This document shows, one piece after another, positions 1-64,000 of a stretch of 64,000 nt of DNA (the stretch's first letter is position 1; every line of letters starts with the position of its first letter). The stretch comes from Candidatus Staskawiczbacteria bacterium (GTDB taxonomy: Bacteria > Patescibacteriota > Minisyncoccia > Minisyncoccales > Staskawiczbacteraceae). The position numbers and the translations under genes were made by a program. A model generated the notes under the pieces. It was not told the DNA's origin and searched no databases. It saw only the letters and a list, made by a program, of their open reading frames with translations. Location of the stretch: the NCBI GenBank assembly GCA_903845295.1, contig CAIMWV010000027.1, forward strand, positions 8,819 through 72,818. The letters run 5' to 3'.

Positions 1-128
1 CTTTTTTCCGAGGAGAGAAAGCTGATACGCAGTTGCGGTTTGTGCGGTGCCACTGGGGCGCGGCAAGATAATCGCAACCCAATCCGTGCCGGCCGCAGAG
101 GCTGGCGCACAGAGGAAAGGGTGAAACA

Positions 129-1016
129 ATGGGAACCAAGAACGAGTCCAGACTGCTCCAGAATATGACCATGGCACAGCTCGAGGCGGAATTTGACAGG
201 GCAATGGCCGAAGCCTCTTTACCAAGAGTGAACACTTGCATCCACGCTGCGGTCAAGGCCGTGGATAATGAATCGCGGATTCGCGATGCGGAGACCGTTG
301 TAGCCAGCCTCCAATTCTTAATGGGCACTTACCGCCGCATAAGCACGCGGTTCGGCAACAGCGACCCGGAAGCGACCAAGAAACTGTTCCGCCAGATACG
401 GGTGATAATCATTAAGAATTACACCGGCGATTCTATCGCCCCAATGTGGCTGACCGTCCCCGTGCCAAGAGAGTCTATGATTAGCAGAAGAGACAAGTTT
501 ATCACAGCCTTTTTTGCCGAATACGGGTGTGTGGACCTGGATTCAAGAGACCTGGCCGGCTTTGAGGAATATCTGCGGAACCTGTGGCAGGAAAGGGAAA
601 AAAGCAAAGTCACTGGCCATGCGCCAGTTGAGCTGATAAAAACAACGATAAGCGCCGGCGCGTTCGGCTTGCTGACGCATTTCCTGGTTTTCGAGGCTAT
701 CCCGTACATTTTCAATGAGCTTCTTGCACAAAACCTTGCACTTGCTCGGCGTCATACAGCGAGGGCTGCGCTAACATTCGAGTTGATCAAGCCAATGCCT
801 CTGGCGCTACATCCGATAATCATCGAACCGGTAGATAAAGAGAAAATCGAGTTGCTCTGTGCTACTGTCCTCCGACTGGAAGGAGGGTGTAATCCCCACC
901 CGAGTGATGAGGTTTTTAAGGGCGCTCGTGCCTTGCTCGAGCTTCTCGGCCAATACACGCTGCGCGATTGGGAATTAGGACAGGCGTCAACCGCAGTTAC
1001 GCATTCAGGGCAGTAA
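129..1016 (+). CDS. hypothetical protein (GC-rich module)
   Basis: 295-aa track ORF; SD-like aggaaaggg upstream; own hairpin+T-run terminator at 1031-1058; no motif I recognise. Confidence 0.5.
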   Translation: MGTKNESRLLQNMTMAQLEAEFDRAMAEASLPRVNTCIHAAVKAVDNESRIRDAETVVASLQFLMGTYRRISTRFGNSDPEATKKLFRQIRVIIIKNYTGDSIAPMWLTVPVPRESMISRRDKFITAFFAEYGCVDLDSRDLAGFEEYLRNLWQEREKSKVTGHAPVELIKTTISAGAFGLLTHFLVFEAIPYIFNELLAQNLALARRHTARAALTFELIKPMPLALHPIIIEPVDKEKIELLCATVLRLEGGCNPHPSDEVFKGARALLELLGQYTLRDWELGQASTAVTHSGQ

Positions 1017-1030
1017 CAAGCCAGCAACAG

Positions 1031-1058
1031 GCTCCAGAGCAATTTCTGGAGCTTTTTT
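1031..1058 (+). terminator. intrinsic terminator
   Basis: gctccag-N8-ctggagc stem followed by tttttt. Confidence 0.6.
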
Positions 1059-1066
1059 GTTAGGTC

Positions 1067-1094
1067 TTGACTAATTTTAAATTTATAGTAGAAT
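1067..1094 (+). promoter_or_regulatory. sigma70-like promoter
   Basis: TTGACT-16 nt-TAGAAT inside an AT-rich spacer between two GC-rich ORFs. Confidence 0.5.
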
Positions 1095-1166
1095 ATAGGC
1101 ATTGTCAGGACAATGGGTTCTGGCAGTGTTAGCAGTGGTTTTTTACCATTTTGGAGGGGTTCTTCC

Positions 1167-2450
1167 ATGTTCCGAGCTATTGCAGTGATCCTGTCGTTTG
1201 TGCTTTCTGGCGCCATCTTGGCTCAAGAAGCCGAATCGCGCGCAGGAGGCGGCGGCTGGACGACGTTTACGGATCCGTCGGGAGTGTTGTCAATCAGCAT
1301 GGACAACTCGGTCAGGGAAGACTCCTGGCAGATGCTCCAGATTCAGTCCACCGAGGATCTGGGACTGGGTGGCATTTCATTGTGTAACGACCAGGCGGTT
1401 TGGTCCGCCCTGCAGATCTACGTTGGGCCGTGGAGTCAGACAGTCGATTTCCAGATGCCCGTCGGCGTAAGCGGGCCTGGATTCTACTTCCAGCTGTCAA
1501 CAGCCTCGGTAGGCGTAAGGACTGCAGCTTTTGAAATCAAACCGCAGCCTACAATTACTGACTTCTGGCCGCAAACGGCGGCCTCTGGTCAGGAAGTGAC
1601 CGTGTTCGGATATGGGTTCGACGCCTTCAACTGCGCCAACCTGTACGCCCAGGACGCCAGCAGTTACTATTACACGGGCGACATTCCAGCAACAATGTGG
1701 GATGATGGCACGATTCATTTTACTATGCCGCAGTCCGTGTTTGTCAGAAGCCAAACGAACGGTGCCCTGACCGGGCAGGTCCCGTTGGAAAGCCTTAAGG
1801 AAGTCTCACTACAGATGTACGCGGGCTCCGATGGTTGGTCATCGAATACGGTCAATATCAAGATCGTGTCCACCAGCCTGAACATATCGATGTATCAAAA
1901 TGCGGACGGCAGCAACATCTTCACCATGGGGCAAGATATCCTGCAGTTCGTGGTCGCCGGCGAAAACTTCGGCAACGCCTCCGTGAACCTGGTGAAAACC
2001 CAGGGTACGAAGTCAACTGTTCCGATTTGCACAATCGCCGGCGCGTATCAAAACTTCGAGCAGAGCAGCTGGAGCATCCCGACGGACATCGCGGCCGGCA
2101 CATATGTGCTGTCCATGGCCTTCGGAGATTCTGTTGTGACCACACCGGAGTTTTCCATCGTCGCTCCTTACGTGCCGCCGGAAATCGTGTATGTTCCGGT
2201 TCCGACCACGCCGACTTCATCTCCGTCAGAAGTTCACGACGTGACTGTGCAAATCAACAACAACCTGACTGGATTCTCAATTCGCAAAAGTGGAAAGAGA
2301 ATGGTTACATTCTTTAGTAAGGTCAAGGCTGGGACCGAGAACAACAAACGGCCGCAATATGTGTTGCCGGATGTCGAGATGATTCCGTATGTCGCTCCTC
2401 CGATAGTGAAGAACACTACCGTGGGAACGACTGTGGAATTCCAGTTCTAA
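1167..2450 (+). CDS. secreted protein with IPT/TIG-like Ig-fold repeats (GC-rich)
   Basis: Start moved to M19 of track ORF 1113..2450 (ggagggg SD upstream); signal peptide MFRAIAVILSFVLSGAILAQ; ITDFWPQTAASGQEVTVFGYGF resembles IPT/TIG pattern. Confidence 0.55.
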   Translation: MFRAIAVILSFVLSGAILAQEAESRAGGGGWTTFTDPSGVLSISMDNSVREDSWQMLQIQSTEDLGLGGISLCNDQAVWSALQIYVGPWSQTVDFQMPVGVSGPGFYFQLSTASVGVRTAAFEIKPQPTITDFWPQTAASGQEVTVFGYGFDAFNCANLYAQDASSYYYTGDIPATMWDDGTIHFTMPQSVFVRSQTNGALTGQVPLESLKEVSLQMYAGSDGWSSNTVNIKIVSTSLNISMYQNADGSNIFTMGQDILQFVVAGENFGNASVNLVKTQGTKSTVPICTIAGAYQNFEQSSWSIPTDIAAGTYVLSMAFGDSVVTTPEFSIVAPYVPPEIVYVPVPTTPTSSPSEVHDVTVQINNNLTGFSIRKSGKRMVTFFSKVKAGTENNKRPQYVLPDVEMIPYVAPPIVKNTTVGTTVEFQF

Positions 2451-2485
2451 TAGAAACAAGTAGGTGAGTTCATATTGAACTTGCA

Positions 2486-2515
2486 AAAGCCCCACATGTG
2501 TATAGGGGCTTTTAT
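2486..2515 (+). terminator. intrinsic terminator
   Basis: aaagcccc-N11-ggggcttt stem then T-rich tail. Confidence 0.55.
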
Positions 2516-2546
2516 ATTGCAATTTTTCTTGAAAAAATAATTGGTA

Positions 2547-2650
2547 TTGACCCTTCACCATAACAGTTGGGTTTTTATTTAAAAACGGATAAGCTTATAA
2601 TTTTTTATATTTACTCAATAAATAATACTGCCGGAATGGTGAAGGGTTGA
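2547..2650 (+). repeat. ~105-bp inverted-repeat element, copy A (MITE-like)
   Basis: Terminal arms ttgacccttcaccat / atggtgaagggttga (12 bp perfect); about 80% identical by eye to the reverse complement of 52834-52938. Confidence 0.75.
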
Positions 2651-2674
2651 CATAGTTTTTAATCGGAGTAATAT
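2647..2674 (+). promoter_or_regulatory. sigma70-like promoter formed by right end of element A
   Basis: TTGACA-16 nt-TAATAT; the -35 lies inside the element arm. Confidence 0.55.
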
Positions 2675-2703
2675 TAGAAAAAATATCCAAAAGTTGTAAA
2701 ATT

Positions 2704-2799
2704 ATGTTTGCAGTTATTAAGTATAAACCTAAGGAAAAATTTTACCAGAAAAACAAACAAGTGTTCACAGAAGTAGAAATTACTATGGTCTCTGGCTAA
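2704..2799 (+). CDS. possible 31-aa leader/small ORF (MFAVIKYKPKEKFYQKNKQVFTEVEITMVSG)
   Basis: ATG..TAA read by eye between promoter 2647-2674 and hairpin 2794-2833; no SD; AT-rich. Confidence 0.15.
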   Translation: MFAVIKYKPKEKFYQKNKQVFTEVEITMVSG

Positions 2800-2804
2800 C
2801 AATA

Positions 2805-2827
2805 GCCCCCGTTTTCGGGGGTTTTTG
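2805..2827 (+). terminator. intrinsic terminator / possible attenuator upstream of 2879..4138
   Basis: cccccg-tttt-cggggg stem plus ttttt; enclosed in outer pairing ggctaacaa/ttgttagcc (2794-2833). Confidence 0.6.
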
Positions 2828-2878
2828 TTAGCCAGAGAGTGCGTGGCTCTTTGGCAATTTAAGGTGAGGAGGTGTGGC

Positions 2879-4138
2879 ATGAAGGAGCCGATTGTTAACA
2901 CAGAAGGGGACCCGCCGTACCTGCAGGGCAAGAAGATGGTCGGGCCCTACGAGCGGCTGTTCTGGGATGCAGTGAAGAAAGAGAAGGAGCTGGTGGAGGA
3001 ATTCAATAAGAGGCACAAGATAAAGGACCCGTACGTGGGCATAGATGCCGCACACTTGCATCTTTGCCGGGCTTTTACTTTGGATACGAAGTATCTTGCG
3101 CACATCGAGACTTCGCCCATGGAAGCAGCCAAATTACCGTTGTCTGCCAAGCAGGACATGGTGGGCGATCTGCACCGTGGCGTGGCCTATACCGAAGAAA
3201 GTTTGACAGAACGGATGGCTTTTGCCGCAGAAATGCTGATTTTCTTTGGGGCGAGAAGGGCCTCAACGTGCATTGACGCAACTCCAGATATCGGGTTCCG
3301 CGCAATGCACGTGGCAATCAAGCTGAAAAAGAAGCTTGCCAAAGAGAAGAGGTTGAATTTGGCCATCGGTCCGACCCCCATTTTCGGACTTAGGGAAGAC
3401 CGCTGGGATGTGTTTGCCGAGGCGGCTCGCTTGCCTGAAGTCGATTTTCTTGCCGGCCTTCCTGAAAAAGACATGGTTGCTGATTTGAACAGAAAAGACG
3501 GCAGGATTGGCTTCCAGCGGCACATCAGGAAGGTGATGGATCTGGCCTGCGAAGTCGGCAAGGAAGTCCAGTTTCATCTTGACCAGATGAACATTGAACC
3601 CGAACGCGGAACAGAATTGCTGCTTGAAGCGTTGGAAGGATATGTTGAACAGCCGAAAGTTCCGAACCACAATCCCAAAGATCCGGTGACCTGGGTAATC
3701 CATATGATTTCGCCGTCATGTTACGATGAGCAGCGTTTTCGCAGGCTTGTTGACGGCCTTCTCAAACACAATGTCGGCGTGATTGTCTGTCCGACGGCGG
3801 GGCTATCCATGCGCCAGCACGCGGCAATGAAAACCCGCACCCACAACTGCATGGCCAGGGTCTTGGAACTTTGCGTGATGCGCGTGCCCGTCAAAATCGG
3901 GCCAGATAATATGGGCGATGCCTTTGTCCCGCAAACAGACGGCAATATGTTCGATGAAATTAAGCTGCTCGGCTACGCAATCAGGCATGCACAGACATCA
4001 TTCTATGCAAAACTCGCCATGGGGATTCCGCTCAATAATATTGACAGAGGGATAGCGGCTAACGTGCTCCGTCAAGACTATGAAATAAATTCCAACGACG
4101 ATCCTTCCTGGAAGCCGCCCATCAAGCTGAAAAGCTGA
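2879..4138 (+). CDS. metal-dependent amidohydrolase, cytosine deaminase (CodA)-like (GC-rich)
   Basis: Start at M19 of track ORF (gaggagg SD). HLHLCRAF, VQFHLDQ, VIVCPTAGLSM and GPDNMGDAFVPQTDGNMFDE resemble CodA-family metal-binding and active-site blocks. Confidence 0.65.
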   Translation: MKEPIVNTEGDPPYLQGKKMVGPYERLFWDAVKKEKELVEEFNKRHKIKDPYVGIDAAHLHLCRAFTLDTKYLAHIETSPMEAAKLPLSAKQDMVGDLHRGVAYTEESLTERMAFAAEMLIFFGARRASTCIDATPDIGFRAMHVAIKLKKKLAKEKRLNLAIGPTPIFGLREDRWDVFAEAARLPEVDFLAGLPEKDMVADLNRKDGRIGFQRHIRKVMDLACEVGKEVQFHLDQMNIEPERGTELLLEALEGYVEQPKVPNHNPKDPVTWVIHMISPSCYDEQRFRRLVDGLLKHNVGVIVCPTAGLSMRQHAAMKTRTHNCMARVLELCVMRVPVKIGPDNMGDAFVPQTDGNMFDEIKLLGYAIRHAQTSFYAKLAMGIPLNNIDRGIAANVLRQDYEINSNDDPSWKPPIKLKS

Positions 4139-4263
4139 AGCGCCAAGTAGCGGATTGGGCAAAATAGTTCCCAAAAAACCCAAAGGGTTCAGTGATGATA
4201 AGTTCAGGATTCAGGGACTGGCAAAGATATGCCCGATTAAACAAGGCAAAAATTTTGCAGTTC

Positions 4264-4292
4264 GGAAGCTCTTATGGGCTTCCATTTTTTTT
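4264..4292 (+). terminator. intrinsic terminator
   Basis: ggaagc-N8-gcttcc stem followed by tttttttt. Confidence 0.6.
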
Positions 4293-4364
4293 GGCAAAAA
4301 TTTGACAAAATCTAATGATAGACTAGTGTATACTTATGTAAGTTCCTTTACAGGAGAGTGCCTC

Positions 4365-4604
4365 ATGGCTGGTCAAAAATTGCCAGAACAAGAATCCCTC
4401 AACGCATTGGGCGTTTTTCACGAAGGCTTGGCCGTTGTCCAAGTTCAAGGAGAGTGGTTTCATATCCTGCAATCCGGCGAGCCGGCATATCCAGAGCGTT
4501 ACGAACGCGCTGAATACTTTCAAAATGGGGCAGCCTGGGTTAAGGTAAAAGGAGGGGGGTGGAAAAGGATAGATAAACACGGCAAAGAAATAAAGAACGA
4601 GTAG
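4365..4604 (+). CDS. small WG-repeat (KWG-like) protein (GC-rich)
   Basis: M71 of track ORF 4155..4604, preceded by caggagag; FHEGLAVVQVQGEWFHI and FQNGAAWVKVKGGGWKRIDKHGKEI match the WG-repeat pattern. The upstream part of the ORF is AT-rich promoter/terminator DNA. Confidence 0.5.
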   Translation: MAGQKLPEQESLNALGVFHEGLAVVQVQGEWFHILQSGEPAYPERYERAEYFQNGAAWVKVKGGGWKRIDKHGKEIKNE

Positions 4605-4649
4605 GCTTTACTTTCTAATCGGGGTGAAGCTTTTTTATTGATAAAATTT

Positions 4650-4658
4650 TGGTAAAAT
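4650..4658 (+). promoter_or_regulatory. extended -10 promoter (TGgTAAAAT) for prmC, leaderless geometry
   Basis: TGgTAAAAT ends 7 nt before the A of ATG 4665. Confidence 0.4.
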
Positions 4659-4664
4659 AAATAA

Positions 4665-5423
4665 ATGCAAAAAGAATTTGAGTGGCTTTTAAAAGAAAAA
4701 TATAATAATAAGCCGACCAGGAATTTTTATAAAGACGTAGGAAGATTAAAGGCGGGCGAGCCTTTAGATTATGTAATCGGATTTACTGAGTTTTTGCGAT
4801 GTAAAATTGATTTATCTAAGAAACCTTTAATACCAAGGCCAGAAACAGAATACTGGGTAGGAGAAGTAATAAAAGAAATAAAAAAAGAAAATCATTCGTC
4901 GCGCGGCTCCTCAGGACAAAATTTGCGAATTTTGGATATGTTTGCCGGGTCAGGGTGTATTGGTTTGGCAGTTTTGAAGAATATTAAGAATAGCGAGGTT
5001 GACTTTACTGACAAAGCTAAAAATTGCCTGGAACAGATAAAGATTAATTTAAAAATAAATAAAATAAAATCTGGCAGTTATGCAATAATCCAATCTGATA
5101 TTTTTGACAGTGTAAAAGACAAATACGATTACATTTTTGCCAATCCGCCATATATCGCAATAAAAAGAAGAAATAAGATACAAAAGTCAGTTTTAAAATT
5201 TGAGCCGAAGACGGCTTTATTCGGCGGGAGCGACGGACTTTTTTATATCAGAAAATTTTTGAAAAATGCAAAAAAGCACCTGAACGAGAGCGGAGAAATC
5301 TTTATGGAGCTTGATTTTGTGCAAAAAAATGAAATAGAAGGGCTTACTAAAAAATACAAATACAAAAAATACGAATTTTGGAAAGACCAATTCGGAAAAT
5401 ATAGGTGTTTGGTTTGCGGATAA
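4665..5423 (+). CDS. prmC: release factor glutamine N5-methyltransferase
   Basis: DMFAGSGCIGLA SAM-binding block and FANPPYI (NPPY) catalytic motif. Confidence 0.85.
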   Translation: MQKEFEWLLKEKYNNKPTRNFYKDVGRLKAGEPLDYVIGFTEFLRCKIDLSKKPLIPRPETEYWVGEVIKEIKKENHSSRGSSGQNLRILDMFAGSGCIGLAVLKNIKNSEVDFTDKAKNCLEQIKINLKINKIKSGSYAIIQSDIFDSVKDKYDYIFANPPYIAIKRRNKIQKSVLKFEPKTALFGGSDGLFYIRKFLKNAKKHLNESGEIFMELDFVQKNEIEGLTKKYKYKKYEFWKDQFGKYRCLVCG

Positions 5424-5426
5424 TTC

Positions 5427-5441
5427 TTATTGTGCGACAAA
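5427..5441 (+). repeat. module-boundary motif TTATTGTGCGACAAA
   Basis: Starts 4 nt after prmC stop; 5425-5441 is 17/17 identical to 42196-42212; GC-rich pur island begins downstream. Confidence 0.8.
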
Positions 5442-5499
5442 GATTAATGGAACAGCCAGCAGGTTGTTTTTTATTGGTTTTGTGTTATTATCGTAATCA

Positions 5500-5520
5500 G
5501 CACCTTTCCATGTGAATAGG
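5500..5520 (+). promoter_or_regulatory. 21-nt box GCACCTTTCCATGTGAATAGG upstream of purE-like gene
   Basis: 17/21 identical to 6082-6102 upstream of purC. Confidence 0.4.
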
Positions 5521-5563
5521 AACAGGTGATGAAGTAAAAACCTTGAACTAGGGAGGATTTGAA

Positions 5564-6076
5564 ATGGATCAGGATTCTACGGCAACACCGACAAAGATAA
5601 TCGCCATCATTCTTGGGAGTAAGAATGACTGGCCGAAAGTCCAGCAGGTGATTTCCGGATACACTGCAGATAAAGTAAGGATTGTGGTACATGTAATAAG
5701 TTGCCACCGCAATCCATACGAGGTTGTTGCCTTCGCCGAAGGGTCTGATTATTTCAACGCCGTCATTTGTGTCGGCGGCAAAGCCTTTGCTTTGCCCGGC
5801 GTACTTGACGCGTTTATCCACGCAAATGGCAAAAAAACCCCTGTGATAGGGGTTGCGCTTGGCGAACCAGCTAGTGAAGCTCTCACGGCCGCCGTCTTGT
5901 CTATTAAACAGATTCCGGACCAGCCGGTCATTATGCCAGGACAAGATGTTTATCTGGGCCCTGAAGGTCTTGGGCTTGCGATCGAACGCGTCATCGCCAA
6001 CAGATTGCCCGAGCATAACGAAAGAAAAGAAAAACTCGCTGAACTCGAAATTTACAAGAATTTCAACGGAGATTAG
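5564..6076 (+). CDS. purE: PurE-family protein (AIR carboxylase / N5-CAIR mutase-like) (GC-rich)
   Basis: ILGSKNDW, SCHRNP, GGKAFALPGVLDA and PVIGVAL match conserved PurE blocks; agggagg SD. Confidence 0.75.
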   Translation: MDQDSTATPTKIIAIILGSKNDWPKVQQVISGYTADKVRIVVHVISCHRNPYEVVAFAEGSDYFNAVICVGGKAFALPGVLDAFIHANGKKTPVIGVALGEPASEALTAAVLSIKQIPDQPVIMPGQDVYLGPEGLGLAIERVIANRLPEHNERKEKLAELEIYKNFNGD

Positions 6077-6080
6077 GGGT

Positions 6081-6105
6081 TGCACCTTTCACTGTGAAGG
6101 GTGCA
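6081..6105 (+). promoter_or_regulatory. RNA/DNA hairpin between purE and purC
   Basis: tgcacctttca / tgaagggtgca, 11-bp stem (one G-U) with a 3-nt loop; contains the TGAAGGGTGC box. Confidence 0.5.
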
Positions 6106-6148
6106 TTCCAGATGAGTCCGCAACCGGAAAAAAGGAGGGCGAAAGAAA

Positions 6149-7048
6149 ATGGAATCTTCGGATGTCTTGATGGAAACCGACATACCCAGTCTCTCAGAAC
6201 CCCATCGCGGCAAAGCCCGCGATAATTACGATCTTGGTGACGGCAGGATGGCCATTGTCACCACTGACCGCCTCAGCGCCTTTGACGTGATAATGAATCA
6301 AGGAATTCCCGATAAGGGGAAAGTGCTGAATCAGCTCACGAAATTCTGGCTGACAAGGCCAAACCAAGTCGTTCCCAATCATTTACTGGGCACTGATCTG
6401 GCTCTCCTGCCGCCAGCATTTCAGAGGCCGGAGCTTGAAGGCCGGACAATGATTGTCCGCAAAGTGAAGAAGGTTTTTCCAGTCGAATGTGTTGTACGGG
6501 GATATATAATGGGCTCCGGCTGGGAAAGCTATCAAGCCGACGGCACGGTTTGCGGAATCAAGCTGCCTCCCGGCCTCAAGCTTTGCGACAAGTTGGAGAA
6601 AGCCATATTCACTCCGACAACCAAGGAAGAAAAAGGCCACGACAAGCCGATTACTTTCGAGCAGATGGTCGGCATAGTAGGGAAAGATGCTGCCGAAGCA
6701 ATGCGCTATGCCAGCATCAGGTTGTACGAAGAGACGCATGATTTCGCTTTGGAGCGCGGCATTATCATTGCCGACACGAAGTTCGAATTCGGGCTTCTTT
6801 TCGACGTGATCATGTTGATTGACGAGGTTTTGACCCCGGATTCCAGCCGGTTTTGGCCGAAAGAAAGCTGGGTGCCGGGCAAAAATCCGCCGAGTTTGGA
6901 TAAGCAGCCAGTCCGCGACTGGCTCAAGGCTACCGGATGGAACAAACAGCCGCCGCCGCCGGATTTGCCTCCCGAACTGGTCGCTTCTACTCAGAAAAAG
7001 TATTTGAGGATTTACGAGTTGCTTACCGGCCAATCCTTGGCTGAATAA
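6149..7048 (+). CDS. purC: phosphoribosylaminoimidazole-succinocarboxamide (SAICAR) synthase (GC-rich)
   Basis: GKARDNYD and IVTTDRLSAFDV signature blocks; IIIADTKFEFG; aaggaggg SD. Confidence 0.9.
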   Translation: MESSDVLMETDIPSLSEPHRGKARDNYDLGDGRMAIVTTDRLSAFDVIMNQGIPDKGKVLNQLTKFWLTRPNQVVPNHLLGTDLALLPPAFQRPELEGRTMIVRKVKKVFPVECVVRGYIMGSGWESYQADGTVCGIKLPPGLKLCDKLEKAIFTPTTKEEKGHDKPITFEQMVGIVGKDAAEAMRYASIRLYEETHDFALERGIIIADTKFEFGLLFDVIMLIDEVLTPDSSRFWPKESWVPGKNPPSLDKQPVRDWLKATGWNKQPPPPDLPPELVASTQKKYLRIYELLTGQSLAE

Positions 7049-7273
7049 GCGGCTCGGAAATTCTCGAATCTATGTCCTTATCACGTGCAAGCGGGGTGGG
7101 GACTTTTTGTTTGCAAAATTTAACATTTTTGTTAGTATCTATTTAGCATTGCTCTTTGAAAATCTCTGAAGGGATTTTAGAGCAACTGTTCAACCCGCGA
7201 GTTTTACGGGTGTGGGCGTCGCCTGGGGCGACATTCGACATTTTGAGGGGTCAAAAGCCCCGGGAGAGGGAAG

Positions 7274-8932
7274 ATGGGAAAAGCGGAAAAGACAGCCGAA
7301 TTAAGGACACTGGTGTTGGAAAATCCAGGCAAAATTCCTGTCAATATGGCTTTACCGGGCAATCCCCGGTACCAGCCCAAGTCACTCGTTGACTACTTCG
7401 GGTACGACAAGCTTTACCTTGGGCCGATACATGTCATCCTAGCAACGCTCAGGGTTCTGGGCAGGATTGCGGCGATACCGGCCCAGGACGCGGATTTGCT
7501 GGATGGCGCCTTGACCGCCAAGCTTCTCACGATCCGGACCGGCTTGGTTGACCAAGTCGAGCGAGGGCTGACCAACCATGATATCCGCGCGCTGGTGCTG
7601 ATAATGCAGTGGATGTCTCCGATGCAGATCGGGCGGTGGTGGCACAAGCCGAACACGAGCTACGATGATTTGGAATCCGGACGTGCCGTCCATTTCATCC
7701 AGGCGCATGAGAAGGTGGTGAGGAAACAGACCAACAAGGTCATCGAACATTTGGTCAAACTGGCCTACGATAACGCTGATGTCCGCTGCATTCTCAGGAC
7801 TCATCTGCAGGATGCACTGCCAGGCACCATGGGGTTTTGGTTCTCATGCATACTGGGCCAACTGCTTGAGAGCATTTCCGCCGCCAATGCTTCGGCAGGC
7901 GCTATCGTCGCTAAAATTTCCGGCGCAACCGGGAATAAGAATGCCCAGATCCATTTGGGCATCGAAGCTCGTTGCCAGGCAAAGCTCAAAATGAGCTTTG
8001 AAGAAGCTGTTCTGCAAGAACTCGGACAAAGTGCCGGGCTTAGCCGTCCGCTCAGGCCGGCGCTGGTCAGCAAGCAGATTCTTTTGCCCGGACCGCTTGA
8101 AAGATATCTTTCTGATATTGTCGCGTGTTCCGCGGCCTTGGCCCAGTTGGGCGACGACGGCAGGATACTCATGAGCAGCCGGATCGGAGAGTTCAGGGAA
8201 CCATTTGATCCGGGCCAGGCCGGCTCTTCGACAATGCTCAAAGTGAATCCATTCAGGCTGGAAAATCTTGTGGCAATGTGGAGGAAGAACGTCGGGGAGC
8301 TTGTGAAGGTGCAGATCAATGCCTTAAGTAACCTTCAGCGCGATCTGACAGGTAGCGCTGTCACCCGCGATTATCCCGCAATAGTGGTCAACCTCGCGGA
8401 ACAACTGCAGACGCTACTGCGCGCCAAAGATGACAAACCGCCCTTCATTGCCCGGCTGACGGTTGACAAAGACAGCTGCATGCGCAATCTGCTGGAGGCG
8501 GGCGATACTATATTGGCTGAGCCCCTTCAGATCGCCATCGAGATGGCAGGATATCCTCTTGACGGCTATGAACTGGTGAACCAGAAGGCGCGGTATATGA
8601 CCACAAAGGGAATCTCCCTTGGCGAAGCTGTGTGCCGTTTACTGGACGCAACTGCAAGACGCGATGGAGAGGAGGCTGCCATAGCCTTGCTAGAATCCGG
8701 CAAATTGAAGGACATGGCAATGCCTCTAGTCAAAAGGCCTGTTACGCTTGTGGAAGCCACGCAGAAGCTTTTGGTAGAGGAAGACCAATCCGCAGTTTGG
8801 GAAGCCATTCCGGCAGAGACGCGAGAGATGTTCAGACACCCGGAGAACTACATCGGCGACGCGCCGGCACAAGCAAGAAAAGTGGCAAAGCGGGCTGAGC
8901 AGTATCTCGCCGCAGAACCTGCGAGTAAGTAA
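7274..8932 (+). CDS. purB: adenylosuccinate lyase-like (fumarate lyase superfamily), long form (GC-rich)
   Basis: TNHDIRALV, RTHLQDALPGTMGF, GATGN and GSSTMLKVNPFRLEN resemble PurB/lyase-1 signatures. 552 aa is about 100 aa longer than typical PurB. Confidence 0.7.
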   Translation: MGKAEKTAELRTLVLENPGKIPVNMALPGNPRYQPKSLVDYFGYDKLYLGPIHVILATLRVLGRIAAIPAQDADLLDGALTAKLLTIRTGLVDQVERGLTNHDIRALVLIMQWMSPMQIGRWWHKPNTSYDDLESGRAVHFIQAHEKVVRKQTNKVIEHLVKLAYDNADVRCILRTHLQDALPGTMGFWFSCILGQLLESISAANASAGAIVAKISGATGNKNAQIHLGIEARCQAKLKMSFEEAVLQELGQSAGLSRPLRPALVSKQILLPGPLERYLSDIVACSAALAQLGDDGRILMSSRIGEFREPFDPGQAGSSTMLKVNPFRLENLVAMWRKNVGELVKVQINALSNLQRDLTGSAVTRDYPAIVVNLAEQLQTLLRAKDDKPPFIARLTVDKDSCMRNLLEAGDTILAEPLQIAIEMAGYPLDGYELVNQKARYMTTKGISLGEAVCRLLDATARRDGEEAAIALLESGKLKDMAMPLVKRPVTLVEATQKLLVEEDQSAVWEAIPAETREMFRHPENYIGDAPAQARKVAKRAEQYLAAEPASK

Positions 8933-8955
8933 TAACGAACTTCGTGTTCGTAATG

Positions 8956-8986
8956 GGCTCCAAGAAGCAAGGAGCCTCTTTTTTTT
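8956..8986 (+). terminator. intrinsic terminator
   Basis: ggctcc-N9-ggagcc stem followed by a T-run. Confidence 0.6.
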
Positions 8987-9006
8987 GCTATAAATTTACG
9001 TGGAAA

Positions 9007-9035
9007 TTGCTGGCTTAATATTTTTTTGCTATAAT
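9007..9035 (+). promoter_or_regulatory. sigma70-like promoter, leaderless geometry
   Basis: TTGCTG-17 nt-TATAAT; the -10 ends 7 nt before ATG 9043. Confidence 0.55.
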
Positions 9036-9042
9036 TAAAAGT

Positions 9043-9756
9043 ATGACAAGCAAGCCCATACAACTTTCGCCGAATTCTTTAAATTTATTTTTGGAATGTC
9101 CGCATTGTTTTTGGCTGGATAAAAATTTAGGAATTAAAAGGCCTCCTCCGTATCCTTATGCCTTGAATTCGGCAGTTGACGGATTATTGAAAGAAGAGTT
9201 TGACACATACAGAGCAAAAAATTTACCTCATCCGTTGCTTAAGGAAAACAATATTGATGCGCATTTGTTTGGAAACCAAAAATTATTAAACCAGTGGAGA
9301 AATAATTTTGCAGGCATAAGATATTTTGACCAGAATTTGCAAGCAACTTTATTCGGCGCAGTTGATGATGTTTTAGAATTCGACCCTTCGCCCGGTGACT
9401 CAGGGCAGGTGAAAAAAATCGCTCCCTTGGATTATAAATCAACCGGCAGTTCTGCGGCAAATGTCTACGACAGATTCCAACTGCAATTGGACACATATAC
9501 ATTTTTAATGGAGAAAAACGGATTTTCAACTCCGAGAAAGGGTTATCTGGCTTTTTATATCGTTGACAAAAGCAGGGGATTCATTGACCGCCTGCCGTTC
9601 AGAAAGGAAGTTATAGAAATAGAAACAAATCCGTCGGATATTTATGAAATTTTCAAAGACGCGGTGGGATGCCTAAAAAATCCGGCTCCGCCTCAGCACA
9701 GCTCCGATTGCCAATTCAAGAAATGGCTGGACGGAGCAAGACCGTTCAGTAATTAA
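9043..9756 (+). CDS. PD-(D/E)XK nuclease, Cas4/RecB-like
   Basis: N-terminal CPHC, GAVDDV...LDYKS (D..D/ExK), QLQLDTY (QxxxY), C-terminal Cys. Confidence 0.65.
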   Translation: MTSKPIQLSPNSLNLFLECPHCFWLDKNLGIKRPPPYPYALNSAVDGLLKEEFDTYRAKNLPHPLLKENNIDAHLFGNQKLLNQWRNNFAGIRYFDQNLQATLFGAVDDVLEFDPSPGDSGQVKKIAPLDYKSTGSSAANVYDRFQLQLDTYTFLMEKNGFSTPRKGYLAFYIVDKSRGFIDRLPFRKEVIEIETNPSDIYEIFKDAVGCLKNPAPPQHSSDCQFKKWLDGARPFSN

Positions 9757-9781
9757 TAAAATTAAAATATAAAATTATACA

Positions 9782-11317
9782 ATGAAAATGCCCAAGTTTT
9801 TAAAAAGAAAAGGAAATATCTGGATTATCGCAATTATAGTAATTTTAATTATCGCCGGGTATTTTATTTTTGGCAGGAAAAATAACGCGAGCTCCATCCA
9901 GACAGGCTTTGCCACAAAACAGAATTTGCAGGAAACCGTGCTTTCCACGGGGCAAGTGATATCCGAAACAGATATCAGTTTGAGTTTTCAGGGCAGTGGC
10001 GTTGTTGATAAAATTTCAGTGAAAGAGGGCGATAAAGTAGAACAAGGGCAGATCTTAGCTTCGCTTGATGAGTCTGGCGCGCTTGCCACTTTGACTTCAG
10101 CTCAGGGGGCTTTAGCCCAAGCCGAGGCAAATTATGAAAAACTTTTGGCAGGAGCCACTCCACAAAGCATAAAAACGGTTCAGGACTCCGTAAATTCATC
10201 CAGGCAGAATTTGATCAATGTGTATAATGGAGCATTAAATACTTTAAATAATGCCCATGCAACAATTTATAATGCTTATACAGTCGTGAAAACTTTGCAA
10301 GATAATTATTTTTTAATACAAAATCCGCAAGGTATTCAGGTTTCTAATGCCAAGAACGATATTAACAGCAATATGCAAACTGTGCAGAATGATTTAAACA
10401 TAGCTGAAACAAGCATGGCTCCGGCAGATATAGATACAGCAGTGACGCAGACTATTTTATCTCTCAATGATGCTTATGACGATATAAATATTATCAGAGC
10501 TCAGTGCGACCAGGAAATATATTATTATATAGTTACCGCCGCAGATAAGACATCTATAGATACTCAAAAAACATCTGTTAACACCGCCTTGACCGGCGTT
10601 ACTGCATTACAGCAAAATATTGCTTCTTTGAAATTAGCTTTGCAAACAGCAGAAGACCAATTAAGCGTTGCAACCGCTCCGCCGACGCAGGCAGACATTA
10701 ATTTGGCCAAGGCCCAAATACTTTCAGCTCAGGGGCAGGTTGATTCAGCTCAGACAGTCTTAAATAATTTGATTATAACTGCTCCTGAGCCGGGAACGAT
10801 TACGCAGGTGGATATCAAAGTCGGTGAACAAGCCACGCCGTCAAAGGAGGTTATGGTTTTGCAGGATATTAATAATCTGCACGCAGAAGCCGATGTGAGC
10901 GAGGCCAATGTTGCGTCTTTGCAAGTGGGCCAGTCCGTTGATTACACCTTTGATGCTTTGGGGCCGGACCAGCACTTTGCAGGAAAAGTTTTAACAATTA
11001 ACCCGGCGTCGATTGTAATTTCCGGCGTTGTAGACTATTTGGTCAAGGGGAGTTTAGATAATATTCCAGGCATTAAGCCCGGCATGACTGCAAATATGAC
11101 GATTTTAGTCGCTCAAAAAGATAACGCTCTGGCTGTACCGTCTACGGCCATAATAAATAATAACAGCAAGCAATATGTAAGAGTTATTGATGATCCAAAA
11201 ACTCTGGCGTACCACCAGGTTGAGGTCCAGACAGGATTGCAGGCGGATGGGGGATTAGTAGAAATTATTTCGGGACTCAGCGAAGGCCAGGAAATTGTAA
11301 CCTATGTAAAACCATAA
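9782..11317 (+). CDS. efflux transporter periplasmic adaptor (HlyD/MacA family)
   Basis: N-terminal TM, long coiled-coil, barrel-sandwich blocks (ITAPEPGTITQVDIKVGE); precedes the ABC ATPase and two FtsX-type permeases. Confidence 0.8.
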   Translation: MKMPKFLKRKGNIWIIAIIVILIIAGYFIFGRKNNASSIQTGFATKQNLQETVLSTGQVISETDISLSFQGSGVVDKISVKEGDKVEQGQILASLDESGALATLTSAQGALAQAEANYEKLLAGATPQSIKTVQDSVNSSRQNLINVYNGALNTLNNAHATIYNAYTVVKTLQDNYFLIQNPQGIQVSNAKNDINSNMQTVQNDLNIAETSMAPADIDTAVTQTILSLNDAYDDINIIRAQCDQEIYYYIVTAADKTSIDTQKTSVNTALTGVTALQQNIASLKLALQTAEDQLSVATAPPTQADINLAKAQILSAQGQVDSAQTVLNNLIITAPEPGTITQVDIKVGEQATPSKEVMVLQDINNLHAEADVSEANVASLQVGQSVDYTFDALGPDQHFAGKVLTINPASIVISGVVDYLVKGSLDNIPGIKPGMTANMTILVAQKDNALAVPSTAIINNNSKQYVRVIDDPKTLAYHQVEVQTGLQADGGLVEIISGLSEGQEIVTYVKP

Positions 11318-11403
11318 TGAACTTAATTGAAGTTGAGAATTTGCAGCCTTTTATGTATTTTTTAAATGAAGGGTGCGAGCACGGACAAGCTATTAATTTT
11401 TAA
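11317..11403 (+). pseudogene. ghost 5' end of the ABC ATPase gene (MNLIEVENLQ...)
   Basis: ATG overlaps the adaptor stop (TAATG). The first 9 codons are homologous to the real start at 11424 (MPLIEVENLK), mostly synonymous differences, then run into inserted DNA. Confidence 0.6.
11344..11380 (+). repeat. CAGCCTTTTAT..ATGAAGGGTGCGAGC element, copy 1
   Basis: Near-identical to 42333-42369; box AAGGGTGCGAG also at 23261-23275 (minus). Confidence 0.7.
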
Positions 11404-11423
11404 ATTTTTACATTCCAAAAATT

Positions 11424-12140
11424 ATGCCTCTTATAGAAGTCGAGAACCTTAAAAAGGATTATATTAATGACGAGGTTGTTACGCGTGTTTTGCATGACAT
11501 AAGCTTTAAGATAAACGAAGGGGAATTTGTGGCGATTATGGGGCCATCGGGGTCTGGCAAGTCCACCTTAATGCATATTTTAAGCTTTTTAGACCGGCCC
11601 ACTTCCGGCTTATATAAATTTGAAGGAAAGGATACAAAAAGTTTTAATGATGAATATCTTGCAAAATTAAGGAATGAACGAGTCGGATTTGTCTTTCAAT
11701 CTTTTAATTTATTGGCGCGCACAACCGTCTTAGACAATGTAAGGCTGCCTTTAATTTACAGCAAATTAAAGAATTATGATAAGCTGGCTGAAAAAGCATT
11801 GGCATCTGTCGGGCTTTCCCACAGATTGGAATATTTTACAAACCAGATTTCCGGCGGAGAAAAACAAAGAGTGGCGATTGCAAGAGCTTTGGTCAATAAT
11901 CCGGCTGTAATTTTTGCCGATGAGCCAACAGGAAATTTGGATTCCAAATCGGGCAACACAGTGATGTTTATTTTACAGAAATTAAATCACCAAGGCCACA
12001 CAATTATATTGGTTACTCATGAAACCGATACAGCAAATCACGCTAAAAGAATTATCCGCATTAAAGATGGCGAAATTATTTCCGACGAAAAAGTGGAAAA
12101 GAGAACTATAGCCACAGAAGATAAAGACTTGGTTAAATAA
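11424..12140 (+). CDS. ABC transporter ATP-binding protein (MacB/LolD type)
   Basis: Walker A GPSGSGKST, signature LSGGEKQR, Walker B IIFADEPT. Confidence 0.9.
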   Translation: MPLIEVENLKKDYINDEVVTRVLHDISFKINEGEFVAIMGPSGSGKSTLMHILSFLDRPTSGLYKFEGKDTKSFNDEYLAKLRNERVGFVFQSFNLLARTTVLDNVRLPLIYSKLKNYDKLAEKALASVGLSHRLEYFTNQISGGEKQRVAIARALVNNPAVIFADEPTGNLDSKSGNTVMFILQKLNHQGHTIILVTHETDTANHAKRIIRIKDGEIISDEKVEKRTIATEDKDLVK

Positions 12141-12149
12141 AAGTGTAGT

Positions 12150-13421
12150 ATGGATTTTTTAGGAACTATAAAGCTTGTTTTCAGGACTCTGCTTGCCAGA
12201 AAAGGCAGGTCGTTTTTGACTATTTTGGGAATTGTTATCGGGGTTGGCGGAGTTATTATTATAATTTCTTTGGGAGCCGGCGCGCAGAGCTTGATTTTAG
12301 GGCAGGTTACAAAACTTGGTTCTAATTTATTAAGCGTTGCGCCCGGTAAAAGTAATGAGAAAGGTCCGCCGTCACAAGTTTTTGGAATTACTGTTACAAC
12401 TTTGGCGAACAGCGATGCAGATTCTTTAAGAAGTAAAACGCAGGTTCCTCACGCTTCGGCCGTCTGCGCAATGGTCAGAGGCTCGATTACGGCCACGTGG
12501 CAGAATAAAAATGTAGATACTAATTTTACCGGCACGGAAAGCAGTTATTCAGATGTGGTAAGCTTTACAATGCAGGAGGGTCAATTTTTTAACCAGCAAG
12601 AAGAAAAGGGGAATGCTAATGTTGCGGTTTTAGGTTCTACTACGGCTGATGAATTATTTGGTGGAACCGGGGTCAGTCCGATTGGGCAAGTTATTAAGGT
12701 AAAAAGTTCTCTGCAAACACAGGCCGGCGGAATTCCTTTGAGAGTAATCGGCGTTATTGCACCTAGGGGCAGTTCATTCTTCCAAGATAACGACGACCAG
12801 GTTTTTATTCCTTTGACTATTGGCCAAGAGCAGCTTCTAGGCATACATTATTTGCAGGCAATAAACATAAAAGTTGATTCGTCAGGAAATATACAGCAGA
12901 CAATCGATGATGTTACTAGAGTTTTAAATCAAAACCACCGCATACAACGCGCTGTAGACGCGGACTTCACTGTTTACAATATTGCTGATGCAATAAGTGT
13001 TTTAAGCACCATTACAAACGCCCTCAGGCTATTTTTGACTGCAATGGCTGCAATTTCTTTGATTGTCGGCGGAATTGGAATTTTAAATATTATGTTGGCC
13101 ACCGTGGCCGAAAGAACAAGGGAAATTGGTTTGAGAAAAGCAGTTGGTGCAACAAACTCGGCAATCGCCAGGCAATTTTTACTGGAAGCAGGGGCCTTAA
13201 CTTTCCTGGGGGGAATTATAGGAATTATTATTGGCGTAATAATTTCTTATCTTATAACATTGCTGATGCATTATTTGGGATATGACTGGGCTTTTGTGGT
13301 TTCCATAACCTCGGTTTTACTAGCAGTTGGAGTTTCAATTTTAACCGGTGTGATTTTTGGTTTGTATCCGGCGTTGAAAGCATCAAAACTAAATCCAATA
13401 GACGCATTAAGGTATGAATAA
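12150..13421 (+). CDS. ABC transporter permease (MacB/FtsX family)
   Basis: N-terminal TM, periplasmic domain, C-terminal FtsX-type 3-TM block (REIGLRKAVGAT). Confidence 0.85.
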   Translation: MDFLGTIKLVFRTLLARKGRSFLTILGIVIGVGGVIIIISLGAGAQSLILGQVTKLGSNLLSVAPGKSNEKGPPSQVFGITVTTLANSDADSLRSKTQVPHASAVCAMVRGSITATWQNKNVDTNFTGTESSYSDVVSFTMQEGQFFNQQEEKGNANVAVLGSTTADELFGGTGVSPIGQVIKVKSSLQTQAGGIPLRVIGVIAPRGSSFFQDNDDQVFIPLTIGQEQLLGIHYLQAINIKVDSSGNIQQTIDDVTRVLNQNHRIQRAVDADFTVYNIADAISVLSTITNALRLFLTAMAAISLIVGGIGILNIMLATVAERTREIGLRKAVGATNSAIARQFLLEAGALTFLGGIIGIIIGVIISYLITLLMHYLGYDWAFVVSITSVLLAVGVSILTGVIFGLYPALKASKLNPIDALRYE

Positions 13422-14658
13422 CAGAAAAGCATTCAGGCAATCTATAAAAGCATTATCTGCGAACCCTGTCCGCACGGTTTTGACTACCTTGGGAATTGTG
13501 ATCGGCATTGCCACAGTCATAATGGTCTTATCAGCCGGAGCCGGCTTTAGAAGTTTGATAAATAATGAAATCCAATCTCTCGGAAGCGACACTTTATTTA
13601 TTAAAACAAGAGTCCCGCCAACAACGAAAAATCGCGCCCAGACATTAAGCCCCGGAATTGCCATTGGGATCACAAGCTTTAAACAGCGCGACTTAGACGA
13701 TATTAAAAAGTTGAACAACGTTGTTAATGATTATGGCATGGTTACCGGCATGGCGGTGGCGAGTTATAGAAATAATCAAAAGAGCGCGCTTTATTTTGGG
13801 TCTTCGTCAGAAAGATTTATTATAGACCGGCACACACTAAAAGAGGGTAGATTTTATACAAAGGCGGAAGACTCGGGAGCCGCACAGGTGGTTATTTTGG
13901 GAAGCAATATAGCAGATGATTTATTTGTTCAAGATGATCCATTGGGGAAATTACTGCGCGTCGGAAATCTAAATTTCCAGGTTATAGGAGTTTATAATTC
14001 TCAGGGTTCTGTCGGAGGCGATGGAGCAGACGACAGTATTTATATGCCATTAGCAACCGCGCAAAAAAAAATGTTAGGCGTTGATTATATAACCGTGGCG
14101 GTAGTTCAGTTAAAAAACACGAATTTGAGTGACGCCACAGCCGCGCTTATCAGGACAACTTTGAGGCATAATCACAATATAACAAATCCTGACAAAGATG
14201 ATTTTATTGTAATGACTCAGGCGCAGGTTCTTGATATTTATAATACAATCTTTAACGGAATAACTATTTTGCTTATCTGCATTGCCTCTATTTCTTTGGT
14301 TGTCGGCGGAGTCGGAATTATGAATATTATGTATGTGGTTGTTACCGAGAGAACAGCTGAAATAGGATTAAAAAAAGCGCTGGGGGCAACCAACTCAGAC
14401 ATCCTGAAAGAATTTTTAATAGAATCTATTTTAGTCACGGTTTTAGGCGGAATCATAGGCATTTTATTCGGCTCTATTTTAAGCTGGCTGGTTTCTATTA
14501 TTGCAAATTCTAATGGACTGATGTGGATATTTACAGTGCCGCTATATGCAGTAGTTATCGCCGTTGGAGTTTCTGGCACCATTGGAATGGCTTTCGGGGT
14601 TTTGCCGGCAAGGTCGGCCGCAAAATTAGATCCAATAGAGGCCTTGCGGTATGAATAA
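13414..14658 (+). CDS. ABC transporter permease (MacB/FtsX family), paralog
   Basis: Same architecture (AEIGLKKALGAT); 8-nt overlap with the upstream permease. Confidence 0.85.
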   Translation: MNNRKAFRQSIKALSANPVRTVLTTLGIVIGIATVIMVLSAGAGFRSLINNEIQSLGSDTLFIKTRVPPTTKNRAQTLSPGIAIGITSFKQRDLDDIKKLNNVVNDYGMVTGMAVASYRNNQKSALYFGSSSERFIIDRHTLKEGRFYTKAEDSGAAQVVILGSNIADDLFVQDDPLGKLLRVGNLNFQVIGVYNSQGSVGGDGADDSIYMPLATAQKKMLGVDYITVAVVQLKNTNLSDATAALIRTTLRHNHNITNPDKDDFIVMTQAQVLDIYNTIFNGITILLICIASISLVVGGVGIMNIMYVVVTERTAEIGLKKALGATNSDILKEFLIESILVTVLGGIIGILFGSILSWLVSIIANSNGLMWIFTVPLYAVVIAVGVSGTIGMAFGVLPARSAAKLDPIEALRYE

Positions 14659-14740
14659 CAAATTTGAAAATTTAAAAGGCATTGCAAAACAAACAATAGA
14701 GAGTTAAAATTAACACAATAAATTAACCTTTAAAAAAAAC

Positions 14741-15388
14741 ATGAATACCAATAAATCTTCGGGCCTGCCTGCGCAGGCAGGCCAGGCATCAAGATTGCTT
14801 TTAGTTTTAGCAATCGTAGTTTTAGTCGCCGCGATTATAGTTTATTTAGTTATGAGGATGGCAACGCCAGCACCAAAACCTGTTGCGCCCACAACACCTA
14901 CAATACAATTGCCAATTTATGAGCAGGTTTTGGGAAATATTAGATTTGTTTTTGAATCTGCAATAGACAGAGGAAGTGTTTTGACGGCGTCTAGCACTAT
15001 AAATAGCCAATACACTTCTTCTAATCAGAAAGACCTGACCGTAAGCAACCCGGGAGCAAAATTTATCCAGGTTACAATCGGGGCGCAAAATATTGGCACG
15101 GAAAACACGGAGCAAAACGCATGGACCATAGGAAATATTGTTGATTCGCGAGGAAGAAATTTTGTCCCTCTTGAGACATATACAGTTGCTCCATGGATTC
15201 CTAATCCTGATTTGTGCGGCGCGCTGCTGAAGCCGGCATTCGATCCGAGTCCGTGCACGAAAGTATACGAAGTTTCAAAAGAATCGACGGGACTAAAGGT
15301 AGTGGTTAAAACCGGAATAAATAATACTGCCAATAATCTTTCTTCTGGAAAAACTAATCAATTTTTGATTGATTTAATAGTCAAATAA
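14741..15388 (+). CDS. membrane-anchored secreted protein (DUF4352-like)
   Basis: N-terminal TM LLLVLAIVVLVAAIIVYLV followed by a beta-rich domain. Confidence 0.45.
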   Translation: MNTNKSSGLPAQAGQASRLLLVLAIVVLVAAIIVYLVMRMATPAPKPVAPTTPTIQLPIYEQVLGNIRFVFESAIDRGSVLTASSTINSQYTSSNQKDLTVSNPGAKFIQVTIGAQNIGTENTEQNAWTIGNIVDSRGRNFVPLETYTVAPWIPNPDLCGALLKPAFDPSPCTKVYEVSKESTGLKVVVKTGINNTANNLSSGKTNQFLIDLIVK

Positions 15389-15404
15389 GCGAGCTGCAAC
15401 GAGC

Positions 15405-15509
15405 TTATCCCGCCCTCTAATCAGTCATGAAATTGCAGAGGGGAAAAAGGATATTTATTAAAGAAAGTAAGCAAAAATAATTTTAAAATGAGCATAGAGG
15501 GCGGGGTAA
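15405..15509. repeat. 105-bp inverted-repeat element (arms TTATCCCGCCCTCTA / TAGAGGGCGGGGTAA)
   Basis: 15-nt arms with 1 mismatch and an AT-rich interior; same length class as 2547-2650. Confidence 0.55.
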
Positions 15510-15542
15510 TAATTACTCGCTTCTATCGCCCGCGATTATCAA

Positions 15543-15935
15543 ATGGCAGACAACAAAGATAAACAAGAAGAAATCAAAGTGCCGGAAAAAAAAATTCCGG
15601 CGGGCGAGCAGGCAGTACATTTTGGACGCGAAGCAGAAAAATCTATAGAAAAAAAAGAAATTTCACAAGATGAAAAAATTGTTTCAGAAGAGTTGAAAAG
15701 AGAAATAGAGTTGATGGAAGTTGACGATAATATGAAAAAACAGGCGGAACAAAAAGCAAATAAAATCCAGTTTCTGGCAGACGACGATAAATTAAAAAAA
15801 CTTTTGGAAATTGCCAGGGAAAAGGGCGTCCTTTTTGCAATAAAGGTTGCTAAATCAATGAATGACCCTTTTATTTTAGACACATTGCACGATGCCTTAG
15901 CAAGAGAAGGATACTATCAAAAATTTATAAAATAG
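15543..15935 (+). CDS. hypothetical K/E-rich coiled-coil protein
   Basis: 130-aa track ORF co-oriented with neighbours; the competing antisense ORF 15539..15883 is less plausible. Confidence 0.4.
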   Translation: MADNKDKQEEIKVPEKKIPAGEQAVHFGREAEKSIEKKEISQDEKIVSEELKREIELMEVDDNMKKQAEQKANKIQFLADDDKLKKLLEIAREKGVLFAIKVAKSMNDPFILDTLHDALAREGYYQKFIK

Positions 15936-15977
15936 ATTAATATCAGCCGAAGGTTGTTTTTTTGAATTTATAATTTT

Positions 15978-18458
15978 ATGTCAATAATTATTCCGGGCTT
16001 AATTTTAGTTTTTTTATTGATTGTTATGGCATTCATCATGGTTTTAAATGCCGAGACAAATGAAAAAAACTCCGTTTTCGGCGGATTGGAGATGGTTTTG
16101 TTTTTAGTGATGATGCCAAAAAATGCTCCCAAAAAAGAAGGTGAAGCGCAGAAAGAAGAAAAGATGATGATAGCACAGATGGAGCAAGTTTTTGCCAATT
16201 TTTTATTTTTAAAAAAACCCAGGCCATTTCAAGCTCCGCCCTGCTGTACATTTGAAATTGCTTCTCAAATTGGAAGTTCTGACATCTCTTTTTATGTGGC
16301 GGTTCCAAAATATTTAGATTCTGTTTTTGAAAAATATGTGCAGGGCGTTTATCCTAGCGCGGTGGTTGACAAAGTCCCTCAGGATTATACGATTTTTGAA
16401 CCGCAGGGAGCAACCGCTGGGGCATATCTGCAGCTTTCTGAAAGTTCTCTTTTTCCTATAAGCACATACCAGTTATTAGAAACGGATCCTTTGGCTTCAG
16501 TAACAAATAATTTAAGCAAAATTTCAGCAAACGAAGGCGGGGCAGTGCAGGTATTGATAAGGCCCTTATCAAAATTGAATTTAAGAAAAAAAGGAGAAAA
16601 AGCTTTAAAAAAAATAAGGGAAGGAAAACCTGTCAGGGATGCTGTAATCCAGGCATACCAGGGGCCCATAATGGAGGAATTTGAAAATATGTGGAAAGCG
16701 TTATTTGGTAAGGATTTAAAGAAAAAAGAGGAAGAGTTGGGCCTAAGGGACAAAGAACAGTCTTTTGACCAAAAAGGATATGACGCAATTCAAAGCAAAA
16801 TTCAAAAACAGCCGTTTGAGGTTAACATCCGGGTTGTGGCATCCGCAGAATCGGAAGGCCGCGCGGAAGAAATTTTAAATCATCTGACTTCAGCTTTCAG
16901 CCAATTTTCATTGTCTGCAACAAACAGTTTAGAGGTTAAAGAAGTTTATAAAAAAGAATTGCAAAAATTAGCTTATGATTTCAGTTTCAGAAATTTCAAT
17001 GCAAAGCAGTCAAATATCCTGAACTTGGAGGAATTGGCAAGCATTTATCATTTTCCAACACATTATATTGAAACTCCGTATATTAAAGCTGCAAAGTCAA
17101 TAACAGCCGCTCCGCCATCGGATTTGCCGGAAAAAGGTGTGCTTACAATCGGAAAAGTCAGTTATAGAAATGAAGAAAGAAAAGTTTGTTTTGCCACACC
17201 CACGGACAGACGCAGGCATTTCTATTACATTGGCCAGACCGGTACCGGAAAATCATGGTTTATGAAGAGCATGATAATACAGGACATCATAAACGGCGAA
17301 GGCGTTGCGGTTATTGACCCCCATGGAGAACTTATTGAGGATGTTTTGGCTTTTATCCCAAAAGAAAGGATTGATGACGTAGTCATTTTTGAACCCTTTG
17401 ACATTGAAAGGCCATGTGGTTTGAATATGTTGGAGTATGACAGCCCGGAACAAAAAGATTTTGCGGTCCAGGAAATGATTGCGATTTTTATGAAACTTTT
17501 TCCGCCGGAAATCATCGGTCCGATGTTTGAGCACTATATGAGAAACGCGATGCTGGCTCTGATGGCAGACAAGGATAATCCGGGAACTTTGGTTGAAATT
17601 CCCAAAATGTTTACCGACCCGACTTTCTTGCAGCAGAGAATGGCAAAGGTTTCTGATCCTGTTGTAAGGTCTTTCTGGACAAAAGAATGGGGGCAGACAA
17701 CCGGTTCTACAAGGTCTGACATGTTGGGATACGTGGTTTCAAAGCTGGGCAGATTCATTGAAAATGAAATGATGCGAAATATTATAGGCCAGTCTCATTC
17801 CGGATTCAATCTGGCGGATATAATGGACGGCAAAAAAATCTTTTTAGCAAACCTGTCTAAAGGTTTGACGGGGGAGGTAAACAGTTCTTTGCTTGGTTTG
17901 ATTTTGGTTTCCAAAATGCAAATGGCCGCCATGAGAAGGGCAAAGATAGCAGAAGCTGACAGGAAAGACTTTTTCCTTTATATCGACGAGTTCCAGAATT
18001 TTACAACAGATTCAATCGCTTCCATCTTGTCTGAAGCCAGAAAATATAAATTGAGCCTGATAATGGCGCACCAGTATATGCCGCAGTTAAAACAGGAAAT
18101 AAGAGATGCGGTTTTGGGAAACGTCGGTACAATCGGCGCATTCAGGATCGGGGCTGAAGATGCCGAAAACCTGGAAAAACAGTTTGAGCCCGGATTTTCA
18201 AGATTTGACCTGGTAAATTTGGACAACTTCACGCTCATAATAAAAATGATGATAAACAATAAAATTTCCACGCCATTTAAAATGCAGACGCTTCCTCCGC
18301 CCAAAGGAAGGCCGGAAATAGTAGAAGCAATCAAAAAAATATCTAAGCTGAAATATTCGCGTCCAAAGGATATTGTTGAACAGGAAATTATGCAACGTTC
18401 GTTTGTTGAAGTTCCGCCGGCCGCGCCGGCCCAGCCGATTATTCCTCCCAAAAAATAA
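15978..18458 (+). CDS. membrane-anchored VirD4/TraG/TraD-like (HerA/FtsK-type) ATPase
   Basis: N-terminal TM segments; Walker A GQTGTGKS; Walker B FFLYIDEFQNF; MAHQY block typical of coupling proteins. Confidence 0.7.
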   Translation: MSIIIPGLILVFLLIVMAFIMVLNAETNEKNSVFGGLEMVLFLVMMPKNAPKKEGEAQKEEKMMIAQMEQVFANFLFLKKPRPFQAPPCCTFEIASQIGSSDISFYVAVPKYLDSVFEKYVQGVYPSAVVDKVPQDYTIFEPQGATAGAYLQLSESSLFPISTYQLLETDPLASVTNNLSKISANEGGAVQVLIRPLSKLNLRKKGEKALKKIREGKPVRDAVIQAYQGPIMEEFENMWKALFGKDLKKKEEELGLRDKEQSFDQKGYDAIQSKIQKQPFEVNIRVVASAESEGRAEEILNHLTSAFSQFSLSATNSLEVKEVYKKELQKLAYDFSFRNFNAKQSNILNLEELASIYHFPTHYIETPYIKAAKSITAAPPSDLPEKGVLTIGKVSYRNEERKVCFATPTDRRRHFYYIGQTGTGKSWFMKSMIIQDIINGEGVAVIDPHGELIEDVLAFIPKERIDDVVIFEPFDIERPCGLNMLEYDSPEQKDFAVQEMIAIFMKLFPPEIIGPMFEHYMRNAMLALMADKDNPGTLVEIPKMFTDPTFLQQRMAKVSDPVVRSFWTKEWGQTTGSTRSDMLGYVVSKLGRFIENEMMRNIIGQSHSGFNLADIMDGKKIFLANLSKGLTGEVNSSLLGLILVSKMQMAAMRRAKIAEADRKDFFLYIDEFQNFTTDSIASILSEARKYKLSLIMAHQYMPQLKQEIRDAVLGNVGTIGAFRIGAEDAENLEKQFEPGFSRFDLVNLDNFTLIIKMMINNKISTPFKMQTLPPPKGRPEIVEAIKKISKLKYSRPKDIVEQEIMQRSFVEVPPAAPAQPIIPPKK

Positions 18459-18474
18459 TTAACAGTTTTTTAAA

Positions 18475-19509
18475 ATGCCAAAATCAAGAGATTCACTTCC
18501 GGACGTCGAAAATTTTTCTTCGGAAGAGCAACCGAAAAAAGTTGAACGTCGCGGCAGGCCGAGAAAAAATACTGTGGAGTCGGAACCAGCTCCTGTCGCA
18601 ATAAATCCGGAATTGATTAAACGACAGCAAGCAAAAGACGCCGCGGAGCTTGCCGAAGCAAGAGAAGAATTAGAAAATCCGGAATTTTTTGCTGCGCTCA
18701 AAGAAATGGGTGAAGAAGTGAAGCGGGACAGATGTTGTTATGCCATACAGACAAAAATAAAACCGGGAGATAAATTTATGGGGGTGACTGAAGATGCGTC
18801 AGGAGGGGAAGGCAATGCTATTTATCGGGGCTATAGGGGCGGTTCTTCTAAAATGTCTGAAAACTTTTTTAGGGGCAGCGATCCTAGTCCATTAATGGAT
18901 TTTTATCTTGACAGTCAAATTAGATATGGCAAAGAAAGAACAAATATTGCTATTGTCCCGCTTATAGAAGAACGCTTTGCTGTGGATCATTATGAAAAGA
19001 AAACTGAAACAAAAATAGAAGAAAAACCATTTTTATTTTTTTTCAAGAAAAAAGTTGAAACTAAAAAAGAAATAAGTGTCCCGGTGAAAAAACGGCAACG
19101 AACAAGAAAAAAAATGAAAGATGTCGGGGGCCAGGGAGAAGACGAGGTGGTGGGATTGAATTTTTCATATGATTGTCCGGAATATGTAAGAGAAAAAGGT
19201 GGCTCAATACGTAAAGGGAGAGAGGGTACAACATTCGTGACCATTTTAATGAGCAAGGAATTGGCTGAGAAAATGGTAAATGGTGTAAAAGAAAACCCGG
19301 AAAATTTTTGGAAAATATTAAATGCAATGAATCCTGATTTGCTCAAAAAGTCTCCTCCGCAGGAAAAGGGCAGGGGTGTGCACGTATACCAACCCGCTGG
19401 CACAGCTGGGCTAGATCAAAGTTTTGCGAGTTTAGGAATTAACCGGAGTTTAATCGAATTTGAACCAGATAAAGACGTTCCATTAGTGCCATGGAAAGAA
19501 AAAGAATAA
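18475..19509 (+). CDS. hypothetical protein
   Basis: 344-aa track ORF immediately downstream of the ATPase; charged N-terminus; no motif recognised. Confidence 0.45.
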   Translation: MPKSRDSLPDVENFSSEEQPKKVERRGRPRKNTVESEPAPVAINPELIKRQQAKDAAELAEAREELENPEFFAALKEMGEEVKRDRCCYAIQTKIKPGDKFMGVTEDASGGEGNAIYRGYRGGSSKMSENFFRGSDPSPLMDFYLDSQIRYGKERTNIAIVPLIEERFAVDHYEKKTETKIEEKPFLFFFKKKVETKKEISVPVKKRQRTRKKMKDVGGQGEDEVVGLNFSYDCPEYVREKGGSIRKGREGTTFVTILMSKELAEKMVNGVKENPENFWKILNAMNPDLLKKSPPQEKGRGVHVYQPAGTAGLDQSFASLGINRSLIEFEPDKDVPLVPWKEKE

Positions 19510-19520
19510 TTTTTTAAACA

Positions 19521-19556
19521 AAAAGCGTATCGAATGATGGAAATGATACGCTTTTT
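19521..19556. terminator. bidirectional intrinsic terminator
   Basis: aaaagcgtatc-N13-gatacgctttt between convergent genes. Confidence 0.65.
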
Positions 19557-19571
19557 AGTTTGAAATTTAAA

Positions 19572-20132
19572 TTATACCCGTTTTACATATTCGCCGAGTT
19601 CCGTGTTCACTTCAATCACATCTCCTTCTTCAATAAACAGCGGGACCTGTATAACTGCTCCTGATTCTAATACCGCCTCTTTAGTTCCTGCCTGAGCGCG
19701 GTCGCCTTTGATTCCTGCGGCTGCTTCTTTAACTTTCAATTGTACTTTTATCGGCAGTTTGAAAGTAATAATTTTTTCCTCAAAAACTATTCCTGTTACC
19801 AGCTCATTCGGCCTTAAAAATTTTGCCTGAGGTCCTATTTGGGCTTCTGTAAAGAAAAATCTTTTTGCCGGTTCATTTTTTTCGCAGAAAAAATATTGTC
19901 CCTTGGTTTGGTACAAAAACTTGATTTCTTTCTTTTCTAAATCGGCCTCATCAAAAACATCCCCTTGCTGGAAATTTTTTTCCTGGACCCTGCCGTCTAT
20001 CAGATTCCTTATTTTACTCTGGATGACGGGCCTTCTTTGGGCCGTTTTCATCATACTGGCTTCCAAAACTTCCCATGGCTGGCCCTCATAAATAAATTGT
20101 ACTCCCGGGTGCAAATCTGTATGTGTTAGCAT
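19572..20132 (-). CDS. efp: elongation factor P
   Basis: 186 aa; N-terminal LHPGVQFIYEGQPWEVLE and OB-domain pattern typical of EF-P. Confidence 0.9.
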   Translation of the reverse strand: MLTHTDLHPGVQFIYEGQPWEVLEASMMKTAQRRPVIQSKIRNLIDGRVQEKNFQQGDVFDEADLEKKEIKFLYQTKGQYFFCEKNEPAKRFFFTEAQIGPQAKFLRPNELVTGIVFEEKIITFKLPIKVQLKVKEAAAGIKGDRAQAGTKEAVLESGAVIQVPLFIEEGDVIEVNTELGEYVKRV

Positions 20133-20157
20133 TTTAACTTATTATTTAATTATATGT

Positions 20158-20868
20158 CTACTGTATTACTCTCCACTCTATGGTGGATTGTTTATCGGCG
20201 AATTCCAACCACTCGCCATACTTTGAAATTACAAACCATTTCTTTTTTGTTTCCGACCAAATCATCGGATCTCCTTTATAAAATGGCTTTTTGACTATTT
20301 CTTTCGGTTTTAGCCTGTCTAATTCCAGCCATTTTTTAAAGACAGTTTCAATCGCATAATCCAATTTTCTGGTATTTGCCCATTGAGCCACCTTATCAAT
20401 GGCCTCTTTTGCTTTTTCAACAGAACCTGCCAATTCCAGCAATTGTTTTGCCGGCTTTGTAAATCGAGAATATATTATCTTCCTCTTTTTAGCATTTTCT
20501 TTCAATTCCTGCAACCCCAGTCCTTTTGATAGGAAAAAGTGCGTGATAACCTGCTGTATTGCTGTTTCTTCTTTTAACTCCTCATATTCTTTAATCTTTC
20601 CATGCTTTATAAACTCCTCAATTTTTTTTGCATTTTTATCACCTATAATTCCTTTAACTTTGAAAACTTCCCAAAGCTTTTGCCCCTCGCTTTTGCTCGG
20701 GGTAAGTGTTCGCTGTGCTCCCTTATAAATTTCCGAGACATCAGCCTGTAAAGACTCCAAATATTCAGCAGCTTTTCTGTAAGCATTTATATGAAAAGCG
20801 CTATCGCCCCTGATATTCAGCAGTTCGGCCATCTCATTGAAGATTTTAGCAATTTCTTTATTAATCAT
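20158..20868 (-). CDS. helix-hairpin-helix protein (PolX N-terminal-like domain) of unknown function
   Basis: NKEIAKIFNEMAELLNIRGDSAFHINAYRKAAEYLESL resembles the PolX 8-kDa/HhH N-terminus; the rest is unrecognised. Confidence 0.45.
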   Translation of the reverse strand: MINKEIAKIFNEMAELLNIRGDSAFHINAYRKAAEYLESLQADVSEIYKGAQRTLTPSKSEGQKLWEVFKVKGIIGDKNAKKIEEFIKHGKIKEYEELKEETAIQQVITHFFLSKGLGLQELKENAKKRKIIYSRFTKPAKQLLELAGSVEKAKEAIDKVAQWANTRKLDYAIETVFKKWLELDRLKPKEIVKKPFYKGDPMIWSETKKKWFVISKYGEWLEFADKQSTIEWRVIQ

Positions 20869-20909
20869 AACACTTTAATTTTAGGTCATTTTATGATAAT
20901 ATTCAACCA

Positions 20910-21476
20910 ATGGAAAAACGTCATCGAATTTTTATTGCTATAAACCTGCCAGAAGAAATAAAAAAAGAGTTATTTTCGTATTCTGAAAAATGGCCTGAGC
21001 TACCAGCTAAATGGACGGATAAAGATAATCTGCATATAACTTTGGAGTTTTTAGGCGCATTAACAGACGAAGAAACAGGCGAGGTTTGCGTAATAGTCAA
21101 AGATGTGGCGAAAAGGCACAGTTCTTTTTCTTTAAGTTTAAATCAAATTTTATATGGGCCTCCTAAAAAAATCCCTCCAAAAATGGTTTGGGCAGAAGGA
21201 GAAAAATCAAAGGAGCTTTCTTTGCTTAAAGAAGATTTAGAGAATTCTTTAACAGAAAAAGTCCGTTTTGTCCCGGAAAACAGGACTTTCGCGCCGCACA
21301 TTACGCTGGCCCGCATAAGCACATGGGAATGGAAGGGGATTGAACCCGATGAAAGGCCGGAAATAAATGAAAAATTTGAACTGCCATTTACAGTTGAATC
21401 AATTGAAGTTATGGAGTCAGAATTGAAGCGCGGTGGCCCGGTTTACACAGTTTTAGAATCACATAACTTGAAATAA
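20910..21476 (+). CDS. thpR: RNA 2',3'-cyclic phosphodiesterase (2'-5' RNA ligase family)
   Basis: Two HxT/S motifs: LHITLEFLG and PHITLARI. Confidence 0.85.
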   Translation: MEKRHRIFIAINLPEEIKKELFSYSEKWPELPAKWTDKDNLHITLEFLGALTDEETGEVCVIVKDVAKRHSSFSLSLNQILYGPPKKIPPKMVWAEGEKSKELSLLKEDLENSLTEKVRFVPENRTFAPHITLARISTWEWKGIEPDERPEINEKFELPFTVESIEVMESELKRGGPVYTVLESHNLK

Positions 21477-21524
21477 GCTTATAACATCGGATCAAATAAT
21501 AGGAAAAATAAAAGATAATTAATA

Positions 21525-21670
21525 TTCACCCCCACACCAAACGAGTTACGATTTTTTTCAAATTGTGTGAGAGTGAATACAACAGAAAAATAATAATTAA
21601 ATACAAACGGGGTAATAATTTTGAGAAAAAAAATCTTTGAATAATAAACTCGTTATGGTGTGGGGGTGAA
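21525..21670 (+). promoter_or_regulatory. long inverted repeat occluding murC SD/start
   Basis: ttcacccccacaccaaacgagtt (21525-21547) pairs with aactcgttatggtgtgggggtgaa (21647-21670): 23 bp with a 1-nt bulge. The right arm holds the gggggtg SD and GTG start. Confidence 0.6.
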
Positions 21671-22973
21671 AATCCATTTTATCGGCATTGGCGGAATAGG
21701 CGTTTCCGCCTTAGCCCAGTATTATTTATCAAAAGGAGACGAGGTTTCGGGCTCGGATTTGGTTGTTTCGGAAATTACTGAAATGCTGGCGGGAAAAGGA
21801 ACTAAAATAAAAATTGGCAAGCATAGCGCCAGAAATGTGCCAAACGACGCTAAAATGGTTGTTTACAGCCCAGCTGTTGAGGTATCTAACCCCGAATATA
21901 AAAAGGCTAAAACCCGCAAAATGAAGTTAAGAAGCTATCCTGAAGCATTGGGCGAGCTGACCAAAAAATATTTTACCATCGCAGTTTCAGGAGCGCATGG
22001 CAAAAGTACTACCACAGCTTTAATTTCTTTAATTCTAACCAAGGCGGGTTTAGATCCTACCGTAATTGTCGGCACAAAAATAAAGGAATTTGATAACACA
22101 AATTTCCGCTCAGGAAAAAGCAAATATCTGGTTATTGAGGCCGACGAATTTAATGCTTCATTTTTAAATTATTGGCCTAAGATCATTGTCTTGACCAATA
22201 TTGAAAGGGAACATCTGGATTTCTACAAAAATCTGGAAAATATAATGAAAACTTTCGATAAATATATTTCTCATCTGCCTGAGGATGGAGTTTTAGTTGC
22301 AAATGCTGATGATGAAAATATCATCAAATTAAAAATGCAAAAAGTTCAAAGGCCTTTTAAAATTGAAAATTATTCCTTAAAGCAGATTGAAGCGGAAGAA
22401 TTGAAGAAAATCATGCAGATTCCGGGACGTCACAATTTGGCGAATGCCTTGGCTGCCTTGGCAGTGGCCAGATTTCTTGGCATAAAGGATAAAACTTCTT
22501 TTTCAGCTCTTTCTAAATATCAAGGCGCTTGGCGGAGGTTTGATTTAAAGGAAACAGAGATTAGCGGAAAAAAAATTACCTTGGTTTCAGATTACGGCCA
22601 CCATCCAACCGAAATAAAGGTTACATTACAGGCGGCCAGAGAAAAATTCCCGCACAAAAAAATCTGGTGCGTTTTCCAACCGCACCAATTTCAGCGCACA
22701 TTTTATCTGTTTGACGAATTCGTCAAAGTTTTCCAAAATTCGCCTGTCGATATGGCAATTATTACCGACATATACAGCGTTGCCGGCAGGGAAAGCGCAA
22801 AAATAAAAAGAAAAGCGAATTCAAGAAAATTAGTTAAGGCAATTGGAAAACCGACGGTTATTTATATCAAGAAAGATAAAATCAAAAATTATTTAAAAAA
22901 TAATTTGGAGGACGGACAAGTGCTGCTTATTATGGGCGCGGGAGACATTTATGAACTTTCAAAAAATTTATAA
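21660..22973 (+). CDS. murC: UDP-N-acetylmuramate--L-alanine ligase
   Basis: IHFIGIGGIGVSALA N-terminus; GAHGKSTTTA P-loop; GTG start at 21660 or 21666. Confidence 0.9.
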   Translation: MGVKIHFIGIGGIGVSALAQYYLSKGDEVSGSDLVVSEITEMLAGKGTKIKIGKHSARNVPNDAKMVVYSPAVEVSNPEYKKAKTRKMKLRSYPEALGELTKKYFTIAVSGAHGKSTTTALISLILTKAGLDPTVIVGTKIKEFDNTNFRSGKSKYLVIEADEFNASFLNYWPKIIVLTNIEREHLDFYKNLENIMKTFDKYISHLPEDGVLVANADDENIIKLKMQKVQRPFKIENYSLKQIEAEELKKIMQIPGRHNLANALAALAVARFLGIKDKTSFSALSKYQGAWRRFDLKETEISGKKITLVSDYGHHPTEIKVTLQAAREKFPHKKIWCVFQPHQFQRTFYLFDEFVKVFQNSPVDMAIITDIYSVAGRESAKIKRKANSRKLVKAIGKPTVIYIKKDKIKNYLKNNLEDGQVLLIMGAGDIYELSKNL

Positions 22974-23035
22974 AAAAAACGCGGGCGCAGTAACGTCCGC
23001 TTCTGAAGGCGAGTTCTAATTATTTTTTTGTTATT

Positions 23036-23260
23036 TTATTTACGCATTTTGTCCACTACACTCTCGGCCACTCTTCCTAGAAGTTCAGCTTCTGCTTCTG
23101 TTATGCATGAACCATCGGAGTTTACAAAACCACTGCCATTGCAATGAGTACACTCTATTGGAGGTTTTTTCACTTTTATGCAATGGGGACAAATTCTTAC
23201 GTGTTCGCTTGCAGCCAGCACAGTTTCAATTTTTTCAAGACCCCTTGTAATGGTTTTCAT
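23036..23260 (-). CDS. small zinc-ribbon protein
   Basis: 74 aa with CPHC...CTHCNGSG Cys pairs. Confidence 0.5.
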   Translation of the reverse strand: MKTITRGLEKIETVLAASEHVRICPHCIKVKKPPIECTHCNGSGFVNSDGSCITEAEAELLGRVAESVVDKMRK

Positions 23261-23275
23261 ACTCGCACCCTTTAT
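23261..23275 (-). repeat. ATAAAGGGTGCGAGT box abutting start codon
   Basis: The reverse complement reads ataaagggtgcgagtATG; shares the 11-mer AAGGGTGCGAG with 11369-11379. Confidence 0.55.
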
Positions 23276-23421
23276 AAAAGAGTCAATGAGCTATCTATTA
23301 ATAAATAATACCACAAATATCGCTGTAATTTTATCAGTAGTTATCAACAGTTTTATTTTTTTATATAAACAGCTATAATACAATAATTCATTCCGTTAAA
23401 TACTGCCTTTAGGCATAAAAT

Positions 23422-24636
23422 ATGATAAATACAAATTCCCAAAAAATAGATGAAGTTTTAAACCGCGGGACAATAGTCGAGATTTTGCCCGGTAACGAAG
23501 AGTTCCGCACAAAATTATTAAGCGGTAAAAAGCTTAAATTTTATATTGGTTTTGACGCGACCTCGCCGACACTGCATTTAAGCCATGCTAAAAACATCAT
23601 GCTAATGGAAAAGTTCAGGCAGCTGGGACACGAAGTAATAATCCTTTTCGGAGATTTCACGGCCCGAATAGGGGATCCATCGGGAGAGAGTTCTGCCAGG
23701 AAACAATTGTCCCGCAAAGAAGTTGTAAATAACGTGAAAAAATGGAAGCAATTGATAAAGCCCCTGATGAATTTTAGTGACCACAAAAATCCTCCGAAAA
23801 TAAAATATAATAACGATTGGCTTTCAAAACTTACAATGGAAGAGGTTATAGATTTAGCCAGCCACTTTACCGTACAAAGAATGCTGGAGCGCGATATGTA
23901 CCAAAAACGGATAAAAGAAGAAAAACCAATATATCTGCATGAATTTTTATACCCTTTAATGCAAGGATATGATTCGGTGGCTATGGACGTTGACGTTGAA
24001 GTTTGCGGAACAGATCAAATTTTTAATGCTTTGGCGGGAAGGGATTTGATGAAAAAATTAAAGGGTAAAGATAAATTTGTGGTTGCTGTAACATTGATGG
24101 AAAATCCCAAAACGGGAGAGCTGATGTCAAAAAGCAAAGGTACCGGAGTGTTTTTGGATGCAAATCCCGTCCAAATGTTTGGGCAAATTATGGCTCAGCC
24201 GGATGAAATGACGGAAATTTTATTTATAAATAACACCTATTTGCCGCTGGAAGAAATCAAGGGGATAGTTGCAGGAAATCCTAGAGACGCTAAAGCCAGA
24301 TTAGCTTTTGAAATAGTTAAAATATTTTATGGAGATAAACAGGCAAAAATAGCAGGAGAAGAATTTAACAGGGTATTTCATAACAAAGAACTACCAAGCG
24401 ATATTCCATCCTTTGAAACACCAAAAAATAATTATTTTATTTTGGACTTGTTGTTTGATACAAAACTGGCTTCCTCAAAAAATGAAGCTAAAAGATTAAT
24501 CGAGGGCAGGGGAGTGGAAATAATCAATAAAGATAAAAAAGAAAGAATCTCTGATTGGAAAAAAGAAGTTACTTTGCAAGACGGGATGATAATAAAAGTC
24601 GGCAGCAGGAAATTTGTAAAAATCAAAATTAAATAA
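23422..24636 (+). CDS. tyrS: tyrosine--tRNA ligase
   Basis: HIGH-type PTLHLSHA, KMSKS-type LMSKSKG, C-terminal S4-like domain. Confidence 0.9.
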   Translation: MINTNSQKIDEVLNRGTIVEILPGNEEFRTKLLSGKKLKFYIGFDATSPTLHLSHAKNIMLMEKFRQLGHEVIILFGDFTARIGDPSGESSARKQLSRKEVVNNVKKWKQLIKPLMNFSDHKNPPKIKYNNDWLSKLTMEEVIDLASHFTVQRMLERDMYQKRIKEEKPIYLHEFLYPLMQGYDSVAMDVDVEVCGTDQIFNALAGRDLMKKLKGKDKFVVAVTLMENPKTGELMSKSKGTGVFLDANPVQMFGQIMAQPDEMTEILFINNTYLPLEEIKGIVAGNPRDAKARLAFEIVKIFYGDKQAKIAGEEFNRVFHNKELPSDIPSFETPKNNYFILDLLFDTKLASSKNEAKRLIEGRGVEIINKDKKERISDWKKEVTLQDGMIIKVGSRKFVKIKIK

Positions 24637-24638
24637 TT

Positions 24639-25256
24639 ATGAAAAAAAATACTATAATTTTAATTGTAATAATTATTATCGCCATAATCGCAATCGGCGG
24701 ATATTTTGTACACACAAAACTATCTCTGCAAAAAGTGCAAACACCCGTTGCAGATAAAACCGCTGACTGGAATACTTTAAACAACGATGAATTCGCTTTT
24801 TCTATAAAATATCCAAATGATTTTTTCGATGCCGGTCATGATCCCAAAATTTTGGTTGGTGATTGTAACTACGATGTTTTTCCGGGAAAATGCCCTAATA
24901 TTGTAAATGAGGTCGTTGAAGGTTCGCCCAGCGGATCATCCACTGAAGCTATTATAAGCAATTGGGGAAATCGGGGCGGTAAGGAAATGGCCATAAACAA
25001 TACTACTTACTGTTATTACAATATAGGAGATGCAGCAATGATGCATCAATATTATTATGATTATTATGCTACAGTAAAAAATCAAAAATGTATTGTTGTA
25101 CAGTTAGATTCCGTTTCGGTTAGTTGCGACGTTTATCTGCCGCTTGAACCCGGAAATACGGAACAAGCAAAAAATTATAATGATTGCTTGACTAAAAATG
25201 CAGAGAGACCAAAAATATTGAACGAAATAATTAATACTTTTAAATTTATAAAATAA
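24639..25256 (+). CDS. membrane-anchored hypothetical protein
   Basis: N-terminal TM IILIVIIIIAIIAIGGYFV; no motif recognised. Confidence 0.5.
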   Translation: MKKNTIILIVIIIIAIIAIGGYFVHTKLSLQKVQTPVADKTADWNTLNNDEFAFSIKYPNDFFDAGHDPKILVGDCNYDVFPGKCPNIVNEVVEGSPSGSSTEAIISNWGNRGGKEMAINNTTYCYYNIGDAAMMHQYYYDYYATVKNQKCIVVQLDSVSVSCDVYLPLEPGNTEQAKNYNDCLTKNAERPKILNEIINTFKFIK

Positions 25257-25267
25257 CAAAAAACTTT

Positions 25268-26674
25268 ATGCAAAGATTTTTAATAAAAGACACTGCAAAA
25301 CACATCGGAGAAAAGGTCAGGGTTTGCGGATGGGTGAACACAAGAAGAGCCCATGGTAAAATCTTGTTTATTGACCTGCGGGATATCAGCGGAATCCTAC
25401 AGGTTGTTTTTGTGCCTTCGAATAAGGAGGTTTATGATATGGCCCAAACTTTGAGGGCGGAATGGGTTGTAGAAATTATCGGGCAAATTGTAAAAAGGCC
25501 GGAAAATATGGTCAACCCGAAAATTGAAACGGGTAAGGTGGAGCTTTCAGTGGAAAGCCTAAAAGTTTTATCAGAATCGGAAACCCTGCCACTATCCATT
25601 GAAGGAGACGGTTACGATATTGGCGAGGAAACGAGAATGAAATACAGATATTTAGATTTACGAAGAGAGCGGATGAAAAATAATCTTATTGTGCGACATA
25701 AAGTGATAAAATTTATCAGAGATTTTTTGGATAAAGAAGGTTTTGCTGAAATTGAAACGCCAATTTTAACTAAATCAACGCCAGAAGGAGCAAGGGATTA
25801 TATCGTGCCTTCGCGCCAAGAACCGGGTAAATTTTATGCTCTTCCGCAATCGCCGCAGCAATACAAACAATTATTAATGGTTGCAGGCCTGGAAAAATAT
25901 TTTCAGATGGCAAAATGTTTAAGAGATGAAGACCCGAGAGGGGACAGACAGCCGGAATTTACCCAACTCGATCTTGAAGCAAGTTTTGTAAGCCAGGAAG
26001 ATGTTATGGATTTAACAGAACGTCTTTTAATTTTAATCGTGCAGAATTTATTTCCGAATAAAAAAATACAGGAAATTCCGTTTCCGAGGATAAGTTATAA
26101 AGACGCGATGAAAAAGTATAATTCAGATAAGCCGGATATCAGGAAGGATAAAAACGACAAAAACCTTCTGGCATTTTGCTGGGTCATTGATTTTCCATTT
26201 TTTGAGAAAACAGAAGAGGGCGGATGGACTTTCACACACAACCCGTTTTCAGCTGCCAAACCGGAATTTGATGAAGATCTGTTGAACAAGAAAAATATAG
26301 AGAACATTTTAACCAGCCAATACGATGTTGCGCTAAACGGCTTTGAAATAGGCGGGGGGTCTATCCGAAACCACAGGCCCGAGGCTCTTGAAAAGGTTTT
26401 TGAAATAATGGGGTATAAAAAAGAGGTAATACATGAAAAATTCGGGCATATGATGGAGGCCTTTAAATATGGAGCTCCTCCTCACGGAGGGATTGCTTGG
26501 GGTATAGACAGGGTTTTTGCTTTATTATTTGAAGAGCCGAATATAAGGGAAGTTATGGCGTTTCCTAAAACCGGAGACGGCAGAGATCTTATGATGAAAG
26601 CACCTTCTGAGGTTGATAAAAAACAATTGAAGGAATTACATATAAGCATAACAAAAGAAAAAAAGAAAAAATAA
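25268..26674 (+). CDS. aspS: aspartate--tRNA ligase (short form without GAD insertion)
   Basis: FYALPQSPQQYKQLLMVAG and CLRDEDPRGDRQPEFTQLDLE class II motifs; 468 aa. Confidence 0.9.
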   Translation: MQRFLIKDTAKHIGEKVRVCGWVNTRRAHGKILFIDLRDISGILQVVFVPSNKEVYDMAQTLRAEWVVEIIGQIVKRPENMVNPKIETGKVELSVESLKVLSESETLPLSIEGDGYDIGEETRMKYRYLDLRRERMKNNLIVRHKVIKFIRDFLDKEGFAEIETPILTKSTPEGARDYIVPSRQEPGKFYALPQSPQQYKQLLMVAGLEKYFQMAKCLRDEDPRGDRQPEFTQLDLEASFVSQEDVMDLTERLLILIVQNLFPNKKIQEIPFPRISYKDAMKKYNSDKPDIRKDKNDKNLLAFCWVIDFPFFEKTEEGGWTFTHNPFSAAKPEFDEDLLNKKNIENILTSQYDVALNGFEIGGGSIRNHRPEALEKVFEIMGYKKEVIHEKFGHMMEAFKYGAPPHGGIAWGIDRVFALLFEEPNIREVMAFPKTGDGRDLMMKAPSEVDKKQLKELHISITKEKKKK

Positions 26675-27651
26675 TGAACCTAAAGCGCGCTGTCGGAGGA
26701 TTTTTATTATCGTTTGTGTTTTTAGTATTTTTTGCATATATGCTTTCCGGCGTTAAATGGATTCTTTTGAATTACATACAAATTCCAGGCGAATCAGTGC
26801 AAAGCACAAACAGTATAAATGAAGAAGCGGCTTTGGGAAGCATTTCTGCAGGCGTTCAAAATGTTATACAGCAAAATACTGCTCAAAATATTATCCAACC
26901 CGCTGTTGAGCCGCAAATAATTACCAAACCGGAAATTAATGCAAAATCCGCAATTTCGGTTCAAAGCAGCCTCCAGGATATAAATAAAACTATTTTTGAA
27001 AAGGATAGCAATATACGGCTACCGATCGCCAGCCTTACTAAACTGATGACAGCAGTTGTTGTTTTAGATAATTATAATTTATCAACTATTTTGCAGGTAG
27101 ATAAAATTGCTGATTCGCAGGATCCCTTAAAACAGGACGTAAAACTGGGCGATATAATGACAGTGGAAAACTTTTTAGACATAATGATGGTTGGTTCTTC
27201 CAACAAGTCAGCGTATGCTTTGTCTGAGTTGGCCGGGGAGCAAAAATTTGTGACCCTAATGAACCAAAAAGCGAAAGATTTAAGCATGCAAGACACCTTT
27301 TTTGCCGATCCTACTGGTTTGAGCTCAAGAGATGTTTCCACAGCGGAAGATTTAGCAAGGCTTGCTGATCATATTTTGAAAAATTATCCTAAAATAGCTG
27401 ACATAAGCAAACTGAAGGAGCTTTATGTGCCAGGGTTTGGAAATGTAGAGAATACAGATCAGCTTTTAGGCGAGATTCCTGATATAATCTGCAGTAAAAC
27501 CGGCTTTACTGCAGATGCTAAAGGGTGCCTGCTTCTGGTGATAAATAATCCTAATAATAATGATTATTTAATCAACGTAATTTTAGGGGCTGATGACAGA
27601 TTTTCTGAGATGAAAAAATTAATTAATTATTCAAATGCGACGTGCAAATAA
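26674..27651 (+). CDS. D-alanyl-D-alanine carboxypeptidase (PBP5-like)
   Basis: SxxK (ASLTKLMT), SxN (GSSNKS), KTG (SKTGFT). Confidence 0.8.
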   Translation: MNLKRAVGGFLLSFVFLVFFAYMLSGVKWILLNYIQIPGESVQSTNSINEEAALGSISAGVQNVIQQNTAQNIIQPAVEPQIITKPEINAKSAISVQSSLQDINKTIFEKDSNIRLPIASLTKLMTAVVVLDNYNLSTILQVDKIADSQDPLKQDVKLGDIMTVENFLDIMMVGSSNKSAYALSELAGEQKFVTLMNQKAKDLSMQDTFFADPTGLSSRDVSTAEDLARLADHILKNYPKIADISKLKELYVPGFGNVENTDQLLGEIPDIICSKTGFTADAKGCLLLVINNPNNNDYLINVILGADDRFSEMKKLINYSNATCK

Positions 27652-27668
27652 CAGATTATAATTAACAG

Positions 27669-28730
27669 ATGACAATACTCACCTTTAATGTTATCAAGGT
27701 TTTCATTCTGGCGGCTGTTGCTTCGGCTATAGCTATTTTTTGGTGTCCGCTGCTGACGCATTTTTTGTACAAACATAAATTCTGGAAAAAAAGCGCGAGG
27801 CAGAAAGCAATTTCTGGCGAAGATGCAGTTGTTTTTAATCATCTACACAAGGAAAAGGAAGTCGGCACGCCCCGCATGGGAGGTCTTCTTGTTTGGCTCA
27901 CAGTTATTTTTATTATTTTTTTGTTTTTTATATTATCTTTAATCTTTCCAAATACATGGCTGGCTAATTTTAATTTTTTATCAAGGGGCCAGACATGGCT
28001 GCCGCTTTTTACATTAATTGTTGCATCATTTGTAGGATTAATAGATGATATTTTAGTTGTTAAGGGCTGGGGGAAATATATTGGCGGGGGAATCTCTTTT
28101 AAAAAGCGGGCATTGCTTGTAATTTTAATCGGCCTCATCGGGAGCATCTGGTTTTACCAAAAGTTAGGGTGGGATACGGTTTATATTCCTTTTTTTGGCG
28201 ACTTGTCCATTGGATTGTGGTATATTCCTTTATTTATTTTAGTGACCGTTGCCTGCTGGTCCGGCGGCATAATAGACGGCTTAGACGGCCTTGCCGGAGG
28301 AACCTTTGCATCGATTTTCGGTGCGTTCACTATAATAGCTTTTTCTTTAGGCAAAATTGATCTGGCGGCCTTCTGCGCAGTTGTTGCAGGAACCTTGTTT
28401 GCTTTTTTATGGTTTAATATTCCTCCTGCCAGATTTTATATGGGGGAGACGGGCATACTTGGATTGACAACCGTGCTGTCTGTCATAGCTTTTTTAACTG
28501 ATTCTGTTTATGTTTTGCCCGTAATCGCCGGTCTTTTAGTGATTGAAGTTTTGTCTGTAATAATCCAGCTTTTATCCAAAAAATTCAGGAAGAAAAAAGT
28601 ATTCCTTTCAACGCCGATTCATCACCATTTCGAGGCTATTGGCTGGCCCTCATACAAAGTAACAATGCGAGCCTGGATTATAGGTATAGTATTGGCCTTC
28701 GTAGGCGTTGCGATAAGGCTGCTGAGATAA
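27669..28730 (+). CDS. mraY: phospho-N-acetylmuramoyl-pentapeptide transferase
   Basis: GLIDDILVVKG, DGLDGLAGG, polytopic membrane protein. Confidence 0.9.
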   Translation: MTILTFNVIKVFILAAVASAIAIFWCPLLTHFLYKHKFWKKSARQKAISGEDAVVFNHLHKEKEVGTPRMGGLLVWLTVIFIIFLFFILSLIFPNTWLANFNFLSRGQTWLPLFTLIVASFVGLIDDILVVKGWGKYIGGGISFKKRALLVILIGLIGSIWFYQKLGWDTVYIPFFGDLSIGLWYIPLFILVTVACWSGGIIDGLDGLAGGTFASIFGAFTIIAFSLGKIDLAAFCAVVAGTLFAFLWFNIPPARFYMGETGILGLTTVLSVIAFLTDSVYVLPVIAGLLVIEVLSVIIQLLSKKFRKKKVFLSTPIHHHFEAIGWPSYKVTMRAWIIGIVLAFVGVAIRLLR

Positions 28731-28780
28731 GTAATTCTTGTTCCATCTTATTTTTTTATTTCTGTATATTTGTCCAAAAA

Positions 28781-29656
28781 ATGCCTGAATATATGCAAAG
28801 AAAAACTTTATGTCAAAGAGGGTTACTATGTTTAAAAAACCATGGTTTTTTTTGGTGTGCTAAACAACGTGTAGGTTTATTAAAGGAAAAATTAGGAAAC
28901 TTATATAAATATGGAACATTTGATATATTTAATAATAGAATTTGTATCGAAACTATTACTGCTTGTAACAGAAAATGTTATTATTGTCCTAATTCAATAT
29001 ACGATAGAGGACTAATACAAAATCTTAAAAAAATGGACACAGATTTATTTTATAAAATCATAGATGAATTAGCTGAGCTAAAATGGAATGGTGAAGTTGC
29101 TCCCATTCGCTATGGCGAACCGTTATTAGACGATCGCATGCCGGTTTTGATTAAATATACACGGGATAAATTACCAAATTCTAGGATTTACCTTTATACA
29201 AATGGAGATTTATTAACCGTTGATTTGTATAAAAAATTGATACTGGCAGGCGTTAACGTTTTTGCTGTAACCAAGCACCCCGGTGGCGAGCATGAAAATG
29301 TTGAAAAAGTCATTCTGTATCGTAGCTCATATGGTAATAACGGCGTTGAAGTACGCTACAACACTTTAACGAACATATTTAACCGAGGTGGCATAGTGGA
29401 AGTTAGTGAAGAAATTGACAAGACGGATGCTTGTAGAGACCAGCTACAGCAAGTTATTGTTGATTATGCAGGAAATATCGTATTTTGTTGCAATGATTAT
29501 TTTACATCTCTTAAACTCGGAAATATAAGGACCGAAAAGTTAATAGACATATGGAAAAAGCCATTTTATAAACAATTGAGAAAAGATATTAAAAATGGTA
29601 TTTATAAATTAGATATATGTAAGAAATGTAAAGTAGGCCGACCTTTATCTCTGTAA
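28781..29656 (+). CDS. radical SAM protein with C-terminal Cys-rich (SPASM/twitch-like) region
   Basis: CNRKCYYCPN (CxxxCxxC); C-terminal FCCNDY...CKKCKVG. Confidence 0.7.
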   Translation: MPEYMQRKTLCQRGLLCLKNHGFFWCAKQRVGLLKEKLGNLYKYGTFDIFNNRICIETITACNRKCYYCPNSIYDRGLIQNLKKMDTDLFYKIIDELAELKWNGEVAPIRYGEPLLDDRMPVLIKYTRDKLPNSRIYLYTNGDLLTVDLYKKLILAGVNVFAVTKHPGGEHENVEKVILYRSSYGNNGVEVRYNTLTNIFNRGGIVEVSEEIDKTDACRDQLQQVIVDYAGNIVFCCNDYFTSLKLGNIRTEKLIDIWKKPFYKQLRKDIKNGIYKLDICKKCKVGRPLSL

Positions 29657-29706
29657 AAGATGGGGGTTGCAGATTAAAGAGTTGATATAAAAAGAGCTTA
29701 TTTGGG

Positions 29707-29760
29707 ATTATCGGCATTGTTTTGGCCTTCGTAGGCGTTGCGATAAGGCTGCTGAGATAA
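29707..29760 (+). pseudogene. orphan duplicate of mraY 3' end
   Basis: Encodes IIGIVLAFVGVAIRLLR*. The last 39 nt (29722-29760) are identical to 28692-28730; the 15 nt before differ only synonymously. Confidence 0.8.
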
Positions 29761-29803
29761 ACAACTTGAAGAAAGCCTTAAAATAAGTATAATCAAAAAG
29801 TAC

Positions 29804-29874
29804 GGGCCCATAGTAAACCGGTATTACGCCTCCATGGCATGGAGGAAGACGGGGTTCAATTCCCCGTGGGTCCA
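29804..29874 (+). tRNA. tRNA-Ala (anticodon GGC)
   Basis: Cloverleaf folded by hand: acceptor GGGCCCA/TGGGTCC with G3:U70, anticodon loop aTGGCat, T-arm cgggg-TTCAATT-ccccg; no encoded CCA. Confidence 0.85.
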
Positions 29875-29878
29875 CTGC

Positions 29879-29915
29879 CTAAAATACCTCAGTAAATGAG
29901 GTATTTTAGCTGTTT
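29879..29915 (+). terminator. intrinsic terminator after tRNA
   Basis: 13-bp stem ctaaaatacctca/tgaggtattttag, then ctgtttt. Confidence 0.6.
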
Positions 29916-30044
29916 TAAGACATCTCTTTGCCCTTTTTTACCCCTATAGATATCCTACATATTTAATCGCCCAGCTATTGACTTATTTTATTTAAAATGA
30001 TAGAATATAGTATTAGTTAAAAACCTTTAATTACAGTCAAAAAT

Positions 30045-31361
30045 ATGCAAAATATGCAAACAATGAAAAAATTAATTATTACAGGCATCTTCTTATCAAT
30101 GATGTTTGTTTTGGCGTTAACAATGCCTGGCACTGTCCATGCACAATATGGATGCACCTCGAACTACCAAGAGAGATGTTCGGGAAATAATTTGTATTGG
30201 TACGACTCATGCGGTAACCAGCAAAATCTTGTCCAATATTGCCAGAACGGCTGCTACAATAACTCATGCCAGAACAATTACAACAATTACAACAATTACG
30301 GTAATTGCACCTATCACGCCTATAAACTTTGCGTGGGAAATAACATTTACTGGTATGACTCATGCCAAAACCAGCAAGACCTATATTATAACTGCACTAA
30401 CAATGGCCAGGTCTGCCAGTATGGCCAATGCACTGCATATATTCAGCCAATCCAGCCCGTAAATAATTATCCCATTAATACTTATACGGCATACTACAGA
30501 ACATCGTGCAGCGGCGATTCTATCGTTTGGTATGACTCGCTCGGAGTACGCAGCGGCTTATATAAAAATTGCACCGATAATAACAGCTGTACACTAGACA
30601 CGTGTTCTGGCAACAAATGCTTAAATACAATAAAATGCGATGGATCCACCTGTGCCGTCGGCACTGCTGACTACAATATCTACTGTGGAACTACGCCGGC
30701 GAATACAACTGCGCCGACGGACAGTCAAAACCATTGTGGCAACGGATTATGCGAAACTACTTTAGGAGAAACATCGGACAACTGTCCAAACGATTGTAAA
30801 TTAAATACGAATGCGGCCGCAAGTGCATTGTCAATTTCGTTATTTGCCAAAAAAGACTCTGGTTCTAATCAATGGCAAAAAACGGCCCAAGTCGGCCCTA
30901 ACAGCCAGGTTTATTTTATGATTTCTGCGACAAACACTTCAACAACTCCAATCGATAATGTAAGTGTTTCAGCTAATATTCCAAGTGAAATTTCTTCTTT
31001 GGGAAATTTGCAGGTTAACGGAGTTGCAGTTTCCGGAGATATAGTTTCAGGAATTAATATCGGCTCTGTCGCTCCGGCAAGCGCAAAATTAGTTACTTTT
31101 GAAGGGAAAACACAAACTATTTCAGCGGCCGGAGCAAAACAAGCAACTGCAACAAGCAATGTTTCAGGAGCCACAACACATTCAGATTCTGTTTCGATAA
31201 ATTTTAATCCTGCCCAGGCAGCTGCCGCAATTTCTAATACTCCTGCAGCGACAACCGGTTTTTGGGGATTTTTAAAACGCTGGTATTTATGGATTTTAGG
31301 AGGCCTTGTGCTGATATTCCTGTTCATTGTCGTGTTCAAACGACTTTCTTCCGACGTATAA
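30045..31361 (+). CDS. Cys-rich repeat surface protein with C-terminal TM anchor
   Basis: Signal peptide; three repeats of C..G(N/D)..(Y/V)WYDS(C/L)..Q..(Y/N)C; Thr/Ala-rich linker; C-terminal WYLWILGGLVLIFLFIVVF. Confidence 0.6.
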   Translation: MQNMQTMKKLIITGIFLSMMFVLALTMPGTVHAQYGCTSNYQERCSGNNLYWYDSCGNQQNLVQYCQNGCYNNSCQNNYNNYNNYGNCTYHAYKLCVGNNIYWYDSCQNQQDLYYNCTNNGQVCQYGQCTAYIQPIQPVNNYPINTYTAYYRTSCSGDSIVWYDSLGVRSGLYKNCTDNNSCTLDTCSGNKCLNTIKCDGSTCAVGTADYNIYCGTTPANTTAPTDSQNHCGNGLCETTLGETSDNCPNDCKLNTNAAASALSISLFAKKDSGSNQWQKTAQVGPNSQVYFMISATNTSTTPIDNVSVSANIPSEISSLGNLQVNGVAVSGDIVSGINIGSVAPASAKLVTFEGKTQTISAAGAKQATATSNVSGATTHSDSVSINFNPAQAAAAISNTPAATTGFWGFLKRWYLWILGGLVLIFLFIVVFKRLSSDV

Positions 31362-31382
31362 AAATTTAACAAACAAACAATC

Positions 31383-31408
31383 AAAAAGCCCCGGAAACAG
31401 GGCTTTTT
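31383..31408. terminator. bidirectional terminator
   Basis: aaaaagccc-N8-gggcttttt between convergent genes. Confidence 0.55.
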
Positions 31409-31454
31409 GATTGTTATCAGAACAATAAAAAACCGCAACATGTTTTGTGCGGTG

Positions 31455-33065
31455 TCACTCGGCAACTTCTGCCAAGCGAAGCAATCTCTCCTTCCTGAGT
31501 TCATGCGCCAAGTCTTTCGGAAAGCGCAGCTTCTCGGTGGAATATATATAAAGGAAAAATGGCTGAGCGGTTCGGGTTATCGCCCTGATCTCTTCAGCCT
31601 CTTTTGGCCGAGCTTCTGGAAAAGCCATTGCCCTCCCGTTTTCCCAAACCATGAAATCAGACAACCCGGAACTTTTATTAAGTTTGGACTCATCTAGGTG
31701 TATCATGATATCCGAATCCTTCAGCAGTTCTCTTTCCCTGTCATGGGCTTCCTTGATCGTGCCGAATCTTTCAATCCTCGGATTCAGGTCATTGCTGACC
31801 GAGTTAAGAAAGAAATACTGCCCGATTACTTTATCCATTATTTCCATGAGGCGTTGGTCGCCGATGGCAAGCAGCTCTTTGAGCGTTATTATCTTTTTAT
31901 GGAAAAGATATTTTGCCAAAACTTTTATAAGGCCGTCTTCTAAAAAGCGGCTGGCCGGATTGTAGTAAAGCGTACGGAACATCAAAGCCCGGAGCTTCAG
32001 AAAATCAGCCAGGCGATCGGCATCGTCAATCACCAGCATACTGTCGCGTATATGCGCGCAGTCCCAGATACTGCAGATAAGCGGATTAACCTTTAGCATT
32101 TCCCGTATCCGCCTGAATTCGTAGCAGAACGGTATGTCGTCGCGCTCGGAATTCTGGTTCAGAAGATACTCAACGTCGCGCGCTGTGTAAGAGACCTTGT
32201 CGGCAAGATCTAAAATCCTGCCCATTGCTCCTTTTTGCATGATTACGGAACAAAGAGCTTCCTGGTTAATGCCGTATTTCCGCCGGAATTCCTTGAACCC
32301 GGCGGTAGAGAATTTCTCATCATAATGGCGGTCTTCGTCAAACAGTTCCGGATCAACGGCTTTCATTGTATCCCCGCCGGCCGGAGTCCTCCAATCGTGG
32401 CTGAATGCGGCGGTTTTCAGGGTAAGCAGTTCCTGCCCGGACAAGCCGTTATTCAGGCCGATCAATGTGGCCAAAACCCCGACATCTATGCTGTGCAGAA
32501 ACCTTGTGTGGCAAAAAGTGCTCGCATAGGTCGGAAGTTCTTTTTGCCTGATTACCGGATCGTGCAGGAAGCCAAGCTGTTTTATTCCGTTAAGCCGCCA
32601 AAGGTCAAATGTAGTGCAAACGTCATGGATAAATCCGCCGTCTTTGGTGAGATAGCCGATTCCGGTAAGTTCAAAACCCGGAACAATCAGATCTGTTTCA
32701 ATCGGCGCATCCTGGATCCAGTACTCCCAACGCACTGGAACCTTCTGGCGCGCTGAAAGTTTGTTCATCCAGCCAGGCTCCTGGCCGGAGTGAGAATTGC
32801 GGTATTCTGAATACATGACCCGCAAAAAATGCATAGACGCCATTTCTAATGCCGGCATCATGAAATCAGGCAGCTCAATATGGTGGTTTTTGCACATCTG
32901 CAAAAACCAATCCTGTTTACAAATCAGGGCGCTCTTTGGCCCGACCTTCTGCGAACGGGGCCAATCCGGCATGATAACCAAGTCTTCAATCACATGCTCT
33001 TGCGGGCCTGTGATTATTTCTTGCGCATTGTATTTCACAAGCCCTCCTTTCCTCCCGTGGCTCAC
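31455..33065 (-). CDS. HD-domain phosphohydrolase (dNTPase/SAMHD1-like) (GC-rich)
   Basis: HTRFLHSIDVG and AAFSHDWRTPAGGD resemble the H..HD metal motifs; GTG start. Confidence 0.65.
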   Translation of the reverse strand: MSHGRKGGLVKYNAQEIITGPQEHVIEDLVIMPDWPRSQKVGPKSALICKQDWFLQMCKNHHIELPDFMMPALEMASMHFLRVMYSEYRNSHSGQEPGWMNKLSARQKVPVRWEYWIQDAPIETDLIVPGFELTGIGYLTKDGGFIHDVCTTFDLWRLNGIKQLGFLHDPVIRQKELPTYASTFCHTRFLHSIDVGVLATLIGLNNGLSGQELLTLKTAAFSHDWRTPAGGDTMKAVDPELFDEDRHYDEKFSTAGFKEFRRKYGINQEALCSVIMQKGAMGRILDLADKVSYTARDVEYLLNQNSERDDIPFCYEFRRIREMLKVNPLICSIWDCAHIRDSMLVIDDADRLADFLKLRALMFRTLYYNPASRFLEDGLIKVLAKYLFHKKIITLKELLAIGDQRLMEIMDKVIGQYFFLNSVSNDLNPRIERFGTIKEAHDRERELLKDSDIMIHLDESKLNKSSGLSDFMVWENGRAMAFPEARPKEAEEIRAITRTAQPFFLYIYSTEKLRFPKDLAHELRKERLLRLAEVAE

Positions 33066-33180
33066 TGTTTTATGTTATCAAGGTGCCCAGGATTTCAGCT
33101 TAATACAAGAATCTCTAAAAATCAAACAAAAAAAAGCCTGCCAATCTGACAGACCTGCTTTCTTATATATTCGAGGGATT

Positions 33181-33381
33181 CTAAATGTTTTCGGTTTCCG
33201 GCTGTCTGGACTTTTCCAGCTTGTCCAACAGCATAATTACCGCCAAAGCCAATACGGCTGTAAGGAATCCTGTCACGAATCCGAACACGAAGCCGAACTT
33301 GGATCCTGAAAGGACGCCTGTTATCAATCCTTGTAACAGGACGATAACCAGCATGTATTGAAAACCTATCGTTTTCGGCAT
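33181..33381 (-). CDS. small 2-TM membrane protein
   Basis: 66 aa, two hydrophobic helices, gggaggg SD upstream. Confidence 0.45.
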   Translation of the reverse strand: MPKTIGFQYMLVIVLLQGLITGVLSGSKFGFVFGFVTGFLTAVLALAVIMLLDKLEKSRQPETENI

Positions 33382-33562
33382 TATCTTCGCCCTCCCGTTT
33401 GGGTTGCCAATGTTCCACGTTTTTTAGTATATACTATTATTTTTAATATGTCAACTATTTGAGTTTCCTTTGAAATCGGTTATACTAAAGTATTCCGTAT
33501 AAAAAAACTGCCCGCCCTTCAAATGAGAAGAAGCGGGTCCTATCTTGGATCCCCGAAGGGAT

Positions 33563-33754
33563 TTACTTGCCCCGGCGCAATGCCAGGGACAGCCCCGCGA
33601 ACACCGTACCGGTGATGGCTATCCACACAATGTTAGTGTGGAGCGCGATCAGAAGCACGAGTCCTACGAGACTGACAACCCATAGGGCTGCCAGGATCCA
33701 GACGACCGCCGCCCAGACCCGAAGACCAAACATAAAAGCCTTTTCGATCGACAT
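33563..33754 (-). CDS. small 2-TM membrane protein (GC-rich)
   Basis: Start moved to M15 of the track ORF (ggaggtg SD 4 nt upstream). Confidence 0.45.
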   Translation of the reverse strand: MSIEKAFMFGLRVWAAVVWILAALWVVSLVGLVLLIALHTNIVWIAITGTVFAGLSLALRRGK

Positions 33755-33833
33755 GGTGCACCTCCACAGGGTTATTATTGGCGAAGAAAGAGCCAACTGC
33801 CAATGAATTGGCAGGCCAGGAACACAGTTGTTC

Positions 33834-33862
33834 TTGACAAATTAATCATAGCATATTATTAA
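33834..33862 (+). promoter_or_regulatory. sigma70-like promoter for murI
   Basis: TTGACA-17 nt-TATTAA. Confidence 0.5.
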
Positions 33863-33914
33863 ATAGTTGTCAAGTCCTTATCCATTATTTAAGGACGAGC
33901 TCAATAGCATAAAA

Positions 33915-34712
33915 ATGATAGGCATTTTTGATTCTGGCGTGGGTGGGCTGACAGTAGTGAAAGAAATCTTCAAATACCTGCCCGAATACCAGATAATTTA
34001 TTTCGGCGACACGGCAAGGCTTCCTTATGGAACAAAAGGGGCTAATTTTGTCAAAAAATATTCCGAAAAAATAACCCGGTGGCTTTTGGATAGGGGAGCC
34101 AAAATTATTGTCGTTGCCTGTAATACTTCCTCGGCCTGGGCGGCAGATTCTTTGAAAGAGAAGTTTCCTAATGTGCCGATTTTCGAAATGATAACTCCGG
34201 CCGTCAAAACAGCGGTTAAAATAACCAAAAACAAGAAAATCGGGATTATCGGCACGCCCGGAACTATAAAAAGCGGCGTTTATAAAAAGAAACTTTCAGA
34301 ACTGGACGGCGGATTGAAATTTTATTCCAAAGCGTGCCCATTATTCGTTCCGTTGGTTGAGGAGGGTTTGGTGGACGATAAGATTACAGAAGAGATTGCT
34401 AAAAGATATCTGGTAGAACTGAAAAAGGATAAAATTGATTCATTGATTTTAGGATGCACCCATTATCCTTTGTTGAAAAATACGATTGCCAAAGTTATGG
34501 GCAAGAAGGTAAATATAATCAATCCAGCTGAAGCCATCACCAAAGACTTGAAAGAATTTTTGAAAAAGAATCCCGCGATAGAACAAACGATAAAAAAGGG
34601 GAGCGATCACAAGTTTTTCTTTTCCGACGAGCCGTATAATTTCGAGAAAATCGGCCACCTATGCTTCAATAAAAAATTAAACCCTATAGTGGAAGATCCA
34701 TTCAATATCTAA
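33915..34712 (+). CDS. murI: glutamate racemase
   Basis: ATG at M17 of the track ORF; GIFDSGVGGLTV, VVACNTSSA, LGCTHYPLL. Confidence 0.9.
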   Translation: MIGIFDSGVGGLTVVKEIFKYLPEYQIIYFGDTARLPYGTKGANFVKKYSEKITRWLLDRGAKIIVVACNTSSAWAADSLKEKFPNVPIFEMITPAVKTAVKITKNKKIGIIGTPGTIKSGVYKKKLSELDGGLKFYSKACPLFVPLVEEGLVDDKITEEIAKRYLVELKKDKIDSLILGCTHYPLLKNTIAKVMGKKVNIINPAEAITKDLKEFLKKNPAIEQTIKKGSDHKFFFSDEPYNFEKIGHLCFNKKLNPIVEDPFNI

Positions 34713-34716
34713 TTAT

Positions 34717-35340
34717 ATGATTAAGGCAGTGATATTCGACTATGGAGGAGTTTTAAAAACTGCGCACCGTCTTTCAGACGACATACCTACAATTTTTAAT
34801 GTGTCCCAAGAAGAGGTCAAAAACCAGCAGGAGAATGCCGCACCACTATTCAGTCTTTTGCAGAGAAGCCTTATCGAAGAAGACGAATTTTGGAAAAGAT
34901 ATTCAGAATTAATCAAAAAATCCGTTCCTAAAAATTGTGGGGAATTAGCCAGAAAACTTTACGAGAAATCTTTAGTTTTTTACCCGGAAACAACAGGGTT
35001 TGTGAAAAAATTAAGAAAAGCTAAGATTAAAGCAGCTGTTTTATCCAACATTATTGAACTTCAGGCGGATATAATCAGAAAAAATAGCGGCTACGAAGGG
35101 TTTGACGTCGTAGTTCTGTCTTGCGAAGAAAAACTGGAAAAGCCAAAGCCGGAAATTTATCTTTTAGCCTCTAAACGATTAGGCGTAAAATCCGAAGAAT
35201 GTATTTTTATCGATGATAAGAAAGAAAATATATCAACAGCAGAAAGTTTGGGGATGCGGACCGTTGCAGCTGACAGTCCTGGCCAAGTAATAAAAGATGT
35301 TTCTAATATTATAAACTCAGAAAATGGAGAAACTATTTAA
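34717..35340 (+). CDS. HAD-family hydrolase
   Basis: AVIFDYGGVL (DxD-type motif I), LSNI, FIDDKKEN. Confidence 0.8.
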   Translation: MIKAVIFDYGGVLKTAHRLSDDIPTIFNVSQEEVKNQQENAAPLFSLLQRSLIEEDEFWKRYSELIKKSVPKNCGELARKLYEKSLVFYPETTGFVKKLRKAKIKAAVLSNIIELQADIIRKNSGYEGFDVVVLSCEEKLEKPKPEIYLLASKRLGVKSEECIFIDDKKENISTAESLGMRTVAADSPGQVIKDVSNIINSENGETI

Positions 35341-36700
35341 GGGCAAAAAGGTTACTGTAATGGGTTTAGGATTGAATAATGGGGGAGTGGGCGTGGCAAA
35401 ATATTTCGGCGAGAACGGCGCAGATGTTTTGGTTACGGATTTAAAAACCAAGAAAGAGCTGGCAAAGTCGCTTTTAAAGCTTAAAAAATACAAGATAAAA
35501 TATCGGCTGGGGGGACACATTGAAGAAGATTTCATTAAAACTGATTTGGTAATTAAAAACCCGGCCGTGCCATTGAGTTCTAAATTTTTGCAGATTGCCC
35601 GCGACAACAACGTGAAGGTTGATACCGATACCAACATTTTTTTTAATTTATGCCCGGCGAAGATAATTGGCGTTACCGGCACTAAAGGCAAATCAACTAC
35701 TGCCACCTTGATTTACGAATTAGTGAAGGTTCAAAACAAGAAAGCCTTTTTAGCTGGTAATATCGGCGTTTCGCCCTTAGAGATTTTAAATAAAATTACA
35801 CCGGATGCCATAGTGATTTTAGAGCTGTCTAATTTTGAATTGGAAGAACTGGAAAAAAGCCCGCATATTGCCGCAATAACCACGGTTTTACCAGATCATT
35901 TAAACCGCTATAAATCATACAACGATTACATCGCCACTAAGCGTCTGATATTCAAATACCAAAAACCGGATGACCACCTAGTTTTGAATTATGATAACGA
36001 AATTACCAGAAACTTTGCGAAACTGTCTCGCTCCAATGTTTATTTGTTTTCTGCCGACAAAAAAGCTAATGGGTGTTTTCTGAAAGGCGATGAAATATTT
36101 TTTAACCTGGAAAAAGATCCCATATTTGATATTAAGAATTTAAAAATTTTTGGCAGGCACAATGTTTCCAATATTTTATCGGCCGTCACGGTTGCCAAAA
36201 TAATGGATATCTCAAACGATAAGATACGGAATGTTTTGCAGAATTTTACCGGCGTTGCCAACAGGCAGGAGCTTATAGCTGAAAACAAAGGAGTGGAATA
36301 TATCAATGACACCACTGCCACCATGCCAGAGGCCGTGATTTTTGCTATTAGGGCGACTAAGCAGAGATTTCCCAAATCAGAGATAATTTTAATCTTAGGC
36401 GGGCAGGACAAAAATTTATATTTCAGAAATTTGGCGGCTGAAATCAATACGGAATTAAAAAAAATTGTTTTATTGCCTGGAACTGCTTCTGATATAATAA
36501 AAAATGAGCTATCGGCAATGGGTTCTAAAATAAAGATTATTCCCGCTCCGTCAATGCAGGAAGCTGTCAAAAAAGCTGAAGGAATATCTAAAAGAGGAGA
36601 TGTAGTCATACTTTCTCCGGGAGCGGCAAGCTTTAATTTATTTAAAAATGAATTCGACAGGGGTGAACAATTCGTCAAGGCAGTTAAAAGTCTAAGATGA
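35324..36700 (+). CDS. murD: UDP-N-acetylmuramoylalanine--D-glutamate ligase
   Basis: VMGLGLNNGGVGVAKY Rossmann block, GVTGTKGKSTTA P-loop. Confidence 0.9.
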   Translation: MEKLFKGKKVTVMGLGLNNGGVGVAKYFGENGADVLVTDLKTKKELAKSLLKLKKYKIKYRLGGHIEEDFIKTDLVIKNPAVPLSSKFLQIARDNNVKVDTDTNIFFNLCPAKIIGVTGTKGKSTTATLIYELVKVQNKKAFLAGNIGVSPLEILNKITPDAIVILELSNFELEELEKSPHIAAITTVLPDHLNRYKSYNDYIATKRLIFKYQKPDDHLVLNYDNEITRNFAKLSRSNVYLFSADKKANGCFLKGDEIFFNLEKDPIFDIKNLKIFGRHNVSNILSAVTVAKIMDISNDKIRNVLQNFTGVANRQELIAENKGVEYINDTTATMPEAVIFAIRATKQRFPKSEIILILGGQDKNLYFRNLAAEINTELKKIVLLPGTASDIIKNELSAMGSKIKIIPAPSMQEAVKKAEGISKRGDVVILSPGAASFNLFKNEFDRGEQFVKAVKSLR

Positions 36701-37824
36701 ACAAGCATTTTAATTATTTTTTATTTGTCCTGGTTGTTATTTTGGTAGGCTCCAGCTTTTTGTTTCTGGCATGCCTTTCAGCTCCGGCATCTTTGCAGAG
36801 ATTCGGGAACACTAATTATTATTTATTCCACCAGCTGCTTTTTGGACTTCTGCCAGGAATTGTTTTAGGGTTTGCTGCTTATAAAATTTCTTTGCAGTTT
36901 TTAAAAAAAATGGCGCCCTGGCTGGTGCTGGGAAACCTTATACTTTTGTTTCTGGTTTTTATACCAAAAATCGGATCCAGCGCCGGAGGCGCCAGCCGTT
37001 GGATTAATCTCGGCGTCGGCTCTATCCAGCCTTCAGAATTCTTAAAAATTACAGCTATTTTATATATATCGGCCTGGATTGCCTCTAAATTATCTGAAAC
37101 GCAGGTAAAAGACTGGAAATCCATTACAAAAAAAGGTTATCATAACATAATATATATATTTCTTCCTTTCGTAATTTTTTTAGGTTTGATTTCCGTTGCG
37201 CTGTACTTTCAGAAAGATGCCAGCACCTTGGGAATTATTGCTATCACATTGCTTGCCATGTATTTTTCAGCCAGAACTCCGCTTTGGCACACTTTATTGA
37301 TATTGATTTCCGGAGCCAGTATTTTATTGTTCCTGATAAAATTTGAGCCGTATCGTTTAGACCGCTGGTTAATTTTTTTACACCCGGACGTAGACCCATT
37401 GGGCAAGGGGTTCCAGCTTCGCCAGTCATTGATTTCTTTGGGTTCCGGCGGAGTTTTCGGAAAGGGTTTGGGAATGTCAACCCAAAAATTCGGATTTTTG
37501 CCGCAGGCAATGTCTGATTCGATTTTTGCCATATTTGGCGAAGAATCGGGAATAGCCGGATGCTGTGCACTGATAGTAATTTTCATTTTATTTTTTTGGC
37601 TGGGTATACAAATTTCCAAAAACTCAAATGACAGATTTTCAAAAATGACAGCTGTGGGTATTGTCGTCTGGATAACCTTTCAGGCATTTATAAATATGTC
37701 TTCAGTCGCAGGAATTTTTCCTTTAGCCGGGATCCCATTGCCATTTTTTTCATATGGCGGATCGCATCTGGTAGTTGAACTGATTGGCGTCGGACTTTTA
37801 TTAAATATTTCAAAAAACACATAA
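36697..37824 (+). CDS. ftsW: SEDS-family lipid II flippase/polymerase FtsW/RodA
   Basis: Polytopic; QLRQSLISLGSGGVFGKGLG..FLPQAMSDSIFAIFGEE. Confidence 0.9.
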   Translation: MNKHFNYFLFVLVVILVGSSFLFLACLSAPASLQRFGNTNYYLFHQLLFGLLPGIVLGFAAYKISLQFLKKMAPWLVLGNLILLFLVFIPKIGSSAGGASRWINLGVGSIQPSEFLKITAILYISAWIASKLSETQVKDWKSITKKGYHNIIYIFLPFVIFLGLISVALYFQKDASTLGIIAITLLAMYFSARTPLWHTLLILISGASILLFLIKFEPYRLDRWLIFLHPDVDPLGKGFQLRQSLISLGSGGVFGKGLGMSTQKFGFLPQAMSDSIFAIFGEESGIAGCCALIVIFILFFWLGIQISKNSNDRFSKMTAVGIVVWITFQAFINMSSVAGIFPLAGIPLPFFSYGGSHLVVELIGVGLLLNISKNT

Positions 37825-37830
37825 TTAAAT

Positions 37831-38250
37831 ATGATAGAAGATAATCGTCCATCAATAGGCGTTGCTGTAATAGTTGTAAAAGACCAAAAAATTCTTATTG
37901 GAGAAGATAGGCGAAAGGGGAAAAACATCTTTGGCGTTCCCGGCGGACATTGGGAAAATAAAGAAACCCTTAAAGAATGCTCGGTTAGAGAAGTCAAAGA
38001 GGAAAGCGGAATAGTTTGCCAAAATCCACAATTAGTTTCGGTTTATGATTTTTTTCGAGAAGATAAAAGCAAAAATTATGTAAGCATCGGGATGAAAACA
38101 GACTATGTTTCAGGCAAGCCAAAAAATCTTGTCGAAGAGGGAAGATTAAATTGGGAATGGTATACTATAGAAGATGCGCTAAAATTGAACTTGTTCCCAG
38201 CCGACAGAATTTTAATCCAGCGATATTTATCCGGCGTGATTTACGAATGA
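37831..38250 (+). CDS. NUDIX hydrolase
   Basis: Nudix box GGHWENKETLKECSVREVKEESG. Confidence 0.8.
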   Translation: MIEDNRPSIGVAVIVVKDQKILIGEDRRKGKNIFGVPGGHWENKETLKECSVREVKEESGIVCQNPQLVSVYDFFREDKSKNYVSIGMKTDYVSGKPKNLVEEGRLNWEWYTIEDALKLNLFPADRILIQRYLSGVIYE

Positions 38251-38269
38251 AAATTAAAAAACAATAATT

Positions 38270-39385
38270 ATGAAAATATTATTTACCGGGGGCGGCACCG
38301 GCGGGCACGTTTACCCGATAGTTGCCATTGTCAGAGAAATAAGGAGAATCTATCCTAAAAAGGATCTGGAATTTTATTATCTGGGGCCAAAAGATGATTT
38401 TGGCCTGATTTTGCTTTCACAGGAAGATTTCATCATAAAAACAATAGTTTCCGGGAAGATAAGGAGATATTTTTCTTTGCAAAATTTCGTTGACATCTTA
38501 TTTAAAATCCCATTCGGCACAATACAAAGTTTCTTTTTGCTTTTAGCCATAAAACCGGACTTAATCTTCAGCAAAGGCGGCTCAGGATCCATCGCCGTAA
38601 CTTATTCAGCCAGGCTTTTGAGAATTCCCGTGTTTTTGCACGAATCAGATGTTGTGCCGGGGCTATCCAATCAAACCACGGCAAAATGGGCGAAGAAAAT
38701 TTTTACTTCTTTCCCGAAGACAGAATATTTTGACCCGGAGAAGATAATAATAGTGGGAAACCCGATAAGAAAAGAGATTTTAGACGGTGATAAAGAAACT
38801 GCAGCCGAAATATTTAATTTAACCCTTTCAAAACCAATAATTCTAATAATAGGCGGCTCGCAGGGAGCCGAGGCAATCAATGATTTCATTCTGCTGATTT
38901 TGAATAATTTATTAAGAGACTATGAGCTAATCCATGTTACGGGCACAAAAAATCTGAAAGAGGAGGAAGCTGAGGCCCAGGTTGTAGAGGAAAAAGATGA
39001 AGACATTTATTACCATCCGGTCGGGTTTTTAGACGAGGGAAAAATAAAGCATGCGTACAAGGCAGCAGACCTGATAATTTCACGTTCCGGCTCCGGATCA
39101 ATTTTTGAAATTGCAGCAATCGGAAAGCCGAGCATTTTAATTCCTCTTCCGTCTGCAGCCGGCAACCACCAGTCAAAAAATGCCTATGCATATGCGGAGA
39201 CCGGAGCCTCTATGGTTATAGAACAAGAAAACCTGACCCCCAATTTCTTTATGGAAAATATCCAATTATTATTCTTGCATCCCGAAAAATTAGAACAAAT
39301 GAGAAATGCGGCTCTGGATTTTGCAAAACCTTTGGCAGCCCGCGCAATTGCCAGGGAAATCTTAGAATTTTTGATGCTCGACTAA
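38270..39385 (+). CDS. murG: UDP-GlcNAc:lipid I N-acetylglucosaminyltransferase
   Basis: ILFTGGGTGGHVYPIVA; GGSQGA; C-terminal GT28 pattern. Confidence 0.9.
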   Translation: MKILFTGGGTGGHVYPIVAIVREIRRIYPKKDLEFYYLGPKDDFGLILLSQEDFIIKTIVSGKIRRYFSLQNFVDILFKIPFGTIQSFFLLLAIKPDLIFSKGGSGSIAVTYSARLLRIPVFLHESDVVPGLSNQTTAKWAKKIFTSFPKTEYFDPEKIIIVGNPIRKEILDGDKETAAEIFNLTLSKPIILIIGGSQGAEAINDFILLILNNLLRDYELIHVTGTKNLKEEEAEAQVVEEKDEDIYYHPVGFLDEGKIKHAYKAADLIISRSGSGSIFEIAAIGKPSILIPLPSAAGNHQSKNAYAYAETGASMVIEQENLTPNFFMENIQLLFLHPEKLEQMRNAALDFAKPLAARAIAREILEFLMLD

Positions 39386-39389
39386 AATT

Positions 39390-40883
39390 ATGAAAAAGAA
39401 AGAAGAAATAAAAAAAATCCGCGTCAGATTCGCACCATCGCCGACAGGGCCATTGCATGTCGGAGGCAGCCGGACCGCTTTATTTAATTGTCTTTTTGCC
39501 AAAAAAAATAATGGCAAATTTGTGCTGCGCATTGAAGACACTGACGTCCAGAGATCTGAACAGAAATGGACTGATGAAATTATTGAAGAGCTTAAGTGGC
39601 TGGGGATCCAATGGGATGAAGGACCGGACATCGGCGGGGAATTCGGACCGTACAAACAATCTCAAAGACTGGATATTTATGAAAAATATTTGAAAAAACT
39701 TTTAGAAGAGGATAAAGCATATTATTGCTTTTGTACAGAAGAGGAGTTAGAAGCCAACCACCAGGAACAGATGAGCAGGGGAGTGGCTCCAAAATATGAC
39801 GGTAAGTGCGCCCATTTGCCGAAGGAAACAGTCCAGAAAAATTTGGCAGAAGGAAAATCATCTGTGATAAGGTTCAGGATCCAAAATAAAAAAATCAAAT
39901 TTAATGATTTAATCCGTGGAGAAGTGGAATTTGATGCAGGACTCCTTGGGGATGTGGTAATAGCAAAAAATCTGAACGCTCCTTTATATCACTTCGCAGT
40001 TGTAGTCGATGATTTTTTAATGCAGATAAGCCATGTGATACGGGGCGAAGAACATTTGTCAAACACTCCGCGCCAGATATTGCTGATTCAAGCCCTTGGT
40101 TTTGAACAGCCTGTATACGCCCACTTGCCGTTAATGCTGAATACCGACAGGTCTAAGCTTTCCAAGCGCCAAGGCGATGTGGCATTAGCCGATTACCATG
40201 AACAGGGATATTTGCCGGAAGCTTTGGTTAATTTTATGGTTTTGCTGGGCTGGAACCCGGGAACCGAAAAAGAAGTGTTCACGATGGCGCAGTTGGCAAG
40301 GGAATTTTCAATAGAAAAGGTGCAGAAAGCAGGAGCTGTATTCAATATCCAAAGATTGGATTTTTTGAACGGGCTTTATATCCGTGAAAAACCAATTGAA
40401 AAATTAACTGAACTTTGTGTACCTTATCTCAAAGAGGCCGGACTTTTAATTGCCGGACAAATATCTGAAGCTTCGTTGCAAAAAGTAATCGAAGTTTCAA
40501 GAACCAGAATGAAAAAATTATCGGAGATTTCCGGCTTGTCAGATTTCTTCTTCCAAAATAAACTGGGCTACGACAAAGACTTACTAAAATGGCAGAAGAT
40601 GTCAGATAGCGAAGTGAAGGATTCTTTATCATTTTCAAAAAAAATATTGTCTGACACTAAAAAATGGGATTTGAAGGATTTGGAAACAGAACTATTCGCT
40701 GCATCTGATAAATTCAATTCAGAAAAAGGTTATCCTGAAAAAAATAGAGGATACCTGCTTTGGCCATTGCGCGTGGCGTTGTCGGGCAAAGATTCCTCGC
40801 CAAGCCCATTTGAAATAGCTGATATTTTAGGCAGAGAAAAAACAATAAAACGCATCGACGAAGCTATAAAGATGCTTGCATAA
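39390..40883 (+). CDS. gltX: glutamate--tRNA ligase
   Basis: RFAPSPTGPLHVGG (HIGH), KLSKRQG (KMSKS). Confidence 0.9.
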   Translation: MKKKEEIKKIRVRFAPSPTGPLHVGGSRTALFNCLFAKKNNGKFVLRIEDTDVQRSEQKWTDEIIEELKWLGIQWDEGPDIGGEFGPYKQSQRLDIYEKYLKKLLEEDKAYYCFCTEEELEANHQEQMSRGVAPKYDGKCAHLPKETVQKNLAEGKSSVIRFRIQNKKIKFNDLIRGEVEFDAGLLGDVVIAKNLNAPLYHFAVVVDDFLMQISHVIRGEEHLSNTPRQILLIQALGFEQPVYAHLPLMLNTDRSKLSKRQGDVALADYHEQGYLPEALVNFMVLLGWNPGTEKEVFTMAQLAREFSIEKVQKAGAVFNIQRLDFLNGLYIREKPIEKLTELCVPYLKEAGLLIAGQISEASLQKVIEVSRTRMKKLSEISGLSDFFFQNKLGYDKDLLKWQKMSDSEVKDSLSFSKKILSDTKKWDLKDLETELFAASDKFNSEKGYPEKNRGYLLWPLRVALSGKDSSPSPFEIADILGREKTIKRIDEAIKMLA

Positions 40884-40885
40884 AT

Positions 40886-40900
40886 TTATTATGCGACAAA
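40886..40900 (+). repeat. module-boundary motif variant TTATTATGCGACAAA
   Basis: Starts 3 nt after the gltX stop; overlaps candidate GNAT start codons. Confidence 0.65.
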
Positions 40901-41445
40901 TGACAATAAAGAAGTTTGGAAACAAAAAAATTATAATAAGAAAACTCACAAGAGAAGATCTGAAGATTGCTGACAAATTCAGAGATTTTACAAATTCCCT
41001 GGTTGCAGAGAATGCCAAAATAGCCATGAACGAGAAAATAGACCTGAAAGGCGAGCATAAATTTTTATCGGACACTCTTAATAGTGTTAAAAATAAGAAA
41101 AGAGTTTACCTTATAGCAGAATGCGACGAAAAAATAATAGGCACTGCCAGCATAACTCAGTTATCATGGAGAAGCAACCATGTAGGGGAGCTTGGTGGGA
41201 TAGCCGTTAAAGACGGCTATAGGAGATTAGGGCTTGGTAAATACATGATGGCGCAGATTATAGAGCTGGCTAAAAAAGAACTTCATCCAAAGCCTAAAAT
41301 GATAAGATTATTCGTCTATATAAATAATAAGCCGGCCATAAGGCTTTATAGAAAATTAGGTTTTAAAAAAGTGGCAAAGCTTCCAAAACACATACAATAT
41401 AAAGGAAAGTTAATTGACGAGTTTGCAATGATTTTGGAATTATAG
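40891..41445 (+). CDS. GNAT-family N-acetyltransferase
   Basis: GGIAVKDGYRRLGLGKYMM acetyl-CoA motif A; start ambiguous (40876, 40891 or 40900). Confidence 0.75.
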   Translation: MRQMTIKKFGNKKIIIRKLTREDLKIADKFRDFTNSLVAENAKIAMNEKIDLKGEHKFLSDTLNSVKNKKRVYLIAECDEKIIGTASITQLSWRSNHVGELGGIAVKDGYRRLGLGKYMMAQIIELAKKELHPKPKMIRLFVYINNKPAIRLYRKLGFKKVAKLPKHIQYKGKLIDEFAMILEL

Positions 41446-41447
41446 CT

Positions 41448-41462
41448 TCATTGTGCGACAAA
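41448..41462 (+). repeat. module-boundary motif TCATTGTGCGACAAA
   Basis: Starts 3 nt after the GNAT stop. Confidence 0.8.
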
Positions 41463-41510
41463 ACAGTGTGAAATGCGATATTTTACGCTGTTTTTTCGTC
41501 GGTGTTACTA

Positions 41511-41539
41511 TTGACAAACCATATTAAATGTGGTATAGT
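41511..41539 (+). promoter_or_regulatory. near-consensus sigma70 promoter of GC-rich module
   Basis: TTGACA-17 nt-TATAGT with TGg extended -10. Confidence 0.6.
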
Positions 41540-41630
41540 ATAGCTAGATAGTCAGGCTACGGGAATGGTTCCCGCATGCCGGTTGACAATCAAGTCGGGA
41601 AGTCAAGGAAGATGAGAAAGGAGTTGTCAC

Positions 41631-42122
41631 ATGAAATACCTTTGTTGGGCGATTGCGATCTGGCTGGGCCTGCTAGGAATGGTGGGCCTGGTGTTCGCGG
41701 AGGAGAAGGGCCAGACGGCGATCTGTATCGCGCCACTTGACCAGTACCTCATGCGGGCCGAGGACACGGTTGGCGAAGGCAACAGGGTGTTCATCCGCAC
41801 CTACGAGGTAACGGAAGATGGCGGCAAATACGCCATCCAAGTTGCCACGAGGGAGGGTTCGGTAACATCCTACATCAAGGCAGAGGCCTTCTGCGGCAAC
41901 TTGCGGGTGCTGGAACTCCATCTTCGGAAGTCTCCGGATGCCTACCAAGAGTGCAAGAAGGTTGGGGAATTGCTGAAACTGGCAAAGGCCTCAAACCTCA
42001 AGAAGGTCGTGGTATACAAGCGCGACAACAAAGGCGCTTGGCTAACGAAGGAATTCGTGGAGGACCCGACTGCTCCCCTTGGTGGTGACATCGAGAGGGA
42101 GGCACAAAAAGCCCTGCGATAG
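41631..42122 (+). CDS. secreted hypothetical protein (GC-rich module)
   Basis: Signal peptide MKYLCWAIAIWLGLLGMVGLVFA; aaaggag SD. Confidence 0.55.
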   Translation: MKYLCWAIAIWLGLLGMVGLVFAEEKGQTAICIAPLDQYLMRAEDTVGEGNRVFIRTYEVTEDGGKYAIQVATREGSVTSYIKAEAFCGNLRVLELHLRKSPDAYQECKKVGELLKLAKASNLKKVVVYKRDNKGAWLTKEFVEDPTAPLGGDIEREAQKALR

Positions 42123-42144
42123 CGGGGCAGGGGCGAAAGCTCAG

Positions 42145-42180
42145 AGGGCCACTAGAGTATAACTCGACGTGGCCCTTTGA
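42145..42180 (+). terminator. hairpin terminator of module
   Basis: agggccac-N16-gtggccct then ttt. Confidence 0.5.
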
Positions 42181-42197
42181 AATGCAATTTTATACTC

Positions 42198-42212
42198 TTA
42201 TTGTGCGACAAA
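42198..42212 (+). repeat. module-boundary motif TTATTGTGCGACAAA
   Basis: Identical to 5427-5441; closes the module opened at 41448. Confidence 0.8.
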
Positions 42213-42307
42213 TAGTGCCGGGAGTGCAGGGTTTGATACTTTAATTAGAGCTCTTTTTTTACGGAAAAAGAAATGGTAAAATACGACAATATGCAAAAAA
42301 TTTATTT

Positions 42308-42358
42308 ATGAATAAAAAGCTTATATTTTATACAGCCTTTTATATATTTTATATATGA
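42308..42358 (+). pseudogene. ghost 5' end of membrane-protein gene (MNKKLIFYT...)
   Basis: Homologous to the real start at 42419 (MNKKIIFYI), then runs into the CAGCCTTTTAT element. Confidence 0.55.
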
Positions 42359-42369
42359 AGGGTGCAAGC
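42333..42369 (+). repeat. CAGCCTTTTAT..ATGAAGGGTGCAAGC element, copy 2
   Basis: Aligns with 11344-11380. Confidence 0.7.
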
Positions 42370-42418
42370 AGTCTTCGTTTATTTATTATGACAGGGCGCG
42401 GAGCAAAATAAAATATTT

Positions 42419-42772
42419 ATGAACAAAAAGATAATTTTTTATATAGTTTTGATAATTGTTATATTGATTTTCGTATTTTTGAGCCAGCAGGTATATTCAA
42501 GGTGGGTGGGAAAAACCCTTATTTCCGGCATAACAAGCCGGGCATCGGCATACCTGGCAAAAGGGGCTAATTGGGCTATGTCCGACATATACCCGAAAGT
42601 AAACAATCAATTGAAAAGTGGGGGAGAGACAATGCAAAATAAAGCCGAACAAACAAAACAAAATATTTTTTCTGACGCCGCAAAAAATATTGGAAATTAT
42701 TTTTCCGGAATTGCAAATAGTATTCTCCATCCGGGAACTGCGCAAAGCTCCCAAACTTCAACCGGCCGATAA
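42419..42772 (+). CDS. membrane-anchored hypothetical protein
   Basis: N-terminal TM IIFYIVLIIVILIFVFL. Confidence 0.5.
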   Translation: MNKKIIFYIVLIIVILIFVFLSQQVYSRWVGKTLISGITSRASAYLAKGANWAMSDIYPKVNNQLKSGGETMQNKAEQTKQNIFSDAAKNIGNYFSGIANSILHPGTAQSSQTSTGR

Positions 42773-42854
42773 AGTTGTACTTTAGGTCGTCTTTTTAGGC
42801 CGCCTGTGGATTTTATGGGGTTGACATGGGCTTAGGGGACGGTTATTATCAATA

Positions 42855-42896
42855 TATAGACTATGTCGCAAAATGTAGGTAAAGCGACGTTCTATA
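42855..42896. promoter_or_regulatory. imperfect palindrome with two inverted half motifs upstream of recombinase gene
   Basis: TATAGActaTGTCGC-N14-GCGACgtTCTATA, 19 nt before ATG 42915. Confidence 0.45.
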
Positions 42897-42914
42897 AGGG
42901 CCCACTTCTAAAAC

Positions 42915-43889
42915 ATGGAAAAATCATCAAAGCCAATAAAAGAACATCTGCAAGACTTTTTAGATTATTGTGAAGTTGAAAAAGGTTTGCGCGACAATAC
43001 TCAAGAGAATTATAAAAATTATCTGCAGAAATTTTTTAATTGGTTAGATCAGGCCAAATTAAGCTCTCTGCTCCCCCATCAATTGACCTCAGACCACATT
43101 TGGGCCTATAGATTATACCTTTCCAGGACCCCAAGCCCGGCTACTGGCAAATTGCTGTCAAAAGGCACCCAGAACTACTATTTAATCGCTTTAAGGGCCT
43201 TTTTAGGCTATTTTGTGGCTAAAGACGTACTTTCACTGCCTCCGGACAAAATATCGCTCTCAAAGCCAGATAGAGGCTCAAAAAGCATAAAATTCCTTAG
43301 TTTAGACCAGATTGGCAAGCTTTTAGCCTCTATTGAGCCAAAAGACGATATAAGCACCCGCGACAGGGCCATTTTGGAGGCTTTTTTCTCAACCGGCCTT
43401 AGAATTGCCGAACTTGTATCCTTAAATCTTGAACAGTTTAATAGCTTAAAAGATAAAAAAGATATGGAGCTGGGCGTTATCGGCAAGGGCGGCAAACCTC
43501 GCGTGGTTTATTTTTCAGAACGAGCTTTAAACTATATCAGAAAATATCTTGAAATACGAAACGATGTTAAGCATGCCAATCAAAAAGCCCTATTTATAAA
43601 CTTTAGGGATAAAAAAGATGATGCAGATGCCAGGCTCACACCAAGATCTATTGAAAGAATGGTCAAAAAATATGCCCTGCTTTCAGGCGTTCCGATTTTT
43701 ACTACCCCACATACCTTACGCCACTCATATGCAACAGATTTATTAAACCAAGGAGTTGACCTGCGCAGCATCCAAGAATTTCTGGGACACAGTAACATTG
43801 CCACAACGCAAATTTATACGCACGTAACCAACAAACGTTTAAGGGATATACATCATCAGTTTCATAGTGACCCTGATAAAAATAATTAA
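42915..43889 (+). CDS. tyrosine site-specific recombinase (XerC/D-like)
   Basis: N-terminal SAM-like core-binding domain; STGLRIAEL (Arg I), HTLRHSYAT (H-x-x-R), LGHSNIATTQIYTHV (catalytic Tyr). Confidence 0.85.
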   Translation: MEKSSKPIKEHLQDFLDYCEVEKGLRDNTQENYKNYLQKFFNWLDQAKLSSLLPHQLTSDHIWAYRLYLSRTPSPATGKLLSKGTQNYYLIALRAFLGYFVAKDVLSLPPDKISLSKPDRGSKSIKFLSLDQIGKLLASIEPKDDISTRDRAILEAFFSTGLRIAELVSLNLEQFNSLKDKKDMELGVIGKGGKPRVVYFSERALNYIRKYLEIRNDVKHANQKALFINFRDKKDDADARLTPRSIERMVKKYALLSGVPIFTTPHTLRHSYATDLLNQGVDLRSIQEFLGHSNIATTQIYTHVTNKRLRDIHHQFHSDPDKNN

Positions 43890-43923
43890 CAATCCACCAT
43901 CCTGCCTGCATTGAGCGAAGCCG

Positions 43924-43940
43924 AATTGTCGCACAATAAA
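43924..43940 (-). repeat. module-boundary motif (reverse orientation: AATTGTCGCACAATAAA)
   Basis: 35 nt after the recombinase stop, 60 nt beyond the DapA-like stop; 43925-43941 is 17/17 identical to 61516-61532. Confidence 0.8.
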
Positions 43941-43944
43941 ACAG

Positions 43945-43989
43945 CCCCGCAATCGCTTGGCTTATTTAGCTTTGCGATTACGGGGTTTT
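43945..43989. terminator. bidirectional terminator
   Basis: 12-bp stem ccccgcaatcgc/gcgattacgggg (1 mismatch), T-run after and A-run before. Confidence 0.6.
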
Positions 43990-44000
43990 AGGGCTGTAAA

Positions 44001-45113
44001 CTAGGTGCCAGAGGCGTTTTCGTCGTAGATCGAGGGTGTCTGGTTCAATCTATCTTCGATATTGACTCCGAAGAACTCGGCGATGGGCTGGAAAATCTCG
44101 GGACTGTTTTTCTGAACTTCCCGAAGGCCCTCCAAGACCAGAAGAACGCCTTGCGCTGTCATTTTTCCCAGCGGCTCACGGCAGGGGCCGGACGGCATGC
44201 CCAAGATCCGCATCATAGTTTTGATGCCCACGGGGTTGCGGAACTTGTCTTTGACCTTGTAGATCTTTGTTTCAGCTCCATTTCCGGGAATGCTGACTTC
44301 GCGTTCGGCAGAAACAGTCACCAGCCTGAACAACGGCGCGAGTTTGGTATGCATCGCGGCCGCAGTTTCAGATTCTCTGTGCAGCAGGTGCTGGCACATC
44401 TTTTGCACCGCAGCCGGAGCGATGTTGGCGATCACCGAGATGACGCCGCAAGCTTGTATGCTGGTTTCGTTCATCATGTAGTAGGTCATGTCGTCATCGC
44501 CGGAAAAAATCTGGAAATCCGGCGGGGTTATACTGCGCGTCTCCCGGAATTTATCCATATTTCCGGTTGCCTGCTTCACGGCGCAGATATTGGGATAGCG
44601 CCGCGCCAAAACTCCAAGGTCCGCGCAAGAAAGCTCGCAGCCCGTGCGCCCCGGAATTATGTAAGGCACAATCGGCAAATTGGGATGCAGCGCGGCAATC
44701 GGCCCGTAGTAATGGCGGGCGATCTCAAAGGAAGACGGCCCGTTGTAGTAAGGATCAACCATCAACGCTCCGTCGCAACCAGAAGCCTCGGCCAAAGCAA
44801 CGTAGGATTTGGCTTCTTTGGTGGAATTGGACCCGCAGCCGGCCAGGATGCCCAACTTTTCCTGGCTGTTGGAGTTAATTTCATGGACCAGTCTGGCTGA
44901 CTCAACAATCACCAGGTGATGCCCGCGCTCATTCAGTGTCGAGGTTTCACCGGTTGTTCCCATGGGAACAATTCCGGACACATTGTTTGAAGCGAAGAAA
45001 CTGACCAGCCTGGCGATGCCGGGCCGGTCTATTTTCCCATCCTTCAAAAAAGGCGTTACCATGGCTACCCATGCGCCTGTGGCCAACCGTAACTTCTTTT
45101 CCTGCGTTTCCAT
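44001..45113 (-). CDS. DapA/NAL-family class I aldolase (dihydrodipicolinate synthase-like) with C-terminal extension (GC-rich module)
   Basis: GIVPMGTTGETSTL and ICAVKQATGN (Schiff-base Lys block); 370 aa versus about 290 typical; taggag SD. Confidence 0.75.
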   Translation of the reverse strand: METQEKKLRLATGAWVAMVTPFLKDGKIDRPGIARLVSFFASNNVSGIVPMGTTGETSTLNERGHHLVIVESARLVHEINSNSQEKLGILAGCGSNSTKEAKSYVALAEASGCDGALMVDPYYNGPSSFEIARHYYGPIAALHPNLPIVPYIIPGRTGCELSCADLGVLARRYPNICAVKQATGNMDKFRETRSITPPDFQIFSGDDDMTYYMMNETSIQACGVISVIANIAPAAVQKMCQHLLHRESETAAAMHTKLAPLFRLVTVSAEREVSIPGNGAETKIYKVKDKFRNPVGIKTMMRILGMPSGPCREPLGKMTAQGVLLVLEGLREVQKNSPEIFQPIAEFFGVNIEDRLNQTPSIYDENASGT

Positions 45114-45139
45114 GATGTGACTCCTAAAATGCGGTTGTA

Positions 45140-45168
45140 ATTAAAGGTACAGAATTTAGCAGTATCAA
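45140..45168 (-). promoter_or_regulatory. sigma70-like promoter of DapA-like module
   Basis: Minus strand reads TTGATA-17 nt-TTTAAT. Confidence 0.5.
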
Positions 45169-45223
45169 CTGCCAAACGAATTTATGTTAGCCCTATTTCC
45201 ATTTTTTGTAAATATATTATTAA

Positions 45224-45238
45224 AGTGTCGCATAATAA
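45224..45238 (-). repeat. module-boundary motif variant (AGTGTCGCATAATAA)
   Basis: 2 nt after the dinB stop (minus strand). Confidence 0.7.
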
Positions 45239-45240
45239 TG

Positions 45241-46329
45241 TCACTTTACCATTTTTTCTAATCTTACGCCGATAAGGCGTATTAATTTGCTTTTTGGATT
45301 ACTCCTTTTATCCAAAAACGGCAAAATGAGCTTCAAAATTTCTATTTCAAACTTCTTTTCGTTATTTATATCAATCCCCTCTTTAAAAGTCTTAGAACTG
45401 GTTTTTGTCTCAAAATCAGCGAAGCGGACTGTAATTGTTACAGTTTTAAATTTAGAAAATCCGCTTTCTATAAATCTTTTAAAAACATTGCCGGATAATT
45501 CCTTCATCTTATCGTAAATAAGTACGGCGTTTAGCGTATTTTGATTAAACGTAGTTTGCTCCCCGATAGATTTTATCTCATGATATTCAGTAATCGGGTC
45601 GTCATCAATTCCCCTGGCTTTGTAATATATCTTCTCTCCCTGCTTGCCCAACATTTCTTTCAGTTCTTCTATGGAAGGTTTATTTAAATCTTCAATGGTT
45701 CGGATGCCTTTTTGATAAAAAATTTCGGCGGTCTTAGGGCCTATCCCGGGAAGCTCTCTTATGTCCAGCGGATTCAAAAATCTTTGCACGTCCTTTTCCA
45801 TAACTGAAAGCATTCCGTTAGGTTTATTGATTCCTGCTGCAATCTTAGAGACAAGCTTATTGGGACCGATTCCTACAGAACAGGTTATCTTTTCTTTTTT
45901 ATAAATTTCTTCCTTTATTTTTCTGCAAATGGCTTCTGCTTTTTTAAACGTTCCGGAAAAACTTAAATCAAAATAAAATTCATCTATGCTTGCCTGTTCC
46001 ACATCATCTGAATACTTTTTAATGATGTAAAGAATATTATCAGAAGCCTTGTTATATAACTCAAAATCTACAGGCAGGAAGATAACTCCTTCCTTGCATT
46101 GCTTTTTGGCTTCTTCTGACAGGCGCCATGCAAATGAAATGGGCATGGCTGAATGAATGCCATACTCCCTTGCTTTATAGTTTGCGGTGGATACAACTCC
46201 CCTGCCGATGCCATTGATTATCTCAGAACCTACAACAATGGGTTTTCCCGAAAAGCCAGGCGTGGCAGCCTCTTCAACTGAGGCGAAGAAAGCATCCATG
46301 TCCAGGTGCGCAATTATTCTTTTATCCAT
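45241..46329 (-). CDS. dinB: DNA polymerase IV
   Basis: IIAHLDMDAFFASVEE, Y-family palm/finger pattern, HhH GIGPKT. Confidence 0.9.
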   Translation of the reverse strand: MDKRIIAHLDMDAFFASVEEAATPGFSGKPIVVGSEIINGIGRGVVSTANYKAREYGIHSAMPISFAWRLSEEAKKQCKEGVIFLPVDFELYNKASDNILYIIKKYSDDVEQASIDEFYFDLSFSGTFKKAEAICRKIKEEIYKKEKITCSVGIGPNKLVSKIAAGINKPNGMLSVMEKDVQRFLNPLDIRELPGIGPKTAEIFYQKGIRTIEDLNKPSIEELKEMLGKQGEKIYYKARGIDDDPITEYHEIKSIGEQTTFNQNTLNAVLIYDKMKELSGNVFKRFIESGFSKFKTVTITVRFADFETKTSSKTFKEGIDINNEKKFEIEILKLILPFLDKRSNPKSKLIRLIGVRLEKMVK

Positions 46330-46335
46330 GTTTAA

Positions 46336-46344
46336 ATTCTACCA
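46336..46344 (-). promoter_or_regulatory. extended -10 promoter (TGgTAGAAT), leaderless geometry for dinB
   Basis: The -10 ends 6 nt before the A of the ATG. Confidence 0.45.
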
Positions 46345-46371
46345 CAAAAATACGCTCTGTATTCCTTCTTA

Positions 46372-46388
46372 TGTTGTCGCATAATGAA
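46372..46388 (-). repeat. module-boundary motif variant (TGTTGTCGCATAATGAA)
   Basis: Between the dinB start region and the terminator of the YfiH-like module. Confidence 0.7.
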
Positions 46389-46402
46389 AATATGCCGAAA
46401 TA

Positions 46403-46431
46403 TAAAAAAAATCGCATGTGGTTAATGCGAT
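46403..46431 (-). terminator. intrinsic terminator of YfiH-like module
   Basis: atcgcat-N7-atgcgat stem; T-run on the minus strand. Confidence 0.55.
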
Positions 46432-46459
46432 ATAGGTTCGGCAGTTGCCAAACCCTGTC

Positions 46460-47212
46460 TTATAAACAAGCGAGTGCCAAAAATCTTCCTTCGTGCCCGC
46501 AATTTTCAGCCCGGCGGTGCGAAGGAAAGATATATTCTTCGGATCCGGGAAGCCTCGAACAGCATGTGCAGATTTTGTCATCTGCAAAAATATTGCCCTC
46601 GGCTAATCCATATTCCTGAAGCTGTTTCCGCGCTTCTTCGCGTAGGTCCAATTTGTCATAACAGCATGGTCCGATGCCCGGGCCTATTGCCGCCACAATT
46701 CGGCTGGTAGATATTCCATGCTGGAGCATGTGTACTGCCTCCACTCCAATATGGATTATCTCAATCTCCAGGCTTTTCTTACTGACGTGCAGAAGGCAAC
46801 AAAACTGATAGTTGGGATCTGCCGATCCTAAGATTACCGGCAAACAATCTGCCGGGCAGAGCGTCAGTGGAATATTGATCATGGTCGTCGCTAAGCCATC
46901 GCATTTAAACGTTCCTCCGCCGGCAACGATATCTGTGATGTTTTTCTCGGTGACAACCTTGATCATGTTACCCACCCCGGGAATCATGTGAACCCGGTTT
47001 TTAGCTGAAATCCCGACCAGCTCGAAAAAAGCGGCTACGTTTCTATCAGCCGCAGCCTCATCTCCCGCCTCTTTAGCCCATCTGCGAGACATGTTCCCAA
47101 ACTGCTCGCCAGCCAAAACGGTTGAAAAAACGTTGAAAACAGGAAATTCTGAAAAAGACATCACCTGCTGCCCATGGTCATATTCTGCAAACGCCAAAGA
47201 TTTACTCTGCAT
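46460..47212 (-). CDS. YfiH/PgeF (DUF152, laccase-domain) family protein (GC-rich module)
   Basis: LTLCPADCLPVIL, CLLHVSKKSL and IGPGIGPCCY match the ADC.P / H / GP.I..C.Y pattern of the family; aaggag SD. Confidence 0.7.
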   Translation of the reverse strand: MQSKSLAFAEYDHGQQVMSFSEFPVFNVFSTVLAGEQFGNMSRRWAKEAGDEAAADRNVAAFFELVGISAKNRVHMIPGVGNMIKVVTEKNITDIVAGGGTFKCDGLATTMINIPLTLCPADCLPVILGSADPNYQFCCLLHVSKKSLEIEIIHIGVEAVHMLQHGISTSRIVAAIGPGIGPCCYDKLDLREEARKQLQEYGLAEGNIFADDKICTCCSRLPGSEEYIFPSHRRAENCGHEGRFLALACL

Positions 47213-47279
47213 AAATGCGCACTCCTTATTGCTTGATGGAAGGAACTAAATTCAGCGAGTTCGCCCGCTAAACATATAT

Positions 47280-47307
47280 ATTATATATGTTTATTACCTT
47301 TTGTCAA
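47280..47307 (-). promoter_or_regulatory. consensus sigma70 promoter of YfiH-like module
   Basis: Minus strand reads TTGACA-16 nt-TATAAT. Confidence 0.6.
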
Positions 47308-47346
47308 CGCTTAGTGTCTGTTGATTTGTTAGGAGGTATAATTAAA

Positions 47347-47407
47347 CTGTCGCACAATGGGTCGCACAATCGACAACAGTGTTGACACACTATTGTCGCC
47401 TAATCAA
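47347..47407 (-). repeat. cluster of boundary-motif copies (tandem CTGTCGCACAAT GGGTCGCACAAT, palindrome CGACAACAGTG-ttgaca-CACTATTGTCG, variant TATTGTCGCCTAATCAA)
   Basis: Read directly; four motif-related units within 61 nt. Confidence 0.75.
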
Positions 47408-47473
47408 TATTAAGCAACATTTTTGCAAAAAAGCCGCTTAATATTAAGACGCTGGCAAGTTTTCAGGTTTATA

Positions 47474-47488
47474 CTTGTCGCACAATTA
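47474..47488 (-). repeat. module-boundary motif (CTTGTCGCACAATTA)
   Basis: Core TTGTCGCACAAT exact. Confidence 0.75.
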
Positions 47489-47503
47489 ATTATCTAGTAT
47501 AAT
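47475..47503 (+). promoter_or_regulatory. promoter for LAGLIDADG gene using motif as -35
   Basis: TTGTCG-17 nt-TATAAT. Confidence 0.5.
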
Positions 47504-47531
47504 AAAAATATACAAACTTAAATCAAAAAAT

Positions 47532-48026
47532 ATGGCGAAAGAAAATTTTAATATTGTGACTTTGGTAAACAATGACGGATGCTTTGATTTGCAATTCAGG
47601 AAAGACACGAGGCACGAAAGGACCAACTCCCCCACTTACTACAGATGGAAGGCGCAATTTATAGTTACTTCCCCGAAAGATAATGTTAAAATTTTAGAAA
47701 AAATTAAAAATGAGATGGGCTGCGGCGAAGTAACCGTTTCAAAAGACCAGGCAAGGTTCTCAGTACAGAAAATCGGCGATATTGCGGAAAATATCGTGCC
47801 GTTCTTCAGAAAAAATTCTCTGTCGGATAAAAAGAAAAAAGATTTTGAGCTTTGGGCAAAAGGAGTCGAAGTAATCCAGAGGAATAAAGGAAAATATTTG
47901 GCCAGCTGGAAAAAGAATGACATATGCACCCTCATAGAAATCCACAAGTCATCAGCAAAATACAAAACGCATCCAAGAACTCCTAAGTGGTTAGACCTAG
48001 CAAAATCATTATCGAGAACAGCATAG
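47532..48026 (+). CDS. free-standing single-motif LAGLIDADG homing endonuclease
   Basis: LVNNDGCF (LAGLIDADG-like), IVPFFRKNSLSDKKKKDFELWAKGVEVI typical of the family; 164 aa. Confidence 0.7.
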   Translation: MAKENFNIVTLVNNDGCFDLQFRKDTRHERTNSPTYYRWKAQFIVTSPKDNVKILEKIKNEMGCGEVTVSKDQARFSVQKIGDIAENIVPFFRKNSLSDKKKKDFELWAKGVEVIQRNKGKYLASWKKNDICTLIEIHKSSAKYKTHPRTPKWLDLAKSLSRTA

Positions 48027-48076
48027 TTCGGAGCTCGCCCCGCTCAAATAAAAAATGTATAAAACGGGGTAAGAAT

Positions 48077-48133
48077 CGCCCAAGAATACCAAAATGGTTA
48101 GAAATGGCTAAAGTACTATCAAAAACAAATTAG
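48077..48133 (+). pseudogene. remnant C-terminus of a second LAGLIDADG gene
   Basis: Translates RPRIPKWLEMAKVLSKTN*, versus HPRTPKWLDLAKSLSRTA* at the end of 47532..48026. Confidence 0.6.
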
Positions 48134-48142
48134 TATCAACGA

Positions 48143-48169
48143 AAAAGCGAGGAACACCCTCGCTTTTTT
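48143..48169. terminator. bidirectional terminator
   Basis: aaaaagcgagg-aacac-cctcgctttttt. Confidence 0.65.
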
Positions 48170-48182
48170 ATATTATTTATAA

Positions 48183-48197
48183 TTTCACACAATAGAG
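48183..48197 (-). repeat. degenerate boundary motif (TTTCACACAATAGAG)
   Basis: 9/11 match to TGTCGCACAAT; 6 nt after the uppS stop. Confidence 0.35.
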
Positions 48198-48202
48198 ATC
48201 AT

Positions 48203-48889
48203 CTATTTGCCGAAACGGCGGGAACGCTTGTCAAATTCGGCTAAGGCTACGTCTAAATCCTGTTCCGTAAAATCCGGCCAGAATTTCGGGGAAAAATATA
48301 ACTCAGAATAAGCTGCCTGCCATAAGACAAAGTTGGACATACGCATTTCCCCGCCGGCCCTTATTATAAAATCAGGTGAGGGTAATCCGGCAGTTGATAA
48401 ATAGCTTTCGAATAATTTTTCATCAATTTTATCTGCCGGAATTTTTGCTTCAACAATTTTTTCTACCGCCTGCAAGATATCCCATTTCCCGCCGTAACTT
48501 ATCGCTAAATTTAGAAAAAGATTTGAATTATTTTTTGTCGCCTCCTCCGTTTTTTTAATGGCTTCCTGCAATGATTTCGGCAGCCTTTCACGCTGCCCTA
48601 TTACCCTCACTCTTGTCCCCTCTTTGTCATACTTGGATAAATTATCTATCAAGCAACTTTCCAAAAGCTTCATTAAATAATCGACTTCCTCTTTGGTCCT
48701 GTTCCAATTTTCAGTTGAAAAGCCGAAAGCCGTAAGAACTTTCACTCCCTTATTTTTGCACCATTCAGAAAAATCCAAAAGATTATTATATCCCTGTTTG
48801 TGGCCTTCCAATGTGCCTATACCCCTTTGTCTCGCCCATCTCCTGTTTCCGTCTGGAAATAAAACTATGTGCTGTGGAATGTTTTGCAT
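48203..48889 (-). CDS. uppS: undecaprenyl (isoprenyl) diphosphate synthase
   Basis: LFPDGNRRWA, FGFSTENWNR, IIRAGGEMRMSNFVLWQ. Confidence 0.9.
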   Translation of the reverse strand: MQNIPQHIVLFPDGNRRWARQRGIGTLEGHKQGYNNLLDFSEWCKNKGVKVLTAFGFSTENWNRTKEEVDYLMKLLESCLIDNLSKYDKEGTRVRVIGQRERLPKSLQEAIKKTEEATKNNSNLFLNLAISYGGKWDILQAVEKIVEAKIPADKIDEKLFESYLSTAGLPSPDFIIRAGGEMRMSNFVLWQAAYSELYFSPKFWPDFTEQDLDVALAEFDKRSRRFGK

Positions 48890-49076
48890 GTTACTGTTTT
48901 TGTAATATTTGTATCGGCTCTTTTGACTGGTATTTTGCAGTTATATATCCTGATGCAAAAGCAAGCAAAATTAAAAGCGCGACTATTATAAATAGCATTA
49001 TATCACTAAAATGGCCTTTGACAAAGTCTCTTATTTCTGATAACATAAGATTTATAATTAGTAACAAACAACTGAT

Positions 49077-49364
49077 ATGTCAAAAACTAAACAAGGAGGT
49101 TCGTCCAGGTTGGGAAGAGATTCGGCCGCCCAAAGGCTTGGAATTAAAATCTCAGCCGGCCAAAAGGTTAAAATTGGAATGATTATTGTGAGACAGCGCG
49201 GTACAAAATATCTTTTAGGCAAAAATGTGAAAAAAGGTTCTGATGACACCATTTATGCGATGAAAGACGGAGTAGTTAAATTTTCTTCAAAATCTAAAAA
49301 GCTTTTTAACGGATCGAGAAGGATAGCCAAGGTAGTTTCGGTCGAGCTCGGAAAAACAAAATAG
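49077..49364 (+). CDS. rpmA: 50S ribosomal protein L27
   Basis: [29 protein letters not shown]. Confidence 0.9.
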
Positions 49365-49373
49365 AATCCTACG

Positions 49374-49412
49374 AAAAAACCGCCTGAGCCCCATAGGGAC
49401 GGGCGGTTTTAT
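49374..49412. terminator. bidirectional terminator
   Basis: aaaaaaccgcc...ggcggtttt between rpmA and pyrG. Confidence 0.55.
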
Positions 49413-49414
49413 TT

Positions 49415-51037
49415 TTATTTCTGATTTTTTATCGCCGCCCTTACAAATTCCTTAAATAACGGGTGGGGTTTTAACGGCCTTGATTTAAATTCCGGATGGA
49501 ATTGGGTACCGATAAAAAATGGATGATCAGGAAGTTCAATAATTTCCACTAGGTTTTTCTGGGGATTAATTCCTGATATAATCAGGCCATTTTTTTCTAG
49601 GATTTCCCTGAACTCGTTGTTAACCTCGTAGCGATGGCGATGACGCTCGGAAATATTCGGTTTTCCATAAGCACTGAAAGTTTTAGTCATTGGTTTTAGT
49701 TTGCAATCATAAGCTCCTAATCTCATTGTCCCACCGTAATTTTTCTCTGCCAACAGAGCCTTTTGTTCCTGCATAAAATCGATGACCGGCGTGCAGTCTT
49801 TGGAGAGTTCGGTTGAGTTGGCGTTTTCGATTCCGCAGACATTTCTGGCAAATTCTATCACCGACAGCTGAAGGCCAAAACATAATCCCAAAAACGGTAT
49901 TTTGTGTTCCCGGCAAAATTTGATAGCTTTTATCTTACCCTCTACTCCCCTGTTCCCGAATCCGCCAGGAACTATTACGCCATCATACTTTTTTAATTCA
50001 GCCACCGCCCCGGCATCCTTTTCATATTTTTCCGCCGACAGCCAGGTTATTTCCGGTTTGGCATCCAAAGAATAAGCTGCATGTTTTATGGCTTCGATAA
50101 CCGATATATAAGAATCCATCAGGGTAAAGCTGCCTGTTTCAAAATACTTTCCAACAATTCCCACCTTGACTGTCTTCTTGGGATTTTTAATGATTTTGAC
50201 AAAATTTTTCCAGTCTTTCAGGTCTTTTTTCCTTGAATGTAAATCAAACTTTTTCAAAATTTTATTTCCCAAATTCTCTTGTTCAAAATTCACCGGTATT
50301 TCATAAATTGATTCAACATCGGGCGCAGAAATGATGTCGCCAGGAGTGACATTACAGTTAACGGCAATCTTTCTTTTTCTTAATTCATCAAGGGCCACCA
50401 TTGAACGGGCCAAAATTATGTCCGGCTGGATTCCCGCCGAGTTCAGGCTTCTTACAGCATACTGGGTCGGCTTGGTTTTCATTTCTCCTGGGAAATGAGG
50501 AATGGGCAGATAGCTGACCAAAACAAAAAGCACGTCTTTCGGGTGTTGCAATTTCATCATTCTGGCGGCTTCTAAAAAAAGAAGGTTCTGGTATTCGCCG
50601 ACTGTTCCGCCGATTTCAATTAAAACAAAATCTGCTTTTGCTTTTTTACCCGCCTTTTTGATTCTCGATATAACTTCGTTGGGAATATCAGGCACAACCT
50701 CAACACACCTCCCTCCATATTCCAAATTTCTTTCGCGGTTAATTACCGTCTGGTAAATCCGGCCGGTGGTCATATAATTATCGCTGTAAATATTCTCGTC
50801 TAAAAATCTCTCATAATTTCCCACATCCTGATCGCATTCATCGCCGTCTTCGGTAACAAAAACTTCCCCATGCTCTGTCGGGTTCATTGTCCCTGCGTCC
50901 ACGTTGATATAAGGGTCTATTTTAATCGCCGTGACACTGAATCCTTTGCTTTTTAAAATTTTACCCATTGATGCGGCGGCCACTCCTTTGCCAACGCCCG
51001 ACATTACTCCGCCAACGACGAAAATATATTTTTTCAT
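49415..51037 (-). CDS. pyrG: CTP synthase
   Basis: KYIFVVGGVMSGVGKG N-terminus; GLCFGLQ glutaminase Cys; 540 aa. Confidence 0.95.
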   Translation of the reverse strand: MKKYIFVVGGVMSGVGKGVAAASMGKILKSKGFSVTAIKIDPYINVDAGTMNPTEHGEVFVTEDGDECDQDVGNYERFLDENIYSDNYMTTGRIYQTVINRERNLEYGGRCVEVVPDIPNEVISRIKKAGKKAKADFVLIEIGGTVGEYQNLLFLEAARMMKLQHPKDVLFVLVSYLPIPHFPGEMKTKPTQYAVRSLNSAGIQPDIILARSMVALDELRKRKIAVNCNVTPGDIISAPDVESIYEIPVNFEQENLGNKILKKFDLHSRKKDLKDWKNFVKIIKNPKKTVKVGIVGKYFETGSFTLMDSYISVIEAIKHAAYSLDAKPEITWLSAEKYEKDAGAVAELKKYDGVIVPGGFGNRGVEGKIKAIKFCREHKIPFLGLCFGLQLSVIEFARNVCGIENANSTELSKDCTPVIDFMQEQKALLAEKNYGGTMRLGAYDCKLKPMTKTFSAYGKPNISERHRHRYEVNNEFREILEKNGLIISGINPQKNLVEIIELPDHPFFIGTQFHPEFKSRPLKPHPLFKEFVRAAIKNQK

Positions 51038-51070
51038 AAGCAGTTTAGTAGTTTCTATTTTTTATAGGAC

Positions 51071-51095
51071 AAAAGCCACGCTTCCGTGGCTTTTT
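51071..51095 (-). terminator. intrinsic terminator after rplI
   Basis: aaaagccacg-cttc-cgtggctttt. Confidence 0.6.
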
Positions 51096-51099
51096 GTTT

Positions 51100-51579
51100 T
51101 TACTCTTCTGCGAGGTCATCCTTAGATGTTGCTTCCGGCCCCGCTGTTATTATTACTTTTATTTCTGCCTCTAAATTATGGTCTAATTTTATATTTATCG
51201 GGAACTCTCCGGTTTCTTTAATAGGATTCTCTAGCTTAACCTGTGATTTCTTGACTTCAAACCCCATTTCCTTTAACTTTTCGACAATTTTTTGGCTGTT
51301 GATTGATTCAAAAAGTTGCCCCTCATCTCCAACCTTTACCACAATATTCAATTCCAACCCATCGAGGCCCGAAGCCAAGGCCTGCACTTTTTTCAAATCT
51401 TCTTCCGCTTCCTTTTCTATAACCAATTTTTGGTCTCCCAGCCATTTTAAAGCTTGCTTGGTTGCAGCTCTGGCTATTTTTTTTGGAAATAAAAAATTTC
51501 TTGCATGGCCATTTTTAACTTCTTTTATTTCGTATTTTTTGCCAAGACCTTCAACGTCTTGTAAGAGAATCACTTTCAT
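51100..51579 (-). CDS. rplI: 50S ribosomal protein L9
   Basis: MKVILLQDVEGLGKKYEIKEVKNGHARNFLFP. Confidence 0.9.
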   Translation of the reverse strand: MKVILLQDVEGLGKKYEIKEVKNGHARNFLFPKKIARAATKQALKWLGDQKLVIEKEAEEDLKKVQALASGLDGLELNIVVKVGDEGQLFESINSQKIVEKLKEMGFEVKKSQVKLENPIKETGEFPINIKLDHNLEAEIKVIITAGPEATSKDDLAEE

Positions 51580-51614
51580 GTTTGATTTTTCTAATTAACC
51601 TTAATATTTGTATT

Positions 51615-52796
51615 CTACTTTAAACTGTTTATTATTTCAAGGGCTTTGTCTAATTGCGGGTCTTTTTTTTGTTGGATATCCTGGTCTGTTATATCAACTT
51701 TTATGTCGGGGGTTAATCCTACATCTGAAATTGAGTTGCCTTTCGGAGTCAGCCAGTTGGCAATAGTTACTTTGAGAAACGATCCCCCTCTTAAATTTAC
51801 AACTTCCTGGACGCATCCTTTTCCAAAAGACTTGGTTCCTATCAATTTTATATTTCTATCGTCTCTCAACGCGCCGGCTAAAATTTCGGATGCCGAAGCC
51901 GATCCCTGGTTTATCAAAATAACCATCGGATAGTTCGCGAGGTCGGAATTTCCATCTGCTTTATATATTTGCTGCGGTTTTCCTTTTCCAAAATCCTCAA
52001 TTGTCACTGTTTGCCCTTTTTGCAAAAACCATCCGGCAAGATCCTGGGCGACATTAAGATATCCTCCCGGATTATTCCTTAAATCCAATACTATTTTTTT
52101 TGCCGGGCTTTGTAAAATTTTAAGGGCGATTGTTTCAAAGTCAGAAGAAAGCGTATCATCAAACTGATAAATTTGCACATAAGCTATGTCTCCGTCCTTA
52201 AGCGACCACTCTATTGAAGGAACTTTTATTGTATCCCTTGTGATTTTAATATCCTTTGTATTATTCCAGCCGTCCCTCAAAACAGTCAATGTCACAGATG
52301 TTCCTTTTGGCCCGCGGATTAAACTTACCGCCTCATCTGAAGCCATATTTGTGGCATCCTGGCCGTTTATTTTTACGATTGTGTCTCCGGATTTTAATCC
52401 TGCTTTTTCTCCGGGAGTGCCTTTCAAAGGAGCAATAACCGTAAGCAAACCCTGTTTAATGCCTATTTCCACCCCAATGCCGTCAAATGATCCGGAAAGA
52501 TTTTGTTCAAACATTTTAGCCTGATTTGGGTCAAAAAAATCGGTGTAGGGATCTCCCAATGAATTTGTCATCCCCTCTATCGCGCCGTAAACTACTTTTT
52601 GGTCAGTTATTTTTGAAGGAGTAATAAAATTTTGCTGGAGCTTATTGTAGGCATCCCAGAAAAGGGAAAAATCAATAGTTCCCGGCTGAGGCACATGATA
52701 AGCTACTTTTGCAACTCCAATCCAAATACCCAGTCCGAAAACGGCAATAAAGCACACAACTAAAATTGCTATATAAATTATTTTTTTACTATTCAT
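51615..52796 (-). CDS. ctpA: carboxy-terminal processing protease (S41)
   Basis: PDZ block plus GSASASEILAGAL and KSFGKG S41 motifs; N-terminal TM. Confidence 0.85.
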   Translation of the reverse strand: MNSKKIIYIAILVVCFIAVFGLGIWIGVAKVAYHVPQPGTIDFSLFWDAYNKLQQNFITPSKITDQKVVYGAIEGMTNSLGDPYTDFFDPNQAKMFEQNLSGSFDGIGVEIGIKQGLLTVIAPLKGTPGEKAGLKSGDTIVKINGQDATNMASDEAVSLIRGPKGTSVTLTVLRDGWNNTKDIKITRDTIKVPSIEWSLKDGDIAYVQIYQFDDTLSSDFETIALKILQSPAKKIVLDLRNNPGGYLNVAQDLAGWFLQKGQTVTIEDFGKGKPQQIYKADGNSDLANYPMVILINQGSASASEILAGALRDDRNIKLIGTKSFGKGCVQEVVNLRGGSFLKVTIANWLTPKGNSISDVGLTPDIKVDITDQDIQQKKDPQLDKALEIINSLK

Positions 52797-52808
52797 ACTT
52801 ATACAAAC

Positions 52809-52837
52809 ATAATAACAAAATTATTTTTGTAAATCAA
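52809..52837 (-). promoter_or_regulatory. promoter for ctpA formed by end of element B
   Basis: Minus strand reads TTGATT-17 nt-TATTAT. Confidence 0.5.
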
Positions 52838-52938
52838 CCCTTCACCATTTCGTTAATATCGTTTATTGATTAAATATAAAAAGATCGTAAGCTTATACAT
52901 TCTTAAATAAAAATCCGACTTGTATGGTGAAGGGTCAA
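52834..52938 (-). repeat. ~105-bp inverted-repeat element, copy B
   Basis: Arms tcaacccttcaccat / atggtgaagggtcaa; the reverse complement aligns along its full length with 2547-2650. Confidence 0.75.
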
Positions 52939-52981
52939 TGCCAGTTAGTATCTATATTTTTAAAAATCGTCAAAATTTTGC

Positions 52982-53021
52982 AAAAAAAAGCGACTGTGTG
53001 CAAAACTTCACACACAGTCGC
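52982..53021 (-). terminator. intrinsic terminator of GC-rich secreted-protein gene
   Basis: 11-bp perfect stem gcgactgtgtg/cacacagtcgc; T-run on the minus strand. Confidence 0.65.
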
Positions 53022-53048
53022 GACGACCAATGGCCGCCCTTACTCTTG

Positions 53049-54320
53049 TTAGCGTGTGCCTACCGCGAACTCAAGTTTGCCTTCACGGGTCCACTTGAAC
53101 CCAATAACCGTACTTCGTGGGCCGATTCTTTCTGAGCCCACAATCCAGTCATTCGACAGGTAATCCTGGTATTTCGTCGGAACCGGGGCAACTACGTTCT
53201 GCCCCAACCGAATGGCGGTAATCCCCGGGAAGGGTGTTCGTCTTCCTCCCGAAGATACTGCCAGTCCAGGCCCCACGGACAGGATTATTCTGTTCGGCAT
53301 AGGCGGGACCACTATGGTTCCCACGTCTAGCACCGTGACATTAATATTGAACGGCGGAAGACTGCCAACGTTGATGACAATCTTCCCGGCACCGGAGATT
53401 GCGAAGGTGCCGGAAAACGTTCCGAACCCTCCACTATCCGAGCCTGCAACCATCGGCATACTGCTACCGTCCGAAGCAACCATGGTTGCAGTCGGTGTCG
53501 CAGTCGCAGGGACATAGTCAAACGTCAGATTGAACGGCTGCCCCGCGATTACATACTGCGGGCACACAACATTTGTCACACCCGTTGTGACTGTTGCTGG
53601 CGTCGTCGCCGCCGGAACCAAGATATTAATGCTGGCCGGCACCGGCATACTTCCAATCGTGACCTCCACCGTGTGCCTATCTGCCGTAGTGAAGGTCGGA
53701 GTGACCGTGAAGTTGCCCTTGCCCGTTCCTGTACCAGTAGCAGTGACAGCAACCTTCACCGAAGGCGCCTTATCAACGCTAATGTTCACGTCCAGCCCGG
53801 CATCGGCCGTGTAGTCAAACGTTACGGGAATGGGCTGGCTCAGAGCTATCGCCCCGAGCGTCCAATTATCGACAGTCGGTAACTTCACCGCTGGCGACGA
53901 CGGAGCCGCAACCACTTGGAACGCAGCTTTGTCAATCGCTGCGCTTCCATCGGCTGGAACGACGTGAATATGGTACTGACCAGCGGCCGCCGGAGTCCAA
54001 CTAGTTCGACCGACCGAGTAGCCAGCATCATCCGGCTGATCGTTCTTAAAGCTAGCAACGGTTTTGCCATCTCCAAGAACTTGCGGTACGTTCGAGCTGT
54101 TCAACACCGACATACTGAAGTCGGCGTCAAAGCGGACCGCGATCACGAACTGTGCACCCACCATGGGCGTGTCGCTCGCGATCGGAGCAACCGTCATCAG
54201 GTCTACCGCCCTACTGGCCGCCGGCGGCGCCTCGAACTTGACTTCCACGTCCAACGCGAACGCGGGAGCCATTACGCTCGCCACAATGGCGAACGCGCAG
54301 ATGTAAAACAACTTTCTCAT
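53049..54320 (-). CDS. secreted protein with repeated Ig-like/beta-sandwich segments (GC-rich)
   Basis: Start moved to M26 (gaggagg SD); signal peptide MRKLFYICAFAIVASVMAPAFA; T/V/A-rich beta repeats. Confidence 0.55.
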   Translation of the reverse strand: MRKLFYICAFAIVASVMAPAFALDVEVKFEAPPAASRAVDLMTVAPIASDTPMVGAQFVIAVRFDADFSMSVLNSSNVPQVLGDGKTVASFKNDQPDDAGYSVGRTSWTPAAAGQYHIHVVPADGSAAIDKAAFQVVAAPSSPAVKLPTVDNWTLGAIALSQPIPVTFDYTADAGLDVNISVDKAPSVKVAVTATGTGTGKGNFTVTPTFTTADRHTVEVTIGSMPVPASINILVPAATTPATVTTGVTNVVCPQYVIAGQPFNLTFDYVPATATPTATMVASDGSSMPMVAGSDSGGFGTFSGTFAISGAGKIVINVGSLPPFNINVTVLDVGTIVVPPMPNRIILSVGPGLAVSSGGRRTPFPGITAIRLGQNVVAPVPTKYQDYLSNDWIVGSERIGPRSTVIGFKWTREGKLEFAVGTR

Positions 54321-54407
54321 GACATCCTCCTCTCGCAAATCCCAAGGGACTCGAAGCCCCCTTCTGTCCATCTCGGGGGGCTCACAATGGCCCACCTCAC
54401 TACCATA

Positions 54408-54436
54408 ATGATAGCATATTGAATTGAACTTGTCAA
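54408..54436 (-). promoter_or_regulatory. near-consensus promoter formed by end of element C
   Basis: Minus strand reads TTGACA-17 nt-TATCAT. Confidence 0.55.
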
Positions 54437-54538
54437 GCCTTCACCTTACCAAAAATACTTTTTTTAAATTAACATAAAAATCTTTAAACCTTGTATAATT
54501 TTCAGAGAAAAGATACAACTAGTACAATGAAGGCTCAA
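54433..54538 (-). repeat. ~105-bp inverted-repeat element, diverged copy C
   Basis: Arms tcaagccttcacctt / atgaaggctcaa; same length and architecture as copies A and B. Confidence 0.55.
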
Positions 54539-54551
54539 TAATTGGAGGCAT

Positions 54552-54592
54552 CCAAAACAAAACTCAGGTTTTTAGCCTGAGTTTTGTTTTGG
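54552..54592. terminator. 17-bp perfect hairpin downstream of sortase gene
   Basis: ccaaaacaaaactcagg-N7-cctgagttttgttttgg. Confidence 0.55.
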
Positions 54593-54607
54593 ACAGATAA
54601 TAGTGAC

Positions 54608-55330
54608 TTAATTGTTAACCAGTTCTGCCTCAACTGTTATTCTTTGATAGTCTTTTCCCGGCGGCCAGCAGCTGATTAATGTCAGAACATTATTATTGGC
54701 GGACAAACTGTCTGCCGGGACATCTGCGCCCCTTTGGATTATCGTCTTCTGTTTGACTACGTATGTGTATTGCTTGTTATTGAGGTCAATTGAAATGGTA
54801 TCCCCTGCTGACAGCTTTTCTAAATTGGTAAAAACCCAGTCGTGCTTTATTGTTGGCCATCCCGGAGGAGCTGAGTGCCCTAAAATTATAATCTGGCCTA
54901 TTTGTCCCGGGTAAACTGAACCAGGGTAATAAACCACCCCCTGATCAAGGTCTTTTGCAAGAGAAGTCTTGTCGGTGCTTGTTGAAAAAATAATTGGAAC
55001 AGAAAGAGATATTTTTGGAATTTCAAGCGTGTTTTGCTTGTCTGTATAATTTGTTTTTACATCCGATACCGTCTGAGATGTGGTATTTTGGCCTTGCCCT
55101 CCTAAATTTTGCTCTGGCAAAATTTTAGCGGGTGAATGGTTTGGATAAAAATATGCATTCATAGTGGAAGCATCGATGGTTGGATAAGGATTAAAAAAAT
55201 CTTCTACTAATCCCGACACTTCTTTGTAATTGAAAATCCAGGAAACATCATTCCAGTTTATAATCAGAAAACTTGCCAAATATATCAATACAGCCACTTT
55301 TATTATTTTTTTTGTATTGTATCCGTTCAT
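54608..55330 (-). CDS. sortase-family transpeptidase
   Basis: N-terminal TM; IILGHSAPP (His), LTLISCWP (TLxTC-like Cys), RITVEA (Arg). Confidence 0.8.
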   Translation of the reverse strand: MNGYNTKKIIKVAVLIYLASFLIINWNDVSWIFNYKEVSGLVEDFFNPYPTIDASTMNAYFYPNHSPAKILPEQNLGGQGQNTTSQTVSDVKTNYTDKQNTLEIPKISLSVPIIFSTSTDKTSLAKDLDQGVVYYPGSVYPGQIGQIIILGHSAPPGWPTIKHDWVFTNLEKLSAGDTISIDLNNKQYTYVVKQKTIIQRGADVPADSLSANNNVLTLISCWPPGKDYQRITVEAELVNN

Positions 55331-56388
55331 ATAATTATCTGGTGCGGAATTAATGAAATTATCGTTTCTTTGTTTATCAATGCAGCTGCAGACAATAATA
55401 CTAAGATAAGAACCGCCCTGAAGACAAGCTGTTTTTTGAAATTGATATGAAAATTGAAAAATATTAATGTAAGCAGGATGCCTATTACAACAAGAGATAC
55501 TCCGTAAATAATATCCTGCAACAACCCGTTATAATTATATAAAGCAAAATTCAATAATTTTGAAGATACATTATTTGCGCTGTTTCCTTTTTGGGGTTCT
55601 ATAGAATTTTGCGATTCTGTTGATTGTGACAACACCTTCTCATTTGTGTCGGCAGTTGCCGCAGTTTGCGCGGTTTGTGTATTAGCAATTGGCGCGGGCT
55701 TAACAGCCTCAGATGTTGTATTTTTTGCCGGCTGAACCGCAGCTGGTTTTTGATTATTATTTACCGCAACTGTCTTAGCCGGCAATTGACTTCCGAACTC
55801 CTGCACAACAACAATTGTATTATTTTGGCCAAATCCGTTTAAAACGGCTGTGCCGACATCCGTATAATTAGGATTTACAATGTTTGCTTTATGCGATGGC
55901 GAATTCAGCCAGGCGCTATAAACTTCCTGTGAATCATAAAATCCAATCGCCAGATTTTCACCTGCATATTTGTATTTATAACCTGCCTGTGAAAACCAAA
56001 ACCATGGCGAAACTCCGCTGGGGCTGGTATGGTTAAAATAATTATCTTGCACCATATTTTGTGCCTTCAGCTGAGCTGCCTGGTTTAATTTTGCATTCTC
56101 TGATAGGGGCTTTAATCCCAGAGATTGCCTTGTCTGGTTAACAAAATTTTCAAGAGCCGATTTTGTTATATCGGCGAAAAATATATTATGCGGGATATTA
56201 ATCGGAATTAAAGCCGTAGTGATTTTTAAAGCTAAAAGCAAAACAACGCAATAAAGCAATGCATTGCTTTGTAAAAATCTTGATTTATAATTGTTGTCTT
56301 CTGAGGGCAAAATGAATTGCTTTGCTTTCTCAAAAATATGTTCAATTACGCCCTCTTTTACAGAATAATCCATGTTTTTATAATACAC
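55327..56388 (-). CDS. CAP/SCP (YkwD-like) domain membrane protein
   Basis: NHTSPSG...GENLAIGF...AWLNSPSHKANIVNPNYTDVG; C-terminal TM segments. Confidence 0.7.
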   Translation of the reverse strand: MYYKNMDYSVKEGVIEHIFEKAKQFILPSEDNNYKSRFLQSNALLYCVVLLLALKITTALIPINIPHNIFFADITKSALENFVNQTRQSLGLKPLSENAKLNQAAQLKAQNMVQDNYFNHTSPSGVSPWFWFSQAGYKYKYAGENLAIGFYDSQEVYSAWLNSPSHKANIVNPNYTDVGTAVLNGFGQNNTIVVVQEFGSQLPAKTVAVNNNQKPAAVQPAKNTTSEAVKPAPIANTQTAQTAATADTNEKVLSQSTESQNSIEPQKGNSANNVSSKLLNFALYNYNGLLQDIIYGVSLVVIGILLTLIFFNFHINFKKQLVFRAVLILVLLSAAALINKETIISLIPHQIII

Positions 56389-56511
56389 TAATATTACTAT
56401 TTTGTCAATAGTTTAGCGTATACCCTCCTTCACATTAATTTTGCCACAATTAGCATGCCGAAGCAATAAAAAGCCCCTCTATGACAAGGGTGCGTGATTT
56501 TAAACTTTTTA

Positions 56512-57375
56512 TCACTTAATGCAGGTTTTATTGTCGCAGACGATTGCTTTATTTTGAGGCGTCAGGTTTATATATCGCAGGTTTTTCCTGCTGTCTGAGG
56601 AAATTCCGCCGTTTAACAACAGATCCAATTTTTTAAGCTGCGAGTTAATATCTGAATTCGGGCCCAAATCAAAATAAATATGCCAGCCTTCATTTGTGTC
56701 CGCATCTAATCTTAACGGGCTCGTGATCATCACCTCGTCTAAATTTATCTTAAAATTATCTTTCAGATTTTTTTGGATATCAGAAATCGCAGTTATTATA
56801 TTTTTTGCTATAACTTCTTCTCCGGAAAATACTTGGCTGTTTTCCAATACTTGCCGCACAATGGTGGTACCGGCAGGTATCGGGGCTAATGATTCAAAAA
56901 TAACCCCGTCACCATCGATTGAGAAGCAACTGCTGTCAGTTTGCCCTGAATTCGTTTGTGGGCAAAAAACTCCGATTGGCTTTCTTTCCTCAACATTTAT
57001 AATCAATGTTTGTGGCAGGTTTTTATTTATCGAAACATCTCCTATTAAAGGAAACTTTTCCAATATTTCCTTGCCTAGTTTATCGGTATCGGTTAAAAAG
57101 ATACTTTTAGAATCAATCTCCCAGTTTCCTATGCCAAAAATTTTAATATTAATATTTCCGGAAACTAAATTTTCGATATCCTTGCTTATAACTTTTTGAT
57201 TTCCCAGAACTATAATATTTTTAAACTGGATGCCAGAGTAAAATAGCAAGAAATATAGGACAGATGAAACAACGATTAAAAGCAAAATAACAATCCAAAA
57301 CCACAGCTTGGTAAAAATCGGTTTTTTTGGCTTTATTCTGTGGATTTTTGATTTTATATGGCTCTTCATATACAA
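56512..57375 (-). CDS. ftsQ: FtsQ-like cell division protein (POTRA)
   Basis: N-terminal TM then a POTRA-like IKNIIVLGNQKVISKDIENLV; position within the dcw-type cluster. Confidence 0.6.
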   Translation of the reverse strand: MYMKSHIKSKIHRIKPKKPIFTKLWFWIVILLLIVVSSVLYFLLFYSGIQFKNIIVLGNQKVISKDIENLVSGNINIKIFGIGNWEIDSKSIFLTDTDKLGKEILEKFPLIGDVSINKNLPQTLIINVEERKPIGVFCPQTNSGQTDSSCFSIDGDGVIFESLAPIPAGTTIVRQVLENSQVFSGEEVIAKNIITAISDIQKNLKDNFKINLDEVMITSPLRLDADTNEGWHIYFDLGPNSDINSQLKKLDLLLNGGISSDSRKNLRYINLTPQNKAIVCDNKTCIK

Positions 57376-57378
57376 CGA

Positions 57379-58431
57379 TTATAAATTCCTTTTTCTTTTT
57401 CTGATATTTTCTATCATATAATTTATCCAATATTTTTTTGAAATAATGAAATCCTGGGTTTTAACATAATTTTTTTTATAGCCTCCGAAACCCATCTTAA
57501 ACAGCGAAAGCCCTGCCCAGGGATGTTTTGATTTTTGGGCGTCAGATTCAGTTTCAATATCGGGCGCAATCCCCCAAAAATTATAAATCCTGCATCCCCT
57601 ATTCCTGGCTTCTTTTATGGCTCGCCACTGCAGTAAATATGAAACGGGAATTTTATTATAATCAGAAAGCGACCCTGAATGGTGATAAACACATATATCC
57701 TGCCAAAAAACAAAAATGGCAGCTGATACAACCTGTCCTTTATAATTTCCTAAAAAGAGCAGAATTTCTTTATCCTTTATAAAAGAATTAAATTGCGTCT
57801 CTAAATATTTTTCCGGAAAAACAACAAAATGGTGCCTTTTTGCAGTTTCAAGATAAACCGGCCAGAAAAGTTTTATATCTCCAATTCTATCGCTTATAGT
57901 AATCTGGATATCAGAATTCTTTTCCGCCTGGCGGATCAGGTACCTCGTGGTTTTGCGCATATTCATCAAAAGCTTTTCTTCCGGCGGAGTTATGTCTAAT
58001 TCCCACGTAACTTCAGGATGCATATGAATAGGCGCTTGCCTGAAGCCTAAATCTGTAAAAATATTTTCGTTTTCTTGATTATCCGACAAAATAGGGGCAA
58101 CCCTTATAAAACTTACGTTTTCTCCTTTGGCAAAATCGCTCAGTTGCAATAAAAACAATTCTAAAATTTCTTTTTTATCCTGGCCGTCTAAGCCCCCGAT
58201 AACAACCGGACCATGCGGGATAAATAAAAAAGTTCCTCGTCTGGCGGAAATTTTTAAAACTAAAGCAGCGCCAATTAATTTTTCTTCATTATAAACGCCT
58301 AACCTCCAAATTTTTTCTCCCATTTGGCTGTTAAATTCGCCCCAGTTCCAGGACTGCAAAAATGTTTTCTCAGCGCACTGCAAAAGAAAATTTTCCCACT
58401 CTTCTCTATTTATTATCTCTTTTAGTTCCAT
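57379..58431 (-). CDS. FemAB-family peptidoglycan interpeptide-bridge aminoacyltransferase
   Basis: FLQSWNWGEF N-terminal block and length/architecture of FemX-type enzymes. Confidence 0.75.
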   Translation of the reverse strand: MELKEIINREEWENFLLQCAEKTFLQSWNWGEFNSQMGEKIWRLGVYNEEKLIGAALVLKISARRGTFLFIPHGPVVIGGLDGQDKKEILELFLLQLSDFAKGENVSFIRVAPILSDNQENENIFTDLGFRQAPIHMHPEVTWELDITPPEEKLLMNMRKTTRYLIRQAEKNSDIQITISDRIGDIKLFWPVYLETAKRHHFVVFPEKYLETQFNSFIKDKEILLFLGNYKGQVVSAAIFVFWQDICVYHHSGSLSDYNKIPVSYLLQWRAIKEARNRGCRIYNFWGIAPDIETESDAQKSKHPWAGLSLFKMGFGGYKKNYVKTQDFIISKKYWINYMIENIRKRKRNL

Positions 58432-58432
58432 A

Positions 58433-59182
58433 TTATTTTTTGCATATATAAAACACTGGCGGATGTCTCCTTACATCATCCTCAGCTATCTGCAATTTTC
58501 CGTTTATTTCTATAATTTTAAATCCTGCTCGTATTATCTGTTTTTTCACTTCATCCACAGATGCAATATGAATATATTGTTTGATTGTGACTTCGTCCAG
58601 CCTTTTAAAAAATCTGTCGCCAAAATCCATCTCTGCAATATTAAATCCGATTGGTTTTAAAATATAGAATCTGACCCATTGCATTACCCAAAAGAAAAAA
58701 AATCTGCTGAACCAGACTCTTGGATGTGCAGTGAAAATACAAATCCCGTTTGGCTTCAAAACCCTGCGCATTTCTTTCAAGGCTTTTAATCTTTCATCTT
58801 TACCAGGTATTTGTGTCCAGCCTTGGTTAGAAAATAATAAATAATCAAAATAGCCATCGCCAAAATCAAGCTTTGTTGCGTCTCCAATCCTATAATCTAT
58901 GTTTAATTTTTCTTCTTCAGCTATTTTCTTTGCCGTTTTTATCATTTCAGGAACTAAATCCACAGCTATGATATTGTATCCCATTTTTGCCAACGGAATT
59001 GTTGTTCTGCCAGTGCCGCAACCTAAGTCTAATACCCAGCCCTTTCTATCAGCAAAATATTTAGAAATAAAATAATCTTCGCCGATCCAGAGGCCGTTGT
59101 GCGCAAATTTAGAATATTTGGCTTGCGCATTTTGCGCAGAAAATTCTTCTATCACAATTTTTTTAAAATCTTCTTTATTCAT
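58433..59182 (-). CDS. class I SAM-dependent methyltransferase
   Basis: VLDLGCGTGRTTIPLA motif I. Confidence 0.8.
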   Translation of the reverse strand: MNKEDFKKIVIEEFSAQNAQAKYSKFAHNGLWIGEDYFISKYFADRKGWVLDLGCGTGRTTIPLAKMGYNIIAVDLVPEMIKTAKKIAEEEKLNIDYRIGDATKLDFGDGYFDYLLFSNQGWTQIPGKDERLKALKEMRRVLKPNGICIFTAHPRVWFSRFFFFWVMQWVRFYILKPIGFNIAEMDFGDRFFKRLDEVTIKQYIHIASVDEVKKQIIRAGFKIIEINGKLQIAEDDVRRHPPVFYICKK

Positions 59183-60428
59183 AGTTCTTCAAAAAATTAA
59201 CAATTCTTTCGGCATCTTTTTGCGAAATATTTATATGGGTTGGCAGATTCAATGTTATTTTTGCCAGATCTTCGGCATTCGGGCAGCTGCCCTTTATATA
59301 TTTCATTTCTTCAAGGTTTGTGTCAAACGGGGCTATCGGAGTGGTATACCAGTCGCCGAGCAGGATGTTCTGCTTATGCCATGCATTATAAATTATCTCG
59401 TTGGCATCGGAATGTTTCACAGTAAAGCGCAGGAAAATATTTTTTCTGTTCTCAAACTTTTTAGGCAGTTGGAATTTGGCATCTTTCAGATTTTCAAAAT
59501 AATAATCAGCAATTTTTTGCCTGTGGCTGTTGAATTTTTCCAATTTGTCAAATTGGTTCAGGGCCATTGCAGCCAATGCATTCGGCATAGCTCTTGGAAA
59601 ATAATCCGGACGCTTCCCTTGCTTTTCCTGCCAGCTGACTGCCTTAGATAAAATATGGAGCCATTGCGATAAAACCAGAAATATTTTTCCCAAATCCAAA
59701 AAATTATAAATCGGCAGAATAATATAATTTAAAAGAATTGGGTGCAATAATTGCTGGAATATCCAAAATGAATTTGGCATGCCAAAATCGGCCTGAGCCT
59801 GCCGAAGGCTCTCAGCTAATTTATCGTCGTTTGTCACGGCCATTCCGCCATATACAGAAGAAATTACCTTGTCCCTTGAAAAACTGAAGAACGCAGTCTT
59901 GCTGTGAGAACCGACTTTCTCGCCGTTGAATTCAGCTCCAAGCGAATGTGCGCAATCCTCGATTAAAATAAGGCTGTTTGAACCACAAACTCCCCCAATT
60001 TGATCCATATCCGCCGGCAATCCAAAAGTATGCTGGACCACCACAACCCTGCTTTTAACATTAATTTTATGCTCTAAATCTTTTGCATCCATATTGAAGT
60101 CATCTTTGTTGCAATCTACATAAACGGGCTTTAAACCTTCCCATAAAACAGGGTTCGGCACGGCGTTGCACGTAAACGCCTGCAATAAAACCTCGCTCCC
60201 CTCTTGCAGATTCAGGGATTTTAAAATCGCAAAAAAAGAGCTCCTGCCGGAATTAAAAGAAAAGGCATATTTTATGCCTAAATATTTTTTAAATTTATTT
60301 TCCAGTTCTTCTGTTGCCCTCCCTTTTTTCCACAGCCATGGGCGTATAATCAAATTCAGAGCCAGATGTAAATCATCTTTCTCAACATTCGGAGATAATG
60401 AAATTGATATGGGTTTAAAATATCTCAT
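59175..60428 (-). CDS. DegT/DnrJ/EryC1/StrS-family aminotransferase
   Basis: LIEDCAHSLGA and FSFSRDKVIS (PLP Lys) blocks. Confidence 0.85.
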   Translation of the reverse strand: MRYFKPISISLSPNVEKDDLHLALNLIIRPWLWKKGRATEELENKFKKYLGIKYAFSFNSGRSSFFAILKSLNLQEGSEVLLQAFTCNAVPNPVLWEGLKPVYVDCNKDDFNMDAKDLEHKINVKSRVVVVQHTFGLPADMDQIGGVCGSNSLILIEDCAHSLGAEFNGEKVGSHSKTAFFSFSRDKVISSVYGGMAVTNDDKLAESLRQAQADFGMPNSFWIFQQLLHPILLNYIILPIYNFLDLGKIFLVLSQWLHILSKAVSWQEKQGKRPDYFPRAMPNALAAMALNQFDKLEKFNSHRQKIADYYFENLKDAKFQLPKKFENRKNIFLRFTVKHSDANEIIYNAWHKQNILLGDWYTTPIAPFDTNLEEMKYIKGSCPNAEDLAKITLNLPTHINISQKDAERIVNFLKNYE

Positions 60429-60433
60429 TATTT

Positions 60434-61408
60434 TTATTTTTTTTTACTCAACTCGCCTAATTTTCTAAAGGCTCTTTTGCCAAAAGTCTTTTCTATTAAC
60501 CTAGCTAATGGCATTAAATTTCCAGACATTGCTGCCCGAGCAAAAACATCAAAAACTTCACTCCTTTGAGAAAACTTATCTTTATTTTCTTCATAAATAG
60601 CATCAATAGCCCCGTCTAGTCTCTCTCTTTCATCCGGATAGCTATAAAAGGCGACGTTTACTTTATCAACATTATCAGCTGCCTTCAATATGCATAATAT
60701 ATTTTCTGCTAATCGTGATCTATCCGGGTGTTTTTGTAAAAAGATCTTTTTCAATTCCTCTACACTTTTTACCGATCCGGCTAAGGCTGGTATATCTGCG
60801 AAATATCTTTTGCCAAATAATGCGGCTAATTCCTCCGTTACTGCTTCGTTTATGTCATGAAAATAGGCGCCAGATTTATTACGCGTTTCAACGTTCAAAC
60901 CGACTCGTCTTGATTTTAACATTAACTTTTCTTCCCCTTGGATTTTTTCATGTGACTGAAAAGCATTAAAATGAATAACTTCATGTGCAAGCTTTGACGC
61001 AAATAGTAAAATTTTATCATCAGGAAAAATATATATAAAATGTTGGGAATTGTAGTGTCCTGCTCCTCCCTCCACTTTTATTTTACCTTGAGATTCCTCG
61101 TCCAATTTATTTATATCCAAAATGCGAATATGGTTCTCTGAAATATTTATTGGAGAACCGCCGTATTGCTTTACAAATTCGGGCATTTTTTCCAATATCC
61201 CCAAGATAACTTCTTTCTCTTCGGGTGTTTTATCTCTTTCCAAATCTTCCACCTTAAATTTCCTTTCACCTATAAAAATTTCTTTTTCGGACATATCATT
61301 AAAAATTTCCTTGGCTCCTTTTAGTGCGCTCTGTTCTTCCTCGGGCGTAACACCAACTATTCTGGATACACCGCTCTCTCTTTTAAATTGTTCCTGTTTT
61401 TCTGGCAT
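60434..61408 (-). CDS. hypothetical protein with HExxH metallopeptidase-like motif
   Basis: LAHEVIHFNAF; otherwise unrecognised. Confidence 0.45.
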   Translation of the reverse strand: MPEKQEQFKRESGVSRIVGVTPEEEQSALKGAKEIFNDMSEKEIFIGERKFKVEDLERDKTPEEKEVILGILEKMPEFVKQYGGSPINISENHIRILDINKLDEESQGKIKVEGGAGHYNSQHFIYIFPDDKILLFASKLAHEVIHFNAFQSHEKIQGEEKLMLKSRRVGLNVETRNKSGAYFHDINEAVTEELAALFGKRYFADIPALAGSVKSVEELKKIFLQKHPDRSRLAENILCILKAADNVDKVNVAFYSYPDERERLDGAIDAIYEENKDKFSQRSEVFDVFARAAMSGNLMPLARLIEKTFGKRAFRKLGELSKKK

Positions 61409-61410
61409 AT

Positions 61411-63021
61411 TTACTCAGTCAACAAATTAATTAATTCTGCCGGAACCCGGCCCTCCAGTAAAACTGTGTCGCCTGATTTGCAAAACAGCGTAATCATCGA
61501 GTAAATATCCTGAGGATTGTCGCACAATAAAATATTTTTGCCATCCATTCCGGCTTCTACGGCTCCTTGTTTCAACTCCTTAAACCTGTCTTTGCTTGTT
61601 ACTATAGCCAAGTCACAAACTTCTCCGATCTTTCTGCCGATTTTTTCATGGATTTCCGCTGATTTTTTACCCAATTCAATCAAACAAGGCATGACAATAA
61701 CCTTTTTATTTAGAAAAATCGAAAAATAATCCAAATCAGCAAAAACTCCGTCGGAATTCGCGGAATAAGAGGAATCTATAATATCAATGCCGTGCTTTCC
61801 GTGTTTTAAGGTCATTCCGGCCTGTTCCTCTGAAATATCCTTACAGCCCTCGGAAATTTCTCCAAAACTCATGCCCAATTCTTTTGCTATCAAAATAGCT
61901 CCTAAAAGATTCTGCACATTTTGCTTGCCCAAAACCTTTGCATCAAAATGCATTAATTCCCCGGTTTTATCAATCGCCAAAAATGAAATCCGGTCCCTTT
62001 GAACAGTAATGCCGTCTGACCAGATATCTAAATCTATTATCTTATTGCTTAAACCGTATATTTTTTTATTCCCGTCAAATTTTTTATACAGATTCAAACA
62101 ATATTTATTATCGCCATTCACAATCAAAATTCCATCTTTCGGCAATGCTCTGGCCAGTTCCCCGCCTCCCTCTGCTGAAAGCAGATTTTTTAATGAACCG
62201 AAAAGCGCCATATGCTGTTCGTTTACGCCCGTCACAATGCCGATTTTCGGCTTTAACATGGAGCAGACTTCTTCCACTTTTCCCTTATTATACGCGCCGA
62301 CTTCAGCAACAAAAATCTGGTAGCTGGGCTTTAAATCCTGCAGGATGCACTTAGCAATGCCGATTTCAGAATTCTGGTGCTCTTTTGTCTTTAGAACCTT
62401 GTATTTTTTGGAAAGTATCGTTGATAAAAATTCCTTGGTCGATGTTTTGCCGTAGCTTCCGGTAATGGCAATAACTTTAAGCCCGCTGACTGACTTTATC
62501 TTTTCCATTTTATTTCCGGCTTCCCTTAATGTGTTATTTCTCTGCAAAACAAAAAATGGCTGGAATAAAAGTACAATTGCAGAAATAATTATCGGGGTCA
62601 GAATATCAAATACCAAAAGCAACACCGGCTGGTATAAATCTTTGAATTTAGATGCCTGGACTAAAAATAGAATAACTACTGCAAAAGAGACAGCGGTCAA
62701 AAATAGCGCCTTGAGGGTTTTTCGCGGCTTTTTTACTGATCTGTTGAAAATCCCCTTTAAGAATAAAATTGATTCTGCCAGGTAAACCAGGAATAAAATG
62801 GAAAACAAATAAACAAACATCGGGCTTGCTATCAGGAATAAAATCAGCAAAGCCATTTTGACAAGCTGGATTAAGTTTAAAAATATTTTTTTGCCTTTAT
62901 GAGTCCTGAAATGGTCAGCAAACCTGCCCAGATGGTAATCCTTCAACTGCCACAAATAAAGCCAGAACAGGACATATTTTATCTCCCAAATAAGCCAAAT
63001 CGTGTTTAATAAAATAAACAT
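61411..63021 (-). CDS. murF: UDP-MurNAc-tripeptide--D-Ala-D-Ala ligase fused to an N-terminal polytopic membrane domain
   Basis: About 165 aa with about 5 hydrophobic helices, then IAITGSYGKTSTKEFL P-loop and the Mur ligase body. Confidence 0.8.
   Translation of the reverse strand: MFILLNTIWLIWEIKYVLFWLYLWQLKDYHLGRFADHFRTHKGKKIFLNLIQLVKMALLILFLIASPMFVYLFSILFLVYLAESILFLKGIFNRSVKKPRKTLKALFLTAVSFAVVILFLVQASKFKDLYQPVLLLVFDILTPIIISAIVLLFQPFFVLQRNNTLREAGNKMEKIKSVSGLKVIAITGSYGKTSTKEFLSTILSKKYKVLKTKEHQNSEIGIAKCILQDLKPSYQIFVAEVGAYNKGKVEEVCSMLKPKIGIVTGVNEQHMALFGSLKNLLSAEGGGELARALPKDGILIVNGDNKYCLNLYKKFDGNKKIYGLSNKIIDLDIWSDGITVQRDRISFLAIDKTGELMHFDAKVLGKQNVQNLLGAILIAKELGMSFGEISEGCKDISEEQAGMTLKHGKHGIDIIDSSYSANSDGVFADLDYFSIFLNKKVIVMPCLIELGKKSAEIHEKIGRKIGEVCDLAIVTSKDRFKELKQGAVEAGMDGKNILLCDNPQDIYSMITLFCKSGDTVLLEGRVPAELINLLTE
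61516..61532 (-). repeat. intragenic copy of boundary motif (ATTGTCGCACAATAAAA)
   Basis: 17/17 identical to 43925-43941; encodes ILLCDN near the murF 3' end. Confidence 0.7.
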
Positions 63022-63022
63022 T

Positions 63023-63769
63023 TCAGATATTATTTAAAACTTTTTCTGCTAAAATTTCCGGCTGTTTTCTGTTCAAATCGTGGCCGGCGCCGGGAATTAC
63101 GATAATTTTTGATTTTTTAATCTGTTTTTCTATAAAATAGCCGTCCGCTATAGGAGTAAATTCGTCTTTATCTCCCCAAATAATAATCGTCGGGACTTTG
63201 ATGAACGGCAGATGGAAAGACAGATCCTCGGAAACAACATTTAAATAAGTCTGCTTCATAATCCCCTCCACATAAACATAATCTGATTTGCGGATTATAA
63301 ACTTGTAAATCGCTTTCCTGAAAAAACTGTAATACGGGATAAAATAAAAGATTTTGACAACCTTGGAAATTTTCCTGAAAAAACTCTTTTTTGCCGTTTT
63401 TTTCCTTATACAGGCCGCAGAAACCAAAAATAATTTTTTAATCTCCTGCGCATGTTTAACCGCTATCTTCGATGCTAAGGCTCCGCCGAAAGAATGGCCT
63501 AAAAGATAAAAATCCCCCAGATTCAATTCTTTCACAAAGCCTTCGGCCCAATTAATATATTTGTTTGTATCCCATGGAACTGAAAGAGGGTCTGACTTTC
63601 CAAACCCTGGCAAATCAGGAATAATAACCTTAAAACCTTTTTCCGAAATTTTTTCTGCCACAGCAACCCACCTGTCAGAATTAGACCCCCAGCCGTGCAA
63701 AATTAAAAAGGGCTTACCCTCACCAAAAACCTGGTAATTCGTCTTGATTCCGTTGATTTCAGTTTCCAA
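63023..63769 (-). CDS. alpha/beta hydrolase
   Basis: HGWGSN and nucleophile elbow LLGHSFGG. Confidence 0.75.
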   Translation of the reverse strand: METEINGIKTNYQVFGEGKPFLILHGWGSNSDRWVAVAEKISEKGFKVIIPDLPGFGKSDPLSVPWDTNKYINWAEGFVKELNLGDFYLLGHSFGGALASKIAVKHAQEIKKLFLVSAACIRKKTAKKSFFRKISKVVKIFYFIPYYSFFRKAIYKFIIRKSDYVYVEGIMKQTYLNVVSEDLSFHLPFIKVPTIIIWGDKDEFTPIADGYFIEKQIKKSKIIVIPGAGHDLNRKQPEILAEKVLNNI

Positions 63770-63776
63770 TTTTTGT

Positions 63777-64000
<224 letters not shown>

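Follow-up and report, generated by a model that had tools for sequence, protein, structure and literature searches.

How did markedly GC-rich genes come to stand, singly and in short runs, along an otherwise AT-rich chromosome, and what brought several of them together beside one recombinase gene? The question is raised by a 64,000-nt stretch of DNA (the window; GC 0.41). As judged from sequence, its host is a member of Candidatus Staskawiczbacteria (Patescibacteria/CPR) with a chromosome of ~38% GC, and its Xer protein is 95% identical to one carrying this name at NCBI. Candidatus Staskawiczbacteria is an ultra-small groundwater bacterium.

Composition and content of the GC-rich genes

GC reaches 0.48 or more in 13 of the 62 genes of the window (range about 0.485–0.57). 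Pooled coding GC is 0.528 in these genes versus 0.386 in the remainder, GC3 is 0.50–0.72 versus 0.24–0.45, and GC1 and GC2 are likewise higher. The tracts delimited by a two-state HMM run over the window make up 19% of it (Table 1), which together with the per-gene values confirms the ORF-sized GC-rich islands in AT-rich DNA described in the initial annotation. Because the window contains no rRNA gene and a single tRNA gene, the islands are protein-coding. Tract borders lie ~25–110 nt from ORF ends, so that the GC-rich DNA takes in 5′ UTRs and terminator hairpins slightly past the ORFs. The reported coincidence of tracts and ORFs thus holds to within ~100 nt, but two of the listed spans needed correcting: the supposed single ORF at 5564–8932 is GC-rich but is really three genes, and the ORF at 31455–33065 is GC-rich in its 5′ two thirds and not in its 3′ remainder. 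The tract holding hyp295 starts ~90 nt to the left of the window start.

Table 1. Coordinates of GC-rich genes, HMM tracts, motif copies and associated features in the window
Feature	Position	Strand	Remarks
HMM GC-rich tracts	1-2436, 2805-4160, 5703-8925, 31947-33067, 33508-33820, 41551-42175, 43894-45089, 46488-47114, 52990-54404
hyp295	129..1016	+	GC 0.526, GC3 0.60; no family match
427-aa ORF, probably secreted	1167..2450	+	GC 0.537; no family match
419-aa ORF, amidohydrolase/cytosine-deaminase-like	2879..4138	+	GC-rich; match far under family cut-offs
79-aa WG-repeat ORF	4365..4604	+	moderately GC-rich
Exact motif copy	5429..5439	+	between host methyltransferase gene stop and purE (5′ side of pur block)
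purE-like (5564-6076), purC (6149-7048), purB-like lyase (7274-8932)	5564..8932	+	GC-rich three-gene block; internal spacers GC 0.47-0.51
hyp536 (31455-33065, -, GC 0.49), h98 (33122-33418, -), ORF 33567-33806 in tract 33508-33820	31455..33806		block without motif
Array GNAT, hyp163, ORF117, xer, DHDPS, dinB, pgeF, LAGLIDADG	40888..48193		ATT(G/A/T)TGCGACA at each gene boundary
Motif copies	40888, 41450, 42200	+
Motif copies	42864, 43927, 45226, 46375, 47348, 47360, 47476; 47394 and 48183 (2 mismatches each)	-
hyp163	41631..42122	+	GC 0.567, GC3 0.72; promoter 41511-41539 (TTGACA-17-TATAGT); flanking motif copies 41450 and 42200
28-nt site	42864..42891	+	~25 nt before the start of xer; almost unchanged across 7 lineages
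XerD-like tyrosine recombinase (xer)	42915..43889	+	core gene; 81-98% identity across >120 Staskawiczbacteria-type protein clusters
DHDPS-family gene	44001..45113	-	GC 0.544; inserted between dinB and xer; flanking motif copies 45226 and 43927
pgeF/YfiH-like gene	46460..47212	-	GC 0.485, moderately GC-rich; promoter 47307-47280 (12/12); inserted between LAGLIDADG and dinB; flanking motif copies 47348, 47360, 47476 and 46375
Free-standing LAGLIDADG endonuclease gene	47532..48026	+	distal border of variable region; conserved in 8 lineages
Filamin/PKD-like secreted ORF	53049..54320	-	GC 0.57; no motif nearby

The cargo had been characterized as metabolic genes plus secreted Ig-like proteins. For purE, purC, the purB-like lyase and the DHDPS-family aldolase this was borne out, and the other assignments are weak: the ‘deaminase’ has an amidohydrolase/cytosine-deaminase-like match, but a weak one, the ‘HD hydrolase’ derives from a match with E = 0.11, and ‘Ig-like’ from a sub-threshold filamin match. 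The GC-rich ORFs remain compositionally foreign and are under purifying selection, with dN/dS of 0.14–0.44 for cargo and 0.00–0.14 for host genes at similar dS when the window is compared with its sister contig L002. The filamin/PKD-like ORF evolves fast (54% amino acid identity to the L002 copy).

Insertion into intergenic spacers

The L002 contig (90–97% nucleotide identity) also has these GC-rich ORFs at the same sites, and the same gene order recurs in at least eight independent assemblies from different studies (ERZ1426813, ERZ1426812, ERZ1426568, ERZ1426835, ERZ1426843, ERZ1426811, ERZ18628513 and ERZ18628254). A chimeric assembly, the risk named in the initial annotation, or a binning artefact would agree with the metagenomic derivation of the contig and with the breaks of several short assemblies near 41573–41615. 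However, the junctions are identical in all these assemblies and are kept with ordinary divergence in sister lineages, and chimeras do not produce gene-scale switches that leave promoters and terminators intact; the probability of an artefact is negligible.

Among relatives, L095 retains pyrG-L27-uppS-LAGLIDADG-dinB-xer without pgeF, the DHDPS-family gene or pgpA, and L297 has three other genes where the DHDPS-family gene stands in the window. LAGLIDADG directly follows xer in L298 and L300, while L296, L297 and L299 hold different cargo between the two, including genes of GC 0.50–0.565. The block at 31455–33806 is missing from L296, and two WG-repeat genes occupy its site in L298. Some syntenic relatives lack the GC-rich ORFs and others fill the same sites with different cargo, which upholds the proposed horizontal acquisition: the GC-rich ORFs were acquired singly or, in a few cases, as short operons, lodged in intergenic spacers of an AT-rich chromosome and stemming from source DNA of about 50–57% GC.

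Alternatively, the genes could be native and vertically inherited, their GC held high by selection (e.g. on expression or amino-acid content). GC3 is indeed unchanged in sister lineages after a dS of ~0.2, and a 54%-identical DHDPS homolog in the Staskawiczbacteria genome L005 is also GC-rich. Against this stand the empty sites in syntenic relatives, the heterogeneous cargo functions and the behavior of the DHDPS homolog elsewhere. In 19 non-CPR genomes it follows genome GC (-0.01 to +0.07 relative to its flanks, compared with +0.155 in the window), so its high GC is not intrinsic to the gene, and in Staskawiczbacteria L007 it is AT-adapted (GC 0.425, GC3 0.34). Native origin is accordingly very improbable.

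The best DHDPS matches are from Staskawiczbacteria (53–54% identity) and the best purB-like matches are 43–44% identical; one of the latter was read in DNA, on the Patescibacteria-type contig L087, where it is compositionally native (coding GC ~0.53) and whose PyrG is 60% identical to that of the window. With identities of at most 54%, the cargo comes from donors outside the sampled genomes, and we infer their clade: the DHDPS-like and purB-like genes, at least, most likely stem from a pool of other, GC-richer Patescibacteria. The nearest homologs of these two cargo genes, in Patescibacteria-type contigs, resemble what the available part of a recent survey describes, where most detected transfers into Patescibacteria originate in other Patescibacteria (Gios et al. 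2025, PMC12455944).

Inserts as complete expression units

Spacers adjoining GC-rich ORFs are long (median 144 nt versus 19 nt elsewhere; Mann-Whitney p = 6e-6) and AT-rich (pooled GC 0.37, mostly 0.31–0.42). Promoter-like sites exceed the shuffled expectation (27 versus 15.6, 20 versus 8.5 and 9 versus 3.3), and the best matches sit immediately upstream of GC-rich ORFs, namely pgeF (TTGACA-16-TATAAT, 12/12), hyp163 (11/12) and the Ig-like ORF at 1167–2450 (1067–1094, TTGACT-16-TAGAAT), the last with an upstream terminator at 1029–1054. Hairpin and T-run terminator-like sites lie 3′ of several GC-rich ORFs, and the AT-rich leader falls within the indel in all empty-versus-filled comparisons. 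These observations bear out both the AT-rich spacers with TTGACA-type promoters and hairpin/T-run terminators that had been noted and their reading as parts of stand-alone expression units. Each insert is a complete unit. Some open with a terminator that shields the host gene upstream; an AT-rich promoter of the sigma-70 type is next, the ORF follows behind a GC-rich 5′ UTR, and a hairpin terminator closes the unit.

In its strict form, the initial annotation implied that coding sequences alone were captured and that the host then added its own promoters and terminators. The AT-rich spacers and the position of the region's best consensus promoters, ahead of foreign ORFs, agree with this. On the other side, GC-rich 5′ UTRs and terminators run 25–110 nt past the ORFs, the pur block retains GC-rich internal spacers, and the AT-rich leader lies within the indel in recently diverged genomes. 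Moreover, the natively GC-rich contig L087 has AT-rich spacers of its own (intergenic mean 0.43, several at 0.33–0.35), so those of the window could have come in together with the cargo genes. We know of no mechanism for CDS-only capture and consider it improbable. The inserted units bring their own leader, promoter and terminator, host re-formatting need not be invoked, and the claim that these signals are specifically host-like is not sustained. Nor is the claim that donor operons were not transferred, given the three-gene purE-purC-purB block with its GC-rich internal spacers and the multi-gene blocks of relatives (e.g. LemA-TPM-TPM).

The xer hot spot and its boundary motif

Insertions cluster at hot spots that are used repeatedly. 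The principal hot spot, at the GC-skew switch, takes in the stretch from xer to LAGLIDADG and the position right after gltX. The cumulative G-C maximum falls at 43053, inside xer, and the skew changes sign at xer in five loci, marking a putative replication terminus. Just upstream, the 28-nt site TGTCGCAAAATGTAGGTAAAGCGACGTT, whose left arm is a motif variant, is a candidate dif site or xer operator.

At the xer hot spot, inserted blocks are flanked by direct copies of the 11-nt motif ATTGTGCGACA in the window, L002, L095, L296, L297 and L299. L095 has one copy in each of two empty spacers, and at filled sites the number of copies equals the number of blocks plus one; for the pgpA insertion, a clean copy is present on one side but not the other. 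The window holds eight exact copies against ~0.03 expected (our own estimate, 128,000 positions/4^11), and no other complex 11-mer is over-represented in it. Among spacers next to islands, 7 of 20 contain the motif, compared with 2 of 41 elsewhere (Fisher p = 0.004), and tandem scar-like copies stand at 47348–47486. The motif also flanks AT-rich core-like genes (xer, LAGLIDADG, dinB and GNAT), and two copies, at 25688 and 61518, fall within genes. The proposed cassette mechanism therefore finds partial support, at the xer cluster (40.9–48.2 kb) and the 5′ side of purE, which carry the direct repeat, but not at the islands 1–4604, 31455–33806 and 53049–54395, where a scan of the window found no motif; these probably came by other routes, e.g. 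illegitimate recombination after DNA uptake.

Overall, we think it fairly probable that GC-rich expression units were acquired and inserted at hot spots, with site-specific entry at the xer array. The motif pattern agrees with, but does not prove, site-specific insertion as in IMEX or integrons, and as the specific mechanism at this hot spot we give somewhat less than an even chance to site-specific recombination between a motif on incoming DNA and a chromosomal copy. A block would enter by this exchange, the housekeeping Xer recombinase would be the obvious candidate enzyme, and repeated insertions one after another would build the array. A tyrosine recombinase needs more than an 11-nt site alone. 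Neither a second arm nor a central region is conserved next to the dispersed copies, so a full 28–31 bp Xer-type site is not demonstrated, and in the assemblies searched we found no excised or circular cassette and no cassette copy in a second context.

Transfer generally concentrates in hot spots flanked by core genes. An ordinary hot spot of this kind would need no cassette machinery: DNA taken up from outside (e.g. by natural competence) would enter by rare illegitimate recombination and then spread from strain to strain by homologous recombination via xer, LAGLIDADG and gltX. The 11-mer would serve as a -35 box, an operator, an orienting site like KOPS or Ter, or an arm bound by a protein such as Xer, and would mark block borders because it chances to stand at the ends of conserved segments. 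As in such hot spots, a few intergenic sites take most of the variable DNA and the cargo is lineage-specific, and other hot spots function without the motif. Motif orientation turns exactly at the GC-skew switch, independently of gene strand. In every lineage xer has the motif at its flanks, and the motif's reverse complement supplies the LAGLIDADG -35 box (TTGTCG-17-TATAAT), a role that, like its position upstream of dinB in three lineages, speaks against site-specific entry. Given the core-like genes, the copies in coding sequence and the skew-following orientation, a polar chromosomal or regulatory motif fits equally well. Identity is also mosaic (90.5% versus 97.4% between the window and L002), and where L002 and L297 have swapped a block it falls from 98.3% to 90% on the xer side, a signature of homologous exchange via flanking genes. 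However, the same-orientation 11-mer added with each insertion and the pile-up of scar-like tandem copies are left unexplained, and a boundary repeat that multiplies with block number, present here, is normally absent from core-gene-flanked hot spots. We therefore regard both this route and its reading of the 11-mer as rather unlikely.

Integrative mobile elements exploiting Xer (IMEX) include CTX-phi, VGJ-phi and TLC-phi of Vibrio, the gonococcal genetic island and Legionella LME-1, and their dif-like sites combine one conserved recombinase arm with a divergent second arm (PMC5357621; PMC9765430). The array shares with them its terminus location beside the dimer-resolution system, the lack of its own integrase and the tandem arrangement, and under the proposed mechanism it would also resemble them in sites that keep one arm conserved. 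Unlike these phages and large islands, its units are 0.6–4 kb with one to few cellular genes and their own promoter, its junctions are without an identified complete dif-like site, the role of Xer is that of a candidate, and motif copies elsewhere than the candidate dif, namely those behind gltX, uppS and the methyltransferase gene, have taken insertions as well. Like integrons (intI, attI, attC), it has mostly single-gene units beside a tyrosine recombinase gene, a repeated site in the same orientation and cargo that differs among close relatives. It departs from them in that a conserved housekeeping protein similar to XerD takes the place of IntI (TIGR02249, 105 bits versus a cut-off of 265), the 11-mer shows none of the imperfect inverted repeats of attC, promoters and terminators belong to the units themselves, and arrays flank the recombinase gene on both sides in opposite orientation. 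The pdif modules of Acinetobacter plasmids, as far as the available part of the source describes them, are likewise small gene modules bounded by Xer-type sites (here the site type is a candidate) and thought to be mobile via host Xer, but with complete 28-bp inverted sites on plasmids, whereas we see direct 11-nt copies on a chromosome (PMC7399989).

For Patescibacteria, the available part of Gios et al. (2025, mSystems, PMC12455944) gives transferred genes and islands as up to 13% of genome length; individually transferred genes are common to both studies, with 19% of our window compositionally foreign. That part of their account mentions neither a recurrent xer-adjacent array nor a boundary motif, and in our case comparing empty with filled sites places the insertions to the nucleotide. 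The new result, then, is that the DNA at the GC-skew switch, bordered by core xer on one side and the conserved LAGLIDADG gene on the other, forms a hypervariable array with a repeated motif at its block boundaries.

Composition and expression signals of the GC-rich genes

Against a GC of 0.41 for the whole window, 13 of its 62 called genes have a GC of at least 0.48 (see table). Pooled coding GC is 0.528 for these genes versus 0.386 for the others, and GC3 is 0.50-0.72 versus 0.24-0.45 in the rest; GC1 and GC2 are higher too, so that amino-acid content also differs. A two-state HMM assigned 19% of the window to GC-rich tracts ending 25-110 nt from the ORF ends, with the overhang past the ORFs made up of GC-rich 5' UTRs and terminator hairpins. 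Composition, HMM borders and GC3/codon-position analysis agree with the initial annotation, which had described GC-rich ORFs in AT-rich surroundings. RNA genes were ruled out as the cause of the GC peaks, given that Rfam and ARAGORN searches returned a single tRNA; with this one tRNA and no rRNA in the window, the islands are protein-coding. The names of deposited Staskawiczbacteria bins bear numbers of about 32-43 which, taken here as GC percentages, place the cargo (49-57% GC) outside the range of the clade.

GC-rich ORFs, upstream promoter-like sites and direct copies of the boundary motif (window positions unless stated)
Feature	ORF position	Promoter-like site upstream	Direct motif copies
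GC-rich ORF	129-1016
GC-rich ORF (427 aa)	1167-2450	TTGACT-16-TAGAAT
GC-rich ORF, amidohydrolase-like	2879-4138
GC-rich ORF, WG-repeat	4365-4604
GC-rich ORF, purE	5564-6076
GC-rich ORF, purC	6149-7048
GC-rich ORF, purB-like	7274-8932
GC-rich ORF	31455-33065
GC-rich ORF	33567-33806
GNAT block			40888, 41450
GC-rich ORF, hyp163 (block)	41631-42122	TTGACA-17-TATAGT, 11/12	41450, 42200
GC-rich ORF, DHDPS (block)	44001-45113		45226, 43927
GC-rich ORF, pgeF (block)	46460-47212	TTGACA-16-TATAAT, 12/12	47348, 47360, 47476, 46375
GC-rich ORF, filamin/PKD-like	53049-54320
L296 five-gene block			11043, 15051 (L296 positions)
L299 blocks			10974, 12455, 16507, 16534 (L299 positions)
L297 h190			1191, 1970 (L297 positions)

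Median spacer length is 144 nt next to a GC-rich ORF versus 19 nt for all other spacers (p = 6e-6), and pooled GC is 0.37 versus 0.31 in host spacers. The earlier statement that spacers return to AT-rich DNA applies to most of them, the exception being the two internal spacers of the pur block (purE, purC and a purB-like lyase), which stay at GC 0.47-0.51; this block, 5564-8932, had been read as a single ORF and is actually three genes. The promoters and terminators previously noted in the spacers are borne out by promoter-like sites that are 1.7-2.7 times commoner than in shuffled sequence and strongest directly upstream of the foreign ORFs, and by clear hairpin and T-run terminators 3' of several GC-rich ORFs.

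The pur block encodes three consecutive purine steps, PurE, PurC and PurB (AIR to AICAR), and no other gene of the pathway occurs in the window. Each of the three is divergent (purE 45 bits versus a curated cut-off of 150, purB-like 138 versus 326), and the purB-like protein has an extended C-terminus (552 aa versus about 475), its gene standing alone in relatives. The amidohydrolase-like ORF matched none of the solved-structure sequences. Just 3' of each of two GC-rich secreted Ig-like ORFs, between which no paralogy was detected, lies a copy of a ~104-nt element (2547-2650 and, in reverse orientation, 52834-52938; also at about 1560-1620 in the sister contig L002) with an AT-rich center and 16-nt terminal inverted repeats (TTGACCCTTCACCATA ... 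reverse complement, 3 mismatches). This element was found in this sub-lineage only, and may represent either a MITE or a structured RNA (fold z = -3.0).

Insertion at conserved sites and likely donors

Exact-protein look-ups recovered the same gene order, with GC-rich ORFs between AT-rich genes, in eight or more independent assemblies drawn from several projects. An assembly chimera, the artifact that the initial annotation had warned of, is ruled out because the junctions are common to these assemblies and to sister lineages. L002 is 90-97% identical to the window in nucleotide sequence and shares its GC-rich ORFs position by position. Between the two, dS is 0.20-0.24 for the cargo, inside the host-gene range of 0.08-0.43, and cargo GC3 is unchanged, so the cargo was already in the common ancestor and has diverged along with the backbone. 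Values of dN/dS (pgeF 0.14, DHDPS 0.43 and filamin/PKD-like 0.44, versus 0.00-0.14 for host genes) indicate that the cargo is functional yet less constrained than host genes. Four short contigs from different samples (L291-L294) begin at 41573 and 41615, just upstream of hyp163, a slight sign of strain variation or of lower coverage where this unit begins on its left side.

Eight lineages (the window, L002 and the syntenic loci L095 and L296-L300) keep the backbone order murD/L - ftsW - murG - gltX - small ORF - xer and, beyond a variable region, LAGLIDADG - uppS - L27 - pyrG - L9 - ctpB. Between xer and LAGLIDADG, L298 and L300 have nothing, L095 has dinB, and the window and L002 have DHDPS, dinB and pgeF; L296 holds five genes, among them LemA-TPM-TPM at GC 0.54-0.565, L299 holds three, two of them at GC 0.50-0.51, and in L297 three unrelated genes replace DHDPS, followed by dinB and pgeF. 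L095, with amino-acid identities to the window of 69% for PyrG, 80% for UppS, 79% for LAGLIDADG and 70% for DinB, reads LAGLIDADG-dinB-xer without pgeF or DHDPS. From dinB to pyrG, L297 and L002 are 98.3% identical, and sample ERZ27247850 yielded both the DHDPS variant (L003) and the L297 variant, so block content differs between very close strains in one habitat. Between uppS and LAGLIDADG, pgpA (GC 0.48) is an extra gene in L002 and L297, absent from the window and L095, while the GNAT and hyp163 genes that separate gltX from the small ORF in the window are missing in L296, L298 and L300. A second hot spot, between a 438-aa ORF and murI, is empty in L296 and occupied by two GC-rich WG-repeat genes in L298 and by the 31455-33806 block in the window; the site beside ctpB holds the filamin/PKD-like gene (window), a GC-rich FGGY kinase (L298) or another gene (L300).

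Absence at sites with conserved flanks was shown for pgeF, DHDPS, hyp163/GNAT and the 31455-33806 block; of the dinB relatives considered as empty-site controls, most (57-76% identity) have unrelated gene order and only L095 and L091 were informative. The horizontal acquisition proposed earlier is upheld by the deviant composition, by absence from L095, L298 and L300, and by other cargo in L296, L297 and L299. The WG-repeat ORFs of the window and L298 are not one mobile gene, being 38% identical over 52 aa only. Carriage by a transposon, IS or MITE was also considered and rejected: scans of window ORFs against Pfam or NCBIfam showed no transposase, and the blocks lack terminal inverted repeats. 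The boundary repeat is an identical sequence at every site, unlike site-independent target duplications.

Elsewhere in the window, a 56-nt direct repeat (28675-28730 and 29705-29760, 93% identical) duplicates the 3' end of mraY and flanks a radical-SAM/SPASM gene (28781-29656), the most AT-rich of the window (GC 0.317), right before tRNA-Ala (29804-29875). The arrangement resembles an integration event in which the end of a gene was duplicated, with AT-rich instead of GC-rich cargo.

High GC is not intrinsic to these genes. In 19 non-CPR genomes from at least 10 phyla, the GC of the DHDPS homologue minus that of its flanks is -0.01 to +0.07, and the gene is AT-adapted in the Staskawiczbacteria genome L007 (GC 0.425, GC3 0.34); the excess is +0.155 in the window and +0.12, in a different context, in Staskawiczbacteria L005. 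Outside its own sub-lineage, the nearest DHDPS-like proteins are from Staskawiczbacteria (53-54%), followed by Planctomycetota, Caldiserica, Armatimonadota, Desulfobacterales and Bathyarchaeia at 43-48%. Only 39 relatives of the purB-like lyase could be detected, the closest of them 43-44% identical, and both contexts examined have Patescibacteria-type gene content. For DHDPS and the purB-like lyase, the nearest homologues (43-54% identical) lie in other Patescibacteria-type contigs. In one of these, L087, whose DNA was read, coding GC is ~0.53, the purB-like gene is native at 0.556, and PyrG is 60% identical to that of the window. Scores far below canonical family cut-offs fit an origin of the cargo enzymes in poorly sampled lineages, and the survey by Gios et al. 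(PMC12455944) puts horizontal transfer at up to 13% of Patescibacteria genome length, with 83% of detected transfers within the phylum. We infer that the donors belong to a GC-richer Patescibacteria gene pool, the actual donors being unsampled.

The initial annotation had called the promoters host-like and excluded donor operons, and neither part is supported. In each of the three empty-versus-filled comparisons, the indel includes an AT-rich leader with its promoter; the inserted pgpA unit, for example, consists in order of the motif, a strong terminator, TTGACT-16-TAATAT, GGAGG and the ORF. Intergenic GC in L087 averages 0.43, with several spacers at 0.33-0.35, so that GC-rich ORFs with AT-rich, promoter-bearing spacers are the native look of a GC-rich member of the group. 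Host 'formatting' of the inserts, though possible, need not be invoked. The pur block and the multi-gene blocks of relatives mean that operon fragments were transferred too. The GC-rich ORFs are nevertheless, as had been claimed, horizontally acquired stand-alone expression units.

A boundary motif around the core Xer recombinase

The tyrosine recombinase Xer (42915-43889) matches proteins listed by NCBI under Candidatus Staskawiczbacteria with 95% identity, and its cluster representatives, more than 120 of them, are 81-98% identical. Its profile scores (XerD ~229 and XerC ~224 bits; TIGR02249 105 bits versus a cut-off of 265) and wide conservation identify it as a core housekeeping Xer. In each of the five long loci the sign of the GC skew switches at xer, with the window's cumulative G-C maximum at 43053, and since genes converge there as well, xer lies at the putative replication terminus (skew and gene orientation being confounded). 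The free-standing LAGLIDADG homing-endonuclease gene (47532-48026) keeps its synteny in the eight lineages, always as the far border of the variable region, with 95% amino-acid identity in L002 (dN/dS 0.08) and 79% in L095; its location in no recognizable intron or intein suggests a domesticated function. Also in the window, 15978-18458 encodes an 826-aa TraG/VirD4-type coupling-protein homologue (T4SS-DNA_transf, TrwB) of host-like GC that may be relevant to DNA exchange in the host, and 3' of an HlyD-like gene two tandem ORFs (12150-13421 and 13414-14658; 423 and 414 aa; DNA repeats ~71% identical) look like tandem paralogues.

The 11-nt motif ATTGTGCGACA (extended form TTATTGTGCGACAA) is the sole complex over-represented 11-mer in the window, with 8 exact copies versus an estimated ~0.03 expected (128,000 positions / 4^11) and 7 more with one mismatch. 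Ten of the 15 copies fall at 40.9-47.5 kb, one at every gene boundary there, and 7 of 20 island-adjacent spacers contain the motif versus 2 of 41 others (Fisher p = 0.004). The empty L095 spacers (dinB-xer and LAGLIDADG-dinB) have one copy each and filled sites have bracketing copies, so motif copy number equals blocks plus one; tandem scar-like copies pile up at 47348-47486. Whatever the gene strand (xer and LAGLIDADG are opposite), the motif is on the plus strand left of ~42.5 kb and on the minus strand to the right, a flip also seen in L296-L300. This polarity about the skew switch would suit a KOPS-like, Ter-like or other architectural element.

Conservation between lineages ends at the motif. 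Downstream of xer, homology stops a few bases past TGTCGCACAAT (at most the following A-run), and between L002 and L297 it breaks at L002 9877|9878, the first motif base. This pattern is what recombination between a motif on incoming DNA and a chromosomal copy would be expected to leave. On the xer side of the L002/L297 swap, identity falls to 90%, which is typical of a block exchanged by homologous recombination through the flanks. In L297 at about 5040-5085, just after the dinB stop, the dinB-proximal motif is apparently split by a perfect 20-nt palindrome (ATTG-CCTGCCTGCCGGCAGGCAGG-TGAGACAAT), and the split after ATTG might mark a breakpoint inside the motif. In L298 (18094-18200) a copy directly abuts the end of what by inspection is a tRNA-like sequence, beside the FGGY kinase gene (GC 0.526) that has been inserted between ctpB and mraY; a relative thus has a further insertion associated with the motif.

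A nearly invariant 28-nt site (42864-42891, TGTCGCAAAATGTAGGTAAAGCGACGTT), also present in L002 and L296-L300, is found after the xer promoter (TTGACA-17-TATTAT, 42821-42849) and ahead of the xer start. It reads TGTCGCAAAAT-GTAGGT-AAAGCGACGTT, its left arm being a motif variant; outer 5-6-nt inverted repeats (GTCGC ... GCGAC) surround a 14-nt A/T-rich core. It is a candidate for the dif of a single-Xer system or for an autoregulatory xer operator, and inspection against dif of E. coli and Bacillus, difSL and difH gave no convincing match. Downstream of xer, a 28-nt arrangement ATTGTGCGACA-N6-CTTCGCTCAGT is kept in only 4 of 8 lineages.

Candidate mechanism and known systems

The cassette idea of the initial annotation is supported at the xer-proximal arrays by their repeated boundary motif and unsupported at the islands 1-4604, 31455-33806 and 53049-54395, which lack it; no shared motif was found at the 438-aa ORF/murI hot spot. 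Other observations also stand against proof of site-specific integration. Dispersed motif copies share neither a second arm nor a central region, and the motif also flanks AT-rich core-like genes and lies in coding sequence at 25688 and 61518. It forms the -35 box of LAGLIDADG and occurs upstream of dinB in three lineages, where it might be a LexA/SOS box, although it is unlike LexA boxes of the GAAC-N4-GTTC type. No circular form was found, viral contigs gave single chance matches of a 14-mer only, and the 7.3-kb array DNA matched plasmids or phages only in the recombinase catalytic region. All 15 contigs read gave the same context for the hyp163 cassette, the short ones breaking near 41573-41615. 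Weighing these sequence patterns, we regard true site-specific integration at the xer-proximal arrays as possible, falling just short of an even call.

In the site-specific scheme, cassettes would integrate by recombination at motif copies clustered around the terminus-located xer, with the housekeeping Xer probably the enzyme and the adjacent conserved LAGLIDADG endonuclease or another enzyme less likely; one insertion after another would give two convergent arrays, with turnover among the strains of a single habitat. The fuller proposal, a Staskawiczbacteria chromosomal gene-capture platform in which promoter-bearing cassettes, mostly foreign GC-rich genes, integrate site-specifically at ATTGTGCGACA near the terminus xer, are mobilized by Xer or another enzyme and turn over between strains, is tentative and, in our view, somewhat less likely than not.

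Integrons use an IntI-type integrase with an integron-specific insertion, and carry attC sites (imperfect inverted repeats R''-L''...L'-R') at the 3' end of mostly promoterless cassettes, whereas the recombinase here is an XerD/XerC-like core gene, borders have only the 11-mer in common with flanks not conserved, and the units have their own promoter-like sites. IMEX integrate at or next to chromosomal dif in the terminus, forming arrays there, through dif mimics with one conserved and one divergent arm, and in single-recombinase systems dif can adjoin the xer gene (PMC5357621); Legionella dif was discovered through an IMEX element (PMC9765430). As a class, IMEX have no integrase of their own and rely on host Xer to integrate and excise, and their dif-like sites keep one arm and the central region. 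At this locus the skew switch lies at xer next to the candidate 28-nt site, and no recombinase domain was found in the cargo ORFs scanned against Pfam. Insertions occur at several motif copies, and one 11-nt arm is conserved at them. A full-text literature search joining Patescibacteria with integron and attC found resistome surveys only. Horizontal transfer into Patescibacteria in general is already known; a terminus-located, motif-delimited, fast-turnover array beside a core xer seems to lack an earlier description.

Patescibacteria (CPR) have tiny genomes and patchy metabolism, with gaps that horizontal transfer is thought to fill. At this locus single genes are seen, at nucleotide resolution, to have arrived ready to express, one example being the three-step purine module from AIR to AICAR. 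Beside the chromosome dimer-resolution gene there is also an array in which insertions recur, its borders marked by a defined motif. If the motif is architectural or regulatory, the locus is still a clean natural case of hot-spot-driven gene turnover at the terminus of a streamlined genome. If it is a recombination site, it would offer a signature by which mobile cargo in CPR metagenomes could be searched for and catalogued, a means of finding the group's so far uncharacterized dif/Xer system, and a candidate tool site for manipulating organisms still without genetic tools. A gene-capture platform, if true, would give ultra-small symbiotic bacteria a functional counterpart of integrons or IMEX, and could explain how strongly streamlined genomes regain metabolic steps.

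Follow-up and report, generated by a model that had tools for sequence, protein, structure and literature searches.

Shine-Dalgarno motifs accompany GC-rich genes of foreign origin in an SD-poor Staskawiczbacteria chromosome

The window considered here, a 64,000-nt stretch of a Candidatus Staskawiczbacteria chromosome (Parcubacteria, Patescibacteria, of the candidate phyla radiation; ~38% GC), carries AT-rich resident genes and 14 GC-rich ORFs in seven islands (Table 1). We take the Staskawiczbacteria to belong to the Paceibacteria; the AspRS encoded in the window is 84 to 89% identical to those of Candidatus Staskawiczbacteria MAGs. Island 1, which holds ORF 129..1016, runs past the start of the window, and in other assemblies DUF763 and an ACP are the 5' neighbors of this ORF. 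Several islands lie in a hypervariable hot spot that extends from a gene for an Xer-like recombinase to a conserved LAGLIDADG gene, is bounded by a 12-mer repeat, and varies in content between strains. The recombinase gene sits at the switch of GC skew and gene orientation (skew maximum at 42 to 43 kb), and the window likely spans the replication terminus. Matches to the 12-mer ATTGTGCGACAA with up to two mismatches number 21, versus 6.4 expected, and six of them are exact. A 13-bp palindrome, ATTGT-N3-ACAAT, the repeat doubles as -35 region in the LAGLIDADG promoter, and it is found 5' of unrelated genes as well, e.g., dnaK.

Table 1. Features of the window in order of position (dG, duplex energy of the SD pairing in kcal/mol)
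Feature	Position	Strand	Details
GC-rich ORF, 295 aa	129..1016	+	SD-like GAGGAAAGGGTGA at 112-124; dG -7.5; GC 0.53, GC3 0.60; no match in Pfam, PHROG, or NCBIfam
Promoter-like site of ORF 1167..2450	~1067-1094	+	TTGACT-N16-TAGAAT
GC-rich ORF2, 427 aa	1167..2450	+	SD GGAGG at 1153-1157, spacing 9 nt; dG -9.8
GC-rich ORF, 419 aa	2879..4138	+	SD GAGGAGGTG at 2866-2874; dG -13.5; weak amidohydrolase/cytosine-deaminase-like match (NCBIfam PRK06886, 128 bits, under cutoff)
Small ORF, 79 aa, WG repeat	4365..4604	+	SD AGGAG at 4352-4356; dG -7.8; intermediate GC (0.48); also a public 79-aa gene call
prmC-like methyltransferase, resident, AT-rich	4665..5423	+	between islands 1 and 2; without SD; dG -2.8
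ATTGTGCGACAA copies, further	5429, 41450, 42200; 42863	+; -	
purE-like (AIR carboxylase family), GC-rich	5564..6076	+	SD GGGAGGA at 5551-5557; dG -11.7; Pfam AIRC, 1.3e-15
purC (SAICAR synthetase), GC-rich	6149..7048	+	SD AAGGAGGG at 6132-6139; dG -12.1; Pfam SAICAR_synt, 4.8e-70; NCBIfam PRK13961, 394 bits, over cutoff
purB-like lyase, 552 aa, GC-rich	7274..8932	+	SD-like GGGAGAGGGAAG at 7262-7273; dG -7.7; Pfam Lyase_1 and ASL_C; no riboswitch found in leader
TATAAT box of resident gene 9043-9756	9030..9035	+	7 nt 5' of ATG; leaderless-type start
TATAAT box of mraY	27657..27662	+	6 nt 5' of ATG (27669); leaderless-type start
GC-rich ORF, 527 aa, GTG start 33038	31455..33038	-	SD AAGGAGGG (AAGGAGG, spacing 4 nt) at 33042-33049; no family match
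Small membrane-like ORF, 66 aa, island 3	33181..33381	-	SD GGGAGGG at 33390-33396; dG -10.8; GC3 0.58
Small membrane-like GC-rich ORF, 63 aa	33563..33754	-	SD GGAGGTG at 33759-33765; dG -10.6; GC 0.57
Promoter of ORF 41631..42122	41511-41539	+	TTGACA-17-TATAGT; promoter scan 11/12, with TG extension
GC-rich ORF, 163 aa, signal-peptide-like N terminus	41631..42122	+	SD AAAGGAG at 41617-41623; dG -8.2; GC 0.57, GC3 0.72
Xer-like tyrosine recombinase	42915..43889	+	Pfam Phage_integrase; best NCBIfam XerD/XerC, under cutoff
ATTGTGCGACAA copies between cassettes	43926, 45225, 46374, 47347, 47359, 47393, 47475 (span 43926..47486)	-	
DHDPS-family GC-rich cassette	44001..45113	-	SD TAGGAG at 45121-45126; dG -6.8; Pfam DHDPS, 7.8e-60
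TAGAAT box of dinB, AT-rich cassette	46336..46341	-	6 nt 5' of ATG (46329); leaderless-type start; without SD
PgeF terminator	46411-46431	-	
PgeF/Cu-oxidase_4 GC-rich cassette	46460..47212	-	assigned by Pfam; SD TAAGGAG at 47222-47228; dG -8.8
PgeF promoter	47280-47307	-	perfect TTGACA-16-TATAAT; promoter scan 12/12
LAGLIDADG promoter	47475-47503	+	TTGTCG-17-TATAAT
LAGLIDADG gene, free-standing, conserved	47532..48026	+	other border of the hot spot
Terminator of ORF 53049..54320	52990-53021	-	
GC-rich ORF, 423 aa, secreted or surface-like	53049..54320	-	SD GAGAGGAGGA at 54325-54334; dG -12.0
Promoter of ORF 53049..54320	54408-54444	-	GGTGAAGGC-TTGACA-17-TATCAT

The strength of Shine-Dalgarno (SD) motifs was scored as the duplex energy between the 20 nt 5' of the start and 5'-ACCUCCUUA-3', a sequence that may differ from the 3' end of the host's 16S rRNA. 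In a first pass over the window, 12 GC-rich ORFs had a median of -8.5 kcal/mol and 48 AT-rich ORFs one of +0.25 kcal/mol (Mann-Whitney p = 3e-6). For the refined set, two GC-rich starts were corrected, i.e., ORF2 to 1167, in agreement with the public 427-aa gene call, and the 31455 ORF to GTG 33038, where the scan of candidate starts gave -12.1 versus +0.6 at 33065. The small GC-rich ORFs 4365, 33381, and 33754 all proved SD-led as well, and the AT-rich ORF 63023-63769, which adjoins the 46-ORF set (4665-63021), was excluded. A canonical SD then preceded 14/14 GC-rich ORFs, with energies of -6.8 to -13.5 kcal/mol and a spacing of 4 to 10 nt to the start, and 0/46 AT-rich resident ORFs (Fisher p = 5.8e-14), among the latter even rplI, rpmA, efp, and pyrG. 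The SD-like starts of public calls for uppS, pyrG, and rpmA truncate conserved N-terminal motifs. The dichotomy is confirmed and comes out stronger than in the sequence-only reading, which had claimed an SD for all GC-rich ORFs and none for the resident genes checked; the eight SD strings that it quoted all occur where it placed them, on the strands given, and its contexts for prmC (4665), tyrS (23422), aspS (25268), mraY (27669), gltX (39390), recombinase (42915), and rpmA (49077) are correct.

Resident genes have 5' regions rich in A/T, poor in G, and weakly structured, and SD-like pairing is weaker at their starts than at random ATGs of AT-rich DNA (mean of -0.55 versus -2.0; p = 8e-5). Imported 5' ends fold more strongly, with a median of -9.4 versus -4.0 kcal/mol for resident ones (p = 3e-6). 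TATAAT-like boxes form a sharp, family-wide peak at exactly -12 in 15/164 operon-first genes (p = 2e-6), and the position of this -10 box, 6 to 7 nt 5' of the ATG, implies that ~9% of operon-first genes are predicted to be leaderless; the majority of resident genes lie inside operons or have SD-free leaders rich in A/T. The proposal that the host initiates translation mostly without an SD is supported by the counts in the window and by equally SD-poor relatives, but its extension to "often leaderless" starts was too strong for the share observed. The promoters identified for imported ORFs are near-consensus sigma-70 promoters in AT-rich DNA, 60 to 85 nt upstream, and one of them carries the lineage-specific GGTGAAGG-TTGACA element. 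It is plausible, as had been suggested, that the imports received host-type promoters, but the cassettes could equally have brought consensus promoters with them.

Foreign origin of the GC-rich ORFs is supported by their distribution and composition. At 62 syntenic loci of relatives, no homologs of them were found, whereas the flanking genes do have homologs there. Their GC3 is 0.47 to 0.72 versus ~0.37 for the host, and some are flanked by repeats beside a recombinase gene. The closest DHDPS homologs outside the species are only ~54% identical, and some of these belong to Staskawiczbacteria themselves. The sister strain L069 (89 to 97% nucleotide identity) retains these islands, and the SD cores are identical; its DHDPS cassette is 89% identical with the SD unchanged, and the leader of ORF 53049..54320 is conserved, the ORF itself differing between strains. 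Between the two strains, coding dS is 0.2 to 0.9 while the SD cores are unchanged, which is not separable from conservation of the whole leader, and conservation of the leaders of imported genes is far above that of synonymous sites. The imported ORFs persist under purifying selection, with dN/dS values against L069 of 0.14 for PgeF, 0.40 for DHDPS, and 0.48 for the 53049 ORF, versus 0.04 to 0.14 for resident genes.

SDs are just as scarce in about 20 related genomes (mean of ~-1 kcal/mol); of the control loci, Bacteroidota score like the relatives (~-1 kcal/mol) and Acholeplasmataceae reach -5.5 to -6. The comparison of SD usage that had been proposed gave the same direction in 24 loci of relatives (8/28 GC-rich versus 8/297 AT-rich ORFs; p = 9e-6) and in the hot spot between xer and LAGLIDADG (5/7 GC-rich versus 1/26 other cassette ORFs; p = 5e-4). 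The generalization that all GC-rich ORFs are SD-led holds for the window but not for related genomes, where ~70% of them have none; retention of a foreign gene therefore needs no SD. Since the GC-rich ORFs are foreign and neither the host nor its relatives use the SD, the motif is an independent marker of foreign origin, as had been supposed.

Several explanations without import or without a biological basis have to be weighed. That G-rich strings are simply commoner in GC-rich DNA, or that wrong starts conceal the SDs of AT-rich genes, is very improbable: GGAGG is indeed ~2-fold denser in the islands (33 per 13.6 kb versus 58 per 50.4 kb elsewhere), and start choice mattered for two GC-rich ORFs, but only 3 to 8% of other island ATGs pair comparably (n = 411; 8.5% reach -6 and 3.4% reach -8), versus 100% of the real starts, always at the proper spacing. 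Base composition does not account for the dichotomy, because so few of these background ATGs pair comparably. When all candidate starts compete, moreover, an SD is found in 10 to 14% of AT-rich and 29 to 36% of GC-rich ORFs of relatives. Equally improbable is an assembly artifact, in which GC-rich fragments of another organism were joined into a patescibacterial contig. The sharp compositional jumps resemble chimeric contigs, but identical AT/GC junctions recur in several ENA, Logan, and JGI assemblies that were made independently, from different samples and with different assemblers; the diverged sister strain shares the arrangement, and the seven small insertions are separate, each lying exactly between conserved host genes. 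Purifying selection and strong promoters would also suit a native, separately translated regulon, a reading that we regard as hardly more credible given the absence of the ORFs from the syntenic loci of all relatives examined, the strain-variable content of the hot spot, and a GC3 far off that of the host.

The dichotomy is thus quite probably a donor signature carried along with imported ORFs. Resident genes start translation without SD pairing. The seven segments, encoding purE/purC/purB, a DHDPS-family protein, PgeF, and several family-less proteins, are insertions in the conserved backbone and would come from GC-richer, SD-using donors. Every imported ORF would retain the canonical SD of its donor, and the sigma-70-type promoters identified would yield leaders of 60 to 85 nt. 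We lean slightly toward leaders that, including the SD, are functional in the host, with an anti-SD that is usable but unneeded by resident mRNAs, because imported genes have 5' ends with more structure than resident ones and the leaders are conserved far beyond synonymous sites. That the SDs are nonfunctional relics is a serious possibility, if one that we consider somewhat short of even: the host's 16S rRNA would lack the anti-SD, the imports would be translated independently of it, and the motifs would survive because the transfers are recent. Consistent with relics are the complete lack of SDs from resident genes, the depletion of SD-like pairing below background, the unameliorated GC3, and the SD-free majority of GC-rich ORFs in relatives, as motif decay predicts. 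Tsurumaki et al. (2022, RNA; PMC9297842), moreover, detected the anti-SD motif in just 48% of the 16S genes of Parcubacteria and describe a subgroup without it that overlaps the uL1-lacking group, and rplA is missing from Paceibacteria (PMC12641178). However, the 48% may be lowered by incomplete 3' ends of 16S genes in MAGs, which are often not fully annotated (PMC12641178). Against relics also speak the intact SDs of all 14 ORFs, even where GC is partly ameliorated (0.46 to 0.49), the constancy of the cores despite the coding divergence of the two strains, and the structured 5' regions, which should penalize SD-independent initiation although purifying selection acts on the genes.

How SD-led mRNAs are translated in such a host is a legitimate question but not a new one, as the loss of the anti-SD in the Parcubacteria subgroup is already published (PMC9297842). 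That subgroup belongs to the same superphylum, and SD-less resident genes are to be expected where the anti-SD is lost or out of use; the study scored 16S 3' ends and its excerpted text does not name Staskawiczbacteria, whereas our analysis covers the mRNA side. The SD motif here marks foreign DNA and does not amount to new biology, and the ribosome-binding site provides a second marker of foreignness that does not rest on composition. Bacteroidetes ribosomes, according to Jha et al. (2021, NAR; PMC7797042), carry an anti-SD and yet do not recognize the SD in vitro, the anti-SD being present but occluded by ribosomal proteins. The likeness lies in an AT-rich lineage whose upstream regions are A-rich and SD-depleted, and the Bacteroidota control locus scores alike. 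A leaderless component is, to our knowledge, not part of the Bacteroidetes picture, whereas the -12 peak is present here. Leaderless-mRNA genes of Actinobacteria and Deinococcus, reportedly described by Cortes et al. 2013, share the position of the -10 box, 6 to 7 nt 5' of the start codon, but here no more than ~9% of operon-first genes have it, as predicted from sequence.

Classical genomic islands and their compositional amelioration, reportedly treated by Lawrence and Ochman, share with our islands the deviation in GC and GC3, the absence from relatives, and a nearby recombinase with repeats; the present ones are unusually small (1 to 3 genes) and dense (~21% of the window). With integrons and Xer-exploiting elements (IMEX, dif modules), the hot spot, at the likely terminus, has in common a tyrosine recombinase gene adjoining an array of single-gene cassettes that varies between strains and is divided by a short repeat. 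Unlike in integrons, the recombinase is Xer-like rather than an integron integrase (105 bits versus a cutoff of 265), and, unlike in dif modules, the repeat is the 13-bp palindrome and not the 28-bp dif.

The contrast between GC-rich open reading frames (ORFs) led by a Shine-Dalgarno (SD) motif and AT-rich resident genes without one is real and highly significant. Every upstream string quoted in the sequence-only reading was found in its place, and when the 20-nt stretch preceding each start was paired with 5'-ACCUCCUUA-3', the first-pass median duplex energy was -8.5 kcal/mol for 12 GC-rich ORFs versus +0.25 kcal/mol for 48 AT-rich ORFs (P = 3e-6). Two seeming exceptions, ORF2 and the 31455 ORF, arose because the longest-ORF start was wrong; their corrected starts are listed in the table, and that of ORF2 matches the public gene calls. 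In the final set, i.e., the first-pass ORFs with refined starts plus three small island ORFs, all 14 GC-rich ORFs are SD led (-6.8 to -13.5 kcal/mol) and none of the 46 resident genes is (Fisher P = 5.8e-14), and both halves of the original claim stood within the window. The motifs are canonical, being purine rich and of the kind with a GGAGG core, with a spacing of 4 to 10 nt and enrichment over the background of 411 other island ATGs, of which 8.5% score -6 or below and 3.4% score -8 or below. Resident starts pair with ACCUCCUUA worse than ATGs taken at random from AT-rich DNA (P = 8e-5), and the two comparisons, with the island background and with random ATGs, rule out base composition as the cause of the contrast.

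Coordinates of features in the window (loci of relatives where indicated)
Feature	Position	Strand	Remark
ORF2	1167..2450	+	Corrected start 1167; GGAGG upstream
~113-nt element, two inverted copies	2538-2650, 52834-52947		83-86% identical
Promoter upstream of the 2879 ORF	2646-2675
31-codon AT-rich ORF	2706-2827
Island with purE-like, purC and purB-like genes	5564-8932
Leaderless-type starts	9043; mraY 27669; dinB 46329
56-nt direct repeat	28675-28730, 29705-29760		93% identical
Radical-SAM/SPASM gene	28781-29656
31455 ORF	31455..33038	-	Corrected start GTG 33038; AAGGAGG upstream
Cassette hot spot	41450-47503
41631 ORF	41631..42122	+	Promoter TTGACA-17-TATAGT
ATTGTGCGACAA copies	5429, 41450, 42200, 42863, 43926, 45225, 46374, 47347-47486
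DHDPS gene	44001..45113	-	dN/dS 0.40
PgeF gene	46460..47212	-	Promoter TTGACA-16-TATAAT (12/12 matches); dN/dS 0.14
LAGLIDADG gene	47532-48026		164 aa
uppS, pyrG and rpmA (starts misplaced in public calls)	48203-48889, 49415-51037, 49077; L069 5234-5488
54320 ORF (also 53049 ORF)	53049..54320; compared with L069 208-1461	-	Promoter TTGACA-17-TATCAT with upstream element GGTGAAGG; dN/dS 0.48

The start region of resident genes is A rich and weakly structured, with 48 to 60% A and 4 to 17% G at positions -12 to -2 (about 12 nt) and a median fold energy of -4.0 kcal/mol, and in being SD-less, A rich and weakly folded these starts are like those of SD-independent genomes of the Bacteroidetes or Parcubacteria type. 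In the window and its relatives, 15 (9.1%) of the 164 genes that come first in an operon and are not GC rich carry a TATAAT-like hexamer that starts exactly at -12, compared with about 2% at neighboring positions (P = 2e-6 for the -12 peak). This box, a putative -10 element ending about 6 to 7 nt before the start of a minority of genes, has the geometry expected of leaderless transcripts. The other resident genes, many of them operon internal with gaps of 0 to 20 nt, would have to start on SD-less leaders. The proposal that the host initiates translation largely without SD thus holds, whereas "often leaderless" overstates what is a minority of starts.

Relatives were scanned with a uniform and deliberately naive gene call, the first ATG of the longest ORFs. 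Two Acholeplasmataceae control loci showed strong SD signals (mean, -5.5 to -6.0; 36 to 67% at or below -6), a Bacteroidota control locus showed none, and about 20 Staskawiczbacteria loci as well as many more distant Patescibacteria loci scored like the latter, with a few loci intermediate between the two kinds of control. When ORFs with a GC content at least 0.07 above the locus median were classed as GC rich, an SD preceded 8 of 28 such ORFs versus 8 of 297 others in 24 Staskawiczbacteria loci (P = 9e-6), and the association is therefore a property of the lineage; it persists, in weaker form, when every candidate start competes. The generalization that all GC-rich ORFs have an SD did not extend to the relatives, since the GC-rich ORFs of, e.g., locus L072 are SD-less. 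Resident genes show no SD enrichment in either sample. Overall, the data support the core of the proposal, in which genes imported recently into a lineage without SD use carry ribosome-binding sites of the donor type. This combines a lineage that is SD independent with islands of deviating composition, both of which are already known. One genome thus holds two types of translation initiation signal, and which of them a gene carries depends strictly on its evolutionary origin. In SD-less lineages, recent transfer can be recognized from the ribosome-binding site, a marker that is independent of base composition.

A practical consequence is that gene finders with an SD prior misplace starts in these genomes. 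The public calls for uppS, pyrG and rpmA begin at internal codons behind SD-like strings and thereby remove the conserved N-terminal motifs DGNRRWA, GGVMSGVGKG and KQGGSSR, respectively, because SD-based start prediction was applied to a genome without SD use.

The host backbone has a GC content of approximately 37 to 41%, broken up by segments of 45 to 56%, and its genes (murC, murD, ftsW, murG, mraY, tyrS, aspS, gltX, efp, rplI, rpmA, pyrG and uppS) are those expected in a Patescibacteria genome of reduced size. AspRS is 84 to 89% identical to proteins of Candidatus Staskawiczbacteria metagenome-assembled genomes (MAGs), a taxon that NCBI places within the Parcubacteria group; the window contains one tRNA gene and, according to Rfam, no rRNA gene. 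Foreign origin of the GC-rich ORFs was borne out by their deviating GC content and by the lack of any homologue in 62 syntenic loci fetched around aspS of related genomes, in which their immediate neighbors are present in conserved order, a pattern characteristic of horizontally acquired islands. A chimeric assembly, which would place unrelated GC-rich DNA next to the backbone, was rejected because the AT/GC junctions are identical in several independent assemblies (ENA, Logan and JGI). With respect to a phage origin, none of the nine unassigned GC-rich ORFs matched any PHROG family, and the purB-like protein matches two PHROG families, both of unknown function. Clear functions are limited to purC (above the curated cutoff), purB-like, purE-like, DHDPS and PgeF; Pfam and PHROG gave no match for the remaining ORFs, and the 2879 ORF has a subthreshold NCBIfam match. 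The nearest homologues of DHDPS outside the species, the sole island ORF searched in this way, show about 54% identity and come from mixed sources. A reduced CPR genome thus gains and keeps metabolic genes, i.e., three purine pathway steps, DHDPS and PgeF, from compositionally distant donors.

The purine genes form one island that covers only three consecutive steps of the pathway; the scores of its purE-like and purB-like proteins fall far short of curated cutoffs, the latter protein being unusually long (552 aa), and a ZTP-like riboswitch suspected upstream of purB had no significant match in Rfam. Island 1 may extend to the left of the window, where, according to public gene tables and locus L066, a DUF763 gene, an acyl carrier protein gene and several small ORFs are followed by dnaJ-dnaK.

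A sister strain (loci L069/L079; 89 to 97% nucleotide identity to the window) shares the cassettes of PgeF, dinB and DHDPS as well as the 54320 ORF, all with identical SD cores. The dN/dS ratios of 0.14 to 0.48 between the two strains (resident genes, 0.04 to 0.14) indicate that selection acts in the host on the proteins of the imported genes; purifying selection is documented for three of the 14 SD-led ORFs. The 54320 ORF can be aligned with its counterpart over the first ~640 nt alone, with 50% overall amino acid identity, and its promoter and leader are conserved; this GC-rich, secreted-looking ORF encodes a fast-evolving protein of the surface type.

Several imported ORFs have strong sigma-70-type promoters in AT-rich DNA (examples in the table), and since these lie 60 to 85 nt upstream, the imported genes are predicted to make leadered mRNAs. 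The upstream element GGTGAAGG is also present ahead of a resident gene, the ctpB-like one, and in two further Staskawiczbacteria species, and this shared element supports a host-type promoter of the 54320 ORF; the broader proposal that the imported ORFs had received such promoters is carried by this one case. The region from -30 to +30 is more strongly folded in imported genes than in resident ones (median, -9.4 versus -4.0 kcal/mol; P = 3e-6).

Whether the SDs are used or are relics is one of two points worth following, the other being a cassette hot spot. Between the two strains, the imported 5' regions have changed far less than synonymous sites, e.g., with 1 to 2 substitutions in the roughly 125 nt that precede DHDPS (dS, 0.21) and approximately 6% divergence from the -35 box to the ATG of the 54320 ORF (dS, 0.95). 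This conservation indicates that the leaders of imported genes are functional and does not single out the SD within them. The anti-SD peculiarity of Parcubacteria has already been published: as stated in Tsurumaki et al. (PMC9297842), the motif was detected in only 48% of Parcubacteria 16S genes, and lineages without it are described there as overlapping the uL1-lacking group. The class Paceibacteria lacks rplA, and 16S 3' ends of MAGs are often incompletely annotated (PMC12641178). Bacteroidetes, according to a statement in PMC7797042, have kept the anti-SD without using it. Among 161 fetched loci, conserved 16S/23S site motifs were absent, and a lone 23S-like match in L032 is not an rRNA. 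As for uL1, taken as a proxy for anti-SD loss, locus L072 ends inside rplK, a search with the uL11 fragment matched truncated proteins throughout, and contigs L159, L160 and L161, reached from those proteins, either carry rplA but need not belong to the lineage or end too early to be informative. It is a serious possibility, somewhat short of even, that the SDs are relics in this host, and function of the SD-bearing leaders is slightly more likely. The 14 SD-led ORFs provide a concrete set for asking if Parcubacteria ribosomes still use SD pairing.

The window most likely spans the replication terminus, because cumulative GC skew peaks at 42 to 43 kb and gene orientation switches at about 43 to 44 kb (nearly all plus strand before 43.9 kb, nearly all minus after 44.0 kb). 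An Xer-like recombinase gene coincides with both (about 42000-44000) and belongs to a hypervariable hot spot that also occurs at loci L015, L069/L079, L076, L077 and L099-L157. In all 42 loci of genomes and metagenomes that hold both genes, it is followed by an adjacent, co-oriented LAGLIDADG gene, with a gap of 18 to 4,308 nt. Short gaps usually contain one or two copies of the 12-mer ATTGTGCGACAA, and long gaps contain ORFs between such copies, mostly on the opposite strand, which vary by strain and include DHDPS, dinB, PgeF, PIF1 helicase and RNase T. Metabolic gene uptake hence takes place partly at one recombinase-associated hot spot. Most cassettes are AT rich and SD-less, and an SD precedes five of seven GC-rich ORFs versus one of 26 other cassette ORFs (P = 5e-4), which repeats the dichotomy in an independent sample.

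The 12-mer (a 13-bp palindrome, ATTGT-N3-ACAAT), which bounds the cassettes, has six exact copies and 21 with up to two mismatches, versus 6.4 expected. From 41.4 to 47.5 kb, one copy, oriented with the gene, separates each gene from the next (41631 ORF, a small ORF, the Xer-like recombinase, DHDPS, dinB and PgeF). A simple duplicated att site was rejected, since empty sites already hold two tandem copies, one forming the LAGLIDADG promoter, and since further copies precede dnaK in relative L077 or belong to the coding sequences of aspS and tyrS, in which they specify IVRH/IVRQ. The LAGLIDADG-proximal copy, on the other strand, is the -35 region of the conserved TTGTCGCAYAAT-N11-TATAAT promoter, and because of this and the copy before dnaK, ATTGTGCGACAA may have a regulatory role, either instead of or in addition to one in recombination; on a possible LexA or SOS box, the literature search gave nothing usable. 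An IntI-type integron integrase was also rejected: the recombinase reaches 105 and 59 bits with integron-integrase models (cutoffs, 265 and 435) and scores higher with XerD/XerC models. Integrons are further defined by attC sites between cassettes; of the sequences between the cassettes here, the analysis covered the 12-mer repeat. An Xer recombinase at the terminus is shared with IMEX elements. These are flanked by dif-like sites of approximately 28 bp with two inverted arms; the repeat of the hot spot is a 12- to 13-bp unit with no conserved second arm. It is a tentative and rather doubtful reading that the xer-LAGLIDADG interval is an undescribed terminus gene capture platform of Staskawiczbacteria, with cassettes between ATTGTGCGACAA copies taken from SD-less AT-rich and SD-using GC-rich donors. 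Should both this and anti-SD loss be true, the SD-led cassettes under purifying selection would demonstrate, by a natural example, that ribosomes unable to pair with SD-led mRNAs can express them.

The LAGLIDADG protein is free-standing, always beside the hot spot and 75 to 96% identical in more than 100 Staskawiczbacteria protein clusters. All of the at least 120 homologues among the matches listed are orthologues of the same free-standing gene, which is not inside an rRNA or intron and has no RNA family around it, and the protein looks domesticated.

Three further structures were observed. The 31-codon ORF, located between the promoter and the SD of the 2879 ORF and followed by a strong hairpin and a T run, could be a leader peptide, an attenuator or a gene remnant. 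Both copies of the MITE-like element or promoter module of ~113 nt adjoin GC-rich islands; its ends are inverted repeats (TCAACCCTTCACCAT ... ATGGTGAAGGGTTGA), one of which forms a GGTGAAGGGTTGA -35-type promoter. Finally, the 56-nt direct repeat duplicates the 3' end of mraY. Between its copies lies a very AT-rich radical-SAM/SPASM gene, missing from relatives and located just before tRNA-Ala(GGC), and the arrangement resembles a site-specific insertion at the mraY end.

Follow-up and report, generated by a model that had tools for sequence, protein, structure and literature searches.

What is a repeat of about 105 bp doing immediately upstream of three genes in one genome, each time with its end set on a promoter? 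The original prediction for the 64-kb (64,000-nucleotide) stretch of DNA that we analyzed, hereafter the window, held that it carries a non-autonomous, Correia-like mobile element that brings an outward-facing promoter to its host genes. We asked what these repeats are, how far they reach beyond this genome, and whether the promoter belongs to the repeat or to the host. Patescibacteria are tiny uncultured bacteria whose small, streamlined genomes are usually described as poor in mobile DNA. The reading that we favor, and hold to be moderately probable, is that the three copies, A, B, and C, are gene-less, non-autonomous members of a Patescibacteria-wide family with terminal inverted repeats (TIRs) that targets the −35 box, and that longer units carrying a GIY-YIG nuclease gene are likely its autonomous form.

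Three Copies in the Window

Copy A lies on the forward strand at 2538..2652, the unit common to B being 2538-2650, and consists of a left TTGAC plus arm (2547-2559) and a right arm plus TTGA (2638-2650) that runs into the −35 box TTGACA (2647-2652). Copy B occupies 52832..52947 on the reverse strand, upstream of ctpA (51615-52796); read in its own direction, the left TTGAC plus arm is at 52938-52926, the right arm plus TTGA at 52846-52834, and the −35 box TTGATT at 52837-52832. As had been claimed for repeats of this size, A (2547-2650, +) can be aligned from end to end with the reverse complement of B (52834-52938, −), at 83-86% identity, and among the inverted repeat pairs of the window theirs rank as the two longest (69 nt, 83%; 49 nt, 86%); the homology spans 2538 to 2650 and ends exactly at TTGA. 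Both copies have the perfect 12-bp terminal inverted repeat described earlier, ACCCTTCACCAT / ATGGTGAAGGGT. The decaying copy C, at 54431..54538 on the reverse strand (repeat 54433-54538), stands upstream of a GC-rich secreted-protein gene, with its left arm TTGAGCCTTCATT at 54538-54526, its right arm GGTGAAGGCTTGA at 54445-54433, and the −35 box TTGACA at 54436-54431. It had been described as a diverged third copy, which agrees with what we see: length and architecture are the same, the arms are worn, conservation is limited to the arms and some interior blocks, and by interior similarity it groups with A and B. We counted six exact occurrences of GGTGAAGG in the window. Five belong to arms of the three copies, the degenerate left arm of C giving no exact match, and the sixth, at 53753, is inside a gene.

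The −10 boxes lie outside these units. A's promoter has TAATAT at 2669-2674 (+) after a 16-nt spacer and, since the A/B homology ends at 2650, this box is host, nonrepeat sequence. The ctpA promoter has TATTAT at 52809..52814 (−, read 52814-52809) after 17 nt, kept in element-free relatives, and that of the GC-rich gene (53049-54320/54395) has TATCAT with a TG extension at 54408..54413 (−), again after 17 nt. The spacings of the predicted −35/−10 pairs thus hold for all three copies, and so does the statement that one end always supplies the TTGA of a −35 box at the correct distance from a −10. The other end had been read as a mere ...GGTCAAT and has to be corrected: read on the element strand, it is TTGAC, which repeats the promoter-end word without change of direction. 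The naming of the gene after A as an amidohydrolase is doubtful, with no Pfam match and sub-threshold matches to NCBIfam PRK06886 and cytosine deaminase; a 31-codon ORF and a terminator-like hairpin come first downstream of the promoter.

By our reading, the order is the same at all three copies: intrinsic terminator of the upstream gene, element, promoter of the downstream gene. The window has a G+C content of 38% and contains eleven single-gene units at 47-57%; the homologues of its ctpA come from sources annotated as Candidatus Staskawiczbacteria. We found no transposase gene in the window, only Xer-like and LAGLIDADG genes, and no GIY-YIG gene. Assemblies break at or beside B.

Anatomy of the Family

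The family consensus is TTGA-[C/G]CCTTCACC-NN ... NN-GGTGAAGG[G/C]-TTGAC, with a variable, AT-rich interior that holds no ORF and a total length of 90-118 bp; the termini read CCCTTCACC/GGTGAAGGG. In a set of about 85 unique copies, the arm cores [C/G]CCTTCACC and GGTGAAGG[G/C] vary only at the S position, where the two bases are always complementary, and the perfect inverted repeat is 11-17 bp long. The two bases beyond the core come as seven different dinucleotides (TT/AA 32, AT/AT 19, CT/AG 13, AA/TT 9, CA/TG 4, plus others) and form Watson–Crick pairs in 82-83 of the 85 copies; in an alignment of 23 sequences, 99.1% of cells pair, and none of 500 shuffles reached the covariation score.

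The outermost bases behave differently from the arms. Among 94 metagenome matches, collected with a search pattern that imposed nothing on the left-outer bases, 70 have TTGAC as the left-outer word, 2 have TTGAG, and 3 have TCAAC, which makes TTGAC a direct repeat and not a mirror image. About 95% of true copies have TTGA(C) at each end, the candidate duplicated length being TG, TTGA, or TTGAC; the TCAAC minority, the three in the scan plus one at 1095-1196 of locus L006, would not be predicted by a strict target duplication. Adjacent tandem copies have one common TTGAC (L042, L063, and L066), and from these tandem junctions it follows that the joined termini form a perfect 10-bp palindrome around TG, GGTGAAGGGT-TG-ACCCTTCACC; this joined end is invariant and 22 bp long. 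In most copies the left flank is G-rich, resembling a worn right arm: G makes up 37-48% at −4 to −1, against 21-29% at other promoter-like sites.

Covarying arms could also be those of a structured RNA, closing a long transcript hairpin with a cis-regulatory role or serving as a processing signal (e.g., an RNase III site), as is the case for Correia elements. On the promoter-direction strand, the outer TTGA/TTGA do pair through two G-U wobbles, the CAUU of C's left arm still pairs, folding z-scores are −4 to −7, and the + strand is weakly favored (mean −1.75 kcal/mol, 41 versus 30 copies, p=0.01). That bias, however, tracks G+T content (rho −0.75), and the left-outer word is TTGAC rather than the better-pairing TCAAC by 70 to 3. 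In the covariance check proposed with the original prediction, the arms covary, and the mismatches beside the core are A:C (four) and not G:U (none), which disfavors RNA. Furthermore, the interior is also found inverted, the left arm is upstream of any start from the left TTGAC, and the window copies, placed as they are between a terminator and a promoter, are not expected inside a transcript. Nor does any Rfam family match: at the gathering score, the window and 18 loci gave a tRNA as the sole window match, and at an E-value threshold, B, C, and one ncRNA gave nothing relevant, the best matches over B and C being chance-level miRNA models. Altogether, we regard the RNA reading as very unlikely.

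Relative to the outer TTGAC, the interior can run either way, with a bias of about 80:20; for the interiors of L012 and L020, from a single genome, the reverse-complement score is 48 and the forward score 3.5. Taken with a −10-like hexamer 17 nt from the left TTGAC in 35% of copies, as opposed to 12% of control TTGAC words, and with a XerC/D-type tyrosine recombinase gene at 42915-43889 of the window, this might suggest an invertible switch, in which a recombinase flips the interior of about 80 bp and moves an internal −10 in or out of register with the left TTGAC. Yet no locus was seen in two orientations, though 10 or more loci came from several samples; the segment is very short for synapsis, the recombinase looks like an ordinary XerC/D and adjoins no copy, and tandem arrays, empty sites, and GIY-YIG-bearing members would go unexplained. 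We consider a switch most improbable.

Finally, the copies fall into length classes about 11 bp apart (90-93, 100-108, and 113-118 bp) that follow subfamilies by descent. DNA looping with helical phasing was considered as a reason for this spacing and set aside, the coincidence of length classes with subfamilies making the lengths uninformative.

Distribution across Patescibacteria

Pattern scans recovered about 100 copies, and all true copies with a taxonomic label are from Patescibacteria metagenome-assembled genomes (MAGs). When one genome per species was scanned with the exact pattern, 20 matches resulted, all 20 of them in Patescibacteria MAGs, which are labeled as Staskawiczbacteria, Saccharibacteria, or unclassified and hold as many as four matches each; the metagenome scan gave the 94 matches mentioned above. 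The matches across Patescibacteria in both scans show that the element is not peculiar to the Staskawiczbacteria lineage, and the earlier restriction to "this lineage" has to be dropped, as the same termini occur across classes of the superphylum. Viral contigs gave no pattern match and thus no sign of a phage vector. A literature search for the repeats, or for a unit of GIY-YIG gene plus arms, returned only primers and unrelated papers and no description; the family appears to be undescribed.

The Element Sits on the −35 Box of Promoters

In 74 of 84 distinct copies (88%), the right TTGAC is followed at 16-18 nt by a −10 box, defined as TAnnnT with at least four of six matches to TATAAT. Such a box follows 12% of all other TTGAC words and 33% of intergenic ones. 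The homology among copies extends as far as TTGA and no farther, and they never have the −10 in common.

The promoters occupied are often among the strongest: those of 16S rRNA, tuf, rpoB, the S10 operon, and CIRCE/groES. The 16S rRNA gene is downstream of the element in two lineages and CIRCE heat-shock operators are in at least four, groES being confirmed in one; other downstream RNAs are tRNAs and a conserved unnamed hairpin RNA. The 53 downstream ORFs include those of EF-Tu, RpoB, ribosomal L3 and S12, GreA, NusA, SecE, sigma-70, and GroES, with recurrence across lineages for EF-Tu (3), L3 (3), GreA (3), RpoB (2), SecE (2), and sigma-70 (2).

Such a gene list could also describe a regulatory module whose arms bind a Patescibacteria-wide protein that activates or tunes the strongest housekeeping promoters, with selection keeping the copies and gene conversion homogenizing them. 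Arms that are invariant across classes, a right arm that always abuts the −35 box, the recurrence of the same operons (rRNA, tuf, rpoB, and groES) in different lineages, and the 11-bp steps between length classes are all in its favor. On the other hand, recognition by a protein does not explain why nonconserved positions beside the core should be complementary, nor why TTGAC is repeated directly and not mirrored; 750 kb of sequence contain hardly any solo right arms at promoters, tandem arrays and interiors in both orientations fit poorly, and the length classes track descent. The comparisons between relatives given below weigh further against it.

A high G+C content is more frequent among downstream genes than among genes on average (28% versus 9%), and this, together with the layout of the window, where a GC-rich gene is enclosed by B and C in the same orientation and A has a GC-rich gene on either side, is what could be said for attC-like sites bounding cassettes of GC-rich, apparently horizontally acquired genes; the elements are also imperfect palindromes of attC-like size. 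Against this, the ends TTGAC ... GTTGAC do not, by reading, fit RYYYAAC/GTTRRRY, there is no adjacent integron integrase, the XerC/D gene, which is the sole tyrosine recombinase gene, being more than 9 kb from any copy, most GC-rich genes of the window have no element, and most elements elsewhere precede ordinary housekeeping genes. The segment that varies between the window and locus L023 begins inside the gene and has its other limit within B; neither limit is the border of an element. Sequence, context, and the borders of the variable segment largely refute the cassette idea, and we attach next to no probability to it.

Presence, Absence, and Decay among Relatives

Several observations speak for mobility. 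The tandem arrays, the interiors in both orientations, and the assembly breaks around B are among them. Within single genomes, near-identical copies stand at unrelated loci: the pairs L006/L015 and L007/L019, with about 95-99% identity, and A/B of the window. Between relatives, orthologous sites differ in state. The clearest case concerns copy B: in L024 (CtpA 86% identical) and in L027/L028 (82%), ctpA has the promoter TTGATT-17-TATTAT and no element, and the junction with the element-bearing site falls exactly at TTGA. The upstream genes differ at these three loci, so only one flank can be compared. These relatives keep the promoter without the element, which argues that the element preserves the promoter rather than brings it; the "mobile promoter" of the original prediction is contradicted by the identity of the ctpA promoter with and without B and by the −10 never being part of the repeat. 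Comparison of these sequences suggests instead that the element lands on an existing −35 box and regenerates it.

Copies are also lost piecemeal. In L023, the 97%-identical relative, B has no left half owing to a deletion between two TTTTTAnA words, and C has an intact left arm and a right arm with several substitutions; the promoters at both decayed copies are intact, and arm pairing is thus dispensable for them. At an orthologous CIRCE promoter, L102 holds one element, and L065 has a stump of the left arm of that element, next CGGGG, and after it a different complete element abutting the same −35. The L019 orthologue of the site in L021 has shrunk to a hairpin of 30 nt, now within the start of ruvB. 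A search with the flanks by BLAST returned same-state orthologues, differences in copy number, and this mini-hairpin remnant, and none of the collected loci is a clean empty site with both flanks.

For the regulatory module, decay in a 97%-identical relative with intact promoters and an orthologous ctpA promoter that does without the element are both hard to accommodate and, together with the points given above, lead us to consider it rather unlikely. Our preferred reading, a mobile TIR element, is consistent with the same observations. Of the checks that had been proposed, the refuting one came out in favor of mobility, as further copies exist and their positions differ among relatives. The search for empty sites and target duplications returned element-free ctpA promoters and TTGA(C) at both ends, and no empty site conserving both flanks. 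Three features expected of a MITE are present: TIRs on a short, non-coding unit, dispersed copies, and presence or absence at orthologous sites; it is this variation among relatives, along with the recent duplications within genomes, on which the MITE-like behavior rests. The earlier label is supported in that this is a dispersed, multicopy TIR element without coding capacity, and we infer, from the pattern of copies, that A, B, and C move in a MITE-like manner.

In about 750 kb of loci scanned, no transposase gene is bracketed by arm pairs. Two candidates for an autonomous enzyme, a rve gene in L134 and a serine recombinase gene in L136, were rejected, as they adjoin arms and are not inside them.

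Long Members with a GIY-YIG Gene

A different enzyme is found between the same arms. In at least seven lineages, members of about 300 bp carry a gene for an 81-aa GIY-YIG nuclease. In L114, a 310-bp unit with an intact 81-codon ORF inside occupies the interval from S10 to the promoter that follows, and its ends are TTGAC-CCTTCACCCAAAT ... ATTTGGGTGAAGGG-TTGACA. The arm-bracketed loci are L114, L042, L068, L118 (protein P0138), L128 (P0133), L141 (P0127), L146 (P0141), and L134 (P0163), and all have the order TTGAC plus arm ... arm plus TTGAC(A), with a −10 after it. L128 and L141 represent a single locus, with arm cores that have covaried: CCTTCACC/GGTGAAGG in one and TCTTCACT/AGTGAAGA in the other. 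Short and long members also occur side by side: three short copies follow the GIY-YIG unit of L042 in tandem, a short copy comes after the unit of L068, where the nuclease gene is on the other strand, and in L031 a GIY-YIG arrangement abuts a short copy upstream of 16S rRNA.

The association is also recovered from the protein side. Seven homologues were examined with the protein alone as the starting point, and five of these (P0138, P0133, P0163, P0127, and P0141) are bracketed by arms with a −10 downstream. The remaining two are inside tRNA genes with a duplicated 5′ tRNA segment, and such sister GIY-YIG genes, in tRNA genes with a duplicated 5′ part (L135, L148, and L046), are clearly mobile. 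More distant GIY-YIG genes have other perfect inverted repeats, of 13-19 bp.

The 81-aa ORF is a GIY-YIG domain (Pfam PF01541 at 2e-14), and the nearest solved structure is that of the UPF0213 protein BH0048 (PDB 1ZG2, 7e-07). The ORFs are intact, and Y3, Y5, Y16, G18, R26, H30, and E50 are invariant in 11 sequences. A survey from 2006 grouped stand-alone prokaryotic proteins of this kind with Slx1, the group being the fold in its minimal form (PMC1564403). No obvious DNA-binding domain is seen in the 81-aa protein.

The origin of the short copies as internal-deletion derivatives of the GIY-YIG members compared was considered and rejected, there being no similarity beyond the terminal ~25 nt. 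With only the termini common to short and long members, the nuclease could be cargo, or a separate homing gene that favors these hairpins. Judging from gene content and arm architecture, the GIY-YIG-bearing units may nevertheless be the autonomous partner of the short copies.

Discussion

The findings can be joined into a simple model. The element would enter the word T-TG-AC, the −35 hexamer of sigma-70-type promoters, and leave the target word on both sides. Its right end would then restore GGG-TTGAC(A), spaced from the host −10 as before, so that the downstream gene would keep its promoter, and the element would be roughly neutral for expression. Since the regenerated TTGAC would itself be a preferred target, new copies should settle beside old ones and form tandem arrays with one common TTGAC, and the older, promoter-distal copies would decay by deletion and point mutation. 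Repeated landing and decay of this kind would explain why the same strong promoters are occupied in distant lineages, with no function required. The most probable enzyme acting in trans on the short copies would be the UPF0213/Slx1-like GIY-YIG nuclease of the ~300-bp members, in which case the movement would be transposition or homing driven by this nuclease.

A bolder version is possible, and we put it forward rather tentatively. The repeats might be miniatures of an unrecognized class of mobile elements, made of an 81-aa Slx1/UPF0213-type GIY-YIG gene and short, perfect TIRs and homing to the −35 hexamer or, in sister lineages, to the 5′ ends of tRNAs. Such a class would include ORF-less forms of ~30 nt (a hairpin) and ~100 nt and would carry a replacement copy of the word that it interrupts. 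It would amount to a REPIN/RAYT-like partnership with another nuclease fold, one that persists on the strongest promoters of these reduced genomes.

A repeat family that occupies the −35 box of the strongest promoters and does not disable them offers a new case of selfish DNA persisting in a compact genome. In practice, the element points to real promoters in organisms for which hardly any transcription data exist, and it is probably a cause of assembly breaks in Patescibacteria MAGs. We know of no insertion-sequence family that uses a GIY-YIG enzyme. Should the GIY-YIG protein prove to mobilize the repeats, the few enzymes known to move prokaryotic insertion elements would be joined by one with a further nuclease fold, and this would give a function to the widespread UPF0213 or "minimal Slx1" proteins; the 22-bp joined end would then be a defined biochemical substrate.

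The likeness to the Correia elements of Neisseria (CREE/NEMIS), on which the original prediction drew, holds as an analogy. Both are TIR elements of ~100-150 bp without an ORF, present in many intergenic copies, with ends that contribute promoter boxes and the potential to form a hairpin if transcribed. The termini, however, are unrelated, the size classes differ, and Correia elements target TA and themselves create −35 and −10 boxes, whereas the element described here has the −35 word TTGAC as its target, the −10 always belongs to the host, and the empty site already has a promoter. The host ranges are a whole superphylum in one case and a single genus in the other. With termini, target, and host all different, the element is not a member of the Correia family. 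A DDE transposase partner is known for neither, and in the Patescibacteria element the long members have a GIY-YIG gene inside.

In concept, the closest known system is the partnership of REP/REPIN sequences with RAYT (a Y1 HUH enzyme), an analogy drawn from organization: short, palindromic, intergenic repeats, a small nuclease gene bracketed by inverted copies, size variants that range from simple hairpins (of ~30 nt in L134 and L019) to doublets, and a long-lived association with host lineages. The differences are in the parts. The Patescibacteria element has a minimal GIY-YIG domain and not HUH Y1, shows no GTAG/CGTC tag, and has arms that are not hairpins themselves; it is strictly placed on the −35 hexamer, with the target word on both sides.

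The same catalytic domain is found in the GIY-YIG homing endonucleases (phage T4 seg and relatives of I-TevI) and in UPF0213/YhbQ/Slx1-like proteins. The known homing endonucleases differ in having DNA-binding domains of their own, no bracketing by perfect TIRs, and no ORF-less miniatures, and UPF0213 proteins are not known to be mobile. As for the mode of targeting, tandem head-to-tail copies arising by insertion beside an existing end are also seen with IS30 and its end targeting and with tRNA-targeting islands. Those islands that bring a replacement tRNA end likewise carry the functional word that they interrupt, and the host function survives. The enzyme class is a different one in these insertion sequences and islands, and the Patescibacteria unit is only 100 bp long and restores the −35 box of a promoter.

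Sequences adjoining the inverted-repeat elements

The right end of copy A, the member of the ~105-bp inverted-repeat family at 2547-2650, supplies the -35 box of a promoter, which in the original prediction drives the amidohydrolase gene. Between this promoter and the amidohydrolase-like ORF (ATG at 2879) lies a region, 2704-2840, with a 31-codon ORF (2704-2799) and a long hairpin that has a GC inner stem and a T run. Together, the short ORF and the hairpin could form a leader or attenuator, and the promoter may therefore not simply drive the amidohydrolase. In several Patescibacteria, the promoter associated with the element is directly followed by a conserved ~135-nt hairpin RNA that is oriented divergently from ruvB (comparison loci L021, 6400-6535, and L019, 2070-2200 on the minus strand; also L090, L068 and L118). 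The hairpin is closed by a long stem and has a T tail; Rfam gave no match to this RNA.

A second inverted-repeat element, of ~144 bp, is found at 21526-21669. Its arms, TCACCCCCACACC(AAACGAGTT) and (AACTCGTTAT)GGTGTGGGGGTGA, share 10 of 13 positions with those of the main, ~105-bp family, and the right arm overlaps both the start and the ribosome-binding site of a murC-like ORF. At L021, the sequence at 6608-6716 looks like a hybrid. Words of the form GGTGTGGGG(C)TTGAC, resembling the arms of the ~144-bp element, also stand to the left of main-family copies at L051, L072, L064 and L094.

GC-rich genes and recurrent intergenic sequences

Eleven single genes in the window have 47-57% G+C, against 38% for the genome, and were likely acquired horizontally; they lie within 129-4138, 6149-8932, 31455-33065, 41631-42122, 44001-45113, 46460-47212 and 53049-54395, and among them are purC, purB and genes for a DHDPS-family enzyme, for a Cu-oxidase_4 protein and for secreted proteins. 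High G+C sets in right after the -10 box and ends at the terminator, and the promoters themselves look native. In one relative, the 3' half of the gene at 53049-54395 is replaced, while the flanking genes there are 97-98% identical.

Several copies of a recurrent intergenic word, ATTGTGCGACA(A), adjoin GC-rich genes; the word, found at 5421, 25680, 41450, 42192, 45230, 47250-47400 (three copies) and 61517 (inverted), could represent an operator or a further repeat. Two intergenic stretches of 38 nt, at 11344-11381 and 42333-42370, form a direct repeat of 89% identity (CAGCCTTTTATATATTTTATATATGAAGGGTGCAAGCA).

Recombinase and nuclease genes, and a duplicated gene end

The window holds a XerC/D-type tyrosine recombinase gene (42915-43889) and a free-standing LAGLIDADG endonuclease gene (47532-48026), and the relatives L024 and L027 also have LAGLIDADG genes at the corresponding place. 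Elsewhere, sister genes of the small GIY-YIG nuclease genes found in longer main-family members are inserted in tRNA genes, with duplication of a 5' tRNA segment that is 9-23 nt long (L135, 1405-1800; L148, 1100-1520; L046, 1390-1680); the last has 19-bp perfect inverted repeats in addition, and other inverted repeats, of 13-16 bp, surround the GIY-YIG genes of L066, L093 and L084. Within the window, the 3' end of a glycosyltransferase gene is duplicated beyond a radical-SAM/SPASM gene (28781-29656; 32% GC) as a 56-nt direct repeat of 93% identity (28675-28730 and 29705-29760), which looks like a gene insertion that brought a replacement gene end; the second copy immediately precedes a tRNA at 29804-29874.
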